Source of the DNA: Vulcanimicrobiota bacterium
Lineage (GTDB): Bacteria; Vulcanimicrobiota; Vulcanimicrobiia; Vulcanimicrobiales; Vulcanimicrobiaceae
Reading direction: 5' to 3'
DNA length: 64,000 nucleotides
NCBI GenBank assembly: GCA_963714015.1
Contig: OY970223.1
Location: 96,001-160,000 of the forward strand
A program made the translations under genes and the position numbers. The notes beneath the pieces are model-generated. The model was not told the origin of the DNA, ran no database searches, and was given only the letters and a program-made list of their open reading frames with translations. Positions 1 to 64,000 of the stretch are shown in pieces; within the stretch, counting starts at the first letter, position 1; each line of letters begins with the position of its first letter.

Positions 1-2
1 TG

Positions 3-1196
3 TCGGGTCTTACTCGTCCCAACACCAGCATCACGCCCTCGCAGCCCCTGCTGAACATCTCGGTAAATCGAACGTTGGCCGCGCAGCTCGGTCTGTCTAC
101 GCAGTCGATTGCGCAGACGATCGACACGGCGACGGCAGGCAGCACGGCGTCGTTCTTCCAGGTCAACGGAACCGAGTACCCGATCATCGTGCAGCTTCCC
201 GCGGATCAACGCCGGTCGCTGCAGACGATCGAGAACCTGCAGGTGCCGGTCTCGAGCGTCGGTTCCGCGTCGGTAGGAGCGGCGTCGAGCGGCCCATTCG
301 TCCCCAGCGCGTCGGGCGGCACCGGCGCAAGCAGCGGCGGAGGCGGCTTGACGCAATCGAGTTCCAGCGCACCTGGTCAAAGCTTTACGCTGCAGACGCT
401 GCCATTAGGCGAGGTCGCCGATATCTCCACCGGCGTAGGCCCCTCGCAGATCACGCGCCAGGATAAACAGCGCGAGATCGACGTCACCGCCGACTTGACG
501 AACACGACGCTCGGCAGCGCCGTACAAGCGACGACGCGGATCATGAATTCAATTGCGCTTCCGCCGGGCTACTACTGGGGCTTCGGTCAGTCCGTCACCC
601 AGCAGGGGCAGACGTTCAGCAGCCTGGGACTTATCGTCGTCTTGGCAGTGCTGCTCATCTACATGCTGCTCGCCTCGCAGTTCGAATCGCTTCTGCATCC
701 GATCGTGATCATGATGGCGGTGCCGCTCTCGCTCGCCGGTGTCGTATTGGCGCTGGTGATCACGCAACGGTCATTCGGCCTGACGGCCTTCATCGGCTTG
801 CTCATGCTGGTCGGTATCGTCGTCAAGAATGCGATTCTCGTCGTGGAGTTCACCAATCAGCTGCGTCATCGCGGACTATCCGCGCGCGATGCGGTGCTGC
901 AAGCCGCGCCGCTGCGGCTGCGGCCGATCTTGATGACCACGCTGGCGACCGTCGGCGGCATGCTTCCGATCGCGGCCGGCATTGAAGCGGGAAGCGAGAC
1001 GCAAGCGCCGCTCGGTACGGTCGTCATCGGCGGTTTGCTCTGTTCGACGATGCTCTCGCTCGTCGTCATTCCGACCCTGTATCTGTGGGTAGCGAATCAC
1101 ATCGAGCCGCGTTTCGGCAAACACGCCAAGGGCGGAAACGGCCGGCCGCACGTTCTGGAAGCGCCGCCGCATCCGGAACCGGTCCATACTTCCTAA
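3..1196 (+). CDS. RND efflux permease (AcrB/AcrD/AcrF family), C-terminal part; 5' end outside window
   Basis: Frame is open from base 3. Motifs GPSQITRQDKQR, LASQFES, GIVVKNAILVVEF, LRLRPILMTT, APLGTVVIGGL. Confidence 0.92.
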   Translation, partial: SGLTRPNTSITPSQPLLNISVNRTLAAQLGLSTQSIAQTIDTATAGSTASFFQVNGTEYPIIVQLPADQRRSLQTIENLQVPVSSVGSASVGAASSGPFVPSASGGTGASSGGGGLTQSSSSAPGQSFTLQTLPLGEVADISTGVGPSQITRQDKQREIDVTADLTNTTLGSAVQATTRIMNSIALPPGYYWGFGQSVTQQGQTFSSLGLIVVLAVLLIYMLLASQFESLLHPIVIMMAVPLSLAGVVLALVITQRSFGLTAFIGLLMLVGIVVKNAILVVEFTNQLRHRGLSARDAVLQAAPLRLRPILMTTLATVGGMLPIAAGIEAGSETQAPLGTVVIGGLLCSTMLSLVVIPTLYLWVANHIEPRFGKHAKGGNGRPHVLEAPPHPEPVHTS

Positions 1197-1203
1197 CAAG
1201 CTC

Positions 1204-1229
1204 AGGGGCGCGAAAGCGCCCCTTATTTT
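1204..1229. terminator. Intrinsic terminator hairpin between convergent genes
   Basis: Perfect 8-bp stem AGGGGCGC-GAAA-GCGCCCCT with GNRA loop, followed by TATTTT. Confidence 0.75.
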
Positions 1230-1963
1230 AGGAAGAAGTAGGCCGACATTCCGGCTCCGATGCACAGCACGACCGCGCGCGTGGCGCGCGACGGTATTTT
1301 GCGAAAGAACCGCGCGCCCGCGTAGCCCCCGGCCATCGCAAAGATGGCCATCAGCAGCGCGACGGGCCAGTCGATGACTCCCGCGATGAAAAACGGCACG
1401 ACCGCCACGCCGTTTATCGTGACCGAAAGCAGATTCTTCACGCCGTTCATCGCGTTCATGTTCGGCAAGCCGGAGAACGAAAGAATCGCCAGCATCAAAA
1501 TTCCCATGCCTGCGCCGAAATAGCCGCCGTAAATTGAAACTGCGAACTGCAGTGCGAGCTGGGCCGGAGAATGCACGTGCTTGCGCGTTCCGGATGTAAC
1601 CAGCAGCGGGCTAACGGCAAACACCAGCGTGGCAAAGAGCAGCAGCCACGGAACCATGCGTTCGAAGGTTTTCGGCGGCGTATGCAGCAGCAGCACCGCG
1701 CCCGCAAGCGATCCGACTAGGCTGATTGCCAGTGCCGGTATGATGACGGAGCGGTATTTGAGAATCTCTTCCTTGTAGCCGCGCGCACTCGCGAGCACGC
1801 CCATCCACATGGCCGTGTTGTTCGTTGCATTCGCCGGTATCGCAGGCACGCCGGCAAACAGCAGCGCGGGAAACGTCAGGAAACTGCCGCCGCCCGCCAC
1901 GCTGTTGATCGCCCCGCCCGCAAACGCCGCGCCCAGGAGCAGCAGCCAGTGCGGTTGGATCAC
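1223..1963 (-). CDS. Sulfite exporter TauE/SafE family membrane protein
   Basis: AGGAINSVAGGGSFLTFPAL, ANATN and YGGYFGAGMG motifs; multiple TM helices. Confidence 0.88.
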   Translation of the reverse strand: MIQPHWLLLLGAAFAGGAINSVAGGGSFLTFPALLFAGVPAIPANATNNTAMWMGVLASARGYKEEILKYRSVIIPALAISLVGSLAGAVLLLHTPPKTFERMVPWLLLFATLVFAVSPLLVTSGTRKHVHSPAQLALQFAVSIYGGYFGAGMGILMLAILSFSGLPNMNAMNGVKNLLSVTINGVAVVPFFIAGVIDWPVALLMAIFAMAGGYAGARFFRKIPSRATRAVVLCIGAGMSAYFFLK

Positions 1964-4189
1964 TCGTTCATCGCCGTTAGGGCGATACTCTGCTCACCAC
2001 GACAAGCTGAGGAAGAGCGGGCTTCGCGTTTAGTCACGCGATAAACGCGGCGCACGTCTTTGAGCGTTTCGAGTTTGCGCAGAATTTGATGAAGGTGGTC
2101 GAGATCGCGGATTTGGACGGTCAGGCTCACGAGCGCATGCCGATCGCGCTTGACCCGCGCGGTGACGGAGCTGACCTGCGTCTTGAGCTCCGCGAAGACC
2201 GCCATCACGTCTTGCAGCAGACTGCGGGCGGTCGAGCCCTTCGACTTCGATGTCGACTGCGTGCATGATCTCCGTCTTGCCGATCCACGAAGCTTCGAGC
2301 ATCCGTTCAGGCGTTGCAGTCATGTAAGCAACGTTCGGGCAATCGGCCCGATGCACCGAGACGCCTTTGCCGATCGTTACGTAACCGATAATCGGGTCGC
2401 CGGGCACCGGGCTGCAGCATTTCGAGAGCCGCACGAGAACGTCGTCGACGCCGGCGATGCGGATTCCGCTGGTCTTGCGCGCAACGCGGCGTGAAACGGA
2501 CGGCGGCCGCGTAATCGGTTGAAACTCGACGACGTTATTGGCTTTGAGTTCGTCTTTGATGCGGTTGACGACCGCTTGCGCCGACTGATCGCCAAAGCCC
2601 ACGGCGGCAAACAAATCGGTGGGCGTCGAATAGTTCAGACGGGCGGCGATGCGTTCGATGACTTCGCCGCTAAGAGTCGAGAGGCTGATATGCTGCCGCG
2701 CGAGTTCTTTTTCGATCCCTTCCTGGCCGGCAAGAACGTTTTCTTCGCGGCGCTCTTTGCGGAACCACTGTTTGATCTTGTGCTTCGCGCTGCTGGTCTT
2801 GGCTATAGAAAGCCAGTCGAGCGATGGGTGACCGCTGGATTTGTTGACCAGGATCTCGCAGATGTCGCCGTTCTGCATCGAGTGATCGAGCGGTACGATC
2901 CGCCCGTTTACGCGGGCGCCGACGCAATGATTGCCGACGTCGGTGTGCACGTAGTATGCAAAATCCAGCGGCGTGCCGCCCGCCGGCATGCTGAACACGT
3001 CGCCGCGCGGCGAGAAGACGAAAACCTGCGAATCGAAGAGATCCAGCTTGAGGTTTTCCATGAACACGCGCGAGTCGCGCATGTCCTTTTGCCACTCCAG
3101 CAGCGCGCGCAGCCAGGAAAGTTTGTTCTCGAACTGGTCCGCCTTGCCGCCTTCTTTATAGCGCCAGTGCGCCGCAATGCCGTATTCGCTGGTGCGGTGC
3201 ATCTCCCAAGTTCGAATCTGAATTTCGAGCGGTTCGCCTTCGGGGCCAACCACCGTAGTATGCAGCGACTGGTACATGTTGGGCTTGGGCATCGCGATGT
3301 AGTCTTTGAAGCGTCCGGGGAGAGGCGTCCAGAGCGCATGAACGGTGCCCAGTGCAGCGTAACAGTCTTTGACGGAATCGACGATGATGCGAATCGCGGT
3401 AAGATCGTAGATCGTCGCGAAGTCCCGGCCCTTCTTCATCTTCGCGTAAATTGAATAGAAGTGTTTCGGCCGGCCTTGAATTTCGGCGTTGATGCCCAGT
3501 TCTTTGAATTCGCCGTTGAGCCGCTCGATTGCGCCGGCCACTGCCGTTTCGCGTTCTTGCCGCGTCTTGGCGACGCGCTCGACGATCTCGCGGTAGCCTT
3601 CGGGATCGATGTACCGCAGACACAGATCCTCCATCTCCCACTTGATCTTCCATATCCCGAGACGATGCGCGATGGGCGTGTAGATATCGAGCGTTTCCCT
3701 CGCGATGCCCTGCTGTTTTGCGGCCGGCAAGCTGCCCAGAGTGCGCATGTTGTGCAGGCGGTCCGCGAGTTTGATGATGATGACGCGGATGTCTTTTGCC
3801 ATCGCCATGAACATCTTGCGCAGATTCTCGACTTGCGCTTCTTCTTTGGATTGGTACGGAATGCGAGTCAGTTTCGTCACGCCTTCTACGAGGCTGGCGA
3901 TCTCCTCGCCGAACTCGGCGGCAACTTCTTCGGTGGTGACGCTCGTGTCTTCGACGACGTCATGCAGCAGCGCGGCGGCGATCGTTTGCCGATCCATCTC
4001 CAGGTCGGCCAGGATACCGGCAACGGCGAGGGGGTGCTCGATGTATGACTCGCCCGATGCGCGGCGCTGCCCCTCGTGCGCGTGGTCGGCAAGCTGGTAC
4101 ACGCGCATAAGCCACGACCCGTCGAGGGACGGGTCGTAGGCCTTCACCTTGTGGACCAGCTCACCAATCATCATGCTTCCGGTTATCAT
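1960..4189 (-). CDS. relA: Bifunctional (p)ppGpp synthetase/hydrolase (RelA/SpoT); +1 frameshift at ~2221 splits the ACT domain, probably a sequencing error
   Basis: HD domain (LLHDVVED), IKLADRLHNMRTL, synthetase (GRPKHFYSIY, YQSLHTTV, EIQIRT), TGS and CCSPVPGD. Removing one base at 2221 gives DRPQ-LLQDVMAVF and the ACT domain of ORF 1960..2208. Confidence 0.95.
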
Positions 4190-4271
4190 GCCACAGACCG
4201 GGGCTCGGACGCAAAATATTTAGGTGGAACCCACCGCTTGCGATTGGGGTCGGAGCCTCGCGCAGCGCGTT

Positions 4272-4733
4272 TTACTCGAAAAATATCGCCGTGATTAGAC
4301 CCTTGGGGTCGAGGCCGAGATCCATGTCGATCGCCCCGCGGTCGCAGGTCATGTGGTAGACGTAGAGATCGCCTTGTTTTGAATGACTGATGCCGCGGAA
4401 GGCTACGCTCTGCAACGCGCCCATGTTGGCGAGCGTGGCCGAGCCTCGAGAGACGACGTCGTCCGTGATCTCCTGGTTTATCTGCTCTCCGTACAGACTG
4501 CGATTGATCTGGCCTTGCTGCCACGCGAGAAACTGCTGTACCGCGATCTTATGCACTCTGGGGTCGTCGGCGGCCGGCTGCGGCGACGGAATGGGCGGCG
4601 CTGTGTCGGCGGCCGGCGCCGAGGGAGAAGGCGCAGCGGTTGCGCCGGTCTGTTGGGCCGGTGCACCGGTTTGAATGAAGACTACGGCTGCAGCCCCGAG
4701 GACCAGCGCGAAAGCAGTTCGTTTTAGCGGCAT
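4272..4733 (-). CDS. Secreted hypothetical protein (signal peptide, Pro/Ala linker, small C-terminal domain)
   Basis: MPLKRTAFALVLGAAAVVFIQTGAPA signal peptide; co-oriented between apt and rel. Confidence 0.7.
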   Translation of the reverse strand: MPLKRTAFALVLGAAAVVFIQTGAPAQQTGATAAPSPSAPAADTAPPIPSPQPAADDPRVHKIAVQQFLAWQQGQINRSLYGEQINQEITDDVVSRGSATLANMGALQSVAFRGISHSKQGDLYVYHMTCDRGAIDMDLGLDPKGLITAIFFE

Positions 4734-4754
4734 AGCGGGTTCCCCGGCGTGAGC

Positions 4755-5267
4755 TCAGTATTTGATGAAAGTAGTAACGTCGACGCCCATCAAAGCGTCG
4801 CGCCCCTTGAGCGCTTCCAACTCGATGAGAAACGCGAAGCCCTCGACCGAGCAGCCCAGCCGCTCGAGCAGGCGGCGTGTCGCGGCGGCCGTGCCGCCTG
4901 TAGCGAGCAGATCGTCTACGACGAGGACGCGGTCGTCGCTGCCCAGCGCGTCGGCGTGGATCTCCAGAGAGTTGGTTCCATACTCGAGTGCGTAGGACTC
5001 GCTCAACTTGTCATACGGCAGTTTGCCCGGCTTGCGAACGGGGACGAACCCTGCCCCGATGGCGTACGCGAGCGGCGCGCCAAGCATATAACCGCGCGCC
5101 TCAATCCCCACGACGTGGTCGATCTTGCGGTTACGATAGGCCCCGACGAAGAGATCGATTGCCGCCTTGAAGCCTTGCTTGTCCTTCAGAAGTGGGGTAA
5201 TGTCTCGAAAAAGAATCCCCGGGATCGGAAAATCCGGGATGGCGCGTATATACGTCTGGACGTCCAC
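4755..5267 (-). CDS. apt: Adenine phosphoribosyltransferase
   Basis: IPDFPIPGILFRDITPLL, GIEARG, RKPGKLP, YALEYG, VVDDLLATGGT. Confidence 0.97.
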   Translation of the reverse strand: MDVQTYIRAIPDFPIPGILFRDITPLLKDKQGFKAAIDLFVGAYRNRKIDHVVGIEARGYMLGAPLAYAIGAGFVPVRKPGKLPYDKLSESYALEYGTNSLEIHADALGSDDRVLVVDDLLATGGTAAATRRLLERLGCSVEGFAFLIELEALKGRDALMGVDVTTFIKY

Positions 5268-5345
5268 CGGGCGGGCATTCTAGGAACACTCTATGCTGCC
5301 TTTTCGTTGATCGTGGGAACGCTTCAGGTGGAGGAAGGCGAGGAG

Positions 5346-5651
5346 ATGAAGCAGCGAGTCCTTGCGGCCGCACTTGCGGTCCTCATGGCGCTTGGGACCA
5401 CCGGCTCGGCGTTGGCGAACGGCAGAGTCAGGACCCGCAACATTCTCACGGCGCTGGGAGCCGTCGCGGCGTTCTTGATTCCCAACTACAACCACAAATT
5501 GCGCGAAAAGCGAGCCGAGGAGCAGCAAGTGCGCCGCCGGCAAGCAGCGTACCGCGACTGGTACGTCCGAAAATACGGTTACTATCCCAGCCAAATGGAA
5601 TTCGCCCACTGGTACAAGCAGACGTACGGAGCAGTTCCGCAAACATCATAA
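5346..5651 (+). CDS. Small exported hypothetical protein
   Basis: GAGGAG RBS then ATG 5346; signal peptide MKQRVLAAALAVLMALGTTGSALA; aromatic-rich C-terminus. Confidence 0.7.
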   Translation: MKQRVLAAALAVLMALGTTGSALANGRVRTRNILTALGAVAAFLIPNYNHKLREKRAEEQQVRRRQAAYRDWYVRKYGYYPSQMEFAHWYKQTYGAVPQTS

Positions 5652-5652
5652 G

Positions 5653-6528
5653 TTGTTCAAGCACGAAACCGCTCGCGTGATCCGTCGAGAGTCACCCGCG
5701 CAAACCGGGTGGCTCTCGGAGTTCTTAGAGGACAACCGGCGCAGATTCATCGTCGCGCTCGCAGCGGCGATTGCCGTTCACGAGGTGATCGCCGGAATTT
5801 TTCCGTGGCATAGCCGTTCGGTTCTCGAGCCGTCCGTGGAGACGATCACGATTGCGAAGATGATTCGAATAGAACATCGCGCCACTCCGACTCCCGCGCC
5901 GACGCCCCGGCCGACGCCAAAACCCGTCGTGCATACCAAGGTCGTTGCCGAAACGCACGTTCGCCCAGCGATCGTCAATCCGGGCAATCCGTCGCAACAC
6001 GCCCGGATCAAGCGCGTTGCCTCGGCGCGTCCCCTGGTTCGCACGCGGTTTCACAGCAAACCGGCCGACATCCACGTTCCAATGGGCGGACAGGGCGCCG
6101 GAACGAGCAAGGCGGCAAAAGTCGAAACGGGCGGCCTCGGAACGACCGGCGCCGGAACCGGGCAGAGCGGCAATGCGAACGGTACCGGCGGCGCACCCGA
6201 GGGTCAGGAACCTTGCGGTTACGTCGAGTTTCAGCCGACGCAACAGCCGACGATCGATTCGTCCACCGGTCGAATCTGGGAGCACGTTTCGGCAACCGTG
6301 CATTTCCCGGACGGAAGCGCGCAGAACGTCATACTCGATTATCCGTGGTACTTTCCAAACCGTGCTTCGGATCCGTTCTTCCCGGAAAACTCCAATTTAC
6401 CGGCCTTGTTCCAACAGCCGCCCGTAAATCAACGCGCGTCCGAGCCGGCGGTGGTGCAGTACATCATGACGCACAGTGACGCACAAGGGTTCACGAAGTT
6501 AAGGGATTGCCCCGGCGGAACGCCGTAG
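5653..6528 (+). CDS. Membrane-anchored Pro/Gly-rich protein with TonB-like architecture
   Basis: Anchor RRRFIVALAAAIAVHEV with His, PTPAPTPRPTPKP linker, Gly-rich tract, Cys-flanked C-terminal domain. Confidence 0.6.
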   Translation: MFKHETARVIRRESPAQTGWLSEFLEDNRRRFIVALAAAIAVHEVIAGIFPWHSRSVLEPSVETITIAKMIRIEHRATPTPAPTPRPTPKPVVHTKVVAETHVRPAIVNPGNPSQHARIKRVASARPLVRTRFHSKPADIHVPMGGQGAGTSKAAKVETGGLGTTGAGTGQSGNANGTGGAPEGQEPCGYVEFQPTQQPTIDSSTGRIWEHVSATVHFPDGSAQNVILDYPWYFPNRASDPFFPENSNLPALFQQPPVNQRASEPAVVQYIMTHSDAQGFTKLRDCPGGTP

Positions 6529-6536
6529 AGGTGCGC

Positions 6537-7241
6537 ATGAAGCGCTCCATCGTAGTTGCGGCTGCATCTCTGGTGCTTTGCGGCTGTTCCGGCAGTATAA
6601 CCGACGACGGCCGAGCATTTACCGAACATGCTCACCGCACGTTCGCCGCGGCGCAAATTCACGCGCTGCGCGTCGACAACGTGACGGGCTCGATAACGGT
6701 TACCGGCACCAACGCGCCGCAAGCCTGGATCGACACGACGAAGTTCGCCGGACATCGCGATTCACTCGATAACACGCAAGCCATAGTCGAAAACGACGAC
6801 GGCCAATTATACGCGCATACGAACTACGTGAAGACGAGCTGGTTCGGCAGTCGCGGAGGAGGCGTCGACTACTCCGTGGGCGTCCCATCCGGAACGTCAC
6901 TTCATCTAGCGAACGTCAGCGGGCCGATTACGATTCGCGATGTGAGCGGCCCACTCGATATTCAGGAAGTGAGCGGGGCCATCAGCGCTTCGCTGGGCCG
7001 CGTTGCCGGCGAACGGGACATTCGCATCAACACGGTTAGCGGCGGCACGACGCTGCAGATCGCGCGCAACAGCGACGTAACCCTGGACGTAAAGACCCTA
7101 AGCGGCGACATTACGGCGTTCTTCCCGCTTACAAAAGACAAAGGAGTTGTCGGACAACGCGTCCACACCCACTTAGGAAATGGGAGTGCCTCCATCGACG
7201 TCAATGCCGTCAGCGGAGCCGTCATGGTCAAGCCGCAATAG
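6537..7241 (+). CDS. DUF4097/adhesin-like beta-strand repeat lipoprotein
   Basis: Lipobox LCGC; repeated xNVSGxI / TVSGGT / TLSGDI motifs. Confidence 0.8.
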   Translation: MKRSIVVAAASLVLCGCSGSITDDGRAFTEHAHRTFAAAQIHALRVDNVTGSITVTGTNAPQAWIDTTKFAGHRDSLDNTQAIVENDDGQLYAHTNYVKTSWFGSRGGGVDYSVGVPSGTSLHLANVSGPITIRDVSGPLDIQEVSGAISASLGRVAGERDIRINTVSGGTTLQIARNSDVTLDVKTLSGDITAFFPLTKDKGVVGQRVHTHLGNGSASIDVNAVSGAVMVKPQ

Positions 7242-8518
7242 ACGAAGCGCGGTGCAGCAGCATCTGCTGCGCGGCCGCAAAGATTCGCTGAGCGGCGGCG
7301 CGCCGATAATTCGTTTCGGCCGCGGGCGGCGGCATGAAGACCGTCATTGCGGCGTTCGCCTCAAAGACGACGATGTTTCCCTGTCCGTCAAGGCCGAAAT
7401 CGACGCCGCCGTAATCCAGTCCTAAAGCCGCGGCGATCGCTTCGAGCGACTGCACCGCCCGGTTTCCCAGCGCGTCACGCATATTCGACAAAAAATGCTC
7501 TTCCTCGGCGCGCTCCGCCTCGCCCATTTGCGCACTGAAGTAGTGGACTTTCCAATTTTCGGAAACCGCGAGATGCGCCGGAAAGACGGCGCCTTCAACG
7601 AACATGGCGCGATACTTGCGAAATCTTCCGTCCGTGCGACGCGTGTCGACGAACTGCATCGCCAGTACGTCCGAACCGGGCAGTGCCGCAAGCGCTTCTC
7701 GCAGATGTTCGGCGTTTTGCGCCATGACGAAGTGCTTGCCGTTGTGGTGCCCCGGCGCGCGCAGCAGCAACGGAAAAACCAGACCCGACTCGTGCGCACG
7801 GTCTGCCGGTGACGAAAGCAGAGAGTCGCGCGGGATCAGCGCCATCGCGGGCGTCACGACGCCGCGAATAGATCGTAAGCGCTCCGCGCTCGGGAGCCGT
7901 CCGGTAGCGCGAATGCGTTGCGTCGGATTGACGATGGGCGCCCGCGTTTGCGATAGAATCCAGTCGGTCAGATCCAAAGCGGGACCGCACAAGTCGGGGT
8001 CCGCGATGCTGTTGAACACGACGTCGTGCGGCGGGAGGGCACGCGAGCGGTTCCAATACTGAATTGCAATGGTCGTCGTCTCGAAGACTGCGGTATCCAA
8101 AAATGCGTCGGTGGCGGTCAAGCCGTCCACTAATGCGGAACCTATCTGCAAAACCCGAACCGGCGATCCGCTTCCGGTGTAACGCGCGACGTAGGAATTC
8201 ACCGGTTTATATGCAGCTCGAACGTGTTCGACCGCTTCCGGAAATTTCGTCATCGCCGTGAGCAGTTGCGCGTACTCCAAATGCGCGCCGAGCAGATTGG
8301 GCTCTAAGGCCAGCGCGGTTTCGAAATGCGCACACGCCTCCGAATGCCGGTTCAGCTTAGACAGCACACTCGCAAGTTCGGCGTGGATCACCGGATTTCG
8401 CCCGTGATGCGCAACCGCAGACAAAAGCAGACTCGCTTGCCTGCTGATGCCGTCCTTCGGCGGATAGGCTCTGCGCGGCCTCGGCGAGGCCTACGGCGTC
8501 CTCAAGTTGATGTGCCAC
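7228..8518 (-). CDS. TPR-domain protein with C-terminal ATP-grasp (RimK-like) domain; +1 frameshift at ~8431
   Basis: TPR helices (HAELASVL...HFETALALEP) and ATP-grasp motifs (FPLLLRAPG, RKYRAMFV, LDYGGVDFG, FEANA). Removing one base at 8431 extends the ORF to GTG 8518 with another TPR-like helix (LAEAAQSLSAEGRHQQASELLL). Confidence 0.75.
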
Positions 8519-8581
8519 TACTCATCAATCGGCTCCACGCACGAACGCATTGAGCTGTGCCCGGACGGGTACCACAATTGC

Positions 8582-9043
8582 ATGCTTCTGCAGACCTTGG
8601 CCGCAGCGGCAATGCTTGCGGCGTCGACACCTTCGCCGGCTGCCGTGGTGGATGCAACGATGGCCGGCAGCGTCAGTTCCGCCACGGCGAAAGTAGGCGA
8701 TAGTTTTACATTCACAACTGTCCAACCGGTTCAGGTGAACGGCTTGCATATTCCGGCGGGGACGCTCGGCCACGGCGTCGTGACCGCGGTCTCTGCCGCA
8801 GCCGGAACACACCGAGGCACGCTGTCGCTGCAGCCGCAGTACTTAATCCTCGCCGGCGGAACGCATGAACCCGTGCAGGCCGTCGACTCGACCGCGTACG
8901 CGGCTCGCAGGCATCTCTTTCCGTTTCCGGTTCCGTTACCGGGAGTGATCTTAATCGGCGGCGTTCAGAACCCGGGTTCGGATGTAACGATTGGCCCCGG
9001 TACGCATTTCCGAATATCGATACTTCCAAATGAAACGCACTGA
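8582..9043 (+). CDS. Secreted beta-rich hypothetical protein (VirB10/TrbI-like barrel signature)
   Basis: Signal peptide; SVSSATAKVGDSFTF...IPAGTLGHGVVT...DVTIGPGTHF pattern. Confidence 0.6.
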   Translation: MLLQTLAAAAMLAASTPSPAAVVDATMAGSVSSATAKVGDSFTFTTVQPVQVNGLHIPAGTLGHGVVTAVSAAAGTHRGTLSLQPQYLILAGGTHEPVQAVDSTAYAARRHLFPFPVPLPGVILIGGVQNPGSDVTIGPGTHFRISILPNETH

Positions 9044-9150
9044 CAGGAGATTTACTCGCACACGTCCGCCTGCTTCCCCGCCTTTTCATTGGTTCCGTTC
9101 GTCGTGAATAGCCGAGCAGCCCGATGCAATCGGGAGTATGGGAGGCTACT

Positions 9151-10359
9151 ATGGAATCAGTTCGTCAGTCAGGGCAGCGGATCGTCGAATTCGGCATCTA
9201 CCGAGACGGCGACAACAATTTGGACCAGTCGCAAGGCGTAACGTTGCGGCAAGCGCTTCAGAGCAGCGCCAAGGATTCGGGGATTGAGTACACCGTCCAG
9301 GATACGACGTCGATCGGCACGGGGGAATTGCGCACCGATTCGTTCACGATAGCCGACGGCGGCGTCGGTCAGGCCGCAATTGATTCACCGCATGACATGG
9401 CGTCCGAAAAGAATCTGGCGCACTTCGTCGCGCACGTGCTCGACAACGCAGAGAGCAGCGGCGCGAAGCAAACGTGGATCGAACTGACGGATCACGGCGC
9501 CGGTGACGGCGGCGGGCTCGAAGCGGACAGCGCCCGCCAAATCATGCCGATGCCCAAGATGGCGCAGGCCATCGCCGACGGCGTAAAGCTGCACGCGCAA
9601 GAACACCCTGAAGACGCCGGACGCAACGTCGACGGCGTGGTTGCCAATCAGTGTCTGATGTCGAGCCTTGGCTTTGCGGACGCACTCTCGCATGCCGGCG
9701 TAAAATATTTGGCCGCCAGTCCGGAAACGATGGTTTCACCGGGAGTCCCCAGCAGCGTCGCCGACGCGATCGTCAAACACTCGGACGATCCGCAGGGCAT
9801 GGCGAACGCGCTCGTCACCGACGTAATGCATCAGAAGTACGGCGCCGGCGACCAGACGTGGGGCCCCGCAGCGGCGTTCGACGTTTTGGATTTGGACCGC
9901 AGTAAGATGAAGGGCGTCGAGCACGCCGTCAAATCGTTGGACGACGCCATAGCGGCGCGTGGCAACGACTCTGCCGAGATTCGTGCCGTTCGTGAAGACG
10001 CGCGTTCCGTTGACGGCATGGTCCGGTTTCCTGAATCCAAACCCAACATGCCCTGGCACGCAGACCGGCCGGCGATCGCGCTCTACGACGCGCTCGCTAG
10101 AGATTCGCGCTTGGATCCGACGCTGCGGCACGACGCAGCGGCGGCAAAAGATGCAGTGTCCAGCGTCGTAATCGCTCACAAAGAGAGCAAGAGCTTCGCG
10201 CCGTTCGGCGGATCGAGCTATTCCGATGCTGCGGGTCCTACGACGCACTTCCCGGTCAAGCCGGCCCAAATCGATCCGTGGGCGCCGCGGGTGAGCGAAA
10301 CGAACAACCGCTTCTTCAAAGAGACGGACGCAGCGGCCGCAGAGCGCGTCGTCGCATAA
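9151..10359 (+). CDS. Clostripain-related cysteine peptidase (family C11-like)
   Basis: GGAGG RBS; YRDGDNNL, catalytic-type DHGAG and NQCLM, YLAASPE. No signal peptide. Confidence 0.75.
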   Translation: MESVRQSGQRIVEFGIYRDGDNNLDQSQGVTLRQALQSSAKDSGIEYTVQDTTSIGTGELRTDSFTIADGGVGQAAIDSPHDMASEKNLAHFVAHVLDNAESSGAKQTWIELTDHGAGDGGGLEADSARQIMPMPKMAQAIADGVKLHAQEHPEDAGRNVDGVVANQCLMSSLGFADALSHAGVKYLAASPETMVSPGVPSSVADAIVKHSDDPQGMANALVTDVMHQKYGAGDQTWGPAAAFDVLDLDRSKMKGVEHAVKSLDDAIAARGNDSAEIRAVREDARSVDGMVRFPESKPNMPWHADRPAIALYDALARDSRLDPTLRHDAAAAKDAVSSVVIAHKESKSFAPFGGSSYSDAAGPTTHFPVKPAQIDPWAPRVSETNNRFFKETDAAAAERVVA

Positions 10360-10407
10360 CGCCGCTTGCAGGATGACCTTTAGCGGTACACAGAAACGAA
10401 AGCGTCC

Positions 10408-10846
10408 ATGAATCCGCAGCCGACGACCGGTGAGATCCTCGAAGTGCTGCTCGACTTCCGCGACGCCGTTTCGAACCGATTCGACTTCGTCGATCGGACG
10501 CTCGCGGAACATTCTCGCGTATTGGAGCAACACTCTCAAACGCTGAACCGCCACGATCGCAAGCTCCAGTCGATTGACTTTCGGCTGGAGGGGGTCGACG
10601 AGCGGCTCGACACAATGGACGAGCGTTTCGACGGAGTCGATCGGCGGCTCGACAAAATGGACGAGCGTTTCGACGGAGTCGATCGGCGGCTCGACAAGAT
10701 GGACGAGCGTTTCGACGGAGTCGATCGGCGGTTCGACAAAGATGGACGAGCGTTTCGACGGAGTCGATCGGCGGTTCGACAAGATGGACGAGCGTTTCGA
10801 CGGAATGGATCGGCGGCTCGAGGTAATGGGGCAATACAGACGATAG
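10408..10846 (+). CDS. Heptad-repeat coiled-coil protein; +1 frameshift in an A-run at ~10740
   Basis: MDERFDGVDRR(L/F)DK repeats. One extra A in repeat 3 shifts the frame; the corrected frame ends LEVMGQYRR* at 10846. Confidence 0.7.
10615..10825 (+). repeat. Coding tandem repeat, 5 x 42 bp
   Basis: Unit ATGGACGAGCGTTTCGACGGAGTCGATCGGCGG(C/T)TCGACAA(A/G) starts at 10615, 10657, 10699 (43 bp), 10742 and 10784 (diverged). No spacers. Confidence 0.95.
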
Positions 10847-10851
10847 CGGTT

Positions 10852-11259
10852 CTAATGCAAGACGATCGCTACTGCCAGCAAAATTGCCGCGGCGTCTTCG
10901 ACGATCGCTGCAGGAATCGCATGAATCGCCGAGATGAGCCGCTCGCGCATAGCAAATCCGACATACGTTCCCGCGGCCGCTCCGGCGATACCGAGAACGG
11001 CACCCAGACTCGGGACGTCGCCGGCCGCTCCCGCGAGCATTGCCCCGCAGAATCCGCCGCTGAGGATCCGGACGAAGGGCGAGGGGAACGACGTTCGCGG
11101 GGGCACGTTGGGCAGCGCGTCAACGACGTACTCGCCTACGGCACAGGCCGCCAGCGCTAGTCCAACCCAGCCGCCGCGCAGAGCCAGATAAAGCACCGCA
11201 GCCGGGGTAAAAACCCTTAGGCCGGCTACGAACCCGATGGCGAAGGCAAGCAATACCAT
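10852..11259 (-). CDS. DUF4126-like membrane protein
   Basis: GFVAGLRVFTP and GEYVVDALPNVPPRT motifs; C-terminal AAIVEDAAAI. Confidence 0.7.
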   Translation of the reverse strand: MVLLAFAIGFVAGLRVFTPAAVLYLALRGGWVGLALAACAVGEYVVDALPNVPPRTSFPSPFVRILSGGFCGAMLAGAAGDVPSLGAVLGIAGAAAGTYVGFAMRERLISAIHAIPAAIVEDAAAILLAVAIVLH

Positions 11260-11311
11260 CCGTTGATTGTGCCAGACCGAAACATCCGCGGTCGCCGACC
11301 GATATAGGAAG

Positions 11312-11653
11312 ATGATGCCTGCACCCCCTGTCCTGTTCTCCGCGATGAAGAATTTCCGGCGCGTGATGCCGCTGATGCGCGACCTTCGGGTGCCGTTCGG
11401 CCTCAAAGCCGGAACGGTGGCCATGGCGCTGCTCATCATCTCGCCGCTGGACATCTTCGGCGACATTCCGATTCTGGGTTTGCTCGACGACGCGGTCTTG
11501 CTGACGCTGCTCGCCATGCTGTTCGTGAAGATTGCCGCGCGCGCGATCGAGCGCAACGTCACGCCGCGCCCGGTCACGCGGCCGAATAACGGCTCCCAGC
11601 CGTCCGGCAGCACGGTGCAGCTCCCGCCTGCGCGGCCGATCCGAAAAGCCTGA
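11312..11653 (+). CDS. YkvA/DUF1232 family small membrane protein
   Basis: ISPLDIFGDIPILGLLDD motif. Confidence 0.8.
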   Translation: MMPAPPVLFSAMKNFRRVMPLMRDLRVPFGLKAGTVAMALLIISPLDIFGDIPILGLLDDAVLLTLLAMLFVKIAARAIERNVTPRPVTRPNNGSQPSGSTVQLPPARPIRKA

Positions 11654-11662
11654 GCCTTCCGG

Positions 11663-13669
11663 CTACTTCTCGAGTACTACGCGCTCGGGATAGATCGGGC
11701 GATTGATGATGCGCTCGAGCGTTTTGGCGTCCGCGGTGAGAATCAATTCGCAGAAACGGGCAAAATCTTCCCGCGCCGCTTCACCTTCGGCAAAGCGTTC
11801 GTTTTTGGTCAGATCCACTTTACCGTTGACGGCGCGAAACCGCAAATAGCGGCCGTCGTCGTCGATCCCGCTTTCCAGGAGCCCTTCGTCCTCGAAGATT
11901 CGTGCCGCTACGCTAACGGTGCGATCGTTGGCCTTGTCCAAATCGAGCGTCCGAGCGATATCGGTAAACGTCATGCGCAGCTCGCCGCCTCGCGCCAATT
12001 CGCGCATGCCCTTGTACAATTCACGAAGGACCGCGATGGTCGGCGTCTCTTGATCGATGATGAACTCGTTGATGCGGCGATCGCTCGGGCCGAACAGCAA
12101 ATGAATCTGCGCGTCAACGCCGTCGCGTCCGGCTCGACCTGCCTGCTGGTTGAATTCGGTAAAGTCAAAGTTCAGATGATAGAGCACGACGTTCCGAACG
12201 TCGGGCAGGTCGATACCTTCTCCGAACGCTGAAGTCGCAACGATGATACGCAGGGCTCCGCTGCGGAACATGGACTCGACTTCAGCCCGCTCGCTCGAGG
12301 GCATCCCGGCGTGGTAGAACATCACCTCGTCGCGGTAACGGCGGCGCAGCGCCTCGGCGGTCTTGGTCGCTTCGCTGCGCGAATTGCAGTAGACGATACC
12401 CTTTCCGGTTGCGTCGTCGAAAAGATCGGTTAGGTACTTCACTTTGTCGCGCGTCGCGCGTGCATCGACAACGTGCAGATTCTCGCGCACGGTCGGATCG
12501 ACGACCCATGCATCGATCCGCAGATCCCGGACGATCTGCTTGAACGAATCGTCGCCCGCGGTTGCCGTAAGCGCGAGCACCTGCGCGCCGCCGAACGACG
12601 CGATCGTCGCTCCGAGTTTGCCATACGCTGGGCGGTGCTTTGACTCGAAGATGTGGTGCGCTTCGTCGACAACCAGAAACGAGGGCGAGCTTCGGCCGGT
12701 GAATGCCTCACGATGAAACTGCAGAAATTCGGGCGTTGCCAAGACGATGTCCCAACTGCCGCTCGCCAACGCCTCGTTCAGCGCTCTGCGTTCGTCCGCG
12801 CCGATCGATCCGTTCGCGCGAAGAATGCGCAGTCCTAAGGAGTCGAGGCGCCGCGAAAGCGCGTCGAATTGGTCGTTCGCCAGCGCCCGGAGCGGATAGA
12901 TGACCAGCGTCTTTTGCTCGGATTCGAGTGCGCGGTATACGGCCGGATACTGAAAACAGAACGACTTGCCGCGGCCGGTTCCCATTACGGCCAAGGTATT
13001 TCTTCCCGACTCTATGCGCGCAAGCACGGCAAGCTGCGGGTCCCGCGCACGAGCATCGCCCAGAAGCGCCCTGCGAACCGTTTCGTGATCCGCTTGCGCC
13101 CGCGACTGGACGGCGAACGCGTCGGGAGGCCGTTGAACCTCGCGTTCGACCCGAATGTTCGCACCGAAGTTTTTGACTTGGTCAGTGCCTTTGAGCGATG
13201 ACGTTCCGCCGGTGACGTGCTCGATGCGGGCTCGATAGCGTCCCCCAGCATCGATAATCGGCGCCAGGTGCTTGGCTATTTGCCGGCGCAGAAAGCCCAG
13301 CTGAAGCGCACCGTAATACACCGCGACGGCGTTTTCGTCGACCGGATTTTGCGGCTGACGGCGCAGTTCCAGCTCCAGTCCCGGAACCAGGCCCGCAATC
13401 GTATCTTGACGTCCCTCGAATGAGACCCCGACAATCTTTGTGGGAAACGAATCGCGTTCGCCGATTCCCGCAAAGGGATCGCGCTGCAAAAACTTCGCGC
13501 TTTGCGCGAACATGCTCTCGACGAACGATTGTGTTTCAGGGGAGCGCTCCGCCCCGGACGGCGCAGCGCCGGATGACGCGTCGAAAGACTCGAGCAGTCT
13601 TTCGAAAGCCGCCTCCGACTTAGTCGGAGGCGGCAGAGGTTTATTGGCGGTCCGGCTGCGCCGATTCAT
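11663..13669 (-). CDS. HIRAN domain + RecQ-like DEAH-box helicase
   Basis: HIRAN (TKIVGVSFEGRQ...LRRQPQNPVDENAVAV...LGFL); MGTGRGKS, VVDEAHH, LTATA, ATSAFGEGID, QQAGRAGRDG. Confidence 0.88.
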   Translation of the reverse strand: MNRRSRTANKPLPPPTKSEAAFERLLESFDASSGAAPSGAERSPETQSFVESMFAQSAKFLQRDPFAGIGERDSFPTKIVGVSFEGRQDTIAGLVPGLELELRRQPQNPVDENAVAVYYGALQLGFLRRQIAKHLAPIIDAGGRYRARIEHVTGGTSSLKGTDQVKNFGANIRVEREVQRPPDAFAVQSRAQADHETVRRALLGDARARDPQLAVLARIESGRNTLAVMGTGRGKSFCFQYPAVYRALESEQKTLVIYPLRALANDQFDALSRRLDSLGLRILRANGSIGADERRALNEALASGSWDIVLATPEFLQFHREAFTGRSSPSFLVVDEAHHIFESKHRPAYGKLGATIASFGGAQVLALTATAGDDSFKQIVRDLRIDAWVVDPTVRENLHVVDARATRDKVKYLTDLFDDATGKGIVYCNSRSEATKTAEALRRRYRDEVMFYHAGMPSSERAEVESMFRSGALRIIVATSAFGEGIDLPDVRNVVLYHLNFDFTEFNQQAGRAGRDGVDAQIHLLFGPSDRRINEFIIDQETPTIAVLRELYKGMRELARGGELRMTFTDIARTLDLDKANDRTVSVAARIFEDEGLLESGIDDDGRYLRFRAVNGKVDLTKNERFAEGEAAREDFARFCELILTADAKTLERIINRPIYPERVVLEK

Positions 13670-14984
13670 CGTGCGGCGGCAGCGGCTGCTCCGGTTCGAA
13701 CTCGTCCAGGTTCAAACTGATCTCTTCATGTCCCTGATCCATCGCGGCTTCGTGCAGTCCCGAACGTTGAGCGTCGAGCGGATCGATCTCTTCATCGTAC
13801 GACTCCGGCGCTTCCTCGATGACAGTCGTTGCCGTGGGCGACGCCGAGTCCGTCCGTTTGCGTTTGTATCTTGTGGGCGCGGCCGAAACGGGACGCGGCG
13901 TCTTGGCCTTCTCCCGTCGCGCTTTGCGCGCCGCGACGATGTCTTCGCGCGCAATGCCGGCATGCGATCCGAGCGCCTTGCTCTCGGCAACGCTGCGCGC
14001 CGAACGCGTACGATCCGAAGACAACCCGGCCGCCCGCTTACGCGCGGCCTGCACGAGCTGACGTTTGCGGAACCCGAGCACCAGCGGCGCCGAGAAGAAA
14101 ATCGAGTGGTAGCCGCCGGAGCAAATGCCGACCAGCAGCGCGAAGGCGAAGTTCTTGAGCGATCCGCCGCCCAGCGCCAGCAGCGCGACCAAGGTGATGA
14201 CGACCGTCGCCAAGGTGTTGAACGAGCGGGTCATCGTCTGCAAGATCGACGTGTTGACGATCTTCTCGTAGGGCGCGCCCGCCATGACCTTCGTGTTCTC
14301 GCGAATACGGTCGAGGATGACGATCGTGTCCATGACTGAGTAACCGATGACGGTCAGCACGGCCGCCAGGAACGCGTCGTCGGCCTTCTTGCCGGCCATC
14401 GCGTAGATGCCGACCATCATGAACGCATCGCGAACCAGCGCGATGACGGTGACCAGACCGAAGATGTAGTTCCATCCGAACCGGAACGCAATGTAGATGA
14501 ATTGGATGACAAGCGCGATGACGAGCGCTTCGATCGCCTTGGTCAAATATTCGCGCCCGAGCGTCGGACCTACGGAGGTAATCTGCGATCTTTGCCGGTC
14601 CACCGGTGCGAGTTTGCCGAGCGCCGTCCACAGTTGCGGCGTGCTGTTGCCGAAGGCGACCTGCGTCTCTTCGACGTCGTAGCGCATCCAGCCGTTGCCC
14701 GTCTGATTGCCGACGGTGCGGAGTTCCATATCGGTGACGCCAAGCGAATTGAACGTCGATCGGACGGCCTGCTGCGTAACGGGCTGCGTGAAGTTCACGC
14801 TGATCGACGTGCCGCCCGTAAACGAGAGGCCGAGCTGCATCATCTTGCCGGGCTGAAAGCCGTGGCCGCCGGCAAAGCCGTGATAGAACATCGAACCGAG
14901 GCCGGCCGCAATGAGCAGAGACGAGATGAGAGAGACGGTACGAAACCATCCGACGATGTTCCAGTTCAGTCTGCGGAAAAACAT
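13641..14984 (-). CDS. secF: Protein translocase subunit SecF
   Basis: LGLSFTGGT, SVGPTLG, IGYSVMDTIVILDRIREN, QTMTRSFNT. Confidence 0.95.
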   Translation of the reverse strand: MFFRRLNWNIVGWFRTVSLISSLLIAAGLGSMFYHGFAGGHGFQPGKMMQLGLSFTGGTSISVNFTQPVTQQAVRSTFNSLGVTDMELRTVGNQTGNGWMRYDVEETQVAFGNSTPQLWTALGKLAPVDRQRSQITSVGPTLGREYLTKAIEALVIALVIQFIYIAFRFGWNYIFGLVTVIALVRDAFMMVGIYAMAGKKADDAFLAAVLTVIGYSVMDTIVILDRIRENTKVMAGAPYEKIVNTSILQTMTRSFNTLATVVITLVALLALGGGSLKNFAFALLVGICSGGYHSIFFSAPLVLGFRKRQLVQAARKRAAGLSSDRTRSARSVAESKALGSHAGIAREDIVAARKARREKAKTPRPVSAAPTRYKRKRTDSASPTATTVIEEAPESYDEEIDPLDAQRSGLHEAAMDQGHEEISLNLDEFEPEQPLPPHDESAQPDRQ

Positions 14985-14987
14985 CGG

Positions 14988-16337
<1,350 letters not shown>

Positions 16338-16390
16338 TGCATACCATAAGAAAAAGCGGTGCCCGCCACATGGGCGGGTCAAACCCTAAG

Positions 16391-16419
16391 AGTCTAACAG
16401 CCCGGGGTTGGACCGTCAA
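16391..16419 (-). promoter_or_regulatory. Sigma70-type promoter for secDF
   Basis: TTGACG-N17-TAGACT with extended TGn; same hexamers and spacing as the rplM promoter. Confidence 0.7.
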
Positions 16420-16441
16420 ATTGGGGCCTCTCGGAATTCTC

Positions 16442-18505
16442 CTAGGCCGCCTGCGGCCCTTGTGCTCCTTCCTTAAAAGGATCATCCTTAACGATTCCGG
16501 CCGGAACGATTCGCACTTCCGAGGGCACCTCGGCATAACTGCAGACGTTCAGACGCAAGCCTGAACGAAGGAAAAAGTCGGCGAGCAACGGGCGAACGGA
16601 TCCCGTGCAGAGCAGCATCCCGTGCCCCTCGGGAAGGGACCGTGCATAGGCCGCAGCTTGGTCGCGGATCCAAAGCGCTGCCTCCGGTTCCACTCCCAGC
16701 GGGCCTGCGTGAAGCGACTCGGCCAGCCGCCGCTCGAGCTCGGGGTCCAGGAGCAGCGGCTCGACCGTCTCGACTCCCCGCCGGCGGAGCTGGGCCGGAA
16801 GCAGCACCTTTCGTGCCGCTTCGGCGAGGTCGCGAGGATCGCGGCTCGTCGCGCAGGCTTCGATCATCGCTTCGAGCACCGCCACCGGGTCGCGCGGCCA
16901 AACGCGCTCTCGAAGAAGCAGGCCGAACGCTTTCTGCACCGCGGCCAGCGGGAGCGCGTCGGTTCCGACTTCTTTTACGACGGTCGGAACGCTGACGCGC
17001 AGATGTTCGAGCAACGTTTGCAATTCTTGCCTACCCAGCAGCACCGCCGCATAGCTGCGGGCGACTTCGGCAAGGTGCGAGCCCGCGACGGAGATCGGAT
17101 CGAATACGAGCGCGCCTTCTTCCAGTGCCGCCTCACGGTGGTCCGGCTCGATCCACTTGGCGTTCAATCCGTAGACAGGCTCGAGCGCGGCAATTCCATC
17201 CAGACGTTCCAGCACCGCGTCGTCGGCGACGGCGAGCATGCGCGTCAGATCCAGCCATCCTTCACCGGCGAGCTCATCGCGAACGCGAATGCCGTAGGTA
17301 TCCGGATCGCGCGCCAGATCGTCGCGCAGTCTCACGCCGGGCAAAACGATACCGATCTCGGCCGCAAGCGCGCGGCGCACTTCACCGACGCGATCGAGCA
17401 GTGCGTCCGCAAGCGGAGGGGCGAGAAGTTGCGCGAGGTTCGCGCCGATTTCGATGCAGACCGCGTCGACGCCGACCAATCCTAACGCGAGTTCCGGACG
17501 GCGAATCGCTTGGCGCTTCGCGAGTTCGCGCTCCTGTCTTGCGCTCTGCAAGACGAACTGATTGCGCTTTTGCGCAAAGTGGGCGGCGGCGAACGCGCAC
17601 GTACCCAAAACGATGAACACCGGCCGAGGCAACGCCGGAACGAGCGCAAGTGCAAAGAGCAGGCCGCCGGCCACCCGCAGGATCTCCGGACGCGCGAAGA
17701 GCTGCGCCGCCAAGTCGGATCCGAGCGAGCCGTCCGAAGCGACGCGAGTGACCATCATGCCCATCGCCGTGGAGATCAAGAACGCGGGCAGCGTCGTGAC
17801 CAGCGCGTTGCCGATGGTAAGCAGGGCATAAGTGCGCAGGGCATCGGACGGCGCCATGCCGTGGTAGACCGCACCCACGATCACACCGCCCGCCAGATTG
17901 AGCGCGACGATGATCAGCGCTGCGATCGCATCGCCCTTCACGAACTTTCCGGCGCCGTCCATTGCGCCGTAAAAATCGGCTTCTCTTTGCACCAATTGGC
18001 GCTTCGCGCGCGCGCCTTCCGCATCGAGAACGCCGGCGTGCACGTCGGCGTCGATGGCCATTTGCTTGCCGGGCATTGCATCGAGCGTGAAGCGCGCGGC
18101 AACCTCGGCGACACGCCCGGAACCGCTCGCGATCACGACGAACTGGATAGTGATGAGGATCGCGAATACGATCAGACCGACGACAAGATTTCCGCGCACG
18201 ACAAACTCGCCGAACGCAGGGATGATCGCGCCGGCGCCTCCGGGTTCGTGACCTTGCGTAAGAATCAAACGCGTTGCGGAAACGTCGAGCGAAAGGCGGA
18301 ACAGCGTTGCCATGAGCAGTGCGGGCGCAAACGCGGAGAACTCCAGTGGTTCCTCTACGGTTACGCTCAGCAGCAAGACGAGCGCCGACGCGAAGACGTT
18401 GACGCCGAGCAGCAAGTCCAATAACGGCGGCGGCAGCGGAACGATCAGGATAGCGACAATCGACAGGAGCACCGCCGCAAAAGTATACGTTGGAATGCGG
18501 TTCAT
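16442..18505 (-). CDS. flhA: Flagellar type III export gate protein FlhA
   Basis: TLFRLSLDVSATRLIL, RVAEVAARFTLDAMPGKQMAIDAD, EADFYGAMDGAGKFVKGDA; 687 aa. Confidence 0.95.
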   Translation of the reverse strand: MNRIPTYTFAAVLLSIVAILIVPLPPPLLDLLLGVNVFASALVLLLSVTVEEPLEFSAFAPALLMATLFRLSLDVSATRLILTQGHEPGGAGAIIPAFGEFVVRGNLVVGLIVFAILITIQFVVIASGSGRVAEVAARFTLDAMPGKQMAIDADVHAGVLDAEGARAKRQLVQREADFYGAMDGAGKFVKGDAIAALIIVALNLAGGVIVGAVYHGMAPSDALRTYALLTIGNALVTTLPAFLISTAMGMMVTRVASDGSLGSDLAAQLFARPEILRVAGGLLFALALVPALPRPVFIVLGTCAFAAAHFAQKRNQFVLQSARQERELAKRQAIRRPELALGLVGVDAVCIEIGANLAQLLAPPLADALLDRVGEVRRALAAEIGIVLPGVRLRDDLARDPDTYGIRVRDELAGEGWLDLTRMLAVADDAVLERLDGIAALEPVYGLNAKWIEPDHREAALEEGALVFDPISVAGSHLAEVARSYAAVLLGRQELQTLLEHLRVSVPTVVKEVGTDALPLAAVQKAFGLLLRERVWPRDPVAVLEAMIEACATSRDPRDLAEAARKVLLPAQLRRRGVETVEPLLLDPELERRLAESLHAGPLGVEPEAALWIRDQAAAYARSLPEGHGMLLCTGSVRPLLADFFLRSGLRLNVCSYAEVPSEVRIVPAGIVKDDPFKEGAQGPQAA

Positions 18506-19497
18506 CGGGCTCCCTGGAGCGCGACGACGATCTCGGCGACGGCGACATACGTTTCGCGCGGAATGAAATCGCCGCTGCGGGCAGCGCCGTAGAGAGCGCG
18601 CGCGAGCGGAACGTCCTCGATAACCGGCACGCCGTGAAGCGCCGCGAGCTCTCTGACGCGCAGCGCGGCTTCATCAGCGGCGCGCACCAGCAGTCGCGGC
18701 ACCGGAACATCGGGAGGACGGTACTCGAGCGCCACTGCGACGTGCGTGGGGTTCACGACGACGAAAGCCGCGTCTTTGACTTTGGCAAGCGAACCGCGCG
18801 AGATCTGACGATGCAGCGATCGCCGGCGCCCGCGCGCGGCCGGGTCGCCGTCGTTCTCCTTTTGGTCGCGTTTGAGCTCTTCGTGCGACATGCGCAGCCG
18901 CTTCCTCCAGCGCTCCAGTTGCACGCCGTAGTCTCCTGCTGCAAAGATCGCGCCGACGACGCATGCGGCGATGCAATTGTGGATCGCACCGGACCAGGCT
19001 GCTTCCCCGACGCTGCGCAGGTCCCCCGAGTGCAGCGCCGCCGCAAAGATTGCACCGAACACGGGGACGATCGCGCAAGCGGACGCGGCGACAGCCACTC
19101 CCGCGCGTGCGACCGTGACGAGCGACTCGCGGGAAAAAGCACGCTTGAGATTCTCCACCGCGTTGAGGCGCTCGGTTTTTATGCTGATGGCGCAAAAGCG
19201 AATGCCTCCGGTTTGAACTGCATTCGCGGCGAGGGCGGCGGCGCCGGCACAAGCCGGCGGCAGAGCGGCGAAGGCGATCGTGCGAACGAATGCGGCGACG
19301 TCGACGATTCCGTGCGCGGCTGAAGTCAGCATTGCGGCCGCCGCGGCGCCCAGTTGCTGAATCGCCCAAGCTGCCGCGGCCAAACCGGTACCGAACGCAA
19401 CCGCTCCGGCCAGTTCGGTCGAGCGAGCGGCGTCGCCCTCGCGCTTGGCCTTCTCCATGCGCGAAGCGGTCGCTTCAAATGGTTTTTCTTCGGCCAC
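18502..19497 (-). CDS. flhB: Export switch protein FlhB
   Basis: EEKPFEATASRMEKAKREG, LRMSHEELKRDQKENDGDP, intact NPTH autocleavage motif. Confidence 0.93.
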   Translation of the reverse strand: MAEEKPFEATASRMEKAKREGDAARSTELAGAVAFGTGLAAAAWAIQQLGAAAAAMLTSAAHGIVDVAAFVRTIAFAALPPACAGAAALAANAVQTGGIRFCAISIKTERLNAVENLKRAFSRESLVTVARAGVAVAASACAIVPVFGAIFAAALHSGDLRSVGEAAWSGAIHNCIAACVVGAIFAAGDYGVQLERWRKRLRMSHEELKRDQKENDGDPAARGRRRSLHRQISRGSLAKVKDAAFVVVNPTHVAVALEYRPPDVPVPRLLVRAADEAALRVRELAALHGVPVIEDVPLARALYGAARSGDFIPRETYVAVAEIVVALQGAR

Positions 19498-19498
19498 G

Positions 19499-20218
19499 TC
19501 AATGCGCCGGCAAAAATGGAATTTGCAGCCACGGCGCGGCGCTCCGATCGAAAACGATCGGAATGCTAAGGAGCGTGGCGCATACGGCCGTGCCGAAGAC
19601 GAGCGGAAATGAAAGCGTGAACGTAGCGAAGCGAGGAATGACGCGCGAGAGCGCCGCCAGCGTCACCTGCACCACAAAGGCGAGTGCGATCGCAGGAGCG
19701 GCTACCAAGAGTGCGGCTTCCACGATCGAAAGCGGCAGCGCCGCGGCAAATTCGTACACGTCGCGCGATGCCGGAAGAACCCCCGGCGGCACGCTTCGAA
19801 AGCTCTGCGCAAACGCGTAGAGGGCAACGCGGTATCCGCCGAGCAAAAAATAGCCTGCGGTGAAGACCATCGACCAGATACGACCGAAGGCGGACGCAGC
19901 GAAGATCTGAACGTTCGGCATGCTGCCGCGGATCCCGACGTAATCGTCGAGCGCGCGCCCGCCGGCATAAGCACCGTCGTAAAGTATCGACGCGCCGATT
20001 CCGATCGCGGCGCCCACGGCAAAATCGCTCGCCGCCGATGCAGCAAGAAGTATTCCGTCAACGTGCCGCGCCGGCTGCACCGCCGGCGTGAGCGCCGCTG
20101 CAAGCAGCAGAGCGAAAGCAGCTCTTACGGCAGACGGCACGCTTGGGTGCGAGAATCCCGGCGCTCGGAAAACGAATCCGGCGCAGCGAGCGAAAACGAG
20201 TAGTGCGGTTGCCGTCAC
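19499..20218 (-). CDS. fliR: Export gate protein FliR
   Basis: LLVFARCAGFVFRAPGFS...VP..VR and LAALSRVIPRF; GTG start overlaps the fliQ stop (GTGA). Confidence 0.88.
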   Translation of the reverse strand: MTATALLVFARCAGFVFRAPGFSHPSVPSAVRAAFALLLAAALTPAVQPARHVDGILLAASAASDFAVGAAIGIGASILYDGAYAGGRALDDYVGIRGSMPNVQIFAASAFGRIWSMVFTAGYFLLGGYRVALYAFAQSFRSVPPGVLPASRDVYEFAAALPLSIVEAALLVAAPAIALAFVVQVTLAALSRVIPRFATFTLSFPLVFGTAVCATLLSIPIVFDRSAAPWLQIPFLPAH

Positions 20219-20481
20219 AGGTGGGTAAGGCTGTCGAGCTGAGTGATGACGTCGTTGAAGAGTCCGGCGCACAGATGCATCCCGAACGATCCCGCCAGCG
20301 CCACCATGATTCCGACGCCGAGCAGCTTGGGCAGCAGCGATATCGTCTGTTCCTGAATCTGGGTAGCCGCCTGAAACACTGCGACTGCGGTGCCGATGAG
20401 GGTTGCAACAGCCAGCACGGGGAGACACAGGAGCGCCGCGTCCATGAGCGTTTCGCGCAAGAGCGCATCGAATGCCGCCAT
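20215..20481 (-). CDS. fliQ: Export gate protein FliQ
   Basis: [17 protein letters not shown]; 88 aa from ATG 20481. Confidence 0.93.
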
Positions 20482-20572
20482 GCCGCCAAGATACGCGTCG
20501 AAGATTTCCGCTTTGCTACCGGTCCGTTGTCGTTGCAAGAGTCGCGCCGCGCTTGGACAAAAGAGGGAGGCG

Positions 20573-21931
20573 ATGAACTGGCGCTTTGTGATTCCGGCAG
20601 TGAGTTTAGCGTTGCTGCCGGCCTGCGGAGGCGGCGGTCCGGCGAGCGTGGGAGTTCCCGGACCCACGCAGACGCCCACGGCAACGATCCCGCCTTCGCC
20701 CTCTCCTGCTCCCGCCGGAAAAATCACGCACGTCGTCATCATCATTCAGGAGAACCGCTCGCCGGATAATCTCTTTCAAGGCCTTCCGGGCGCGGATATC
20801 TCGAGCGTCGGACTCGACTCCAACGGCAACACCGTACCGCTTCAGCCGGTGAGTCTTACGGCACCGTACGATCTGGATCACACGCACACCGGTTTTCTCA
20901 CCGAATTCAACGGCGGCCAAATGAACGGATTCGACAAAGAGAAATCGAGCTGTCCTTTGCATAACTGCAATACGGTCACCGCATACGGTTACGTACCCCG
21001 CTCGGAGACCGAGCCGTACTTCCACATGGCGCAGACTTACACGTTCGCGGATCGCATGTTCCAATCGAATGCGGGGCCGAGCTTCCCGGCACACCAATAT
21101 TTGCTGAGCGGCACCTCCGCGGTTTCGACGGGCAGTAATCTCTACGCTTCGGAAAATCCGGTGTACGCAAACGGCAACAAGGGAGACTGCGACGGCGATC
21201 CCAATTCCCGCGTCACGCTCATCGACATTCTGACCGGAGTCGAAAACGCAACCCAATTCCCGTGCTTCGATCATGCGACGATGTTCGACGTGATGGATCG
21301 AGCGGGCGTATCGTACAAGTACTATACGTCCACGGTCGACGGGCTGTGGGGAGCGCCGGATGCGATATCGCATATCCGGTTCGGTTCCGATTGGGCGCGG
21401 GTGGTCGAGCCGGACAAGCAGATCTTCAGCGACATCACTGCAAATACGCTGCCCGCGGTTTCCTGGGTAATACCGACTGCCGAAGAGAGCGATCACGCCG
21501 ACGGCAATGACGGGACTGGTCCTTCCTGGGTTGCCTCGGTCGTGAATGCCGTCGGTCAGTCGCAATACTGGCCGAACACTGCGATCTTTGTGACGTGGGA
21601 TGATTGGGGCGGATGGTACGATCACGTCAAACCGCAGCAGTTCAATGCGTACGAGCTGGGGTTTCGCGTGCCGCTCATCGTCATCTCACCGTATGCTCGC
21701 CCCGCTTACGTTTCGCACGTGCAGCATGAGTTCGGCAGTATCTTGCATTTCACGGAAGAGCAGCTGGGCCTCTCCTCGCTCGGATTTACCGATGCGCGAG
21801 CCGACGATTTGAAGGACTGCTTCGATTTTTCGCAGCCGCCGCTGGCTTTTCACACGATTCAATCGCGTTTCAAAGCAAGTTACTTCATCCATCTTCCGCC
21901 CTCGAACAAACCGGTCGACACCGATTTTTAA
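20573..21931 (+). CDS. Phosphoesterase / phospholipase C (AcpA-like) lipoprotein
   Basis: GGGAGG RBS, lipobox [44 protein letters not shown]. Confidence 0.9.
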
Positions 21932-21940
21932 ACTCCGCGT

Positions 21941-22850
21941 CTAGGGCGGAGCGCCTTCCAAAACTCTGAAGGCTCGCCACGCCGTTGCGGCAAGCAGCGC
22001 GCTCACGATCGCGCGCGTAGCCGGCGATTTATTGAGCGTGTAAAAATGAATGCCCGGAGCGCCGCGCTGCAGCAGATCCGTGCATTGCAGCGTCGCATAG
22101 GCGACGCCGAGTTCTTCGATGGCCTTGGGCTCGTCGCGTCGGACCTGCAGTTCCGCGAGCAATTTCGGCGGGATGGTGGCACCGCACATTGCGGTAAAAC
22201 GCTGAATCTGTTCGAAGTTCGTGATCGGCATGATCCCGGGCAGAATGGGGACGTGGATGCCGGCGGCGCGGGCGCGATCGACGAACTGGAAGTAGCGATC
22301 ATTTTCGAAAAACAGCTGCGTGATCAAAAATTCGACGCCCGCATCGACCTTGCGCTTGAGGAATTGCAAGTCTTCGTCTAGACTCAGCTGCCTCGATGTG
22401 CTTCTCCGGATAGCACGCTCCGCCGATACAGAAATGGTAATTGCGCTCGATCATCGCGATGAGATCGGAAGCATGCTCGAAGCCGCCGGCGGGCGCTTTG
22501 AAAACGGCCGTGTCCTTCGGCGGGTCGCCGCGCAGGCCAAGCACGTTCTCGATTCCGGCGGCTTCGAGGTCGTTGAGAACGGTGCGCAAATCCGCGCGGG
22601 AGCTGCCGACGCACGTGACGTGAGCCATGACGTTGATGCCGATTTCGTTCTGAATATGTTTCGAGACTTCAATCGTGCGGGCTCGCGTCGAGCCGCCCGC
22701 ACCATAGGTCACCGAGACGAACGCCGGACGAAGTTCGCGTAAAGTTTTCGCAGCCTCAATGAGATGGACGTAAGCTTCGTCCGTGCGCGGCGGAAAGAAT
22801 TCGAATGAGAAAAACGGCCGTTGCCGCGCCAGCGTCTGGCTGATTCGCAT
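21941..22850 (-). CDS. metF: 5,10-methylenetetrahydrofolate reductase; +1 frameshift at ~22382
   Basis: SFEFFPP, SVTYGAGG, LRGDPP, YPEKH in one frame; LKRKVDAG, ITQLFF, GIHFYTLN in the next. Confidence 0.93.
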
Positions 22851-22861
22851 AAAATCGCCTC

Positions 22862-23518
22862 TTATCGAAACGTCGAGACGAGGCCTCCGCAGACGAGCGC
22901 CCAGCCGTCGACCATCACGAAGAGCAGCAACTTTGCCGGAAGCGAAATGACCGGCGGGCTAAGCATGAACATGCCCAGACCCATCAAGATGGAAGCGACG
23001 GCGAGGTCGATCGCTACGAACGGCAGATAAAGCGCGAACCCGATAGCGAACGCGTCCCGTAGTTCGCCTACGACGAAGGCCGGTACCAGAACGATCAGCG
23101 GCACGGCTCTCACGGGCTCCGCCGGGCGGCGCGCGACCCGTTCGAACAGGCTCACGTCGCTCAAGCGCGTTTGGCGCAGCATGAAATCGCGCAATGGGGC
23201 GGTCGAGCGGCTCAGAAAAACGGACTGAGAGATCCGGCCTTTGGAATACGGCGTTACGGCATCGGCGGAAATCTGCGCTATCGTCGGCGACATCACCACG
23301 AACGTGAGCGCAAGCGCTAGTCCGGTCAGAACGCTGTTCGGTGGAAGCGCCGCGGCTCCGATCGCCGAACGCACCAGTGAAAGCACTACGACGATCCGCA
23401 CGAACGAGGTGGACATCACCAAGACGAACGGTGCAATCGAGAGCAGCGTGAGCGCGGCTAGAACGTCTAGCGGAAGAGTGGCGTTGGCGTGATTGGCTAT
23501 CTTGAGCAGCGCGTCCAT
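22862..23518 (-). CDS. fliP: Export gate protein FliP
   Basis: TSFVRIVVVLSLVR, PPNSVLTGLAL, YLPFVAIDL, LGMFMLSPPVISLPAKLLLFVMVDGW. Confidence 0.95.
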   Translation of the reverse strand: MDALLKIANHANATLPLDVLAALTLLSIAPFVLVMSTSFVRIVVVLSLVRSAIGAAALPPNSVLTGLALALTFVVMSPTIAQISADAVTPYSKGRISQSVFLSRSTAPLRDFMLRQTRLSDVSLFERVARRPAEPVRAVPLIVLVPAFVVGELRDAFAIGFALYLPFVAIDLAVASILMGLGMFMLSPPVISLPAKLLLFVMVDGWALVCGGLVSTFR

Positions 23519-23551
23519 GGCGCTACTCTAAGGCGCCGATGTTGCCGCAGT

Positions 23552-23836
23552 TTAGCCGGGTTTTTGAATCAGTTCCGTAACGCGAACGCCGAAGTTCTCG
23601 TCGATGGCCACGACCTCGCCGCGCGCGACCAATTTGCTGTTCACGAGCAAGTCCACCGGACCGCCGGCCAGACGATCCAACTCGACGATCGAACCCGTGC
23701 CCAGCTTCAAGATCTCGGAGACGGCCATCTTGCATTTGCCGAGTTCCGCCGTAACTTGGAGCGGCACGTTCATAAGCAGATCGAGATTCTGTTGATCCGC
23801 CACCAAGGCGCCGTTTCTTTTTTGTTCAGCCATCAT
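23552..23836 (-). CDS. fliN: C-ring protein FliN (SpoA domain)
   Basis: [44 protein letters not shown]. Confidence 0.95.
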
Positions 23837-23845
23837 CGTCGTTGT

Positions 23846-24634
23846 CTATCCTTGTAACGGGCAGCTTTGGAGACGTATTGCGTGGTGCTCCCCAACGGCG
23901 CCGCACTCGCCGCGTCCGATGACGGACGCTCCGAGCTTGAGCAGACCCGGTTCTCCTATCCTAGTGTTCATCGGCAGGATGACGCCAGGGCGTAAGTCCA
24001 GGAGTGCGGAGGCAAGGATGGTGCCATGGAGTACGTCGACCGTGAGCTCGACCAGGACGTCGGCAAGATTCTCGGGGGCCAAGCGACCGGATGGCGCCGC
24101 GGCAGGGTCGCGGGCCACCGCCACGCCGATTCTCAGCGGCGCCGGCTGCTCGACGAGCATTTCAAAATATGTGGTAAAGCCGCCGATGGAATCGATCGGC
24201 TCAGGTGCGGTCGGGTTTGGTCCGCACACGGCCGCTAAGGAGCCCGCGAGAGCCCTCAGCGCGCGGACGGTGACCTCGCCTTCGAGGCGGGATAGCGGCC
24301 GATCGCCGGCAGGCTGCTCGCCGAAAGCGGCGGCTGCGAACGCCAGCGCGTCGGCGGGCCGCAAGACCAAAGCGGCGTCGTTTACGGATCCGCGGACGGC
24401 GTAAAGGTATGCGTCCGCGGAGATTGCGGCCCAAGCGTCCGGGTCCGGAACGAGCGGTTCGAGCAGCCGCAGCGTCACCGGAGTTTTCAAAAGGGAGCAA
24501 AGCGCTTCTCGAACGCCGTTCGCTACGACGCAGGCTGCACTGACCGGAAGCGAGGATCGCCGCTCGAATACGGCGCGGCGAACACCGCTCTCGCGTTCGT
24601 CGGGCAATGCGTTTTCGAACGCGAGAAACCTCAT
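23846..24634 (-). CDS. fliM: Divergent FliM-like C-ring protein lacking the N-terminal CheY-binding peptide
   Basis: Lies before fliN; middle-domain-like AALVLRPADALAFAAAAFG...RPLSRLEGEV; SpoA-like C-terminus (LADVLVELTV...LLDLRPGVILPM...GRGECG). Confidence 0.7.
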   Translation of the reverse strand: MRFLAFENALPDERESGVRRAVFERRSSLPVSAACVVANGVREALCSLLKTPVTLRLLEPLVPDPDAWAAISADAYLYAVRGSVNDAALVLRPADALAFAAAAFGEQPAGDRPLSRLEGEVTVRALRALAGSLAAVCGPNPTAPEPIDSIGGFTTYFEMLVEQPAPLRIGVAVARDPAAAPSGRLAPENLADVLVELTVDVLHGTILASALLDLRPGVILPMNTRIGEPGLLKLGASVIGRGECGAVGEHHAIRLQSCPLQG

Positions 24635-25347
24635 TTCAAAAGGTCCATCGCAATTTTTTCGGCGCCTGCGCCGGCAACGTTAGCCGCGCGAATCGCATCC
24701 AGCGCAATGTAAGCTTCTTGCAGGCGATCCAAGCCCAGATCGATATCGATCGTTCCGGCAGCTTTGTATCCGGGCGCGAGTTTGCCGAAAGCACTGTCCC
24801 CCGGCTTACCGGTGTGCGGAAAGATTCCGGCCGGCGCCGCAAGATGCCGCGTATCGACGCGCTGAAGCTTGGTTCCGGGAGCGAAGCGCGCCAGAGCGAT
24901 TCGCCCGACGGAAATCCTTTGAAGCTCGGCTCGTCCCGTCCGCGGATCGACGGCGCGACGATCGTAGACAACGGTGCCGTCGGCGTCGACCCGTGCATTT
25001 ATGCCCACACCCAACGCGACGTCCACCGGATCGGCATGCAGCGCTTCCAGCGCCGCACCCTCGCCGGAATATCCAAGCACGGCATTTCCGTTCGAGTCGA
25101 CCAATTTTCCGTCATGAAAAGCGAACGTGCCGTCTTGCGTGAACAGCGTCTTGCCGTTTTCGCTCGCAACGACGAAGTAACTCTGCTCCGGAGCAGTCGC
25201 GCAAAGCCCGTCTGTCGCGGGCAACGGGCGCGCCGCCCGCGCAACGTCGCTCATTTCCGGGACCGCGCCGGGTACATACGCCCGAAGTACGTCTCGCTCG
25301 CGCGCCGCAATTTCGTCAATTGCGCGAGCAGTCGCTGCCGTCAGCAT
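24631..25347 (-). CDS. Divergent FlgF/FlgG-like rod/hook-family axial protein
   Basis: SYFVVASENGKTLFTQDGTFAFHDGKLVDSNGNAVLG matches the FlgEFG 'FF.V....YTRDG.F......LV...G..VLG' pattern; VGRIALARF; C-terminal D0 helix. ATG 25347, 238 aa. Confidence 0.75.
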   Translation of the reverse strand: MLTAATARAIDEIAARERDVLRAYVPGAVPEMSDVARAARPLPATDGLCATAPEQSYFVVASENGKTLFTQDGTFAFHDGKLVDSNGNAVLGYSGEGAALEALHADPVDVALGVGINARVDADGTVVYDRRAVDPRTGRAELQRISVGRIALARFAPGTKLQRVDTRHLAAPAGIFPHTGKPGDSAFGKLAPGYKAAGTIDIDLGLDRLQEAYIALDAIRAANVAGAGAEKIAMDLLK

Positions 25348-25901
25348 CCGGCCTCGGCGCGCGTCTCTGCGTTCAAACGAATGCCGGAACGGGCAAGTGA
25401 GTAGCGGGCCTGCGCCAGCGCAGCGGCAACCTGCGCATTTGCTCTGGGTGCGCACACCGCCACCAAATCGACGCGCTTCCCGCGCGAACGCAGCAGAATT
25501 TGAACGCGGCCGCCTTCGCCTTCAATTGCGAACGCCGCCTTGTTCGGGAGCGCCGCCTGTTTTGAAAACCTGCGCGCAATCGCTTTTGCAAGCGGCGATC
25601 GCGGCAATCGCCGATCGGCGATTTGCGAGCTCAAACGCGTAGCTGCGTTTGACTTTTGAGTGCGGTTGCACCAGGCGCGCTCGGCATCGGTCGTCGACTG
25701 GGTAGCGTGATGCTCCGATTTGCCCTGGACTTCGGATAATGCGCAAGTCGGCGCTTGCGGACCGGCGGATTTTGCAGTACCAGACTGCTCGCCCCGAGAG
25801 CCGTAAAGCGCGGAGTACCACGCCTGGGAAAGCGCGCGCCGGTCGTACGATGCCACCGGTGCGCTCAGAACGCTGAATCCTAATTGCTCGTCGATCGTCA
25901 T
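25341..25901 (-). CDS. Putative miniature FliK-like length-control protein
   Basis: Low-complexity N-terminal/central region, then GRVQILLRSRGKRVDLVAVC...VAAALAQARYSLARSGIRL, resembling the FliK C-terminal (T3S4) domain; located in the cluster. Confidence 0.5.
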   Translation of the reverse strand: MTIDEQLGFSVLSAPVASYDRRALSQAWYSALYGSRGEQSGTAKSAGPQAPTCALSEVQGKSEHHATQSTTDAERAWCNRTQKSNAATRLSSQIADRRLPRSPLAKAIARRFSKQAALPNKAAFAIEGEGGRVQILLRSRGKRVDLVAVCAPRANAQVAAALAQARYSLARSGIRLNAETRAEAGC

Positions 25902-25946
25902 GCCCGGAGCATAGCGAGCCGCCGTGGCGTGGCGGCTTCGAGAATG

Positions 25947-27575
25947 TTATTGAAACATTTCCCCGGGGTCTTGCACGCGCTGACGATAACGCCCGTCGTC
26001 GAACGCTGCGGATTTGAGCGCATACATCTTGGAATTGGCTTCATCGAACGTGATGACGAAGTTTTTCAGTACGCCCATGCCGATGTTCCCTGCGTCGAAG
26101 CGGTCCGCGAAAGCGCCGCGATCGCTCATGATGATGTTCGCGTAGCGGTTATAGAAATGGAACGGCCCGAAATCGAGTTCGTCGATGTAGCCGAAGGACG
26201 CCCGTGCAGAACCGCCGACTCCGTAGTCGTTAGCGGCGCGTTCGCGATCTTCCAGGGGGACGACGTACGGATGCGCTTGCATGAAAGGCGAGTACAGCAG
26301 CAACTCCGTGCTGTTTCCGGTGTCTACGACGAACGTTCCATCAATGCGGTTCACCGATCCGTCCAACTCGACCAGTTGGCGGTCGTTGTCGATGCTGAAG
26401 GCGCTGCCCTTGGGATCCAGCGTGCCGGGTTTTCCGAACGTCATGGTGCGAGCGACCGGATCGATCGTCACCTCCGCGGAGGCGAAGAACGGATAGCCGA
26501 GCACGCCGTCCGCGCCGGTGGCAGCGCGCAGGTCCAAAACCGATACGGAATGGACCGGGAGAGCAGCGCCCCCGATCTGAATCGAATTCAGAGCGGCAAA
26601 ACCCAGGCCGCCGACCCGTTTGGCGCCCGCGACCTCCAAATGGCCCTGGTACTGCAATCCTTGCTGCGCAGCAACTTGGGTATCCAATGCAATCATCTGC
26701 GCGCCGGTGTCGACGAGAAACCGGTAATCGCGCGTTCCGACGCGGACCTGTACGAAAAAGTGCCCCTGCTCCTCGTGCAGCGGAACGGTGACGGGTTTGT
26801 CGGTTTGAATCACCGTGGAGACCGGAAGCGCGAACACCTTAGGATCGACCGCGCCGTCGATTACGACGTCTTTGATCAAGTGCGTGAGATCGTACACGCG
26901 ATCGCCGTTGGAGTCGACCTCGCGCATTGCAACCAGCGTGCCGCGAATTACCTGATAGTCGTAATAGTCTTCGGTGGATACGCCGTCATCTTCGTCGTAC
27001 GCGACGCGATCGATCATGAAGGTCTTTGCGTCCAGATACAATGTCTCGGGTTGACCGCCGGGCGGCGCAACCTCGATGGCGTACGTCGATCGTCCGTCGG
27101 GCAGCGTGGCTGCGTTTTTGAGCGTATCGTATCGAGGCGTCGAAACGAAAGACTCGGAATCCACGAAATCTTCGGTCAGCTGCCGTTTCGCCAGAATTCC
27201 GTGCAGTTCGCGCACGTCACCCGTTTCATTTATCGCGTACTCCCGATCGTTCAAGCGCAATGAGGCCGTCGTGTGTGAGACGGTTTCGTCGTCCTCACGC
27301 GCGTCGCTGCCCATCGACCACCGCCGGAAAGAACCGGTGAGATCGCCGGCAACGATAGGCCCCGAGATCTCGATGGATCGGGCGGGATGCAGCGGCAGCG
27401 CGGCCATTGCGGCGCGCCGATCTTGCAGAATGGTTTGTAAAGAAAGCGTCTGTGCGCGCGCGGGCGCAAAGGTCAGTGCGGCGATCGCCACGGCAAGCAG
27501 CGCCGTAGCGCTACGGAGTTTTGTACTTTGCGTAGCTTTGCATGACGTTCTGAACGTAATTCTGCGTTTCGGCAT
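25947..27575 (-). CDS. Secreted tandem retropepsin-like aspartyl protease (start uncertain)
   Basis: Signal-like ATALLAVAIAALTFAPARA; two catalytic motifs FLVDTGA and FVVDTGN; DGVLGYPFF and GNIGMGVL. Confidence 0.85.
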   Translation of the reverse strand: MPKRRITFRTSCKATQSTKLRSATALLAVAIAALTFAPARAQTLSLQTILQDRRAAMAALPLHPARSIEISGPIVAGDLTGSFRRWSMGSDAREDDETVSHTTASLRLNDREYAINETGDVRELHGILAKRQLTEDFVDSESFVSTPRYDTLKNAATLPDGRSTYAIEVAPPGGQPETLYLDAKTFMIDRVAYDEDDGVSTEDYYDYQVIRGTLVAMREVDSNGDRVYDLTHLIKDVVIDGAVDPKVFALPVSTVIQTDKPVTVPLHEEQGHFFVQVRVGTRDYRFLVDTGAQMIALDTQVAAQQGLQYQGHLEVAGAKRVGGLGFAALNSIQIGGAALPVHSVSVLDLRAATGADGVLGYPFFASAEVTIDPVARTMTFGKPGTLDPKGSAFSIDNDRQLVELDGSVNRIDGTFVVDTGNSTELLLYSPFMQAHPYVVPLEDRERAANDYGVGGSARASFGYIDELDFGPFHFYNRYANIIMSDRGAFADRFDAGNIGMGVLKNFVITFDEANSKMYALKSAAFDDGRYRQRVQDPGEMFQ

Positions 27576-28098
27576 AAGGCGGAACTCCGCCATACTTCTC
27601 CACGGCCCCAGGCCCTGCATTGTACGCCGCGACCGCGAGAGGCACATCGCCGTGGAAGCGATCGAGCAAGCCGCGCAGGTAACGCGTGCCGCCCGAGACG
27701 TTTTGGGCCGGGTCATAGGCGTTGGACACACCGAGCTCCGCCGCAGTGGACGGCTCGAGCTGCATCAATCCTTGGGCACCGGTCTTCGAAGTGGCGTTGG
27801 CGTCGAATCCGGATTCGTTCGCGATAATCGCCTTGACCAGTGCGGGATCGACTCCCCAAGCGGCGGCATTTGCGCCCGCGAGCTGCGCGATCTGCGGCGG
27901 CGGTACGATTGCCGGCACCTGCGCGGACGACTCTTGCTGCTGAGCCGTCAGCACCGGATCTTGTTGATTGTCCATCGCCGTGGACACGAGCTGCGCGAAA
28001 GATGAAGACGGGCTCGGGCCGGCAACGCCCGGGTCGATCTGCTGCGTGATCTCGGAGATTCGCCGCGTTACGGCGGCAAGGTCGGCGGTGATGTCCAT
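27511..28098 (-). CDS. SLT-family lytic transglycosylase
   Basis: AIIANESGF, GAQGLMQL, AVAAYNAGPG, PPYAETQNYV; no Sec signal. Confidence 0.93.
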   Translation of the reverse strand: MDITADLAAVTRRISEITQQIDPGVAGPSPSSSFAQLVSTAMDNQQDPVLTAQQQESSAQVPAIVPPPQIAQLAGANAAAWGVDPALVKAIIANESGFDANATSKTGAQGLMQLEPSTAAELGVSNAYDPAQNVSGGTRYLRGLLDRFHGDVPLAVAAYNAGPGAVEKYGGVPPYAETQNYVQNVMQSYAKYKTP

Positions 28099-28102
28099 AC
28101 GT

Positions 28103-29335
28103 TCACCTCAAGGTATCGGCAAGGGCGGCTAGCCCCGATAGGGTTTGTTCAGGCGGAATCGGCCGCTCGTCTTGGCGCAGGAAGTCTTCGAGCACCGGCT
28201 CGCATGCCGCGGCTCGAAGGGCGCCCGCGCCGGCCGGCATGATGCCGAGGTCGCGAGCATCGCGGGTTCGTGCAAGGGCCGCCAAAGCAGATCGAACCAC
28301 CGAGGCGCAATCCTGATGCTCGCGTTCCGTAACCAAGTGCATCGTGCGGCTCGCACTGGCCAGCGGATCGATTGCCGGAAACCGTCCCGCGCGAGCCAGC
28401 TCGGCGGAAAGCTGGACGTGCCCGTCGAGCAGCGATCGAGCGGCATCGCTGACCGGATCGCGCTCGTCGCCGTCGGAGAGAATGCTTGCGATGAGCGTTA
28501 TCGAGCCGGCCGGGCCGGTTCCCGCCGCCTCGAGAAAGTGCGCCATCTGCGCGAAGACGCTGGGCGGATATCCGCCTCGCCCAACGCTCTCTGCGCGCAG
28601 AACGCCGCTCTCGCGTAAAGCCGATGCAAAGCGCGCGAGGCTATCCAAAACCAAAAGCACGTGCAAACCTCGCCCGCGCAGCGCGCTCGCTTGAGCGATT
28701 GCCACGTGTGCGGCGCGGATGCGTTCGGCCGCGCTCCTGTCGCTGGTCGCGCAAACGACGGTGGCGTTACCCGGCGCGACGCGCATCCACTCCTCGGCCT
28801 CTCGTCCGCGTTCGCCGACGAGCGCTACGACGACGGCATCCGCGCAAACGCCGCGCACCAGCATGTGCAGGAGCGTCGATTTCCCGGCGCCGGGCGGACC
28901 GAATAATCCGACGCGCGCGCCGCGGCCGATTGTCAGCAGCGCGTCGATCGTACGAATACCGGTCCAGAGCGGTTCGCGTATTTCGGATCGCGCCGAAGGA
29001 AGCGGAACGTCCGCATTGACCGGCGTGGGAAGTCCGCGCAACGCTCCACGTTCGTCGAGCGGTTTGCCGTAAGGATCGAGTGCCCGGCCCAGAAGCATCG
29101 TTCCGAGAGGCATTACTACGGATCGAGGATCGCTCAGAACCGGATCGCCGGACGCCACGCCTTCGCAATCTCCGTGAAGCATCACGTCTGCGCGCGCGTC
29201 GTGCAATGCGACGACCGTACCGGTCACTTTGCCGCGGGCAGTCCGTACGAGAACGCCTGCACCGAGCTCGGCCGCAGGAATCGACGCTTGGACCAAGCCG
29301 CCGCACGCCGAGAGCACACTGCCCCGAGCGATCAT
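28103..29335 (-). CDS. fliI: Type III export ATPase FliI
   Basis: Walker A GPPGAGKST, GERGRE, LDSLARFA, GYPPSVF, LLDGH, FPAIDPLASASR. Confidence 0.93.
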   Translation of the reverse strand: MIARGSVLSACGGLVQASIPAAELGAGVLVRTARGKVTGTVVALHDARADVMLHGDCEGVASGDPVLSDPRSVVMPLGTMLLGRALDPYGKPLDERGALRGLPTPVNADVPLPSARSEIREPLWTGIRTIDALLTIGRGARVGLFGPPGAGKSTLLHMLVRGVCADAVVVALVGERGREAEEWMRVAPGNATVVCATSDRSAAERIRAAHVAIAQASALRGRGLHVLLVLDSLARFASALRESGVLRAESVGRGGYPPSVFAQMAHFLEAAGTGPAGSITLIASILSDGDERDPVSDAARSLLDGHVQLSAELARAGRFPAIDPLASASRTMHLVTEREHQDCASVVRSALAALARTRDARDLGIMPAGAGALRAAACEPVLEDFLRQDERPIPPEQTLSGLAALADTLR

Positions 29336-29811
29336 GCAAAATCCCGCAGAATCGACTGTAAGCGAACGCCGAGCGTCGCTTCGATCGATCCGCTGCGCAG
29401 TTCGAGGACCGCATCGCCGGGCAGCAGCGCGCCGTCTGCGACGACGGGTAGACCGCAGTTTACCAGCGTTGCTTCACTCGGATGCAGACGGACGCGCAAC
29501 GGATCGTCGTTGAAGAAACGCGCCGAAAGACGTTGCACGATTGCATCTATGTCGACGGACGTTATCTGCAGCTCCCGGGCTAGAACTTCAGCGGCCAAAT
29601 CCGCGCAAATCTGCCGCACAGCATGGTCTACGCCTTCGGCAACGGCGGCTTTGAACAAACGCACGCCGCTAAGCAAAGCTGCGGTCTCTCCGGCATCGCC
29701 TTCATCCTCACGTGGAGGTGGCGCCTGCGGGAACGGTTCAGTTTGAGCGATGCCGGGCGCCGGTTCCCGCGGCCTGACCATCGAGGCCAGCGAGCGAAAC
29801 GTTTCAGGCAT
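29332..29811 (-). CDS. fliH: Short FliH-like ATPase stator
   Basis: Between fliF/G and fliI; LRVRLHP...ADGALLPGDAVLELRSGSIEATL; 159 aa. Confidence 0.75.
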   Translation of the reverse strand: MPETFRSLASMVRPREPAPGIAQTEPFPQAPPPREDEGDAGETAALLSGVRLFKAAVAEGVDHAVRQICADLAAEVLARELQITSVDIDAIVQRLSARFFNDDPLRVRLHPSEATLVNCGLPVVADGALLPGDAVLELRSGSIEATLGVRLQSILRDFA

Positions 29812-31270
29812 GCGTTATGAAGCGCTCGGCATCGGGCAGTAGCGGCGAACCAGGACGATGCATGCGCCGAATGATCGCGCTGCGTTCGTGCTCCGGATAC
29901 ATTTCCAGTACGGCGGCAGCCGTCGCTGCGGGAAGGGCGCTGATGATGGCCGCGGCCGTATGCGGCGGCTCGTTTTCCAGCGATGCGCGTACGCCGGCCG
30001 GCGGAATGTCGCGCGATTTCTCCGCAGCGCTTGCGATTGCGGCGCGTTGACCCATCGCCTGCAGCGCCGCCGACAGCGGGCGGGAAGCATAACGCATTCC
30101 GATTGCAGCCCCGGCTGCGAGAATGAGCGCAGGCAAGACCGGAACGACGGCGCCGTACGCCAGCCACCAGCCGTCTTTTCTTGCCAAAGGCGTTCGAGTG
30201 AAATTCATCGCCTGCACTTCCAAGACGTCGCCGCGGCGCGGATCGATGCCGAGGGTGGCGGCTGCCAGAGCGCGGACGGGGACGATGTCCGCGATCTGCG
30301 CAGAGTCGACGAAGACCGCAGCAGTTATCCTCGCAATGCGTCCTCCTTGCGCGGATGTGGTCTCTTCACTCGTATCGCTTCCGCGATCGAGGTCCTGAGC
30401 GGATTTCTCGTAGCGCTTGCCGCCGTCGAAATAGTGCTCGTCTTGAGTGTTTGCCGCGATCGGCAGCGCCGATAAGGGAACGCGCCGAACGTTTCTTCGC
30501 ATCACGCTGCTGCGGTCGTATTCGATGTGCACGCGAACCAATGCCGCTCCCGCTCCAAGCGTCGAATCCAAGGCGCTCTGCAGCGAATGCTGCAAATCCG
30601 AGGCGCCGGCGTCCGATGCTCCTTCCTCCAGCGCAACGCCGCGATCGTCCACGATCTTCACGTTGCGCGGATCGAGTCCGGCAACGCTCGCCGCAACGAA
30701 CGAGCGAACACCGCCGACCGCTTGCGCGGAAAGCCGCGCACCGGGCTGCAGCGTCAATCGCACGCTGGCCGTCGCCGCGCTCGACGCGTCGTCGGCATAA
30801 TACCCTTCCCGCGCCGGAGCGATAATGACGCGCGCATCCTGGATGCCTTGGATTCCGCGCAGACTCAGTTCGATGTCGCCGGCCAAACCGTCACGCGTCT
30901 GGGCGTCAATCACTGATTGTGGGGTTAGCGCGCCCAGTTTCCCAAGAACGTCACTGGTGCCTTGCACATGCGCATGGGGCGTACCCGCCATAGACAGCTT
31001 CAGCAAAAGATCGCTGCGGCGCGCGCCGTCGATGAGCACGTTGTCGGCGGAAGGCGTGAAGGGAACGTTCCAACTCGCTAGGCGTTCTTCGACTTCACCG
31101 AGCTGGTCCGGCTGCAGGGCGCCGGCGAAGAGCGGAACGCGCTGCGAATGCGTTAGAACTCCGGCTGCGATGCTGACGAAGACCAAGGCGATGCAAGCTG
31201 CGGCCGTCAGCTTTCGCGTGCGCGCAGGCAGGGTGTTCCAGCGCGCGAAAAGCGCGGCCGCATCGGTCAC
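29804..31270 (-). CDS. fliF: MS-ring protein FliF fused to a FliG middle-domain-like segment
   Basis: TM1, ring-building motifs (DIELSLRGIQGIQDARVII, TASVRLTL, VAASVAGLDPRNVKIVDDRG), RITAAVFVD, RRGDVLEV, TM2, then LENEPPHTAAAIISALPAATAAAVLEMYPEHERSAIIRRM. Confidence 0.85.
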   Translation of the reverse strand: MTDAAALFARWNTLPARTRKLTAAACIALVFVSIAAGVLTHSQRVPLFAGALQPDQLGEVEERLASWNVPFTPSADNVLIDGARRSDLLLKLSMAGTPHAHVQGTSDVLGKLGALTPQSVIDAQTRDGLAGDIELSLRGIQGIQDARVIIAPAREGYYADDASSAATASVRLTLQPGARLSAQAVGGVRSFVAASVAGLDPRNVKIVDDRGVALEEGASDAGASDLQHSLQSALDSTLGAGAALVRVHIEYDRSSVMRRNVRRVPLSALPIAANTQDEHYFDGGKRYEKSAQDLDRGSDTSEETTSAQGGRIARITAAVFVDSAQIADIVPVRALAAATLGIDPRRGDVLEVQAMNFTRTPLARKDGWWLAYGAVVPVLPALILAAGAAIGMRYASRPLSAALQAMGQRAAIASAAEKSRDIPPAGVRASLENEPPHTAAAIISALPAATAAAVLEMYPEHERSAIIRRMHRPGSPLLPDAERFITHA

Positions 31271-31274
31271 CTCG

Positions 31275-31544
31275 TCATACCTGCATGTTCAGTATCGACG
31301 TCAATGCCTGCGCGGTGCGTCCGGCGGCGGCGCTCGCAACCGACAGTGCGACGTCTGCGCGGGCACGCTCGTACACTGCGGTTTGAAGATCGCCGGCACC
31401 CGACGCGAATGCATCTTCGGCGCCCTGCGCCGTCGTGAAAACCGATCCGAGATCATCGAGCAGTTTGCCGAATGCACTTGCGTCCGAGGCGTGCAGAGGA
31501 GCAGCCGTTTCCGGAGCATCGGGGAGCAGATTTTCGATCCTCAT
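31275..31544 (-). CDS. fliE: Basal-body protein FliE (reads in frame with upstream flgC in this sequence)
   Basis: SAFGKLLDD, GAGDLQTAVYERARADVAL and the terminal ILNMQV motif; directly upstream of fliF. Confidence 0.85.
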   Translation of the reverse strand: MRIENLLPDAPETAAPLHASDASAFGKLLDDLGSVFTTAQGAEDAFASGAGDLQTAVYERARADVALSVASAAAGRTAQALTSILNMQV

Positions 31545-31877
31545 CAGCTTGCCCATGTCGATCGTGCGCTCGGCCAGGCGTTTTCCGGCGTCGAAAACCG
31601 AAGCGTTCGCTTCGTATGCCCGCGTGGCATTGAGCACCGCCACCATCTCAGTGAGAACGTCGACGCTGGACCCGCGATCGACGTGCGCGCCCGCGTAGAC
31701 CACTTGCGGTGATCGGCCGTCGGCTTGCACGAGCCGAAAATCCGCAATCAAACGCGGATAAGAGCCTTTGGGTCCCGCCGCTTCGGCTGCCGCGACGTTC
31801 CGCGCCTCCACGTCCAATGCGGCGCGTTGTGCGTCCATTCCGCTTGCGGCGGTCGCAAGCAAACCGAGGCTATCCAT
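31541..31877 (-). CDS. flgC: Short proximal rod protein FlgC
   Basis: AASGMDAQRAALDVEARNVA and VDVLTEMVAVLNATRAYEANASVF; about 111 aa; no stop before fliE as sequenced. Confidence 0.85.
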
Positions 31878-31967
31878 TGCGCCGACCGCGATACGCTGCT
31901 ACATTCAACATAGCGTTTAGGGTAGTGCGCGAATATGGCAAACAAAGATCGCAATGATTTCCGGAGT

Positions 31968-32492
31968 ATGACCTCGACGTCGATCTTATTCTTAATGGGT
32001 GTGCTGCTTCTGGGCTGTAACGTGCAGCACCGTGGAGTCACGGGGCAAGCGACACCTGAGAAGCGGAGTGTCATCGCGCCGAACGGCGTGCATTGCACCG
32101 GATTCATGGGATCGAAGCCGGGTTACAGTTGTTATGAAAGAATTGCACGCCGGCCCGGTGTGCGGTGCAGCGGTTATGTGGATCCGGGAAGCAATGCGGC
32201 GTTACCACCCCCGCCCGCCATCTACAGCGTACGCGATATTGGAAAGGCGGGCGTCCCGAGGTTAACACCAACGCAATTGCGCAGCGTAAGGATGATCGAG
32301 GGCGCATTCGGCAGCGCCCACCTTCAGTTCGTGCTGCTGCCCGAGCGGGCCGAGTTGGTAGTATTCAACGCCACTCGAGGCGTATGCGCGAATTGGGCGG
32401 GCGGTTATCCGTTGCTGAATGACAATCCGGACGGCCGGCGCTTCTATGAGCCCGGCGACAATCCATACACCACGCTTACGGCGCCCGACTAG
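31968..32492 (+). CDS. Cys-rich hypothetical lipoprotein, opposite strand between flgB and flgC
   Basis: GGAG then ATG 31968; lipobox LLGC; four further Cys. Confidence 0.65.
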   Translation: MTSTSILFLMGVLLLGCNVQHRGVTGQATPEKRSVIAPNGVHCTGFMGSKPGYSCYERIARRPGVRCSGYVDPGSNAALPPPPAIYSVRDIGKAGVPRLTPTQLRSVRMIEGAFGSAHLQFVLLPERAELVVFNATRGVCANWAGGYPLLNDNPDGRRFYEPGDNPYTTLTAPD

Positions 32493-32499
32493 ACGGCCT

Positions 32500-32715
32500 T
32501 CATCGCGCAGCGCTCTTGATCTCCGCAAGCCGCGCGTGCACCGCATTCAGGAGCGCCTCGGTGAAAACGGCTCTTTCAGCGACTTGCGCCATCGCCTGGT
32601 CCGTGCGCGGGCCGCCGAACGGCGTTTGCGCGCGAGCCGTCCGGGAAGCGGCGCCCGCAAGATCGTCTTTAGCGGTGCTCAAGGCGCTCTCGAGCGTATT
32701 TGCAATGTCGAACAT
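32500..32715 (-). CDS. flgB: Minimal FlgB-like proximal rod protein (71 aa)
   Basis: MFDIANTLESAL...ARAQTP resembles the FlgB N-helix/ANADTP; TDQAMAQVAERAVFTEALLNAVHARLAEIKSAAR resembles the C-terminal helix; upstream of flgC. Confidence 0.6.
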   Translation of the reverse strand: MFDIANTLESALSTAKDDLAGAASRTARAQTPFGGPRTDQAMAQVAERAVFTEALLNAVHARLAEIKSAAR

Positions 32716-32767
32716 TGGGTCAGCATGGGCGCGGAGTATTTCCGCGCAATTGGCGAAAGATTGCCGC

Positions 32768-33383
32768 ATGGGCAAATCGCGGTTCGAGGCGGCATCCGAC
32801 GGCGTGTTCGCCATTGCAGTCACCCTCCTGGTCCTGGGGCTGAGCGTGCCGGTCTTGCGCCGTCCCACGGACGAAACGCTCGCGTCGGCGCTGTTGAATC
32901 TCCGGCTGAATTTCGTGGCTTATGCATTGAGCTTCGCGGTCATCGGCATTATGTGGAACAACCACCAGATGCTGTTCCGCACGGTGGTCAAGCTGGACCG
33001 CACGACGTGGCTGCTCAATTTGCTGCTTCTCGGGATCACCGCGTTCATTCCGTTTTCTACAGCGGTCCTGGGCAGTTATCCGCTGCTGCGCCCGGCGGAT
33101 CTGCTCTATGGTTTGACGCTGACCGCCGCGTCGATTACGTACAACGCACTGCTTCATTACCTCATCGCGCATAATGCCTTTTCGGCCGCAATCAACCGCA
33201 GCGCCATAACGCAAACGGTCTTTCACTATCGGGTCGGATTGGTCGTCTATCTCGCCGCTACGCTCATATCGTTCGCCGCACCGGCGGCTAAGCTTCGTGC
33301 TGTACTGCGCGATAACGGTGTATTACTTGTTCCCGCGCGGTGTGGATTCGGACATTCCGATCGATGCTACCGGCAATCCCTGA
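32768..33383 (+). CDS. TMEM175 (DUF1211) family channel; +1 frameshift at ~33290
   Basis: RFEAASDGVFAIAVTLLVL, WNNHQ, FIPFST. Removing one base gives SFVLYCAITVYYLFP...GNP* ending at 33383. Confidence 0.88.
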
Positions 33384-34372
33384 GCGTCCAGCGGAATACC
33401 CGCGACGAGCTGCGTGACCTGATCGTAATTCTGAACGCCTGATGCTATATGATTGCTCTTGAGGTAATTGTTGTACACTCGCCAGGAGAAGCGCGAGAGG
33501 TTGAGATTGACGAATTGGGCATTTCGGGCTCGAATGGCCGCGAAATCTTCCCAAACTTGCGGAACGAACATCTTGTGCGTGTAATGCTGCAGCGGCGGCA
33601 GATACAGGAAGAGCTCGAGCCATCCCGAGTACTGCGCAATCGTATCGGGATCGCGCAGGCATGTAACGACCGCGATGTAGTTCGCTTCGTCTTCGCGATT
33701 GTAGCCGGCGACGTGGCTCCATTCATGCGCTTGCGAGAACGGCCGTTCGAACCAAAGCAGGTCCGGCGCCAGTTGCGTCTCCAGCGTGAGCGGATTCGTA
33801 AAACCGCTGGTCCCCGTCTTGTCCATGAACCATCCGGCGAGCGCGGGTTTGGAGGGCTGTACGTTAGGCGCCCATCCGTCGCCCAATCGCTGCACCACCG
33901 GAAGCCATGCAGTGCGCAGCTGCTCGACGTCCGCAGCGTCTTGCGCTTGGAGCCGGTGGGCTTGCGGCGCCAGACGGTTCATCTGCGCGATTGCGCGCGC
34001 GCGCAGCGCGTCGATGGCGCGGGGATTTACGCGCGCCGAATCGTACGCGGCGCGAGCCTGCACGGGCGCGCGATCGTACCCAAAGCCCCAACCCGCGTAA
34101 AACCACAGCGAGTAAAATCCCAGCAGCGCCAGCGCTCCGAGCAGTCCGCGCCAGAACGGACGAACGAAGACCAAAGATGCAACGAGCGCCAAAACGCCTG
34201 CCACGATAACCGCATCGCCTAAGCAAAAAGGCGCCGCCGGCGTTACGGACGACCAAAAATGCTGCCACCCCGGATAATAACCGTTGGTGAACTCATCCTC
34301 TACCCATGCCGGAGAAGGACGCAGAAACGCCGCCGCTGCTCCCAAAGCGATAAACGCGAGGTCGATAGGCAG
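33323..34372 (-). CDS. DUF3810-like membrane-anchored protein with HExxH motif (start uncertain)
   Basis: WVEDEFTNGYYP, PFCLGD, GFTNPLTLE, AHEWSHVAGYNREDEANY. Confidence 0.8.
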   Translation of the reverse strand: MPIDLAFIALGAAAAFLRPSPAWVEDEFTNGYYPGWQHFWSSVTPAAPFCLGDAVIVAGVLALVASLVFVRPFWRGLLGALALLGFYSLWFYAGWGFGYDRAPVQARAAYDSARVNPRAIDALRARAIAQMNRLAPQAHRLQAQDAADVEQLRTAWLPVVQRLGDGWAPNVQPSKPALAGWFMDKTGTSGFTNPLTLETQLAPDLLWFERPFSQAHEWSHVAGYNREDEANYIAVVTCLRDPDTIAQYSGWLELFLYLPPLQHYTHKMFVPQVWEDFAAIRARNAQFVNLNLSRFSWRVYNNYLKSNHIASGVQNYDQVTQLVAGIPLDAQGLPVASIGMSESTPRGNK

Positions 34373-34382
34373 CGTGAAAGAC

Positions 34383-34416
34383 AGAAGAGAGCCGCGTTGA
34401 TACGCGACTCTCTTCT
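34383..34416 (-). terminator. Terminator after rplM-rpsI
   Basis: 15-bp stem AGAAGAGAGTCGCGT/ACGCGGCTCTCTTCT (one G-U pair), followed by GTCTTT on the minus strand. Confidence 0.7.
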
Positions 34417-34445
34417 GAAGCTTGGGCAAGGCGGGAACCCCTGGA

Positions 34446-34835
34446 CTAGCGCTTGCTGAATTGGAAGCGTTTGCGGGCGCGCTTGCGGCCGTACTTCTTC
34501 GATTCCTTTTCGCGCGGGTCGCGCGTGAGCAGACCCTGCTTGCGCAGGACCTCGCGCAGCGATTCATCCATGGAGATCAGCGCGCGCGCGATACCGTGCC
34601 GAACGGCGCCGGCCTGACCGGCGATTCCGCCGCCTTCGGTCTTGACGTCGATGTTGAACCGCGAGCCGCTTTGCGTGGCTTCGAGCGGCTGGCGCACGAT
34701 CTGCCGCAGCGTGGGACGCGGGAAGTAGTCGTCTATGGGACGTTTGTTGATCGTGATGACGCCTTGACCAAGCGAGATCTTCACTCGCGCTATAGAACGC
34801 TTACGGCGGCCGGTACCTTGAAAATTCTCGTTCAC
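34446..34835 (-). CDS. rpsI: 30S ribosomal protein S9
   Basis: [37 protein letters not shown]. Confidence 0.98.
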
Positions 34836-34844
34836 TACTTGCTC

Positions 34845-35270
34845 CTACGCCAGCGGCTGCGGGTTCTGCGCGTCGTGCGGGTGCGCCGCGCCGTTATAAA
34901 CTTTCAGACGGGTGAGTTGGACGTTGCGCGTACGGTTGGTGGGAAGCATACCGCGAACGGCGCGCTCGATAAGGCGCTCGGGATGCTTCTCTTTGACTTG
35001 ACGCGCGGTTTCGATCTTGAGTCCGCCCGGATAACCGCTGTGGCGGTAGTAGACCTTGTTGTCCCACTTCTTGCCGCCGAGCTCGATCTTTTCGGCGTTG
35101 ATCACGACCACGTGATCGCCGTCGTCGATGTGCGGCGTCCACGTGGCCTTGTGCTTGCCCGAGAGGGCGCGGGCGATGCGCACGGCCAGAGTGCCGAGGC
35201 GTTGCCCGGCAGCATCCACGATGTACCAATCGTGTTTCGTTTCCGCCGTCTTTTGCTGGTAGGTCCGCAT
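34845..35270 (-). CDS. rplM: 50S ribosomal protein L13
   Basis: WYIVDAAGQRLG, GKHKATWTPHIDDGD, YYRHSGYPGG. Confidence 0.98.
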   Translation of the reverse strand: MRTYQQKTAETKHDWYIVDAAGQRLGTLAVRIARALSGKHKATWTPHIDDGDHVVVINAEKIELGGKKWDNKVYYRHSGYPGGLKIETARQVKEKHPERLIERAVRGMLPTNRTRNVQLTRLKVYNGAAHPHDAQNPQPLA

Positions 35271-35279
35271 AACCCGGCA

Positions 35280-35308
35280 AGTCTAAAGGAAAATCTCCGG
35301 CCCGTCAA
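35280..35308 (-). promoter_or_regulatory. Sigma70-type promoter of rplM (near-leaderless)
   Basis: TTGACG-N17-TAGACT, 9 nt before the ATG; no Shine-Dalgarno. Confidence 0.7.
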
Positions 35309-35327
35309 GGGATTTTAAGCAGAACTT

Positions 35328-35360
35328 TACTTGACAAATTATTGATTGCTCAAGTATATT
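35328..35360 (+). promoter_or_regulatory. Promoter of the MarR gene overlapped by an inverted repeat (candidate operator)
   Basis: TTGACA(35331)-N18-TATATT(35355), 7 nt before the ATG; palindrome TACTTGA-N15-TCAAGTA. Confidence 0.65.
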
Positions 35361-35367
35361 CCCTTCC

Positions 35368-35790
35368 ATGCTGACCGAAAATGCTGCTCTGGCGGTGGGT
35401 CTGTGGCGTGCCGACGCCCTCCTGCGCAAGCGGCTCGAAGGGCCGCTTGGCGGCGTCCACGGTATCGGCTACACCGACTTTGTGATCCTGGCCGAACTCG
35501 ATTCGGTCGTCGGCGGCCGCCTCCGCCCTATCGATCTGGCGAACCGGCTCCTTCTGACGCCCGGCGGAGTAACCCGAGCCGTCATACCGCTGGCAAAGAT
35601 TGGTCTGGTGGAACGCGTCTCGCATGAGCGCGACGCCCGCGCGAGTTACGTCGCACTCACGGAAGCGGGCAAAACCCGTGTGCGCGAGGCAATGCCGACG
35701 GTGGAAAGCGTCGTCGGAGAAACGCTCGCTTCACTGACCCGAACCGATCGTCTTACCCTTGTCGGTTTGGTGGAACGTCTCGGCTACTGA
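35368..35790 (+). CDS. MarR family transcriptional regulator
   Basis: LRPIDLANRLLLTPGGVTR, GLVER, DARASYVALTEAG. Confidence 0.9.
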   Translation: MLTENAALAVGLWRADALLRKRLEGPLGGVHGIGYTDFVILAELDSVVGGRLRPIDLANRLLLTPGGVTRAVIPLAKIGLVERVSHERDARASYVALTEAGKTRVREAMPTVESVVGETLASLTRTDRLTLVGLVERLGY

Positions 35791-35836
35791 GCCATGAAAG
35801 CATCGGGCGGCACCAGCGTCGAATCGTAGACTCTTC

Positions 35837-36631
35837 GTGCAGCAATACCAGACTTTTTTAAGCGACATTCTTGAAAACGGCATCGACAAGGGCGATCGAA
35901 CGGGAACCGGCACGAAGAGCATCTTCGGTTACCAGATGCGCTTCGATCTGCATGCCGGCTTTCCGCTCGTCACTACGAAGAAACTTCATACGCGTTCGAT
36001 CGTGCACGAACTGCTGTGGTTCTTGAACGGCGATACGAATGTCAAGTATCTGCACGATAACGGCGTGACTATCTGGGACGAATGGGCTGACGAACGAGGC
36101 GAGCTCGGGCCGATCTACGGCCGGCAATGGCGCTCGTGGCCGTCCCGCGACGGAAGCGCGATCGATCAGATCGGCAACGTCGTGGCAGAGATCGAACGCA
36201 ATCCCAATTCACGTCGGCTCATCGTAAGCGCTTGGAACGTCGGCGAGCTCGACGAGATGAAGCTCGCGCCGTGCCACGTGCTCTTTCAATTTTGGGTCGG
36301 TAATGGGCGCCTGTCCTGCCAGCTCTACCAGCGCAGCGCGGACGCTTTTCTCGGTGTTCCGTTCAACATCGCTTCGTACGCCCTGCTCACGCATATGGTG
36401 GCGCATCAAACGCATCTGGAACCCGGTGATTTCATCTGGACGGGCGGCGACTGCCATCTCTACCGCAATCATCTCGAACAGGCGCGTTTGCAACTTCAGC
36501 GCGATCCGCGTCCGCTGCCGCACCTCGCGTTCAAGCGCCGCCCTCACTCCTTGTACGACTACCGGTTCGACGACATTGCCATCGTCGGATACGATCCGCA
36601 TCCGCCGATTCGCGCAGAAGTGGCCGTCTAA
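35837..36631 (+). CDS. thyA: Thymidylate synthase
   Basis: [38 protein letters not shown]. Confidence 0.98.
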
Positions 36632-36636
36632 CGAAA

Positions 36637-37122
36637 ATGCCGCGCGTGATCTTCGTCGTCGCGCACGATCGGCGCGGCGTAATGGGCAAGAACGGCAAGT
36701 TGCCGTGGCACCTGCCTGAAGATCTCAAGCATTTTCGCCGGCTCACGCTCGAGAAGCCCGTGATCATGGGAAGGGTCACTTATGACTCGATAGGAGGCCC
36801 ACTCCGGCGCCGGCGCAACATCGTATTGACGCGCGACCGCAGCTTCTCGGCGGACGGCATGGAGACGGCGCGTTCGCTGGACGAAGCGTTCAAATTGTGC
36901 AGCGGAGCCGAAGAGATCGCGATTATCGGCGGCGCCCAAATCTTCAACGCATTCTCTCCTTACGTCGACACTGCATTCGTCACGCGCGTCGAAACGGAGA
37001 TCGAAGGCGACGTGCGTTACGCGGCGCCCAACCGGGCACATACCGTTGAGACGATCGGCACGCACGCGGCCGACGAGCGCAACGCGTACGCGATGACGTT
37101 TCTGCGCTACGACTATTCCTAG
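36637..37122 (+). CDS. folA: Dihydrofolate reductase
   Basis: LPWHLPEDLKHF, IMGRVTYDSI, IIGGAQIF; follows thyA. Confidence 0.95.
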   Translation: MPRVIFVVAHDRRGVMGKNGKLPWHLPEDLKHFRRLTLEKPVIMGRVTYDSIGGPLRRRRNIVLTRDRSFSADGMETARSLDEAFKLCSGAEEIAIIGGAQIFNAFSPYVDTAFVTRVETEIEGDVRYAAPNRAHTVETIGTHAADERNAYAMTFLRYDYS

Positions 37123-37903
37123 AGGAGCGGCGCGGTGACCGGCGGTTCGCGGAAGGTTTCGAACCCGTCGGCATATCGCACTCCGGCCAAATACAGTCCG
37201 CGCGCGGGGGCGGTCAGTCCCGCGGCAGATCGACTCCGGGCGCGAAGTATCTGCTGCATCGAGGCGGGATCGCGCCTTCCGGCCGCGCACTCGAGCAGCG
37301 TTCCCACGATCGTGCGCACCATGCGGTGCAGAAAACCATCCGCGCGAATCTCGATCCGCAGCAAATCGCCGAGGCGCCTCGTCTCGAGCAATTTGATCGT
37401 GCGGATCGTCGGTCCGCTCTCGGGAAGCACGCCGCAGAACGAGCGAAAGTCATGCTCGCCGACGAGCCGTTGGGCGCCTTCGCGGAAGGCCTCGACGTCC
37501 AGCGCCCACCAGACGTGGTAGGCGTACTTGGCCAGGAGCGGTGACGGATTCGGCGCGTTGTAGACGGCATAAACGTACGCGCGTTCCCTTGCCGAAAAGC
37601 GGGCCGAGAACGCATCGTCCACAGTGACCACCTCGCGAATCTTCACGTCGGCGGGCAGCAGCGAGTTTGCCGCAATTGCAAAGCGTTCAAAAGGAAAAGT
37701 CGTCTCCGTTTTCCAGGAGACGACTTGTGCGGTGGCGTGCACACCCGCGTCGGTGCGGCCGGCAGCCGTGATCTTCACTGGCGATCCGAGCAGCCGGGTA
37801 AAGACCCGCTCGAGTTCGCCGGCCACCGTGCGCAGCCTGGGCTGGTACTGCAGCCCGCAAAAACTCGTGCCGTCGTATTCGACGACGGCGCGAAGCGTCG
37901 TTA
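37119..37903 (-). CDS. truA: tRNA pseudouridine(38-40) synthase; start codon unresolved
   Basis: EYDGTSFCGLQ, AGRTDAGVHA, FLHRMVRTIVG, TAPARGLYL. Confidence 0.93.
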
Positions 37904-38341
37904 GACTGCGGCCGTCTCCCGCTTCGGAACCGTCCGCTTCTCGTCCAGATCCAGCAGGTCCGGCCAGCTCGTCACGTCCGAGCGATCCGGCGCGATCGAG
38001 TTGCGCAGCTGCAGGAAGGACTTCAGCGATTCGCCTTCGGGCTTGCGCGTCAGCCATTCCCGGTTCCATTGCTCGATCTCGGCGGCCGATTTCTTCTCGA
38101 TGAATGGTTTGACGTACGCCTCGGTCTCGGCATCGCTCTTGGCGTTCTTGATGACGTCTAAAAGTGCTTCATGGTCGATCCCGAGAAATGCGAACACCGC
38201 CTGGTCCATGCCGCAGTTATAGTGGTAATCGCCGACGTTGCCGTGCGCTAACGCCTTGCCTTTGTCGATCGCTCTGCCGATTTGAACGACGCCGAACAGC
38301 TGCTCGCTGACGCTTCGCGGGTAAGTCTGGGTCAGATCCAC
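37901..38341 (-). CDS. DUF5069-like protein
   Basis: AAGGAG RBS then GTG; DLTQTYPRS, RAIDKGKA, GDYHYNCGMD, LLDLDE. Confidence 0.75.
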   Translation of the reverse strand: MDLTQTYPRSVSEQLFGVVQIGRAIDKGKALAHGNVGDYHYNCGMDQAVFAFLGIDHEALLDVIKNAKSDAETEAYVKPFIEKKSAAEIEQWNREWLTRKPEGESLKSFLQLRNSIAPDRSDVTSWPDLLDLDEKRTVPKRETAAV

Positions 38342-38434
38342 GAGTGAGGCTCCTTTGGTTACGAAAAGTAAGTACATCCCCCGAAACCCCGCTTATGAAA
38401 AGTAGGTTGCGGCCGGTCTTGGGCTCTGGCGCCG

Positions 38435-39202
38435 CTAGCGGCCCAGCCTCCGCGTGAATCCGACGAAGGGCATTACGAACGTGTTGCGATCGGCGAAGAA
38501 TCCGCCGTTGAAGTTCGCCTGATAATTCAGATACCGCACCCCGTAGGACACCGTAAAAGGTCCTGCCGGCCGCTCGATCTCCACTTGTGCCTGGATCTGC
38601 GAACCGCGCTCCCAATCCGGAAGCAATTCTTGGTCGAACGTGCCGTTGCGGTCGGTCTGGAAATTGGTCCACGTCATGTGCCCATGAAGCGCCGGATTGT
38701 AGGCCAGCCAAGTCTCCAGCACGCTCCCGCCGCGAAGCGGAAGGCGGTTCACGATTTCATACAGCGATCCGGCCACACGCGACTTGTCGTATTGTCCTTC
38801 CGTAAATACCGGTGAGACGTAGCCAAGATATTCGGTTCGCTGGTTGTAGAGCGTTTCGCCGATACCGGCCGCAAACGTTCCGGCTTTGTTCCAGTAGCGC
38901 AGCGAACCGGACAAATACGAGAGCGCAATGTTTTGCAAGCCGAGGCCGTTGTTCCCGACGGGAAAAGATCGCAGCGGCGGAATGCCTTCGGCGACGATCT
39001 CAAACCTGCCGGAGCGGTGTGAGGCTTGAATGAGCGGCGCCGGAATGAGCGGCGCCGTCGCAGTACCGCCCTGTTCGGCATGCTGGCCGTGCACGACGAC
39101 GATCGAGAGACCGGCGGTCGTGCCGTCGTCCGCGCGCACTGCCTGCGGTGCCGTCATCGCACCCAAGAACAATATCAATACGCACACCCGGTTGTTCAAC
39201 AA
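38435..39202 (-). CDS. Probable outer-membrane beta-barrel hypothetical protein
   Basis: Signal peptide ending AVRA; alternating aromatic beta-strands (YGVRYLNY, MPFVGF). Confidence 0.6.
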   Translation of the reverse strand: MLNNRVCVLILFLGAMTAPQAVRADDGTTAGLSIVVVHGQHAEQGGTATAPLIPAPLIQASHRSGRFEIVAEGIPPLRSFPVGNNGLGLQNIALSYLSGSLRYWNKAGTFAAGIGETLYNQRTEYLGYVSPVFTEGQYDKSRVAGSLYEIVNRLPLRGGSVLETWLAYNPALHGHMTWTNFQTDRNGTFDQELLPDWERGSQIQAQVEIERPAGPFTVSYGVRYLNYQANFNGGFFADRNTFVMPFVGFTRRLGR

Positions 39203-39307
39203 GGCATTTCCTCTCGGCAACGGCATAACCGGCGGTTCGATATACCGCAACGCATACAAGGTGATTCGTGTGACGCGCGATCGCGCCTGCCCGGCCGCCT
39301 TTGACCC

Positions 39308-39460
39308 TTACCGCGCCTCGCATTGCGCGTGGTGACAGCGGCAACGCTGCGGATCGATAGCGGCGCTCGTACCATCTTCGCGGCAAGCGTTCGAGCAGTA
39401 CGTTTCGCCGGCGTCCACGCTGCAGGTGCATGGTTCGTGCGCACAAATCGTGGAATCCAT
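39308..39460 (-). CDS. Bacterial metallothionein (SmtA/BmtA-like), 50 aa; absent from the supplied ORF track
   Basis: Manual translation: MDSTICAHEPCTCSVDAGETYCSNACREDGTSAAIDPQRCRCHHAQCEAR*. Starts 5 nt after the lysS stop. Confidence 0.85.
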   Translation of the reverse strand: MDSTICAHEPCTCSVDAGETYCSNACREDGTSAAIDPQRCRCHHAQCEAR

Positions 39461-39465
39461 TGCGC

Positions 39466-40959
39466 CTAACCGTGCTGACGCTGTAGCGGGAAAAGGATGA
39501 CGTCGCGAATGCTGGGACTATTGGTCAACAGCATGATCAGCCGATCCATGCCGATTCCGATTCCTGCGGTCGGCGGCATGCCGTATTCCAGAGCGCGAAC
39601 GAAGTCCCAATCGGGTTCGGGAATCTCTTCGTCACCTTGCGCGCGCTCTTCGATCTGTGCCTCGAAGCGCGCGCGCTGATCGTCCGGATCGTTGCATTCC
39701 GTGAACGCGTTGCTGATCTCCATGGTGTTGCAGAAGAGTTCGTAACGGTCGGTGATCTGCGGATCGCCGGGGCGGCGCTTTGCGAGTGGGGAGATCAGCA
39801 CGGGATATCCCATCACGAACGTCGGCTGTATCAGGTGCGGCTCCAAGACGCGCTCGAAGATCTTGTCGAGCGCATGGCCGTGCGTCGGAGACTCGGGAAG
39901 TCCGAGCTGCCGCAGCACCGCAGCCGCTCCCGCCGGGTCGAGCAGCTGTTCGCGAGTATATCCTCCGTGCTCGCGCATGGCGTCTAAATAGTCGATTTGT
40001 TTGAACGGCCGTTTGAACGAAATGGTGCGGTCGTTGACGGCGAGCTCCTCTGCGCCGCCCGTTGCAACGGATACGAGCTGCGCGATGAGCGCCTCATTGA
40101 ACTCGCGCATGTCGTCGACGTTCCAATAGGCCGCGTACAGCTCGAGCATCGTGAACTCGGGATTGTGCGTCGTGTCGATGCCTTCGTTGCGGAAGATCCG
40201 GCCGATCTCGTACACGCGTTCCATGCCCCCCACGATCAGCCGCTTGAGATTCAACTCTGTGGCGATCCGCAGCTGCATGACCTGGTCCAGGGCGTTGACG
40301 TGCGTTACGAACGGCCGGGCGGCAGCGCCTCCGGCGACGTGCAGCAGCGTCGGCGTCTCGACTTCGTAGAATCCGTAACTGTCGATGAAACGGCGCGCTT
40401 CGGCAACCAGACGGCTTCGCATGATGAAGGCGTCCCGGACTTGCGGATTGACGATCAAGTCGACGTAGCGCTGGCGGTACCGCTTCTCGACGTCGGTCAA
40501 TCCGTGCCACTTGTCAGGAAGCGGATACAGCGATTTCGCCAACGCTTCGAAGGCGTGCACGTGAAGCGTGAGCTCGCCCATCTTAGAACGGAACATGAAG
40601 CCGCTGACTCCGACGATGTCGCCGATGTCCAGATCGATCCAGTCGGCGAAGCGATCGTCACCGATTTCGTCTTTCCGGACGTAGAGTTGCAGCCGACCCG
40701 TGCGGTCGGCCAGGTCGGCGAAAATGGTCTTCCCCATCCGGCGCTTGGCCATCAGCCGTCCGGCGAGGGACCAGTCTTCGCTTTCCGCATGCTGCTCGGG
40801 AACGAGGAAGCCGTATTTCTCGACGAGCTCGCCGATGTTCGTGTCCGTGCGATACCGCGTCTTCCCGAACGGATCGCCGCCGCGCGCGCGAAGCGCAGCC
40901 AGATTTTCGCGCCGGGCGTCTACGAGCGCGGCTTCGGTTCTTCCCAAGTCCTCGTTCAT
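39466..40959 (-). CDS. lysS: Lysine--tRNA ligase (class II)
   Basis: YRQRYVDLI, LRIATEL, FRNEGID, YGMPPTAGIGIGMDR. ATG at 40959. Confidence 0.98.
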   Translation of the reverse strand: MNEDLGRTEAALVDARRENLAALRARGGDPFGKTRYRTDTNIGELVEKYGFLVPEQHAESEDWSLAGRLMAKRRMGKTIFADLADRTGRLQLYVRKDEIGDDRFADWIDLDIGDIVGVSGFMFRSKMGELTLHVHAFEALAKSLYPLPDKWHGLTDVEKRYRQRYVDLIVNPQVRDAFIMRSRLVAEARRFIDSYGFYEVETPTLLHVAGGAAARPFVTHVNALDQVMQLRIATELNLKRLIVGGMERVYEIGRIFRNEGIDTTHNPEFTMLELYAAYWNVDDMREFNEALIAQLVSVATGGAEELAVNDRTISFKRPFKQIDYLDAMREHGGYTREQLLDPAGAAAVLRQLGLPESPTHGHALDKIFERVLEPHLIQPTFVMGYPVLISPLAKRRPGDPQITDRYELFCNTMEISNAFTECNDPDDQRARFEAQIEERAQGDEEIPEPDWDFVRALEYGMPPTAGIGIGMDRLIMLLTNSPSIRDVILFPLQRQHG

Positions 40960-41006
40960 AAGCCCGGACCCTTTCGCAGCCGGGCTGCCCGGAACCTTAT
41001 AATAAC

Positions 41007-41034
41007 GAAGGCCCGCGCGCAAACGCAGGCCTTC
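41007..41034 (-). terminator. Hairpin terminator after greA
   Basis: GAAGGCCTGCG-N6-CGCGGGCCTTC followed by GTTATTAT on the minus strand. Confidence 0.6.
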
Positions 41035-41056
41035 ATTTATTGCTCGAGACGCGCCG

Positions 41057-41560
41057 TTAGGAAGCCTTTTTGGCCGCCTTCTTCGTGCTCTTGATCGACT
41101 CGATTTTGTATTTGACGATTCCGCGCGGGGTCGAGACGTCGACGGTCTCGCCTTTCTTGTGACCGATCAGCGCGCGGCCGAGCGGCGACTCGTTGCTGAT
41201 GCGCTGGTTCACCGGGTCCGCTTCAGCCGAGCCCACGATGGAAAACTCGTGACTCGAGGCGCCCTTCAAATCTTTGACCTTCACGCTGCAGCCCAAGTGC
41301 ACTTCGTCGCCGGCGTAGTCAAGATCGTCGATGATTCGGGCGTTTCGAATCATGGCTTCGAGCTTGAGAATCCGTCCTTCGATGAATGCCTGTTCTTGTT
41401 TCGCGTCTTCGTATTCCGCGTTTTCGCTCAGATCCCCGAATTCTTTGGCTTGCCGGATCCGGTCGTTGACTTCTTTGCGGTGGACGGTCTTCAGATCGTC
41501 GAGCTCTCGCTCGAGTTTCTCCAGGCCCTCTCTGGTAAGGACGATCTCTTTGTCGTTCAA
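41057..41560 (-). CDS. greA: Transcription elongation factor GreA
   Basis: LTREGLEKL, GDLSENAEY, ISNESPLGRAL; TTG start at 41560. Confidence 0.97.
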   Translation of the reverse strand: MNDKEIVLTREGLEKLERELDDLKTVHRKEVNDRIRQAKEFGDLSENAEYEDAKQEQAFIEGRILKLEAMIRNARIIDDLDYAGDEVHLGCSVKVKDLKGASSHEFSIVGSAEADPVNQRISNESPLGRALIGHKKGETVDVSTPRGIVKYKIESIKSTKKAAKKAS

Positions 41561-41566
41561 GTACAG

Positions 41567-41732
41567 ACCCTCGGATGAAAGACCGCCCGCCCCCAAAGCG
41601 CACAGTCTGCCTAGTAATGAGGCGCCCGGAGTGAGCGCCAGCGCGGTTGGTTCGGAATGCCCGGGGGGCGAGCCTGCCGCTTTTCCGACAGCTTACCCTT
41701 GCCTGCTACCCTCGGACGTACCCCGAATCATA
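41567..41732 (-). promoter_or_regulatory. Long structured 5' leader of greA
   Basis: TATGAT -10 at 41727-41732; nested stems UCGGAAAAG/CUUU-UCCGA, GCUCGCCCCC/GGGGGCGGGC and GGCGCUC/GGGCGCC. Confidence 0.5.
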
Positions 41733-41839
41733 CCCACGGCCGGCCTTCTCAATCATTGGCTTGCGGGCACAAATGCGAGCAGCCGTTTTGGCGCCTGCCC
41801 CCATAGCGTAATCGGCAGAAAACCGCTACAGTTTCGGGA

Positions 41840-43192
41840 ATGGCGCAAACCGACGCCTCGCGGCTTCGTAAGGAATCGCTCGCCTTTCCCGAGGTCCTGG
41901 CGGCCTCGGTTGCCCTGATTGGGCCGAGCATGACGCCTATTCTGATCGCGCCGTACATGTATCAGAACGCCGGGAACGCGTCGTGGCTCGCTTACGTCTT
42001 CGGCGGAATCATGCTGCTGTTCGTGGCGCTGAATCTGAATCAGTTCGCAAAGCGCTTCACCGGCGCCGGTTCGATGTACGAATACGCAGCGGAAAATCTG
42101 GGGCCCGCCGCAGGCGCGCTGGCCGGGTGGACGCTCATCTGGGCGTACGTTTTCGTCGGCGCGTCACAGTTCGGCGCGATGACGCTCTTCGTAAAGAATT
42201 TGTTGGGTTTGGGCGGATGGCAGGTTCCCGCTCTGCTCGTCTTCGGCGTCGCAACGATAGTGTGGTGGTATTTCGCGTACCGCGACATTCAACTCTCGAC
42301 GATCGTCATGCTGGCACTCGAGACGATCTCCGTTTCCATTATCTCGATCTTGGTGGTCTTCGTGCTGTTCGGTCACGGCGTCGCCGTCGATCCGGCTCAG
42401 TTGCACCTGCACGGAATCAGCGGTACGGGAATCGGTGTAGGAATCGCGTTCGCAATCTTCAGTTTCGTCGGATTCGAGAGCGCGACGGCGTTTGGTGAAG
42501 AAGCAAAACGTCCGCTGGTGAACATACCGCGCGCCGTTCTCGCAAGCGTCGTGCTGGCCAGCGTCTTCTTCATCGTCTGCATCTACGCCGAGATCGTCGG
42601 CCTTCGCCACTCGAAAACTCCGCTCGATCAGCTCTCGGCGCCGCTCTGGACGCTCGCTGACCTCTACGGAGCCGGCTATTTCAAAATACCGATAGGCATC
42701 GGCGCCATCTTCAGTTCGTTCTCCGTTGCGCTCGCGTGCGTAACGACCGGCGCTCGAATCATCCTGCCGATGGCGCGTAAGGGTCTTTTTCCGCTTGCGG
42801 CGGCGAAGATTCAGCCGCGTTTCGCCACGCCTTACGTTGCGGTTTCGGCGGTACTGGGGGCGATGCTCGTCACCGCGCTTGCGATGTATTTCGCGGGCGT
42901 GACCCCAATCAACATTTTCAACTATTGCGGTACGCTGAGCAGTTTTGGGTTCATCGTCATCTACGCGTTTATCGCCGTTTCGGCGCCTCTTTTTTTACGG
43001 CGGATCGGCGATCACAAAACGATCGACTACGTCATAGCCGCCTTGGCGCTGATTTTTTTGCTGGTGCCTGCGGTCACGCTGTTCGTCCCGGCGCCTCCGC
43101 CGCCTACGAACGCCTTTGCCTATATTTTCGTGGCGTACATGCTCGGAGGCTGGATCTATTTTACCGCCGCGGGCCGCAGACGCACCGCATAA
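41840..43192 (+). CDS. APC family amino acid/polyamine permease
   Basis: About 12 TM helices; GAGSMYEY, FSFVGFESATAFGEEAKRP, FATPYVA. Confidence 0.92.
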   Translation: MAQTDASRLRKESLAFPEVLAASVALIGPSMTPILIAPYMYQNAGNASWLAYVFGGIMLLFVALNLNQFAKRFTGAGSMYEYAAENLGPAAGALAGWTLIWAYVFVGASQFGAMTLFVKNLLGLGGWQVPALLVFGVATIVWWYFAYRDIQLSTIVMLALETISVSIISILVVFVLFGHGVAVDPAQLHLHGISGTGIGVGIAFAIFSFVGFESATAFGEEAKRPLVNIPRAVLASVVLASVFFIVCIYAEIVGLRHSKTPLDQLSAPLWTLADLYGAGYFKIPIGIGAIFSSFSVALACVTTGARIILPMARKGLFPLAAAKIQPRFATPYVAVSAVLGAMLVTALAMYFAGVTPINIFNYCGTLSSFGFIVIYAFIAVSAPLFLRRIGDHKTIDYVIAALALIFLLVPAVTLFVPAPPPPTNAFAYIFVAYMLGGWIYFTAAGRRRTA

Positions 43193-44724
43193 TCTGCTAA
43201 AATCTCCCGCGCCGCGCGGATACCGGACTGAGCGCCGCCCTCCATGAAGCCCTGATACTCGACGGACGTGTGCTCGCCCGCAAAGTGTATGCCGCCTTGC
43301 GCGACCTGTTCGTAACCTGCAAATCCGGTGTACTGCCCCACCAGCCAGGTCGAGTAGCTCGCGAGAATATTGGGATCGACTTGCGCGTTCCCCAATGTCG
43401 CTTTACCGTTGTACGCTTTAGCGGTTCCCGGCCACACGCGATCGAGCATGCGCGAGAAATTTGCGAACGTGGCGAGCCACGGCGGGGGACTGATTCGCGA
43501 ACGTGTACGGCGTAGGCGGCACGTCCGTGAGACCTTGCGCACCGGCCGTGAAGAACTCGACGATTCCGGATCGGCCTGCCTGACCGCACGAAAAATCCAC
43601 CGAGCACTGAAATCCCAGATCGGTCCAAATCTGACCGTCGACCGGGTCGGGCCAAGGACCACTGCCGGTCCAAGGACGCCGGTCGAACTGGACGTGCAGC
43701 TTGGAATGGATGCCGTAGCCGAGCTCGTTTATCGCTCGAAGCTTGCGCGAGTCGAACTGCGCGCCGCTGAAATCCAAACCGCGCAGAACGATAAAGGGAA
43801 TAGCGACAATGACGCGGTCCGCGTATTCCGTAACCGCTGCGCCCGTGCCGATCTGAAATTGCAGCGCATATCCGCCCGCAGGCCGCTTGCGCAGCGAGAT
43901 CAGGCGATGCTGCATCTTGATGGAGCCGCCGGGCAGTGCGGCGGAAATCGCAAGCGGCAGCCGCTGACTTCCGGCGGCGAGAATGTAGCGCTGGTCGGAG
44001 TATCCCAAAACGTTCATTTCGCCGGTGCGTTCGTACGAATGCTGGATGCCCAGCATGTAAACGACGTTCAAGCGCGCTCTGCTGCTCGATCGGCGCGCCG
44101 TTCTCGTTCCAGTACGCATCGACGATCAACCGGCCCATCTGCGATTCCAGGCCGCCCGGTACGTACCGCTCGATCCAGTCTTTCATGGACATGGCGTCCA
44201 AGCGGCGCGCTTCGGACGTAGCATGGTCGTACGTCGTTTGCGGGCCGATCTGCGTCAGCTGAGCCTTGAGCACCCGGTAGACCGGCTGCGAAATCGCGAT
44301 CGGCGCGGCGCATCGGGTAGTAGCGATCGTGAAAATACGACGTGTCGCGCGAACGAGCAGGCATAGCCGCAAACGTGTCGATCAGGCGCAGATTGAAGCG
44401 GTGGGCGAGTGCGTGCATATTGGTATGATGCGAGTCGATCATCGCGCCGCACCATTCCGTGTGCTGTCCGTCGTTCCAATATCCGGTCTCGGAGTGCATC
44501 CGACCGCCGATGCGATTGGATGCCTCGTACACGGTCGCCGAGAGGCCGGCGTCGTGTAACTGCAGCGCCGCAGTTAAGCCGGCTATGCCCGCGCCGATAA
44601 CGGCGATCCTCGGCTCGTTGCGCCGCACCCCCAAGCCGCACGATACGAGCAGGGGGGAAGCCGCCGCGCCGAGCATGCCGCGCGCGAATTGACCGCGCGT
44701 GAGCGTTCTGCGCAGCAGCGGCAC
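43156..44724 (-). CDS. Flavin monoamine/polyamine oxidase family protein with Tat-like lipoprotein signal; three +1 frameshifts (~44287, ~44070, ~43448)
   Basis: IAVIGAGIAGL, EASNRIGGR, IHFAGEHTS, GFMEGGAQSG across four consecutive ORF segments; GTG start overlaps the receptor stop (TAGTG). Confidence 0.85.
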
Positions 44725-47700
44725 TACAACCTGACGTTCAAGTCGAGCGTTATCTGAAAGGGTTGAATCTCCGAAGTGTAGCCGACTTGAGTGTTGTTGA
44801 ACCACGTGCCGTACGGATAGGTTACTTGAATCGGCGTGTAGGCCGGCGCAAGAAAGTTTCCGGACGGTGCCAAGATGTTCGAGGGAAGATTCGAGTAGAT
44901 GCACGTGCCGGCATCGTCCCAGGCGTAGCCCCGCTGGAAGCAGTGATTGTATACGTTGTTCGCGATCAGCGTCAGCGTCATTTTGGAATTGAGATCGTAG
45001 CCGACCTGAAGGTTCGCAATCAGTTGAGCAGGTTCGCGCAAGGAACCGGGCGCGTCGAATTTTCCGGTATACGGATCGGGCAGAAAGAGCGCGCCCGGAG
45101 TTTCGGTTGCGCCGCCTGCGGTCGTATAGGTGCCCGTGCAGCTTACGCCGGGTGATTGCGGAGTCGCGGACGGCAGCGCCGTACAAGATTGCGGAACATA
45201 GCCCGGATAAACCAGCGGCGACCCGTAGACGGATCCGGAGTCGTAGCTGAAGGACGGAGTCACCGAGAAACGCCCGTGCCGGTAGTTGAGAATCAGCGAG
45301 GCGACGTCGGGAACTTCAAAGCCGTTGGCCGCCGTGAACGGCGCGGGCGTCACGTCGTACGGCGCATACCATCCGTTGCGATCGAGCAGCGGCTGAGGCG
45401 CGTCGTTGATGTACGGATTTGGAACCGTAACCGTACCGTTGTTGAAATTCGCGACGGAATTTTGTCCTTGCCAGACCGCGGTGCCGCACTGTGCGTAAGC
45501 GGCCGTGCCGGGCTGGCCCGCAGCCGGGTTGCCGGACGGATTACATGCGGACGTGTACGAGTTATACTGCGCGATGTAATTATTCAGCGTGTCGATGACG
45601 CTGGCGCCGTTCGAGACGGCCGCGTACTTCACTTTGCTGTCGGTGTGCGTGTACGAGGCCAAAAACGAGAAGCCGTCGTGCGAGAAATCGCCGCCTTGGA
45701 GCGAGAGTTCGACGCCGTCGTTGATTTGCGTGCCGACGTTCAGACCGGCTAGAGTTCCCTGCAGCGGGTTGATCGCCAGATACTGGAGCTGATTATGCGT
45801 TTGGCGAAAGAACGGCGTGATTTTATACGAGAGGTCGGTTCCGCGAATGTGCTTCTCGAGCGAGAGGTCGAAGTTGTTCGCGGTGTCGGGCTGTACGGCG
45901 TGATCCGGCGTCGTGTAGCCGAACGCGTAAAACTGCGAGATGAACGACGGCAAATCTTGTTGCCACGTATTGTACTGCTGATATGAAGTCGCCGCAGGAC
46001 GGACGTAGCGCCCCGCCGAGCCGCGAATCACCGTATCGGGATTGAGGGTCCAAGTAAAGGCCGCGCGCGGTTGAAAAACCGCGGTCGCGGTCGTGCTGCC
46101 TCCGACGTTCGTCAGTCCGACTCCAGGCGTAGGCGCGCCGTTACTCCACATCGGCGTAAAACCCGCCGGACAAGTGCCGAACGTTCCCGTGTTCGCATTC
46201 CAGGTCGACACCGGAGCGAAGCCGGGCGCACCGCAATTCTCCCGATCGAAGGCGTTGAACCAAAACTGACGCGCCGGATAATTCGATTGCAGGTTATCCA
46301 AGCGATAGGCGAAGCGATCGATTCGTCCGCCGAAATTCACGCTCAGCCGCTCGTTGGGATGATAGACGTCGGTCAAAGCGATCGACGAAAAATACGGCGC
46401 GACGTTGTCTACCTGTGCGGCATAGCCGTTTTCCGTCATATACCAAGCGGCGCCGGCGTTTGCGGCCGGTGACCCTGCGGGCGCTGCACCGGGCTGCAGA
46501 TCGATCGTGAAACTCGGCGTAAGTCCGCCTTGGCTTCCGGGATCGTAGCAACTCCACGGCTGCCCCGTGGTGTAGTTGTAGCAGTTGCCGCTCCGGTCGG
46601 CGTAGTTGGAGATCAGCGTCCCGAGGCCCGTGCTGCCGAAGAGCGCGTTGTACGTCTGCAGGCGCTGGGTCTCGTATGAGACCTTCGCCGTGATCTCGTG
46701 CTGCGCGGAGAGTTGATTGGCGTATGTGAGATTGCTGCCGTAGATGTGTCCGAGCACTTCGTAGTCGGGCAGTGAGGCGCCGAACGTCAGCTGCGCCGCG
46801 TTTCCGCCGAAGATGAACCAGTTCGTGTATTCACCGAAGCCGACCAGCCGCAGGTACGAATCGTTGTTGATATTCCGCTGGTACTGCAGCTTCTCTATCG
46901 CGAACGCGTTGCTGGACGAGTCGCGCTCGTTGGGGTTGAGAAACGATTCATATTGAGGTGCCGTCACCGTATCGAGCGGGCGCTGCTGCGGGCTGCTCGG
47001 GAAAGCGCTGTTGACCAGCAAGTTCTGGTTAGGCGTCTGCATGAGCGGCCCGTTGTAGTAGATCGAGTCGAGCCACGGGAACGGGTATCCCGGCCAGAAG
47101 TTTGCGGTCGACGACGGATTGCAGTACGTTCCGCTGCTGCAGACCGTGACGTTCTGCGCGCCGATGTCGTTCGCCGAGCTGTTGAAGTACGTAAATATCT
47201 GCCCGACGGTATACAGCAGCTGAACGTCGTCGCGTCCCGCGTTGCGATGATGAGGAATGCCGAAGTGCACGTTGGCGATCGTTTCGCGGTCTTCTTGATA
47301 CGCTTGCCCGTTGACGCTGCCGGGATCGAAGTACGCCCCCCAGTCGTTCGCTGCGGTGCCGCCGCTGCCGTCAAGAATGTGGTAGACGGAGTTGTTCGTC
47401 GGAACGTAGAGCGGAAAGAAGTACAACGGATCGCCGGCGCCGTTGAACTGGTTGTCGTAGCGGAACGCTTGATTATCCGCCAGCGTGCCCAAATAGTACG
47501 AGAACAGATGATTTGGCGAGGCGCCTCCGACTTCGGCAGAGAGTTTGTGATAAAACGTCGGTGCGCCGGCGCCGAAATCCGCGTCCGCGTAACCGGGATA
47601 GGTGCCGGTGCGGATCACTTGGTTGATGTATCCCGCCAAGCCCGGCGAATCCGACGTTGCGGGCGTTCCGCCCGTGTAGACTTGGACTTCTTGCTGGCCG

Positions 47701-48350
47701 AGCGACGAAAGCGTGACGATCGGCGCTTCGTCGGAATCGCGCAGCACCGGAACGCCGTCGAACTCATAGGCGACTTGGTCGTAGTCGCCGCCGCGAATGT
47801 AAACGCTCTGGTACCACCCTTGTTGCCCAGTCGGCATCGATACACCGGGCGCGCTGGCAATGGCGCTGTACGCCTGATTCAGCGAACCGGATCCGGCAAG
47901 CGCCGTAGCGGCGTGCTGGCCGGACGGATTGAGCGAATAGACGTCGCTCGTCGTGCCGGGGTGAACCAGACTCTGCACGGACCGCGAGCGCACTTGCGCG
48001 ATCGTCTTGATCGACTTTTGCAGTGAAACGTTAACGTCGGTCGATTGATCCGCCAGCACCGAGTTTCCGGGTATCGACTGGGAGTCGTAGCCGTCTTTCT
48101 CAACGCTCAAAACATACGTGTCCGGCGCCAGCGAAATGAAGGCGAAGTTGCCGCCGGAGTCGGTCGAAGCGCTCGCGTTCTGCGAGGCCGACGACACGAT
48201 CACTTTGGCGCCGGGAATTGCGGCGTGCGTCTGCGCGTCGACGACGCGCCCGCGCAACGCTCCGGTCGTGCCGGCGCTTACCGCGAGCGGATAGCCGGTC
48301 AAGAAAAGCGCGGCCGCCCATGCAGCCCAAACCAGTCGCAATTTGCCCAA
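44724..48350 (-). CDS. TonB-dependent receptor-like outer-membrane protein with N-terminal carboxypeptidase-regulatory-like domain
   Basis: GAGGT RBS then TTG; GALRGRVVD...TDSGGNF...LAPDTY; plug-like YIRGG...YEFDGVP; barrel strands; about 1200 aa. Confidence 0.85.
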   Translation of the reverse strand: MGKLRLVWAAWAAALFLTGYPLAVSAGTTGALRGRVVDAQTHAAIPGAKVIVSSASQNASASTDSGGNFAFISLAPDTYVLSVEKDGYDSQSIPGNSVLADQSTDVNVSLQKSIKTIAQVRSRSVQSLVHPGTTSDVYSLNPSGQHAATALAGSGSLNQAYSAIASAPGVSMPTGQQGWYQSVYIRGGDYDQVAYEFDGVPVLRDSDEAPIVTLSSLGQQEVQVYTGGTPATSDSPGLAGYINQVIRTGTYPGYADADFGAGAPTFYHKLSAEVGGASPNHLFSYYLGTLADNQAFRYDNQFNGAGDPLYFFPLYVPTNNSVYHILDGSGGTAANDWGAYFDPGSVNGQAYQEDRETIANVHFGIPHHRNAGRDDVQLLYTVGQIFTYFNSSANDIGAQNVTVCSSGTYCNPSSTANFWPGYPFPWLDSIYYNGPLMQTPNQNLLVNSAFPSSPQQRPLDTVTAPQYESFLNPNERDSSSNAFAIEKLQYQRNINNDSYLRLVGFGEYTNWFIFGGNAAQLTFGASLPDYEVLGHIYGSNLTYANQLSAQHEITAKVSYETQRLQTYNALFGSTGLGTLISNYADRSGNCYNYTTGQPWSCYDPGSQGGLTPSFTIDLQPGAAPAGSPAANAGAAWYMTENGYAAQVDNVAPYFSSIALTDVYHPNERLSVNFGGRIDRFAYRLDNLQSNYPARQFWFNAFDRENCGAPGFAPVSTWNANTGTFGTCPAGFTPMWSNGAPTPGVGLTNVGGSTTATAVFQPRAAFTWTLNPDTVIRGSAGRYVRPAATSYQQYNTWQQDLPSFISQFYAFGYTTPDHAVQPDTANNFDLSLEKHIRGTDLSYKITPFFRQTHNQLQYLAINPLQGTLAGLNVGTQINDGVELSLQGGDFSHDGFSFLASYTHTDSKVKYAAVSNGASVIDTLNNYIAQYNSYTSACNPSGNPAAGQPGTAAYAQCGTAVWQGQNSVANFNNGTVTVPNPYINDAPQPLLDRNGWYAPYDVTPAPFTAANGFEVPDVASLILNYRHGRFSVTPSFSYDSGSVYGSPLVYPGYVPQSCTALPSATPQSPGVSCTGTYTTAGGATETPGALFLPDPYTGKFDAPGSLREPAQLIANLQVGYDLNSKMTLTLIANNVYNHCFQRGYAWDDAGTCIYSNLPSNILAPSGNFLAPAYTPIQVTYPYGTWFNNTQVGYTSEIQPFQITLDLNVRL

Positions 48351-48468
48351 TACCGATACCTCGCTCGTAAGCAAGCGCGTATTTGGAGTTAAGTCTACGC
48401 CCGCGTAGAGCACCCTTCCACGTGCGCCGTCACCAATTTCAACGGGGATTTCTGTCTCGGCGCACCAA

Positions 48469-50073
48469 TCACCACTCGCGGTTCTCGATGTCCAGGAGCC
48501 GCGTCGCCAGTCGCAGTCTAAAACGCGCGTCGGCGTCGTCGAGGTCCACGCCGAGCTCTTCGGTCGCCCGGTCGAGGCGGTACCGCAGCGTGTTGGGATG
48601 GATTCCGAGCACTTGAGAAGTCCGCCGGAAGTGAAAGCCTTGGCGCGCGAGCGCGAGCAGCGCCTGGGCCAGCTGCCGGCCGTTCTTGCGGCTGCGCAGC
48701 GGCTTGAACAGATCGTCCAAGAACGTCTCGCGCGCCTTTGCGTCACCCATGATGACCCGCGGCACGAGTAAATCCTCGTAGAAGCACACGTTCCCGCGAT
48801 AGCGATAGCTGAGCAACGACAGCGCTTCCCGGTAGCTCTGTCTGGCGCCGTCGGCGCCGGAGTGAACGCGGCCGAAAACCATCGGCATGGACGGCTCCCC
48901 GAGCGATTGACGAACGGGCTCGACCGACTTTCCTTCAGGCAGCAGAAAGGCGACGTGATTCAGGTTCACGGTGACGAGCTGCTCGACGGACATCTGCTTG
49001 AGCGCGTCGCGAACGCGTGCCGCGATCCGGTCGCGCCGGAGCACCGCGTCACGCTCGAGCGGCAGCTCTTCGGGAACGATCACGATGCCGACGCGATAGC
49101 GGCCGCGCGGATCGAATCCCAACAACCGCACGCGCTCTTCGGCAACGGGCTTCTCGCCCGGCTCGGACTCCAATAAGGAGAGAAACGACGCATAGCCCAA
49201 GCGTGATTCTACCGAAGCGAGCTCCCGCTGATGGGCGATGTGTATGGCGGCAACGAGCGCGGCGTGTTCTGCAGCGCGATGATCCAGTTCGCTGAGCGGC
49301 GCGTGTCCTTCGATAATCCAAACCAGGCCGACGAGTTCGGAGCCGATTCTGATCGGACAAACCACCCGTGCCGCCGATCCGACCTCGGCCATGGCCGGCA
49401 CGCGTAACGGCTTGTCCGAAGCGCGAATGTGGCGCGCCATGCCGGATCGTTCCAACGCGCGCATCATCGCTTGCGGTGTCTGCGACTGCTCCAGCGTTTC
49501 GCGGCGCACCGCGTCCTGCGCGCCCTCGACGGAGCAGTACGCGAGCAGCTTTCCGGTTGGATCTTCGAATGTAACGGAGCGGCCGATGAGCGAACAGAGG
49601 CTCTTGGCGAGATCGTCCAAACTTGCATCCCGCGATGCTGCGCGGGTTAGGGCGCGGTGAATCTGCTCGGAGCGCTCGATGATGCGGTAGGGCGCAGCAG
49701 TCACGGCTTTATGCAGCTCTTCCGTAATTGCCGCAAACGGCACTTCCCACGGAATTTCCAGCAACGGAAGATTGGAGCGATCCGCTTCGTCCCGCGCGGC
49801 CTCGGAAAAATGGTCGACGTATTTGGGCACGGCCATTGCAAGCACCGCAACTCCTGCGGCGGAGAGGTTTGCGATATGCCCTCGCTGCGCCGGCTCACCC
49901 TTCGGCCACGCGTACCCGGTCGTCAAGATCATAAAGCCGGGGCGCACCCACGGAACGGGGTCGGGCATGTCGACCACGTGCGACCACAATACCTCGCGGT
50001 CCAGCCCCCCGCGTCCCGCAACCACGGCCGCGGCAGCGAGCGACGGCAGCTCGAGCACTTCTTTCAACTGCAT
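48469..50073 (-). CDS. PucR family transcriptional regulator
   Basis: VVAGRGGLDREV...PWVRPG..ILTTG ligand domain; C-terminal HTH LGIHPNTLRYRL. Confidence 0.93.
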   Translation of the reverse strand: MQLKEVLELPSLAAAAVVAGRGGLDREVLWSHVVDMPDPVPWVRPGFMILTTGYAWPKGEPAQRGHIANLSAAGVAVLAMAVPKYVDHFSEAARDEADRSNLPLLEIPWEVPFAAITEELHKAVTAAPYRIIERSEQIHRALTRAASRDASLDDLAKSLCSLIGRSVTFEDPTGKLLAYCSVEGAQDAVRRETLEQSQTPQAMMRALERSGMARHIRASDKPLRVPAMAEVGSAARVVCPIRIGSELVGLVWIIEGHAPLSELDHRAAEHAALVAAIHIAHQRELASVESRLGYASFLSLLESEPGEKPVAEERVRLLGFDPRGRYRVGIVIVPEELPLERDAVLRRDRIAARVRDALKQMSVEQLVTVNLNHVAFLLPEGKSVEPVRQSLGEPSMPMVFGRVHSGADGARQSYREALSLLSYRYRGNVCFYEDLLVPRVIMGDAKARETFLDDLFKPLRSRKNGRQLAQALLALARQGFHFRRTSQVLGIHPNTLRYRLDRATEELGVDLDDADARFRLRLATRLLDIENREW

Positions 50074-50234
50074 TCTAAAGGGCGCTCCTCGCGAGGGGCG
50101 GCCGGCATTGCTGGATTCCTAGACCAAAAATCGCCTGAATTTTGTGCATTCGCCACCTAGAGCCGCCGCGCGAGGAACGTTAAACTGGAAGGCAGCCCAT
50201 TCCTCGGGCGGCTCGCGGCTGCCCCGAAAGGACC

Positions 50235-51506
50235 TTGAGCGTGCAGCTGGCCGGCTCCCAGACCGAAACACTTCTGCGCCGCCGCGCCGACAGCGTGTCG
50301 CGAGGCGTCGGCAACGCGCATCCGATCTTCGTCGACCGGGCGGAGGGCGCGCGAATTTGGGATGTGGACGGCCGCGAGTACCTGGATTTTGCCGGAGGCA
50401 TCGGCGTCCTCAATGCAGGGCATTGCCATCCGAAGATCGTCGCCGCAATTGCCGAACAAGCCGCGCGGTTCACGCATACGTGTTTCCAAGTCGGCATGTA
50501 CGAGCCGTACGTGCAATTGGCCGAGAAGCTCAACCGGCTCGCGCCCGGACCGTCGCCTAAGAAAACGCTGCTGCTGACGACCGGCGCCGAAGCAACGGAG
50601 AACGCGGTGAAGATCGCCCGGGAGTATACGCGCCGGCCCGCAGTGATTGGGTTTCAGCATGGTTATCACGGCAGAACGCTGCTGGCGCTCTCCCTGACGG
50701 GCAAGAATGCGCCGTACAAGCAGCATTTCGGCCCCTTCTGCGCCGAGATCTATCACTCGCCTTTTCCTTACGAACTGCGCGGCTGGACCGTGGAGCGCGC
50801 ACTCGAAGCTCTGACGGATCTCTTCGCGACCCAGGTCGCCCCGGATCGCGTGGCGGCGATTATCGTCGAGCCCGTGCTGGGCGAAGGCGGATTCATTCCG
50901 GCGCCGGCGCCGTTCTTGCAGGAGCTCCGCCGCGTCTGCGACCGGGAGGGGATCGTGCTGATCTGCGACGAGATTCAAACCGGTTTTGGGCGCACGGGAC
51001 GCTTCTTCGCGTGCGAGCACGCGGGTATCGAGCCGGATCTGATTGCCGTCGCAAAGTCGCTGGCCGGCGGAATGCCCCTCTCGGCGGTCGTCGGGAAGGC
51101 GTCTATTATGGACGCTCCGGAACCGGGCGGCTTGGGCGGGACGTACGCCGGCAATCCAATCGCGTGCGCGGCGGCACTGGCCACGCTCGAGATCATGGAC
51201 GATGCGTTCTTAGAGCGCGCACGCGTCATCGGCGAAAGATTGTTCGCGGCGCTGCGCGATTTGAAGAGCCGCTACGAAGCAATCGTCGAAGTACGCGGGT
51301 TAGGCGCGATGGTCGCCATGGAACTGCGCAATCCCCGGGATTGCGAGACCATCGTCCGCGAGGCGCGCGAACGCGGATTACTGCTGCTGCTCGCCGGCAA
51401 GGGCAACGTCATCCGCATCCTGGTTCCACTCATCATCAGCGACGCCGATTTACAGACGGCGTTCGCGCGTCTGGGCGAAAGTTGCGAGGCCGCGCTTTCC
51501 GCCTGA
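50235..51506 (+). CDS. gabT: 4-aminobutyrate--2-oxoglutarate transaminase
   Basis: DFAGGIGVLNAGHCHP, FTHTCFQV, TTGAEATENAVK, DEIQTGFGRTG, GGLGGTYAGNP. Confidence 0.92.
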   Translation: MSVQLAGSQTETLLRRRADSVSRGVGNAHPIFVDRAEGARIWDVDGREYLDFAGGIGVLNAGHCHPKIVAAIAEQAARFTHTCFQVGMYEPYVQLAEKLNRLAPGPSPKKTLLLTTGAEATENAVKIAREYTRRPAVIGFQHGYHGRTLLALSLTGKNAPYKQHFGPFCAEIYHSPFPYELRGWTVERALEALTDLFATQVAPDRVAAIIVEPVLGEGGFIPAPAPFLQELRRVCDREGIVLICDEIQTGFGRTGRFFACEHAGIEPDLIAVAKSLAGGMPLSAVVGKASIMDAPEPGGLGGTYAGNPIACAAALATLEIMDDAFLERARVIGERLFAALRDLKSRYEAIVEVRGLGAMVAMELRNPRDCETIVREARERGLLLLLAGKGNVIRILVPLIISDADLQTAFARLGESCEAALSA

Positions 51507-51535
51507 AGTGAGGTCCTAAAATTAGTGAACGTTCG

Positions 51536-52892
<1,357 letters not shown>

Positions 52893-52895
52893 TCC

Positions 52896-54419
52896 ATGCA
52901 AACTCTCAATCGCACCGCTTCTCCGGAAGAATTGCTCCGCAATCTGCCGCGCTCGGCTAACGGTACGCTGCTGATGTACGTCAACGGCCGATGGTGCGAC
53001 GCCTCGGACGGGGCAACCCGCACGCTGATCAATCCCTCGAACGACGAGGCGGTAGCGACGGTCTGCGAGGGGACGCGCGAGGATGCCGCCCGAGCGATTC
53101 AAAGCGCGCACGACGCGTTTTACAGCGGGCCCTGGGGCGAGAGTACGGCACTGGATCGCGCAAAGCTGCTCCTGCGCCTTGCCGACAAAATCGACGAGTA
53201 CGCCGCCGAGCTTGCGCGGATCGACACGCTCAACAACGGCAAGCCGATTCGCGAAACCGAGTACGACGTCACCGATGCGGCAAATTGCTTCCGCTACTAC
53301 GCCGGCCTTGCCACGAAGCCGACGGGACAGACGTTCGACGTGCCGGCGCCTTCGCAAACGTTCGTCGTGCGCGAACCGATCGGCGTCTGCGGACAGATCA
53401 TTCCGTGGAACTATCCGCTGCTGATGGCGGCGTGGAAACTTGCGCCGGCACTCGCTGCAGGCAACACCTGCGTGCTCAAACCGTCGGAGCTGACGCCGCT
53501 CTCCGCCTTGCGTTTGGCGACGATCTTCGAAGAGATCGAGCTTCCGGCAGGCGTCGTGAACATCGTCTTGGGCGCGGGCGCAACCGTGGGCGCGGCCATC
53601 GCTGAAAGCGACCAGGTGAGCAAAGTCGCGTTTACCGGCGGCACGGTAACCGGGCGCTCCATCATGCGCGCGGCGACCGGAAACTTGAAGAAGATCTCGC
53701 TCGAGCTCGGCGGCAAGTCGCCCAACGTCGTTTTCGCGGACGCCGATTTCGATACGGCGGTCGACTATGCGCTCTTCGGCATCTACGCCAACGCCGGTCA
53801 AGTATGCTCGGCCGGTTCGCGGTTGATCCTGCAAGACACGTTGTACGAAAAGTTCGTGGAACGCCTGGTCGAGCGCGCAAAGAACATTCGCGTAGGCGAC
53901 GGTTTCGATCCGCAGACCGAGATGGGTCCGTTGATCTCACGCGCGCACACGGACAAGGTGCAGAACTACATTGCGCTCGGCATCGAAGAAGGCGCCAAAA
54001 TCGAATGCGGCGGCAACCGGATCGGCGATCGCGGCTGCTTCATCGCGCCCACGATCTTTACGCGGACCAATCCAAAAATGCGCATCGTGCAGGAAGAGAT
54101 CTTCGGTCCCGTGCTCGTCGTGCAGACGTTCAAGGACGAAGCCGAAGCGATAGCGCTCGCGAACGACACGATCTACGGCCTTGCCGGCGCCGTCTTCAGC
54201 CAGGACGCAGCAAAGGCGCATCGCGTCATTCGCAAGATGCGGGCCGGCATCACGTGGATCAATACGTACCATCCGACGTACAACGAAGCTCCGTGGGGAG
54301 GCTATAAGCAGTCCGGAATCGGACGGGAACTCGGCACGTACGGCTACGACGCGTACACGGAGGTCAAGCAGATCAACGTCAATCTCTCCGTCGAGCCGTC
54401 GGGTTGGTTCACCGCATGA
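52896..54419 (+). CDS. Aldehyde dehydrogenase (aminoaldehyde/betaine-aldehyde type)
   Basis: PWNYPL, LELGGKSP, GQVCSAG, EEIFGPV, PWGGYKQSGIGRE. Confidence 0.93.
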   Translation: MQTLNRTASPEELLRNLPRSANGTLLMYVNGRWCDASDGATRTLINPSNDEAVATVCEGTREDAARAIQSAHDAFYSGPWGESTALDRAKLLLRLADKIDEYAAELARIDTLNNGKPIRETEYDVTDAANCFRYYAGLATKPTGQTFDVPAPSQTFVVREPIGVCGQIIPWNYPLLMAAWKLAPALAAGNTCVLKPSELTPLSALRLATIFEEIELPAGVVNIVLGAGATVGAAIAESDQVSKVAFTGGTVTGRSIMRAATGNLKKISLELGGKSPNVVFADADFDTAVDYALFGIYANAGQVCSAGSRLILQDTLYEKFVERLVERAKNIRVGDGFDPQTEMGPLISRAHTDKVQNYIALGIEEGAKIECGGNRIGDRGCFIAPTIFTRTNPKMRIVQEEIFGPVLVVQTFKDEAEAIALANDTIYGLAGAVFSQDAAKAHRVIRKMRAGITWINTYHPTYNEAPWGGYKQSGIGRELGTYGYDAYTEVKQINVNLSVEPSGWFTA

Positions 54420-55723
54420 GCATGACCGCTGCGCGTACGTCGCGAGTTCTCACGCCGTGGTCGACGCAAGCCAATCGCAGCGTTCCAACGATCGTTCGGG
54501 GCGACGGCTCGTATCTGTTTGACGAAAGCGGAAAACGGTACGTCGACCTCTCAGCGGGATTGGTTGCGGTGAACCTGGGCCACGCGCATCCGGCATTGGC
54601 GCAAGCGATTGCGGAACAAGCGGCTGCGGTGGCATATGCGGCGCCGAGCCTCGGCAACGACAAGCGCGAGGCGCTGGCATCCGCAATCTCCGATTTGACG
54701 CCGTGGAATGAGGGCGCGCGCGTCTTTTTCACCACCGGAGGCGGTGAGGCAAACGAAGATGCGCTGAAGATCGCGCGCACGCTTACCGGCCGCCACAAGG
54801 TGCTCGCCGCGTATCGTTCGTTCCACGGATCGGCGCCGGGCGCCGGAACGCTCAGCGGCGAGAACCGGCGCTGGCCGAACGAGCCCGGCATTCCCGGCGT
54901 CGTGCACTTTTTCGCGCCGTTTCCGTATCGCAGCCCTTTCCATACGCGCGATGCCGCCGAAGAGACGCGGCGCGCGATCGCCCATTTGGAAGACGTCGTG
55001 TTGTACGAGGGCCGCGACCGCATCGCGGCGCTGCTCATCGAACCGATCGTCGGATCGAACGGCGTGATCCTCTACCCGGAAGGCTACCTGGAACGGGTGC
55101 GCGAGCTCTGTACGCGCTACGGCATCCTGCTGATCTTCGATGAAGTCATGACGGGATTCGGACGCACCGGAAAGCCGTTTGCCTCGCAGACGTTCGGCGT
55201 GACCCCGGATCTGTTCACGTTCGCTAAGGGCGTTACGTCGGCGTACGTGCCGCTTGGCGGCGTAGCCGTGCGCGAGGATCTTGCCTCGTATTTCGATACG
55301 CGCCCGCTTCCGTGCGGTCACACGTTCTCCGGCCATCCGCTGGCGATGGCTGCGGGCGTTGCCGCCCTCAAGGCGTATGAGCAGGTCTTTCCGCGCGTTG
55401 CGCAAGTCGAATCGTGGCTGCGGTCCGGGCTCGAAGGACTCGCCTCGCGGCATGAGGTGATTGGCGAAGTGCGTGGAACGGGCGCGTTCTTCGGATTGGA
55501 GCTCGTAAAGGACCGCCGCACGCGGGAGCCGCTCGTTGAATGGCAGGGCCCGCGCGCGCTCAACCGGTTCACCGGCGACCTGCTCGAGCGCGGCGTCTAC
55601 GTTTATGCGCGCTTCAATACGGTGATCGTTTCACCGCCCCTCACGATCGAACGCGAGACGGTTTCCGAGGCGATAGAGATCTTGGACGCTGCGTTGACGG
55701 ACCTGGAAAAGAGCGAAGCTTAG
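54416..55723 (+). CDS. Class-III PLP aminotransferase (omega-amino acid / beta-alanine type)
   Basis: VNLGHAHP, GGEANEDALK, DEVMTGFGRTG, FAKGVTSAYVPLG; ATGA overlap with the upstream gene. Confidence 0.88.
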   Translation: MSMTAARTSRVLTPWSTQANRSVPTIVRGDGSYLFDESGKRYVDLSAGLVAVNLGHAHPALAQAIAEQAAAVAYAAPSLGNDKREALASAISDLTPWNEGARVFFTTGGGEANEDALKIARTLTGRHKVLAAYRSFHGSAPGAGTLSGENRRWPNEPGIPGVVHFFAPFPYRSPFHTRDAAEETRRAIAHLEDVVLYEGRDRIAALLIEPIVGSNGVILYPEGYLERVRELCTRYGILLIFDEVMTGFGRTGKPFASQTFGVTPDLFTFAKGVTSAYVPLGGVAVREDLASYFDTRPLPCGHTFSGHPLAMAAGVAALKAYEQVFPRVAQVESWLRSGLEGLASRHEVIGEVRGTGAFFGLELVKDRRTREPLVEWQGPRALNRFTGDLLERGVYVYARFNTVIVSPPLTIERETVSEAIEILDAALTDLEKSEA

Positions 55724-55725
55724 CA

Positions 55726-57114
55726 ATGGCCGAAGTGCTCGACATTCGCGACCCGGCAACGGGCGAAGCCATCGGCAGCGTAAAGGCCGCAAGCGAACGC
55801 GACGTGGCGCAGGCGGTCAAGGCTGCGGGACTGGCATTTCCGGCGTGGGCCGCAACACCGGTCGCCGAACGGGCGCGACTCATGTTCCGTTACGCGGACG
55901 CTTTGGAGCGGCATTTCGAGGCGCTCGCGACATCCGTCTCGCGCGAAAACGGTAAGACCATGACCGATGCGCGTGCGGAAGTTCGGCGCGGCATCGAGGC
56001 GGTCGAGTTTGCTTGCGGGATGCCTTCGCTCATGATGGGCGATTCGCTGGCGAACATCTCCGGCGGCGTCGACTGCGTGAGCGTCCGGTATCCGTTGGGC
56101 GTCTGCGTCGGCATCACGCCGTTCAATTTCCCCGCGATGATTCCGCTCTGGATGATGCCGCTGGCGCTCGCCGCCGGGAACACCTTCGTTCTCAAGCCTT
56201 CGCCGCAGACTCCGCTGACGGCGCAAATGCTGCTGACGATCGCTCGAGAATGCGGTTTCCCGGAAGGTCTCTTCAATATCGTCAACGGCGCCTCCGAAGC
56301 GGTGCAGACGTTGATTTCCCATCCGCGCGTGCAGGCGGTCTCCTTCGTCGGATCGTCGCACGTCGCGCGCATCGTTCAGGATGTGGCAGTGCGCTATCAC
56401 AAGCGCGTTCAGGCGCTCGGCGGCGCGAAAAATTATTTGATCGTCATGCCGGATGCTGCCGACGAGAATACGCTCTCCGCGGTTCTCTCTTCAGCGTTCG
56501 GCGGTGCAGGACAACGCTGCCTGGCCGGTTCGGTCGTCGTGACGGTCGGCGATGCTGCCGACGGGTTTTTGCCGATGCTCGTACAGGGCGCGAAAAGAAT
56601 GCGTATGGGGCCCGGGCTCGACCAGAGCGCCGATATGGGTCCGGTCATCAGTGCCCAAGCGCGCGAGCGCGTCATCGGTTACATTCAACGCGCCGAAGCT
56701 TCGGGTCATAACGTGCTGCTCGACGGGCGCGCGTCGCGCAACGGCGGCAACTTTCTCGCACCGACGATCGTCGACAACGTCGACCCAAGCCACGAGCTCG
56801 CAACCGAAGAGGTCTTCGGACCGGTGCTCGCGGTCATTCGCGCGAAGACGCTCGAGGACGCGATCGAAATCGCCAACCGCTCGCGTTACGGCAACGCTTC
56901 GTCAATCTTCACTAAAGACGGAAAAAGCGCGCGCGAGTTCACGCAGCGCATTCAAGTCGGGATGGCCGGCGTCAACATCGGCGTTGCCGCCCCCATGGCG
57001 TATTTTCCCTTCGGCGGCGTGAAGGATTCGATCTTCGGCGACTTGCGCTGCCACGGCAAAGACGCCATCGCTTTTTATACGCAGCAGCGCGTCGTGATTT
57101 CCCGCTGGCCCTGA
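55726..57114 (+). CDS. mmsA: CoA-acylating (methyl)malonate-semialdehyde dehydrogenase
   Basis: GITPFNFPAMIPLW, SFVGSS, RVQALGGAKN, GQRCLA, FYTQQRVVISRW. Confidence 0.93.
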   Translation: MAEVLDIRDPATGEAIGSVKAASERDVAQAVKAAGLAFPAWAATPVAERARLMFRYADALERHFEALATSVSRENGKTMTDARAEVRRGIEAVEFACGMPSLMMGDSLANISGGVDCVSVRYPLGVCVGITPFNFPAMIPLWMMPLALAAGNTFVLKPSPQTPLTAQMLLTIARECGFPEGLFNIVNGASEAVQTLISHPRVQAVSFVGSSHVARIVQDVAVRYHKRVQALGGAKNYLIVMPDAADENTLSAVLSSAFGGAGQRCLAGSVVVTVGDAADGFLPMLVQGAKRMRMGPGLDQSADMGPVISAQARERVIGYIQRAEASGHNVLLDGRASRNGGNFLAPTIVDNVDPSHELATEEVFGPVLAVIRAKTLEDAIEIANRSRYGNASSIFTKDGKSAREFTQRIQVGMAGVNIGVAAPMAYFPFGGVKDSIFGDLRCHGKDAIAFYTQQRVVISRWP

Positions 57115-57272
57115 GCGCCTAGTATGGGTCATGGTGAGAAAGAGCATCGCCACTTTGTTGGATAGAGTCTAGCGCCCGCGTCGTTCAAGGCGTGCAGCAG
57201 ATCGATCGAGTCGTCGTTGCGCAGCGCTCACAGTTCTGGCCGACCCGGAGTATCTGCCGGCCGCCGTCTCAC

Positions 57273-59057
57273 TCAGCGCGGGACGCGCTCCAATTGAGCC
57301 GTAATGGACGCGAAGCCCTCCGCGACCGCTGCGTGCACAGCGCGAAGTTCCGCGACGATGCCGTCGTCCAGGCCGGCGGCGCGTTGCGCGAGGATGTCGA
57401 GCGCGCCTGCAACGCCGTGGGCGACTTCTTCAATGGCGCGCGATTCGTCCGGCGCATATGCCTCTTCGGAGCGCTTGGGACCAAGTACGAGCGCACCGAC
57501 CAACCGTCCGCGCGCAATCATCGGATAGGCGAACTCGCCTTGCAGACACGTCTCGATTCCATGTAAATCGAGCACCCGATGCCACGTGCGCAGAGAAACG
57601 ATCGCCCCATCGTTCTCGCTGACGCTCCCGTAGCAGCCGGCGCCGTCGTCCAACGCGAGCCGCACGAAGAGCGCGTCCGCATGGCGTTCGAGCACGCCGA
57701 TGGTCCGCCCGATCAACGTCTGCACATCGGTAATATACGCGGCCTCGTGCGCGAAGCGGCGAATCGCCTGTTCGTCTTCGTGCCGTTTCCGGAAGAACAC
57801 GCGGTCCAGCACGTAATCTACGCGCGTGTGTACGAAATGAATCGACAAGCCGAGCGCGAGCGCAACCGCAGCACCGGCGAGAAGACTGGCCGTATGGTTC
57901 GTCTGTTGCAGCCACGCGCCGACCGCCCATTCCACCAGCACGAACGTGCCGACGATGATCAGCGACACGACGGAAAAAATCGCGACGCGGTTGAGTGCAA
58001 AGCCGATGTCGAGCAGCCGCCGGTTGAGTAGTGCGTACGTCATGCCGAGCGGTGCGAAAAAGATCCCGACGTTGACCAGTTGGTACGCGACGATCAGCGC
58101 GGTGCCGCGAGACGATTCGGGAAAAATCGCCGGCGCGAGCTGCATACCTGCGTCGGCTAGATACATCAGACCCAGTGACGCAGTGGTCCATGCGATGCGG
58201 CCGCGCTCTTTGCCCTGCGTTGCCGCTATGCCGGCGATGGCACAAAGCAATGAAAGAATGTAGGGCGCCGCGGACCACTCGAAATTCCAATCGGGGCCCA
58301 GCGTTTGAGCAACCCACGCTTCGCCGCCGTTCCAAAACGTTGCCAGACGCACGACCTCGTAGACGGCCACCGCAATTGCCGATGCCCATGCTAAAACAGA
58401 CAATGCAATCCGCACGCCGGAGACCGGACGGCCGAAAAGCAGTGCGTAGTTCACGAGAAGTACGCTGGCCACGACGGTCGCCGTGAAGCCCATAGCCGCT
58501 GCAACGAGATCGGCGAAGGCCGACGGCGTGAGCCAGGATCCCGCCTGCAGTGCCGATGCCCCGACGTTCAAGGCAAGAATCACACAGAGAATGCGAGCTT
58601 CCGGCAAATCGGCACGCCGCCACGCGATGACGATCGCAAAGGCGAGCATCCAAAACGACGCTGCTGCGAACACCCAAATGTCCCAGCGCCACACCGGCTT
58701 CCCGCCCGCGCGATAAAGAACGTTAAACGTGCGCGTGCCTCGCGTGACGGCCACCGGAATACGTTCGTGCGGATAGACGCCGATCAGCAGCCGGTAGCGA
58801 TCCGCAGGTGACAGCTCGCGCAGATGAACGAGATCCCCGGCCCGCAAGCCGCTCGTCTGCGCGGGACCGCCCGCATCGACGGAGCTGATGCGCACGAGCG
58901 CCGGATTCGGCGTCAGCTCGGTCTGAAAGCCTAGGCCGGACGATGATTCAACGGCGTCGGTGAAGAGGCTGCAAGCAATCAACGCCGCACACAAAAAGCA
59001 CAGCGTGAGAAGGATCGCGCGCCAAAAGCGGGTCGAGCGCGGAGAGGCGGCCTCCAT
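57273..59057 (-). CDS. Multi-pass membrane protein with extracytoplasmic PDZ-like and C-terminal GAF-like domains
   Basis: SVDAGGPAQTSGLRAGD; about 9 TM segments; AYPMIARGRLVGALVLGPKRSEEAY. Confidence 0.75.
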   Translation of the reverse strand: MEAASPRSTRFWRAILLTLCFLCAALIACSLFTDAVESSSGLGFQTELTPNPALVRISSVDAGGPAQTSGLRAGDLVHLRELSPADRYRLLIGVYPHERIPVAVTRGTRTFNVLYRAGGKPVWRWDIWVFAAASFWMLAFAIVIAWRRADLPEARILCVILALNVGASALQAGSWLTPSAFADLVAAAMGFTATVVASVLLVNYALLFGRPVSGVRIALSVLAWASAIAVAVYEVVRLATFWNGGEAWVAQTLGPDWNFEWSAAPYILSLLCAIAGIAATQGKERGRIAWTTASLGLMYLADAGMQLAPAIFPESSRGTALIVAYQLVNVGIFFAPLGMTYALLNRRLLDIGFALNRVAIFSVVSLIIVGTFVLVEWAVGAWLQQTNHTASLLAGAAVALALGLSIHFVHTRVDYVLDRVFFRKRHEDEQAIRRFAHEAAYITDVQTLIGRTIGVLERHADALFVRLALDDGAGCYGSVSENDGAIVSLRTWHRVLDLHGIETCLQGEFAYPMIARGRLVGALVLGPKRSEEAYAPDESRAIEEVAHGVAGALDILAQRAAGLDDGIVAELRAVHAAVAEGFASITAQLERVPR

Positions 59058-59342
59058 GCGGGTAGGTTCCGCGAAGGTCGCGCTCGGTCATCTTTGGGAT
59101 TCGGCGGCCGAAGATTTTTTCGATTTGAGCGTCGCTCGTATGCATGGTTTACGTCTTGAACGCCGATGACGGCCAAGACGAGCGCTCCATTCGGTGCAAG
59201 CAGTTCCGAATAGGCTTCAACGTTGTGCTTTGCGCAGACAGTATCCAAGATTTCCATGCTATAACCCTAAGGGGGCTTACCGAAGAGCGCGCTTGAAAAC
59301 GGCGAGGCGCTCGGCGTCCCCGAGGCTGAAAGGCGGACTGCA

Positions 59343-60488
59343 TTGACGATTAGCAGACGCGAATTACTTGTCGCTTCAATGTCTACGGTGGCGGCTGCAG
59401 CGGTTTCGACGCAAGCGGCAGGCGCCGAAGGTCGCGTAAGAGCGCGAGCTTTGGGGCTTGCGCCAGGCGTTTTTCCGCCCGGCGCACTCAATGCCATCAC
59501 CGACGTTGCAGGCGTGCGCGTGGGACATGTGACGCTGATCGACGGCGACCGCATTTGCACCGGCGTCACCGCCATCGTGCCGCACGCTGGAAATATCTTT
59601 CAAGAGAAAGTTGCGGGCGGCGTCTTCATCGGCAACGCATTCGGAAAACTCGCCGGCTCGACGCAAGTGCAGGAATTGGGCTCGATCGAAACCCCGATCG
59701 TTTTGACGAACACGTTGAACGTGGGGACCGGTATGCTCGGGACGATTTCTTGGACTCTGCGGCAGCCCGGGAACGAAGACGTCGTTTCGGTAAACGCCGT
59801 TGTCGGCGAAACGAACGACTCGTGGCTCAACGACATTCGCGGCATGCACGTGACGACCGATCAGGTCATTGCTGCGATTACGCAAGCGAAGGGCGGCGCC
59901 GTGCAAGAAGGAACCGTGGGCGCCGGCGCCGGCACTGTTTGCTTCGGTTGGAAGGGCGGCATCGGCACCGCCTCACGCGTGATACCGGATCGTTTCGGCG
60001 GTCATACGGTCGGCGTTCTGGTGCAAACGAACTACGGCGGGGTGCTGACTATGGGCGGCGCACCGGTTGGAAAAGAACTGGGCCGGTACGATTACAAGCC
60101 GGGGAACGGCAAGGGCTCGTGCATGATGGTCGTGGCAACGGACGCTCCGCTCACCGGCCACGAATGCCGGCGTCTCGCCGCGCGCGCCGTGTACGGACTT
60201 GCCCGCACGGGCTCGTCGTATGAAAACGGCAGCGGCGATTTTGCCATCGCGTTTTCGACGGCGCAAACGGCGAGAATCAAATACGGCGATCTCGGGGTGC
60301 AGTCATTCGAAACGGTCTCGACCGACGGAATGTCGCCGCTCTTTGAAGCGGCGCTTGAAGCAACTGAGGAAGCCGTCTACAATTCGCTGCTGCAAGCGAC
60401 GACGGTTCGGTCGCAAGGCCACACGGTCGAGGCGATTCCAATCGATCGCGTTCGCGAGATTCTTCGGCGTCATGGGGCTATTTCGTAA
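59343..60488 (+). CDS. DmpA/P1 (S58) aminopeptidase with twin-arginine signal
   Basis: SRRELL Tat motif; NAITDVAGVRVGH, GWKGGIGTASR, G/S autocleavage site KGSCMMVVATDAPL, NGSGDFAIAFST. Confidence 0.92.
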   Translation: MTISRRELLVASMSTVAAAAVSTQAAGAEGRVRARALGLAPGVFPPGALNAITDVAGVRVGHVTLIDGDRICTGVTAIVPHAGNIFQEKVAGGVFIGNAFGKLAGSTQVQELGSIETPIVLTNTLNVGTGMLGTISWTLRQPGNEDVVSVNAVVGETNDSWLNDIRGMHVTTDQVIAAITQAKGGAVQEGTVGAGAGTVCFGWKGGIGTASRVIPDRFGGHTVGVLVQTNYGGVLTMGGAPVGKELGRYDYKPGNGKGSCMMVVATDAPLTGHECRRLAARAVYGLARTGSSYENGSGDFAIAFSTAQTARIKYGDLGVQSFETVSTDGMSPLFEAALEATEEAVYNSLLQATTVRSQGHTVEAIPIDRVREILRRHGAIS

Positions 60489-60645
60489 GCCAAAACCGGC
60501 GCCCGGCCGATCGCCTCGACGTCGGGCGCCGTGACGTCCGCAACGACGGAAGTTCGGGGACTCGCGGTCCAATTGTACGGCCCGTGACGCGGCGTGGTAC
60601 AGTTGACGTAGTTGGGAGGTGCAAGGTGTGAAGCGAGCCCACCAA

Positions 60646-63371
60646 ATGCCTACCGGTACCGTAACCTTTCTCTTCACGGATGTCGAGGAATCCAGCCGCC
60701 GTTGGGAGTCGGATGGCGCGGCCATGTCGCGCGCGCTGCGCGGCCACGACGCCCTGATTCGATCGGCCGCTCTAAAACACGGCGGCTACATTTTCAAGAC
60801 TCTCGGCGACGCGTTCTGCATAGCCTTCGACAGCGCCCCGCACGCCATCGCGGCGGCGCTCGAAGCGCAGCGGGCGCTTCAGCAGGCCGACTTTCACGAG
60901 ATCGGCGGCCTACGCGTACGCATGGCGCTCCACGCCGGCGATTGCGAGCGGAGAGAACGCGACTATTTCGGACCGGTCCTCAACCGCACGTCGCGGCTTC
61001 TGGATCTCGCGCATGGCGAGCAGGTTCTTATTTCGCGGGCGGCTGCGTTCCTCGCAGCGGAGGAGCTTCCCGAGAGCACAACGCTGATAGATCTCGGCAC
61101 CCATCGCTTAAAGGACTTAGCTCAGGCCGAACAGGTGCGGCAGTTGGTGGCGCCGGATCTGCGATCCGCATTTCCGCCGCTTCGCTCGGAGCAGGCGCAA
61201 CCGAATAATCTTCCGCTACAAATAACGCGCTTCATCGGACGCCGCCACGAAATCCGCGCGGTTATCGAGCTGCTCGAACGGCATCGCTTGGTGACGCTCG
61301 TGGGTTCGGGCGGCGTCGGAAAGACCAGGCTCGCGCTTCAAATCGCCTGCGAAGTTGCCCCGGAGTTTCCGGACGGCGTCTCCTTCATCGATTTGGCGCC
61401 GGTACGCGACCCGCAATTCGTGCCGCTGACCGCTGCCAAGAGCTTGGGCCTTGCCGAAATGCCGAACGTCTCGGTTACCGAACTGATCGCCGGCTATCTG
61501 CGGGAACGGCAAAGCATCTTGCTGTTCGACAACTGCGAACACTTGACCGGCGCAGCGGCGTTACTGGCGAGCGAAGTGCTGGAAAAATGCAAGGACATTC
61601 GTATCCTTGCCACCTCCCAAGAGCCGTTGCATATTGAGGGCGAATGTTCGTTTCGCGTTTCCTCGCTTCCGCAAGAGGACGCCGTTGCGCTTTTTATCGA
61701 CCGGGCATCGGCGGTAAATCCGGAGTTCACCGTCGCCGATAAAACACGGGAACAAATAGTGAGCTGTGCAGGCGCGTGGATGGCATCGCGCTCGCCATCG
61801 AGCTGGCAGCCGCACGCGTGAAAGCGCTTTCGCTCGAACATCTCGATCAAAGATTGGACGAGCGCTTCCGCGTGCTGACGTTCGGGAGCCGCACGGCGCT
61901 CCCGCGTCATCAAACGATGCGCGCGCTCCTCGATTGGAGCCATGACTTGCTGAAAACCGCGGAGCAAACGCTGTTTCGCCGCCTGGCGGTGTTCGCGAAC
62001 GGCTGGACGCTGCAGCAGGCCTGCGCCGTGTGCGGATCGGGCGTACCCGAATGGGAGATCGTCGACGCGCTGTCTTCGCTTGTGGACAAGTCGCTCGTCG
62101 TTGCGTCGGTCGGCGCCTCGAGCGAACGCTTTAAAATGTACGAAACGACACGCGAATATGCGTTGGAGCAGTTGGGCGCAAGCGGGGAGAGGGCGGCGCT
62201 CGAACTGGCGCACGCCCACTACTTCACGCTTTTCGCAGAAGAAAAGGACTCGGCGTGGGAGGGCACGCCGACGGAATCTTGGTTTGATGAAATGCTGCCT
62301 GAGGAAGACAACTTCCGCGCGGCTCTGAATTGGGCGCTGGAACGGGCAAATGACCATGAAACCGGCATCCGGCTCGTGTCGTATCTGCCGCGTTTTTGGT
62401 GGACGGGCGCTCGCCAAGCGGAAGGCATGCGGTGGTACGAAGCGGCGTTTAGGACGGTCGATGTGTGTCCGACGCCGGCGTCGACGATTGCGCGTCTGCG
62501 GTACGGCCTTGGAGTGCTGAATTCGACGACGCTGATGCGTCGTGACGCGCGCGAAAATGCCGAGCGCGCCGTCGAACTCTCACGCGACGGCGAGGATAGA
62601 CGGCTGTTTGGCTGGAGCCTACTGGTGCTCGGCGTTGCGTGCGCGCTGATGGACGATCCGCGCGCAGGACGAGGCCATTGCGCAGAAGGCCTAAAGATTG
62701 CAGAGGCCTTACAGGCGACACGCTTGCACGCGTGGCTGCAATGGGCGCAAGCGCTCAACGATGCCGCTGCCGGTCTCTTCGCTGACGCACGCGCGGAACT
62801 TGCGCCGCAGGCGGAAATTGCAAAGCAACTCGGCGACGATCTGCTGCTCGGCCTCGTGTTTATTTACGCCGGCATCGTCGAACTAGGCGCCGGCGACGGG
62901 GACGCTTCGCTGAAATACACGCAAGACGCGCTCGAATTATACCGGCGCAAAGGCGACCGCATCGGCGTGGCGCTTGCGTGGTCCAACATCGCTCCCTGCT
63001 GCTTATCGCTGCAGCGCATGGAGGATGTCCGCGACGCAGGCCGCCAAGCGTTGCTGTACGCGCGGGACGCGTACAACTCCAGACTCATCGTCATTGCGAT
63101 AGAATATCTTGCCGCGGCCGACGCCGATGCGAGTTCTGTGCGCGCCGCCCGTTTGATCGGCTACGCGGACGCATGGTACGGCCGTTCCGGAACGCCGCGG
63201 GATCTCTCCGAACGTGCAGCACAACAATGGACCATGGCGAAGTTGGAAAGCACCCTTCCGCAAGATCTACTCGAGCGTGAAAAGGCTTGCGGAGCAAACC
63301 TTTCCGATGCACAGGCAATGGAGCTGGCACTATCCGAGCGCGATTCGGCAGCGACGGTCATATCTCGATAG
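60646..63371 (+). CDS. Class III adenylate/guanylate cyclase + P-loop (STAND-like) ATPase + TPR protein; -1 frameshift at ~61760
   Basis: TFLFTDVE, GDAF, YFGPVLNRTSR; GSGGVGKTRL, LFDNCEH. Adding one base gives IVELCRRVDGIALAIELAAAR; TPR tail follows. Confidence 0.88.
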
Positions 63372-63384
63372 CCACGCGTCACTT

Positions 63385-63525
63385 CGCCTCGGAAGGGAAC
63401 TCGCGTTCGGCCCCGCCCAAGGCGCCAAAGTCCCGAACGACATGAACATCTATCCGGACGCCGGTCACGGCTTCGCCGCTGCCAAAAGAGCTTCGCTTCG
63501 GAGGACTCTTGGCGGCGCGCTATAG
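63385..63525 (+). pseudogene. Possible remnant of a dienelactone-hydrolase-family 3' end
   Basis: VPNDMNIYPDAGHGF...RRTL motif with no N-terminal part or plausible start. Confidence 0.35.
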
Positions 63526-63713
63526 CGTTCTTACGAGCGCATTTGGCCTGATCTATCGCGGCGACGACGAGCAGCATGGCGTCACCGTCGGTTCTGCCGT
63601 GTCGGGGAAATACCGCGAAACCCTCCTCGGTCGTTCCAAAGCCGTGTTGCGGGAGCGAGTGTGTGCGCCATGCATCGAAGGAAAGGCGTGCGCCGTACAT
63701 GAAGCGCGGATAG

Positions 63714-64000
63714 ATGCTTCCCATCGCATTGCTGTACGCGCTTGTCATGCCCGTGCCTTCGCCGTCGCCGACACCGCTGTGCGACCGCCGGCTCGGCGTT
63801 TATCAGCCGCAAAGCGACGATCCGGTACCGATCTCGACGCGGCCGCTTATCGATCCCGATTCTATTCGTGTCGTCGTGCACGTTTGGGTGGACGAGACCG
63901 GCAAATTGTCACGGGCTCAGATTACGAACTCCAGCGGCAATCAGCGGCTCGATCGGGCTGCGATTGAAGCGGCGAAGAACAGCCGTTATGCTCCGAGGAT
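63714..64000 (+). CDS. TonB C-terminal domain protein, truncated by window end; absent from the ORF track
   Basis: Manual translation MLPIALLYALVMPVPSPSPTP...VVVHVWVDETGKL...NSSGNQRLDRAAIEAAKNSRYAP. Confidence 0.8.
   Translation, partial: MLPIALLYALVMPVPSPSPTPLCDRRLGVYQPQSDDPVPISTRPLIDPDSIRVVVHVWVDETGKLSRAQITNSSGNQRLDRAAIEAAKNSRYAPR

Follow-up and report, generated by a model that had tools for sequence, protein, structure and literature searches.

A probable non-rotary export machine derived from the flagellum in a Vulcanimicrobiota bacterium

The gene cluster at positions 16442-32715 of the window (the whole stretch of 64,000 nucleotides of Vulcanimicrobiota DNA that was analysed) probably encodes a type III machine of flagellar origin that is self-contained and has lost both rotation and filament assembly. 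Its best reading is an independent, non-rotary export machine resembling a hook-basal body, "export machine" being the function that we infer for this reduced system. Genes were assigned by Pfam and NCBIfam scans of the window ORFs (Table 1), and the scans confirmed that the motor-less flagellar-type export cluster of the original prediction is real: all export motifs named there were found (NPTH in FlhB, GPPGAGKS and GERGRE in FliI, RFTLDAMPGKQM in FlhA), and the ORFs scanned contained no stator, FliG_C, flagellin, FlgH/I or che gene. The predicted gene list was incomplete, with metF and two opposite-strand genes within the span missed. Its reading as an export machine was supported, but the system has more than a gate, since it also comprises a complete set of rod parts, a small hook-like protein and a ruler for length, and the cluster is not complete, with two rod genes (FlgF/G) encoded outside the window. 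No published description of the reduced system was found in the literature searched, and this shrunken, separate and well-conserved system of the lineage may represent a new case of flagellar repurposing.

Table 1 Genes of the reduced cluster with their window coordinates
Feature	Coordinates	Strand	Evidence
FlhA, export gate, 687 aa	16442..18505	-	FHIPEP 662.7 bits (Pfam)
FlhB, switch protein with NPTH site	18502..19497	-	Bac_export_2 252.5 bits
FliR	19499..20215	-	Bac_export_1 105.5 bits; start set by alignment with relatives
FliQ, 88 aa	20215..20481	-	Bac_export_3 68.5 bits
Phosphoesterase gene, insertion outside the machine	20390..21931	+	PF04185 180 bits
metF (MTHFR), conserved passenger, frameshift-split here	21941..22850	-	Two MTHFR-matching ORFs
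FliP	22862..23518	-	PF00813 240 bits; TIGR01103 228 bits, above its cut-off
FliN, 94 aa, SpoA domain	23552..23836	-	FliMN_C 87.6 bits; TIGR02480 101.8 bits, above cut-off
FliM-like/SctQ-like protein, 262 aa	23846..24634	-	FliMN_C at residues 189-256
Mini hook/distal-rod-type axial protein, 238 aa, D0+D1 only	24631..25347	-	LlgE_F_G_D1
Mini FliK/SctP-type ruler, 186 aa	25341..25901	-	Alignment architecture and fold matches
Exported retropepsin-like aspartic protease, accessory	25947..27575	-	Asp_protease_2 58 bits
SLT lytic transglycosylase	27511..28098	-	SLT 105 bits
FliI ATPase, 410 aa	28103..29335	-	ATP-synt_ab 198 bits
FliH, 159 aa	29332..29811	-	PF02108 31.7 bits
FliF MS-ring protein with ~60-aa FliG middle (ARM_M-like) segment	29804..31270	-	YscJ_FliF, YscJ_FliF_C, FliG_M
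FliE, ~90 aa, in frame with FlgC here	31275..31547	-	PF02049 21.9 bits, slightly below cut-off
FlgC, 110 aa, shortened proximal rod protein	31548..31877	-	Flg_bbr_C 31 bits
Lipoprotein-like gene, insertion outside the machine	31935..32492	+	Lipobox-like N-terminus; no Pfam match
71-aa two-helix protein in FlgB position	32500..32715	-	Conservation and position

In the NCBIfam scan FlhA scored 626 bits with the FlhA model and 492 bits with the SctV model, both below the equivalog cut-offs, and its orthologs in relatives, which filled over 100 protein clusters, shared 70-81% identity. FliI reached 347 bits with the SctN model and 332 bits with the FliI model, both under cut-off, with Walker A and GERGRE kept, and FlhB and FliI both scored slightly better with the SctU/SctN models than with the FlhB/FliI models. 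FliQ-equivalent ORFs of relatives had 88-94 aa. The FlhB cleavage motif of the relatives was NPxH, with NPTH in 15/30 and E, A, Q, H or D as x in the other 15/30, and judging by this varying third residue the switch may perhaps work differently.

The FlhB and FliI scores would suit a member of the NF-T3SS (injectisome, Sct) family, perhaps one like the needle-less systems of Myxococcales, and so would the best fold match of the ruler, which was an injectisome SctP domain. Constraining the reduced clade to sit beside the NF-T3SS side also gave trees that were not rejected (AU p 0.61 and 0.40). However, in the FlhA tree and in the 4-protein tree alike, a 100* branch set the NF-T3SS rows (a Chlamydiales MAG, Archangium and four Sct systems, with two PVC rows added in the FlhA tree) together on one side, apart from the reduced clade, and the reduced system grouped with flagellar, not injectisome, homologs. 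Its gene content is flagellar as well, with FliF instead of SctJ/SctD, plus FliE, FlgC, FlgF/G and an FlgE-type protein, and no secretin was found at the locus or anywhere in G097, a near-complete genome that has only the reduced system. We consider membership of this family very improbable, and the distinctness from Sct injectisomes that had been proposed agrees with the trees and with a locus lacking a secretin. Nor did the trees show the reduced system as a recent duplicate of the FlhA that belongs to the lineage itself.

The FliG_M match lies at FliF residues 429-472 (Pfam), and this fusion has neither FliG_N nor FliG_C. The C-terminal segment EPPHxAAAIISALP...ER.AI..RM of FliF was kept in all 29 f1/f2 tails compared, where an exact search pattern matched 24/30, and was divergent in f3 (our sample for distribution was 101 genomes of the class, in families f1, f2 and f3, and f3 is a second order-level lineage). 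Full-length FliF orthologs were present in 65/71 f1, 1/1 f2 and 9/9 f3 genomes. A PDB profile search with the FliM-like protein gave FliM/FliN/YscQ-C over residues 189-259 only; Pfam showed no PF02154 FliM match, and the C-terminal FliMN_C/SpoA domain was the only one recognised.

FlgC and FliE form one ORF here (31275-31877), in which FlgC with its C-terminal rod motif is followed by FliE in frame, because the window has one extra base compared with relatives, where FliE is a separate ORF of 86-96 aa. At this junction the relatives have an overlap of the form ATGA, TTGA or GTGA. FlgC matched TIGR01395 with 49.9 bits over model positions 97-137. What had been called flgB is a conserved 71-aa ORF, found in 27/30 f1/f2 loci tabulated and adjoining flgC in relatives, but the name FlgB comes from its position and a weak language-model lead (Atlas, FlgB family, score 0.85); its sequence matched nothing in Pfam or PDB, and hhalign gave no support for FlgB either. 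The FlgF/FlgG pair lies ~180 kb from the cluster in the window's genome, and orthologs of its FlgG-like gene occur in 97/101 genomes. Each of G097, G036, G011 and G071 has exactly three Flg_bbr_C matches, which are the cluster FlgC and a tandem FlgF/FlgG pair at another place in the genome.

The 238-aa axial protein belongs to a family of 186 proteins, named from Eremiobacterota only. Its profile had FlgE as the best PDB match (1.1e-17), and its AF2 model (pLDDT 90) gave FlgG/FlgF/FlgE chains as top Foldseek matches (TM ~0.7). The 186-aa protein had no Pfam or PDB sequence match; its alignment showed a conserved N-terminus, a variable linker and a T3S4-like C-terminal domain, the last modelled by AF2 with pLDDT ~90. 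The best two Foldseek matches of this protein were the PscP SS domain 5cuk and the FliK C-terminal domain 2rrl, and a wide VIA-align search again placed 5cuk and 2rrl at the top (Z 8.7 and 8.4; next 6.8). The SLT enzyme matched the flagellar-assembly transglycosylase NF047373 weakly and showed no recognisable Sec signal when its translation was judged by eye, and we infer a FlgJ-like role for it. In the aspartic protease, an N-terminal hydrophobic signal-like stretch was read by eye from the translation. This protease had no match in f3 loci or in 13/30 f1/f2 loci, 12 of which were genus-g4 loci (one locus among the 13, L019, matches a partial ORF only), and similar proteins occur in other phyla.

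Two plus-strand genes (20390-21931 and 31935-32492) break up the minus-strand cluster, and the first of them, the phosphoesterase gene, was not found at the corresponding place in relatives' clusters. Between fliP and fliQ, metF is represented by two ORFs matching MTHFR positions 1-160 and 163-285, and it is a single ORF of ~299 aa in 28/28 family-f1 loci spanning the interval and absent from f2 and f3. The earlier statement that there are no internal stops is right for the secretion genes; metF is split by a frameshift in the assembly.

Homolog names point to the Eremiobacterota/Vulcanimicrobiota, and within them to the Baltobacteraceae, for this genome. An ordinary flagellar system with chemotaxis is encoded in full at 1.93-1.98 Mb of it, where it has an export gate of its own; FlgH and FlgI lie at 2.84 Mb, and flagellin genes at 2.84 Mb and 3.46 Mb. 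The window cluster is therefore a second system and does not serve as the gate for a flagellum with scattered genes. That possibility had been raised with the original prediction, and FliG, stators, hook and flagellin do exist elsewhere, but with a canonical FliF/FliI/FliPQR/FlhB/FlhA set; since the motility parts sit beside this second set, they do not depend on the reduced gate. Most proteins of the reduced system are much shorter than the canonical copies of the same genome (FlgE-type, 238 vs 592 aa; FliK-type, 186 vs 492 aa; FlgC, 110 vs 147 aa).

Dual flagellar systems are well known, and the cluster could belong to a second (dual or lateral-type) rotating flagellum that relies on the canonical system for its FliG, stators, hook and flagellin, parts which are all present elsewhere in the window's genome. 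This reading is contradicted by the distribution among the 101 genomes, and we regard it as extremely unlikely. FHIPEP was detected in 94/101 genomes and canonical-type FlhA in 27, all of which also had the reduced type, while 66 genomes (37 f1 and 29 f3) had the reduced or f3 type alone and no canonical FlhA. Flagellin exceeded the cut-off in 26/101 genomes, every one a carrier of canonical FlhA (26/27); the count was 0/66 for reduced-only and 0/32 for f3 genomes. Genus g4 had seven weak flagellin matches, all below cut-off, and the one examined was a HlyD-like coiled coil. FliG_C, MotB_plug, FlgI or FlgH was present in 0/4 of the near-complete reduced-only genomes G097, G036, G011 and G071. 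The sole cultured member of the phylum is diderm, with no flagella seen and the flagellin gene reported absent (PMC9758169), yet fliN is included in its gene table (PMC9758169 supplement).

The shortened proteins, with scores below equivalog cut-offs, could also point to a relic, a flagellar cluster that was once duplicated and is now decaying with no present function. Loss was indeed seen: no FHIPEP was found in 4/68 other f1 and f2 genomes (G043, G081, G089 and G107), G124 had a 25-bit remnant only, and G083 and G123 had partial genes, so the system is dispensable in some lineages; the assembly also has the metF frameshifts and the extra base at the FlgC/FliE junction. However, the clusters of 29 further f1/f2 genomes have intact ORFs in the same order, the system is present in f3, where SecD follows FlhA too, and catalytic and cleavage motifs are retained. 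Analysis of 12 genus-g4 genomes, in which the canonical flagellum is absent, gave median dN/dS of 0.08-0.33 for all 16 core genes, values which are rough because dS was above 1, and all reduced-system genes are under purifying selection. Together with the FlhA identity given above, these results contradict a relic, which we find scarcely credible, and the relaxed selection or pseudogenisation considered beforehand was not borne out by synteny and dN/dS.

In the proposed working of the machine, FliF would form the inner-membrane ring, as its family suggests, and the FliM-binding FliG middle segment fused to its C-terminus would be a direct tether for the cytoplasmic FliM-like/FliN (SpoA) platform, with the FliG C-domain that generates torque left out. 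Substrates would pass via FliH and FliI to the FliPQR-FlhB-FlhA gate, and the gate would export FliE, the 71-aa protein, FlgC and the distant FlgF/FlgG pair to make the rod. Peptidoglycan would be opened by the signal-less SLT enzyme, and the 238-aa D0-D1 protein may lengthen the rod into a short hook-like or needle-like tube. The mini FliK/SctP ruler would then read the tube length and flip FlhB (NPxH) to a second substrate class, presumably non-flagellar cargo. Because there is no L/P ring or secretin, the tube may stop in the periplasm, or it may cross the outer membrane otherwise.

A non-secretory structure should be weighed here, in which a periplasmic rod/hook stub serves as an envelope-spanning anchor, scaffold or sensor and export serves its own assembly only. 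All substrates recognised are the system's own axial proteins, ruler and SLT enzyme, Pfam found no effector-like or chaperone genes in the cluster, and the missing L/P ring or secretin would leave no way of reaching outside. In known systems FliK/FlhB and SctP/SctU serve the change to a second substrate class, and the ruler and FlhB switch are held under purifying selection here, which argues against such a stub, but weakly, because the switch could merely stop tube growth. We judge the stub unlikely, and prefer the non-rotary export machine.

The proposed export machine resembles the canonical flagellar hook-basal body and fT3SS in that it groups with flagellar homologs on trees, but its FliG is ~60 residues fused to FliF, and it has no FliG_C, MotAB, FlgH/I, flagellin, FlgK/L-type protein, FlgD or FliJ, nor FliO (Pfam, window ORFs). 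With Sct injectisomes it shares a non-rotary T3SS, SpoA platform, ATPase complex, T3S4 ruler, autocleaving switch protein and dedicated lytic transglycosylase; in contrast, no SctC, SctD, SctJ, SctF, tip or translocon gene was recognised (Pfam; secretin search), and it is outside the NF-T3SS clade. Buchnera has retained FliG and the L/P rings. Filament-less basal bodies are made by Buchnera aphidicola, and transport is suspected as their function (PMC8109811). Basal-body and export genes are retained without a filament in both cases, but the Buchnera system is the sole one of a shrinking endosymbiont genome, whereas ours is a divergent paralog in free-living soil bacteria, beside a full flagellum in 27/101 genomes and alone in 66/101. 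The Myxococcales "Myxo" NF-T3SS, or needle-less T3SS*, has been put forward as a protein translocator and an intermediate in flagellum exaptation (PMC3459982; PMC12075869). It is likewise a T3SS-family machine without motility parts or secretin, but its Archangium homologs, unlike the reduced clade, fall together with Sct systems, and the Eremiobacterial system retains flagellar rod, hook-type, FliE and FliF parts. A hat-shaped inner-membrane structure, another proposed non-motility structure that needs the flagellar export core (bioRxiv 10.1101/2021.09.03.458937), uses ordinary fT3SS genes without a dedicated gene cluster, and does not explain the paralogous cluster. Lysobacter enzymogenes OH11 is a non-flagellated soil bacterium whose expressed FT3SS genes export non-flagellar proteins (PMC7688988), the type of function proposed for the reduced system. 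The Lysobacter system is a remnant of an ordinary flagellar regulon after functional fliC loss, whereas the gene set of the reduced system is miniaturised, separate and lineage-wide, and includes a FliF-FliG fusion.

The window (G000:C1:96001-160000) has a G+C content of 62%, and its genome (G000) is a single contig of 3.56 Mb with an estimated completeness of 89.6%, though it is one contig. Pfam and NCBIfam scans covered the minus-strand ORFs from 16.4 to 32.9 kb of the window, and the cluster is listed in transcription order in the table. The export gate FliPQR-FlhB-FlhA was present together with FliH/FliI (Pfam, NCBIfam and motif check), and the functional motifs that the original prediction had described in the export proteins were confirmed in the window translations. 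The rod proteins FliE and FlgC are also encoded in the cluster, while a FlgF/FlgG pair is encoded elsewhere and FlgB was assigned by position only. Most cluster proteins fell below the NCBI equivalog cut-offs of flagellar and Sct models alike, with NCBIfam scores of 626 bits for FlhA vs 492 for SctV, 189 for FlhB vs 219 for SctU, and 332 for FliI vs 347 for SctN. Elsewhere the window contained housekeeping genes and no further motility genes, and no MotA/MotB stators were found among the scanned window ORFs.

Genes of the reduced cluster and of its immediate surroundings in the window, in transcription order of the cluster
Feature	Position in window	Strand	Remark
71-aa ORF	32500-32715	-	first in transcription order
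Lipoprotein-like ORF	31935-32492	+	breaks up cluster, G000 only
FlgC + FliE	31275-31877	-	single frame in G000; Pfam/NCBIfam
FliF	29804-31270	-	FliG_M match at residues 429-472; Pfam/NCBIfam
FliH		-	Pfam/NCBIfam
FliI		-	Pfam/NCBIfam
SLT transglycosylase		-	Pfam/NCBIfam
Aspartic protease		-	Pfam/NCBIfam
186-aa protein		-	no Pfam/NCBIfam match
FlgE/F/G-D1 protein		-	
FliMN_C protein		-	C-terminal FliMN_C domain alone; Pfam/NCBIfam
FliN		-	Pfam/NCBIfam
FliP		-	Pfam/NCBIfam
metF (methylenetetrahydrofolate reductase)	21941-22850	-	two frames; between fliP and fliQ
Phosphoesterase	20390-21931	+	breaks up cluster, G000 only
FliQ		-	Pfam/NCBIfam
FliR		-	Pfam/NCBIfam
FlhB		-	Pfam/NCBIfam
FlhA		-	cluster end; Pfam/NCBIfam
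SecD, SecF			next after FlhA

The splitting of metF was traced to a 1-nt frameshift in the G000 assembly. One extra base at 31530-31570 of the window, compared with seven relatives, puts FlgC and FliE into one frame and gives an ORF of 200 aa; each of the seven relatives has two separate genes that share ATGA, TTGA or GTGA at the overlap. Single-base features of G000, including the FlgC-FliE fusion, may be errors. The position of metF between fliP and fliQ was shared by all 28 loci covering this interval in the family of the window genome (f1), and metF was not there in f2 and f3, the further families of the same class. Two other genes, thyA and folA, lie 13 kb from metF within the window.

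Whole-genome search of G000 found a full-length FliG at 1.95 Mb and matches to the flagellin family at 2.84 and 3.46 Mb, and paralogs of FliF, FliI, FliN, FliP, FliQ, FliR and FlhB were found at 1.95-1.98 Mb together with a second FHIPEP gene, the canonical flhA (G000:C1:1979310-1981275). We put 65 ORFs of this canonical region through Pfam and obtained switch, motor and export components (FliF, FliG, FliI, FliJ, FliM, FliN/Y, FliO, FliP, FliR, FlhA, MotA and MotB), hook and ruler proteins (FlgD, a 592-aa FlgE and FliK), and proteins of regulation and chemotaxis (CheR, CheB, CheC, CheA, CheW, a sigma factor and a PilZ protein). FlgI and FlgH were located at 2.84 Mb, the canonical FlgF/G genes at 2.844 Mb, and the canonical FlgB, FlgC and FliE at 2.90 Mb. 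The cluster in the window could have been the export gate of an ordinary flagellum with its other genes dispersed over the genome, but this was excluded, because the canonical flagellum was found with its own FlhA. Since the canonical parts have their own gate elsewhere, the cluster in the window is a second, paralogous system. The canonical flhA is broken across two frames, and one flagellin gene (G000:C1:2835720-2836131) is likewise broken, which reflects either indels in the assembly or an ordinary flagellum that is beginning to decay. The canonical region also contains large inserted STAND-like genes, with adenylate/guanylate-cyclase, NB-ARC/AAA and TPR parts (L010:10271-13003 and L011:8811-11606 of the fetched loci), and a pair resembling them is located at the end of the window (60619-63371).

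The distribution of the two systems was then determined in 101 sampled genomes of the class, of which 94 had FHIPEP. FlhA types were set by the FHIPEP score, with approximately 720-880 bits for canonical, 690-726 for f3 and 595-663 for reduced FlhA. Canonical FlhA was present in 26 genomes plus the split gene of G000, and all 27 also had the reduced type. The reduced or f3 type alone was found in 37 f1 and 29 f3 genomes, here called reduced-only. Flagellin was over cut-off in 26/101 genomes, all of them within the 27 with canonical FlhA, and Flagellin_N was over cut-off in none of the 66 reduced-only genomes and none of the 32 f3 genomes. Three of the genomes in the f3 tallies (G128, G159 and G166) carry an unpublished flag, and the conclusions are independent of these three. 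Seven genomes of g4, a genus without canonical flagellum, gave Flagellin_N matches of 21-23 bits; the one examined, in G097, lay in an HlyD-like coiled-coil efflux adaptor, and all seven were rejected as flagellins. Full-length orthologs of the FliF-FliG fusion were found in 65/71 f1, 1/1 f2 and 9/9 f3 genomes. Matches in the phylum's other classes covered no more than the first ~200-400 residues of the fusion, with ~26-35% identity and in frames of mostly ~480-620 aa, and they are read as ordinary FliF.

FHIPEP was not found in the f1 genomes G043, G081, G089 and G107 of the class sample, it was a 25-bit remnant in G124, and G083 and G123 had partial genes. The FlgG-like gene was also missing from G043 and G089, and G081 and G107 retained it together with its FlgF partner. 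The losses of FHIPEP in G043, G089, G081, G107 and G124 look like independent and recent events. One genome of 1.9 Mb in 70 contigs (G077) had reduced-type FliF and FlhA twice, one canonical FlhA and no flagellin, which may mean a mixed bin or a genuine duplication.

The closest FlhA homologs had 70-81% identity, and those with names were called Candidatus Baltobacteraceae, Vulcanimicrobiaceae, Cybelea, Tumulicola, Rubrimentiphilum or Eremiobacteraeota. In a set of 1.84 billion representative proteins, the reduced lineage made up no more than a few 50%-identity clusters, and beyond these clusters the next full-length matches fell to 48% identity for the f3 type and then to 43%. P0123, the nearest outside FlhA, gave no second host lineage; its sole close relative among 185,579 species genomes was on a 5-kb contig of an uncultured rumen bacterium. 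An f3-type FlhA, P0124, carries the NCBI label 'Candidatus Binatus sp.' and in the tree adjoins an Eremiobacterial sequence of f3; a wrong bin or a wrong name may explain the label. In the description of the sole cultured member of the phylum, a diderm envelope and type IV pili are reported, and neither flagella nor a flagellin gene, and in its supplementary gene table fliN is the only entry under 'flagell' (PMC9758169). A published description of the reduced system was not found in searchable full texts, and subscription journals or supplements may hold one.

To see which flagellar parts are missing where the reduced system stands alone, four near-complete reduced-only genomes were examined, namely G097, G036 and G011 (one contig each) and G071. 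FliG_C (PF01706), MotB_plug (the profile used for the stator search there), FlgI and FlgH were each found in 0/4, and the only FliG piece in the reduced system was a FliG_M-like segment of ~44-60 aa joined to FliF. FliJ was over cut-off only in the canonical cluster of G000 and at an unlinked site in G011 (G011:C1:1307529-1307870, 47 bits), a genome without canonical flagellum, where the match is distant from the reduced cluster. The secretin profile PF00263 had no match in G097 (2.5 Mb, 97% completeness), no secretin was found near the reduced cluster in G036, G011 and G071, and the cluster ORFs had no Pfam or NCBIfam match to SctJ/SctD rings, the SctF needle or the translocon.

Flg_bbr_C matched exactly three proteins in each of the four genomes, namely the cluster-encoded FlgC and a tandem pair at a separate site, and therefore there are no FlgK- or FlgE-size proteins. 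In G000, the tandem pair lies outside the window at C1:308618-309343 (241 aa) and 309340-310005 (221 aa; L016:8618-10005), and both proteins consist of Flg_bb_rod, D1 and Flg_bbr_C and have no flagellar neighbour genes. Orthologs of the 241-aa protein were present in 97/101 class genomes, with full-length matches of 52-66% identity in f1/f2 and 41-49% in f3, and a second match of 41-45% identity appeared in genomes having the canonical flagellum. On this evidence, the FlgF/FlgG pair was counted as part of the reduced system. In several one-contig genomes the stand-alone pair was located ~80-100 kb from the cluster. The reduced system is not a second set with its own filament, hook and motor, which is what defines a dual flagellar system.

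Individual proteins were then analyzed. The C-terminal segment of FliF, EPPHxAAAIISALPAATAAAVLELYPxxEREAIVRRMQR, was kept across f1 and f2, and judged by eye we take it to resemble the FliM-binding EHPQR region of FliG_M. The 238-aa axial protein is one of 186 members of a family whose named proteins come from this phylum only. Its profile matched Salmonella FlgE best in the PDB (1.1e-17), followed by FlgG (2e-9), and its AF2 model (pLDDT 90.2) had helices at 2-24 and 202-237, a beta domain and no D2, and superposed on FlgG/FlgF/FlgE chains of rod-hook cryo-EM structures with TM ~0.65-0.73 (Foldseek). The profile and the model place it in the FlgE/FlgG axial family, with terminal D0 helices and a D1 beta domain, and it may act as hook or as distal rod.

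In alignment A5 the 186-aa protein is conserved at its N-terminus and in its C-terminal domain, and the linker joining the two is variable and rich in Ala/Arg/Pro/Ser; in its model pLDDT was low at residues 1-15 and 44-69 and ~90 in the C-terminal domain. By sequence nothing significant was obtained with Pfam, a PDB profile search or hhalign against the canonical FliK of the genome, so the FliK-like identification came from fold searches alone. The top two Foldseek hits of the C-terminal domain were 5cuk (PscP SS domain) and 2rrl (FliK C-terminal domain), with probability 1.00 each, and an independent, wide VIA-align search of 48,161 chains put the same two first (Z 8.7 and 8.4; third 6.8). 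The predicted fold thus points to a mini FliK/SctP ruler with the T3S4 fold, as which the protein was called. A candidate ruler in f3 (L026:4389-4862) aligned poorly with 20% identity, and no f3 ruler is claimed.

The third residue of the FlhB/SctU cleavage motif is nearly always T. In the relatives of the window FlhB (L017-L061), N, P and H of the motif were kept in 30/30, and the third residue was T in half of them (15/30), with E, A, Q, H or D in the remaining 15. For the 71-aa protein, nothing useful came from hhalign against canonical FlgB, from a PDB profile search or from a Pfam scan of 8 members with E up to 10, and Atlas gave the only lead, to an FlgB family (score 0.85). This two-helix protein might also be needle-like.

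The cluster was also compared in 29 further f1/f2 genomes, which gave 30 loci since the cluster of G011 was split over two, and the same genes in the same order were found throughout. The protease was unmatched in 13/30 loci, 12 of which were g4 loci. In f3 the system is divided between two loci, one of which has FlgC, FliE, FliF, FliH, FliI and SLT. Pairwise Nei-Gojobori dN/dS among 12 g4 genomes had medians from 0.077 (FlgC) to 0.329 (ruler) over all 16 genes; dS was ~1.0-1.5 among these genomes, which means that the ratios are rough, yet they are far under 1.

A FlhA tree with named references (41 rows, LG+G4, quick search) was divided by a branch with support 100, with four Sct references, a Chlamydiales MAG, two PVC rows and Archangium on one side, and the reduced clade on the opposite side together with the flagellar rows. 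The f1 + f2 reduced clade (100) was sister to f3 (100), and the canonical FlhA of the lineage was placed apart, with a Thermoleophilia row (96). An origin of the reduced FlhA by recent duplication of the lineage's canonical gene was rejected by the AU test, in which the reduced and canonical sequences were held as one clade (delta lnL 51.9, p 0.019). Concatenation of FliP, FliR, FlhB and FlhA (31 taxa, 1470 columns, LG+G4 quick) again gave a monophyletic non-flagellar T3SS (100) with Archangium basal, and the reduced clade (100, stem 0.47) was one of six lineages at the unresolved base of the flagellar side. A smaller, quick PMSF concatenated tree gave three clades. A FliI tree rooted with F1 ATPase subunits put the reduced clade outside the flagellar and Sct ATPases (84-92, long branches), and this placement was set aside as probable long-branch attraction. 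The expectation that the system is distinct from Sct injectisomes was upheld, as the non-flagellar side was cut off by the branch with support 100 in both trees and no secretin was near the cluster. We conclude that the reduced system is a distinct, old and fast-evolving lineage and neither an injectisome nor a recent in-lineage duplicate.

In another reading, the reduced system is a surviving offshoot of the lineage leading from flagellum to injectisome, which lost motor and filament and kept the rod, hook-type tube, FliK and a FliF with a FliG remnant; it would then be a stage before the Myxococcales 'intermediate'. This is compatible with the trees, because the reduced clade held with the non-flagellar side was not rejected (FlhA: AU p 0.61 and 9.2 lnL units above the free quick search, a slightly better likelihood; four proteins: cost 5.0 lnL, AU p 0.40). 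We consider this origin unlikely.

Such a lineage would be a natural minimal hook-basal body, with a FliF carrying a FliM-docking FliG piece, a D0/D1-only hook protein and a 186-aa ruler, and this compactness would make it attractive for structural work. It would also point to a further secretion or envelope function in Eremiobacterota. For the type III export core, just two major uses are well established, rotating flagella and injectisomes, and filament-less flagellar remnants occur in endosymbionts and a few non-flagellated bacteria. The system described here is distinct, miniaturised and motor-less, and is kept under selection across a whole class of soil bacteria that are abundant and for the most part uncultured; in this class it is often the sole type III machine and stands beside an ordinary flagellum in 27/101 genomes. 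If this is true, it is an independent case of a repurposed flagellum, which bears on the origin of injectisomes.

Follow-up and report, generated by a model that had tools for sequence, protein, structure and literature searches.

In flagella, the cytoplasmic platform is fastened to the membrane ring by the three-domain protein FliG, and in injectisomes by SctK together with SctD. The middle domain of FliG (FliG_M, or ARM_M) carries the motif EHPQR on its FliM-binding face, and in FliG rings ARM_M stacks on ARM_C. Fusions of FliF and FliG in a single chain have been described: one has been reported in Chlamydia (Bergeron 2016, PeerJ, PMC4768692), and full-length FliF-FliG fusions have been engineered in Salmonella/Vibrio (PDB 8z4d/8z4g; PMC10941966, PMC11481574). 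Literature searches found no published description in Eremiobacterota of the system presented here.

The window, which is the whole stretch of DNA analysed (64,000 nucleotides of contig OY970223.1), comes from a soil bacterium of the Eremiobacterota (Vulcanimicrobiota) and is best read as holding a second type III export apparatus, paralogous to the flagellar one and derived from a flagellum. It includes FliF', a FliF paralog to which a FliG_M tail is fused. The features of the cluster are the following:

31275..31877, minus strand: FlgC-like rod part and FliE part in one 200-aa ORF (Pfam Flg_bbr_C at 69-108 and FliE at 133-200; NCBIfam FlgC and fliE below cut-off)
29804..31270, minus strand: FliF paralog (FliF', P0001) with fused FliG_M tail, 488 aa, coordinates including the stop (Pfam YscJ_FliF, YscJ_FliF_C, FliG_M)
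30086..30172, minus strand: second hydrophobic segment of FliF' (presumed TM2), about residues 367-395, including WWLAYGAVVPVLPALILAAGAAIGM at about residues 368-392 (by eye)
29807..30013, minus strand: C-terminal tail of FliF', a FliG middle (ARM_M) domain, residues 420-488
29855..29986, minus strand: the FliG_M Pfam match proper in FliF', residues 429-472
29332..29811, minus strand: short FliH-like protein, 159 aa (Pfam FliH at 56-153, E = 1.6e-7)
28103..29335, minus strand: FliI/SctN-type export ATPase (SctN 346.9 bits, FliI clade 1 332.3 bits, both under the equivalog cut-offs)
27511..28098, minus strand: lytic transglycosylase (SLT; Pfam, NCBIfam)
25947..27731, minus strand: conserved protein with retropepsin-like Asp_protease_2 and a signal-peptide-like N-terminus, true start probably downstream of 27731
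25341..25901, minus strand: conserved 186-aa protein with no family match (Pfam, NCBIfam)
24631..25455, minus strand: FlgE/F/G-family rod or hook-like protein (Pfam, NCBIfam)
23846..24634, minus strand: FliM-like protein (FliM', P0213), 262 aa, with predicted FliM middle-domain fold and FliN-type C-terminal domain
23552..23836, minus strand: FliN, 94 aa (family match including NCBIfam)
22862..23518, minus strand: FliP export-gate protein (NCBIfam 228.1 bits, over the cut-off of 217.45)
20269..20463, minus strand: FliQ, match coordinates (family match including NCBIfam)
19499..20428, minus strand: FliR, true start probably downstream of 20428
18502..19497, minus strand: FlhB/SctU (family match including NCBIfam)
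16442..18505, minus strand: FlhA (family match including NCBIfam)

All cluster proteins but FliP score below the NCBIfam equivalog cut-offs. FliP is separated from the FliQ-FliR-FlhB-FlhA block by an embedded metF. A homolog of FliJ was not found among the cluster genes. Synteny was compared by hand in two loci (L029 and L109), and the cluster order is kept, with intact genes, in L029 and in the relative G045. Both of the latter have a counterpart of the Asp_protease_2 protein and, at the position of the 186-aa gene, a similar-sized ORF with no family match (174 aa in L029 and 185 aa in G045, matched by position and size). At the FlgC/FliE place, L029 has a 200-aa ORF of which only the FliE part was matched, and in G045 the FlgC-like protein and FliE are separate ORFs. 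The 186-aa protein and the small ORFs upstream of flgC gave no Pfam match at E ≤ 5, and a resemblance of the C-terminus of the former to a FliK-type domain is unsupported.

Concerning the remaining parts of a flagellum or an injectisome, a Pfam scan of 69 ORFs of the window showed no stator, hook or filament genes and no secretin SctC, SctD, SctK or needle SctF, and neither an exported substrate nor an outer-membrane part was found for the cluster. Several genes are split by frameshifts in the assembly, namely metF inside the cluster, the canonical flhA, a flagellin and the canonical fliF. A search of sequencing runs for the sequence matched no RNA run; the matches were three DNA runs from a single soil-metagenome study, two of them with 0.21 and 0.08 of the words and the third with next to none.

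FliF' scores above the Pfam gathering cut-off for both ring-building domain families of FliF/SctJ: YscJ_FliF (PF01514) at residues 41-215 (E = 1.1e-25, 91 bits, cut-off 24.4) and YscJ_FliF_C (PF08345) at residues 282-357 (E = 7.2e-11, 43.2 bits, cut-off 23.8). Its family profile matched solved FliF chains in the PDB at E-values of 7.7e-21 to 5e-20, with the engineered fusion 8z4d as the top sequence match, through its FliF part. On the NCBIfam flagellar FliF equivalog (TIGR00206) it reached 66.7 bits, under the cut-off of 129.75, and in the genome scan the PF01514 score was 211 bits for the canonical FliF of the genome versus 93 for FliF'.

The first-pass annotation had claimed that the FliF frame runs on past TM2 into a FliG_M-like segment and overlaps the fliH start, and its coordinates were confirmed. 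After TM2, assigned by eye from the translation, and a variable linker some 30 residues long, the frame reads IPPAGVRASLENEPPHTAAAIISALPAATAAAVLEMYPEHERSAIIRRM (residues 422-470, nt 29861-30007), followed by 18 residues and the stop at 29804-29806. The fliH-like ORF (29332-29811) begins at 29811, with an overlap of 8 nt with the FliF' ORF. Since fliH overlaps the FliF' stop codon, there is no room for FliG_N and FliG_C, nor is there space for FliG_N between TM2 and the FliG_M part. Pfam gave no match in the FliF' ORF at E ≤ 0.01 to FliG_N (PF14842), the domain that co-folds with the C-terminus of FliF, or to FliG_C (PF01706), the torque domain facing the stator, in agreement with the earlier claim that the protein has lost both domains. 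The canonical FliF of the genome ends ...IAKLVKLWLAE, and no FliG_N-binding type C-terminal stretch like this one was seen by eye after TM2 of FliF'.

Regarding the identity of the tail, the proposal that it is FliG_M is borne out by Pfam and by structural comparison. FliG_M (PF14841) was matched at residues 429-472 of FliF', corresponding to profile positions 6-49 of 76 (E = 7.9e-9), and the tail obtained 36.1-38.8 bits in the ORF and genome scans, over a gathering cut-off of 25. A genome-wide FliG_M scan returned only this site and the canonical fliG. Outside Pfam, sequence comparison points weakly in the same direction: phmmer against the PDB ranked FliG middle domains top (E 0.095-0.6), the family profile reached FliG at E-values of 0.097-0.63, and hhalign of the tail with the genome's own FliG, aligned to FliG residues 140-205, gave an E-value of 0.0017 with a probability of only 15.7%.

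The AlphaFold model of the tail (71 residues, 18-sequence alignment, mean pLDDT 78.7) shows five helices. In a Foldseek search against the PDB with this model, the eight best-ranked matches were FliG chains, and FliG took nine of the first ten rows listed, the tenth (rank 11) being MgtE; the E-values for these 71 residues were 0.08-0.7, none of them at or below 0.001. The superposition on the FliG chain 3usy_B had an rmsd of 0.9 Å over 49 columns, with 33% identity and a probability of 1.00. Judged by this model and by the hhalign alignment, the tail is more than a fragment and may span almost all of the compact FliG_M fold. FliG_N and MgtE_N were rejected as the identity of the tail because neither gave a Pfam match and because MgtE and FliF_C:FliG_N rank under the FliG_M matches in Foldseek.

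The phmmer alignment with Thermotoga maritima FliG places EPPHT on EHPQT and RRM on KRI, R469 of the tail aligning with the arginine of KRI, and the alteration of EHPQ to EPPH noted in the first-pass annotation can be seen there. In this motif E434 is invariant, the histidine is replaced by an invariant P435, the proline by P/A at position 436 and the glutamine by H437; family f3 reads ESPR where the tail has EPPH.

The same fusion, which had been suggested as something to look for in related genomes, is widespread in them. PF14841 is present in 119 of the 120 listed homologs, whose lengths are 444-489 aa, typically about 487 aa. A relative is encoded in 118 species genomes; the best 80 of these were kept, and almost all of the 80 bear the name Eremiobacterota or Vulcanimicrobiota in their titles. 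The majority of these matches extend to query residue 478-488, with three ending sooner at a locus end. A tail-only phmmer search over 1.84 billion representatives gave 70 matches, and in the near-full-length ones resembling FliF paralogs (mostly 464-505 aa) the tail is at the extreme C-terminus. Conservation within FliF' is highest in the tail: an alignment of 26 sequences has 21 invariant positions among the 47 from 431 to 477, including E434 and R469, versus 74 among the 430 before. The last 18 residues (RPxSPLL...) are also conserved, with R472, P476 and L477 invariant. Because independent assemblies agree on a length of about 487 aa, an assembly artefact or a single indel, which the earlier annotation had already judged insufficient to explain the truncation, is rejected, and the fusion gene is not broken.

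The same genome (G000) also has a canonical flagellar set with flagellin matches, and its canonical fliF-fliG pair is 1.8 Mb away, at about 1.95 Mb of contig C1. The canonical FliG, which adjoins the canonical fliF, has N, M and C domains and accounts for the sole FliG_C match in the genome, so help in trans to FliF' is possible in G000. A full-length fliG elsewhere, which the first-pass annotation had taken as sufficient to overturn its reading, is therefore present. The test was badly chosen, because relatives without any FliG_C match still keep the fusion, and the fusion reading stands.

In a phylum sample of 401 genomes (tallies including unpublished genomes), the tail was found in 278 and FliG_C in 201. 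The family f1 has the tail in 257 of 296 genomes and FliG_C in 134, and the cluster or tail also occurs in two further families. FliG_C is missing from all genomes of the genera g4 (0/80, tail in 72), g19 (0/12, tail in 11), g25 (0/11, tail in 10) and g3 (0/3, tail in 3), and it coexists with the tail in G000, its genus g1 (2/2), g21 (18/18) and g2 (27/33), among others. Five closed single-contig genomes, 95-99% complete, have the tail and no FliG_C; each has exactly one FHIPEP (FlhA) match, and flagellin over the cut-off was found in none of the five. In one of them, G045, the frames for FliF-FliG_M, FliI, FliM', FliN, FliP, metF, FliQ, FliR and FlhB are open, plus that for FlhA. The tail and its cluster persist, then, in genomes without FliG_C and flagellin matches.

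The 262-aa neighbour FliM' is predicted to have the FliM middle-domain fold. Its model, with pLDDT above 90 over about residues 30-175, gave 36 PDB matches at E ≤ 0.001 in the fold search; the top ones were FliM of Salmonella C-rings (E = 2e-9) and FliM middle domains of FliG-FliM complexes (4fq0, 4fhr, 3soh). Against 4gc8_A the TM score was 0.63 and the rmsd 3.3 Å. Pfam also places FliMN_C at residues 189-256. Over the middle domain, FliM' matched neither Pfam FliM (PF02154) nor TIGR01397, and BLASTP and hhalign detected no similarity to the canonical FliM of the genome. By eye, FliM' has FGE where the canonical FliM has GGPG, so that the EHPQR-GGXG contact of the canonical proteins is not kept in that form, and FliM' does not have the N-terminal LSQEEIDAL-type peptide of the canonical FliM.

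The explanation that we favour, and consider rather probable, is a non-rotary flagellum-derived type III export machine in which all that is left of FliG is a FliM dock joined to the MS ring. The separate fliG would be gone from this system, and the middle ARM_M would survive linked to the cytoplasmic end of FliF', one FliG_M domain being displayed by each FliF' subunit of the membrane ring. This tail would dock FliM', a protein with the predicted middle-domain fold and a SpoA domain, and FliM' together with FliN, FliH and FliI would form a cytoplasmic sorting platform beneath the export gate. Since the FliG_C torque domain and FliG_N are absent, the ring is expected not to be turned by a stator, as the first-pass annotation had argued. 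The gene content, which argues for this and for the term export machine, suggests a device that exports proteins, its own rod-type subunits at the least, and does not drive a filament.

The tail could also be a FliG_M that does not dock FliM', stabilising the ring on its cytoplasmic face through tail-to-tail contacts, comparable to the stacking of ARM_M on ARM_C, or holding FliH/FliI or the FlhA cytoplasmic ring, with FliM' and FliN attached otherwise. The missing sequence similarity of FliM' to FliM_M, with FGE at the GGXG stretch, the change of EHPQ to EPPH (ESPR in family f3) and the conserved last 18 residues with their invariant R472, P476 and L477, to which no partner is assigned, agree with it. 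We regard this as unlikely, as E434 and R469 are invariant, a protein with the predicted FliM_M fold is present in every cluster looked at, and, FliG itself aside, experiments have to our knowledge revealed no class of cytoplasmic partner for FliG_M other than FliM_M. A different output of the machine, such as a periplasmic rod-only body or membrane nanotubes, with the cluster as platform for an envelope structure and not for effector secretion, seems to us fairly improbable. Such nanotubes have been proposed to require the flagellar export core (on nanotube biogenesis by this core, PMC6456723), the axial proteins of the locus are only of rod type (FlgC-like, FliE and one FlgE/F/G-like) and accompanied by a lytic transglycosylase, and hook, filament, needle and secretin are missing among the 69 scanned ORFs; nevertheless, nothing specific speaks for such a structure, which is compatible with the docking mechanism and differs in machine output only.

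That the FliF' ring serves motility in genomes with both systems, either because canonical FliG/FliM/Mot assemble on it or because FliF' co-assembles with canonical FliF as an accessory to the flagellum, would fit G000, with its canonical set and flagellin matches, and the genera g1, g21 and g2, in which FliG_C and the tail occur together. It is very unlikely in view of the tail-bearing genera g4, g19 and g25 with no FliG_C match, the five closed genomes with a single FlhA and no flagellin over the cut-off, the absence in FliF' of the FliG_N-binding type C-terminus of canonical FliF, and the presence within the cluster of a full export gate with ATPase, FliM and FliN of its own. Finally, the frameshift-split genes (metF, canonical flhA, flagellin, canonical fliF) and the sub-equivalog scores of all cluster proteins except FliP might recall a flagellar locus that was duplicated and is now decaying, the fusion being a functionless deletion scar. 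However, frameshifts also affect housekeeping genes, which points to assembly indels, and the frame is open and of constant length in 119 of 120 listed homologs. Moreover, the tail is the best-conserved stretch of FliF', the genes are intact and in order in L029 and G045, and the cluster has been kept in 257 of the 296 f1 genomes as well as in two further families, so that a relic is scarcely credible.

Taking the favoured reading of a non-rotary export machine further, we tentatively suggest, as a possibility for which the odds are somewhat against us, that Eremiobacteria possess an independent derivative of the flagellum, the third form next to the flagellum proper and the injectisome, with the rotor protein cut to a FliM dock on the MS ring. 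If true, it would be a living example of a stage which the injectisome lineage presumably went through after motility loss and before FliG was replaced by other adaptors, as well as a natural minimal joint between MS ring and sorting platform, and it would bear on how the flagellar fastening of the platform turned into that of the injectisome. The clade would represent a strongly conserved natural minimal solution, with one FliG_M per FliF subunit and no torque domain. Because the fusion occurs together with a normal flagellum in some genera and by itself in others, a comparative set is available for the non-propeller role of the flagellar export core. Eremiobacterota are abundant in soil and have few cultures, one of them being Vulcanimicrobium alpinus, which lacks flagella (PMC9758169), and a conserved secretion-type machine would bear on their ecology.

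Compared with the canonical MS-ring/C-ring (e.g. Salmonella 8umd, 8vib, 9n49), the cluster has in common the FliF ring domains, the FliG_M fold, the FliM middle-domain fold (predicted here), FliN and the gene order flgC-fliE-fliF-[fliG]-fliH-fliI. It differs in the absence of FliG_N, FliG_C and the FliG_N-binding stretch of FliF, in the covalent position of FliG_M on FliF, in a FliM' without the LSQEEIDAL-type peptide and in a locus without stator, hook and filament genes. Chlamydiaceae likewise have a natural FliF-FliG fusion, a short FliF with a FliG-like domain, in an organism without a flagellum. This fusion is said to be about 330 aa long, without part of the periplasmic ring domains, and reportedly lies amid a few orphan flagellar genes (FliI, FlhA) with a separate injectisome alongside, whereas FliF' is full length and belongs to a complete export-gate/ATPase/FliM/FliN/rod cluster. 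In the engineered fusions a single FliF-FliG chain forms rings, as is proposed here from the genes, but those laboratory constructs keep the entire FliG, including the torque domain, and FliF' only has FliG_M. With the injectisome (SctJ/SctD rings and SctK-SctQ-SctL-SctN platform) the apparatus would share a flagellum-related gate, a non-rotating platform and the lack of a complete FliG. With the NCBIfam models, scores for the ATPase and FlhB are slightly higher on SctN/SctU than on FliI/FlhB, and FlhA and FliP score better as flagellar than as injectisome proteins. Unlike the injectisome, the cluster, in whose scanned window ORFs SctD, SctK, secretin and needle were not found, retains flagellar rod proteins and FliE, and its platform would dock through a remnant of FliG instead of through SctK-SctD.

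FliF', the FliF paralog of the window, is accompanied by the following ORFs.

31275-31877, minus strand: FlgC-like and FliE parts in one ORF of 200 aa (Pfam/NCBIfam)
29804-31270, minus strand: FliF', 488 residues
29332-29811, minus strand: short FliH
28103-29335, minus strand: FliI/SctN-type ATPase
27511-28098, minus strand: lytic transglycosylase
25947-27731, minus strand: protein with a signal-peptide-like N-terminus and a retropepsin-like Asp_protease_2 domain
25341-25901, minus strand: 186-aa protein, no family match
24631-25455, minus strand: FlgE/F/G-like protein
23846-24634, minus strand: FliM', a FliM-like protein of 262 aa
23552-23836, minus strand: FliN
22862-23518, minus strand: FliP
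21941-22850, minus strand: metF, frameshifted
20390-21931, plus (opposite) strand: phosphoesterase
20269-20463, minus strand: FliQ
19499-20428, minus strand: FliR
18502-19497, minus strand: FlhB
16442-18505, minus strand: FlhA

Residues 41-215 and 282-357 of FliF' match the FliF/SctJ ring families (Pfam) and are followed by a hydrophobic stretch at about residues 368-392 (by eye), a linker and, at residues 429-472, the FliG middle domain (FliG_M, PF14841; profile positions 6-49 of 76, E 7.9e-9). The first-pass annotation had described a FliG-like segment at 29861-30007, then a stop and an overlap with fliH, and the ORF coordinates and translation confirm it: the stop lies 18 residues past the segment, and the FliH-like ORF starts 8 nt before the end of FliF'. 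The proposed loss of the N-terminal (FliG_N) and C-terminal torque (FliG_C) domains is also borne out, since Pfam found neither within FliF'. The last 18 residues (471-488, window 29807-29860) lie beyond the Pfam match and are conserved as RPxSPLLxDAExFIAxA, with R472, P476 and L477 invariant; the confidence of the model is low here, at a pLDDT of about 51-54.

The assignment of this tail to FliG_M is well supported by Pfam (36.1 bits, cut-off 25 bits) and by fold, and weakly supported by other sequence tests. Concerning the fold, an AlphaFold model based on a tail-only alignment (18 sequences) has five helices and a mean pLDDT of 78.7. FliG chains are its eight best-ranked Foldseek PDB matches and nine of the first ten listed (TM normalised to query 0.61-0.71), with MgtE N-domains and a FliF_C:FliG_N co-fold below them, and none of the matches of this 71-residue query reached an E-value of 0.001. 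Chain 3usy_B superposes with an rmsd of 0.9 A over 49 columns (33% identity). Regarding sequence, the tail aligns to residues 141-176 of the FliG of the same genome (BLASTP), and its first PDB matches are FliG middle domains, weakly scored (phmmer, E 0.095-0.6), in which EPPHT and RRM of the tail are placed opposite EHPQT and KRI, respectively, of T. maritima FliG. By hhalign, the tail-only alignment covers residues 140-205 of the genome's FliG, almost the whole middle domain, in 63 columns (E 0.0017, probability only 15.7%), and a full-length homolog profile reaches FliG chains in the PDB only at E 0.097-0.63. A genome-wide FliG_M scan found two sites, the canonical fliG and the FliF' tail, and no others.

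That canonical fliG bears on the initial reading, in which a full-length fliG elsewhere had been named as a finding that would refute it. One is present, at about 1.949-1.954 Mb of the source genome's contig (G000:C1), where a canonical fliF is found with a three-domain FliG (N, M and C), a FliH of 284 aa, FliI and FliJ; a second FlhA, a second FliQ, a canonical FliM and flagellin matches occur elsewhere in the genome. The genome thus has two systems, of which the window holds the divergent one. The interpretation of the fusion is supported, with the caveat that fliG exists in this separate canonical set.

The canonical fliF shifts frame shortly before its second transmembrane segment (L013:10085-10120 in the canonical locus, G000:C1 about 1950090), and the matches of the canonical flhA (G000:C1:1979310-1981275) and of one flagellin (G000:C1:2835720-2836131) are each divided between two frames. 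Taken with the broken metF of the window, these breaks suggest either that the assembly, a single contig of 89.6% completeness, contains indel errors or that the canonical flagellum of this strain is decaying. In the canonical fliF-fliG spacer (L013 about 10410-10590), a 30-nt unit that reads TNLPGALGE and then stop in one frame is repeated in tandem about six times. At 60619-63371 (plus strand) of the window, an adenylate/guanylate cyclase with AAA and TPR parts is spread over two overlapping ORFs, which together resemble a 910-aa cyclase-NB-ARC-TPR protein beside the canonical locus (L013:16271-19003, minus strand); this may be another frameshift.

The fusion, which the first reading proposed to seek in related genomes, was found there. 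The protein homolog search gave 1010 proteins at E <= 0.001, and PF14841 is among the precomputed domains of 119 of the 120 homologs listed (444-489 aa). In an alignment of 26 sequences sharing 55-77% identity with the query, 21 of the 47 positions from 431 to 477 are invariant, compared with 74 of the 430 preceding ones, and conservation is lowest in the linker that follows TM2. A relative is encoded in 118 GTDB species genomes; among the 80 best, almost every title reads Eremiobacterota, Vulcanimicrobiota or Baltobacteraceae, and the matches mostly extend to query residue 478-488, except for three that break off sooner, at a locus end. The fusion is not a chance product of a single assembly. 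Tail-only phmmer retrieved 70 proteins among 1.84 billion representatives: the near-full-length FliF-paralog-like hits mostly measure 464-505 aa and end in the tail, and ordinary FliG appears only at E 6.5e-4.

Genomes with matches to the tail and to FliG_C in one 401-genome phylum sample (f, families; g, genera); the genomes are related to each other, hence not independent observations.
All: tail 278, FliG_C 201
f1: tail 257/296, FliG_C 134/296
f2: tail 5/5, FliG_C 4/5
f3: tail 11/30 (weak E), FliG_C 0/30
f6: tail 0/19, FliG_C 16/19
f20: tail 0/16, FliG_C 16/16
g4: tail 72/80, FliG_C 0/80
g19: tail 11/12, FliG_C 0/12
g25: tail 10/11, FliG_C 0/11
g8: tail 5/9, FliG_C 0/9
g3: tail 3/3, FliG_C 0/3
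g21: tail 18/18, FliG_C 18/18
Unpublished genomes included: G245, G247, G263, G178, G212, G391, G329, G275, G230 and G232 (tail); G230, G247, G263, G212, G370 and G359 (FliG_C).

Full-length searches found the fusion in f2 (42% identity, alongside a canonical FliF) and in three of three f3 genomes tested (35-38% identity, ORFs about 470 aa), with the f3 tail reading ...ESPRTAAYVLSTLPQSTRERVLASY.... From these fusions and the tail/FliG_C distribution, the fused form is old and limited to one class-level clade among those sampled. It is retained where FliG_C and flagellin matches were not found: five single-contig genomes, 95-99% complete (G011, G036, G045, G097, G177), have the tail without a FliG_C match and exactly one FHIPEP match each, and none has a flagellin above the cut-off (one sub-threshold match, 21.7 bits). 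In G045 the cluster is unbroken, with FliF-FliG_M (E 8e-8), FliM', FliN, FliP, a whole metF, FliQ, FliR and FlhB.

Within the window cluster only FliP passes its NCBIfam equivalog cut-off; injectisome models give the slightly better scores for the ATPase and FlhB, and flagellar models the better scores for FlhA and FliP. No stator, hook-associated, filament, secretin or needle family was found among the 69 window ORFs scanned. The cluster order is common to the window, to L029 (a locus on another chromosome) and to L109 (the G045 locus).

Several features of these loci are also worth recording. In each of the three, fliP is followed by the methylenetetrahydrofolate reductase gene metF, which in the window is broken into two overlapping frames (profile positions 1-160 and 163-285) and is whole, at 310-311 aa, in L029:19382-20314 and L109:12627-13562. 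Both in the window and in G045, metF separates fliP from fliQ; no fliQ position was established for L029. The 200-aa FlgC-like/FliE ORF has a counterpart of equal length at L029:9377-9979, where only the FliE part matched Pfam, and G045 has separate ORFs (L109:1507-2274 and 2271-2555, 4-nt overlap), so the single ORF is either a second gene fusion or a reading-frame artefact. The retropepsin-like-domain protein is a conserved member (L029:13498-15156, L109:5783-7357). Unrelated inserts differ: in the window, the phosphoesterase comes after metF and before fliQ; in G045, the protease-domain gene is followed by a fused oxidoreductase/epimerase (L109:7441-9522).

FliM' is the likely partner of the tail. 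Its sequence matches Pfam only in the FliN-type C-terminal domain, and BLASTP and hhalign detected no similarity to the middle domain of the genome's canonical FliM, whose N-terminal LSQEEIDAL-type peptide it also lacks. The model, built from a 26-sequence alignment, exceeds a pLDDT of 90 across roughly residues 30-175. It matches FliM of Salmonella C-rings (E 2e-9) and isolated FliM middle domains, some crystallised with FliG_M (4fq0, 4fhr, 3soh, 4qrm); for 4gc8_A the TM is 0.63 and the rmsd 3.3 A, and CheC and CheX come further down the list. By eye, we infer that canonical ...LLGGPG...RDLTDIE... corresponds to ...AAFGEQP...RPLSRLE... in FliM', whereby both presumed-interface faces would be changed, EHPQ to EPPH and GGXG to FGE.

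In the proposed mechanism, each FliF' subunit would carry one FliG_M domain on a flexible linker beneath the membrane ring. This domain would putatively hold FliM', which with FliN, FliH and FliI could form a sorting platform serving a complete export gate. The canonical FliF of the genome ends in ...IAKLVKLWLAE, without counterpart in FliF'; since FliG_N and FliG_C are missing too, normal FliG docking is not expected, and without FliG_C a stator would have nothing to push. Export without rotation would thus be expected from this putative device. Its minimum predicted cargo would be its own rod-type subunits, and the lytic transglycosylase could serve wall passage.

No description of this Eremiobacterota system was found in the literature; the first cultured member of the phylum is reported to have no flagella and no flagellin gene, and to move by type IV pili (PMC9758169). 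The FliF-FliG_M apparatus is conserved across a large soil clade, and the evidence supports a type III apparatus that derives from the flagellum, lacks FliG_C and has FliG_M as part of the FliF chain. It differs from the injectisome, where FliG is entirely missing, and from the laboratory FliF-FliG fusions, reported to keep the entire FliG (PDB 8z4d; PMC10941966, PMC11481574), and its closest natural precedent is the short FliF of Chlamydia that is reported to be fused to a FliG-like domain (PMC4768692).
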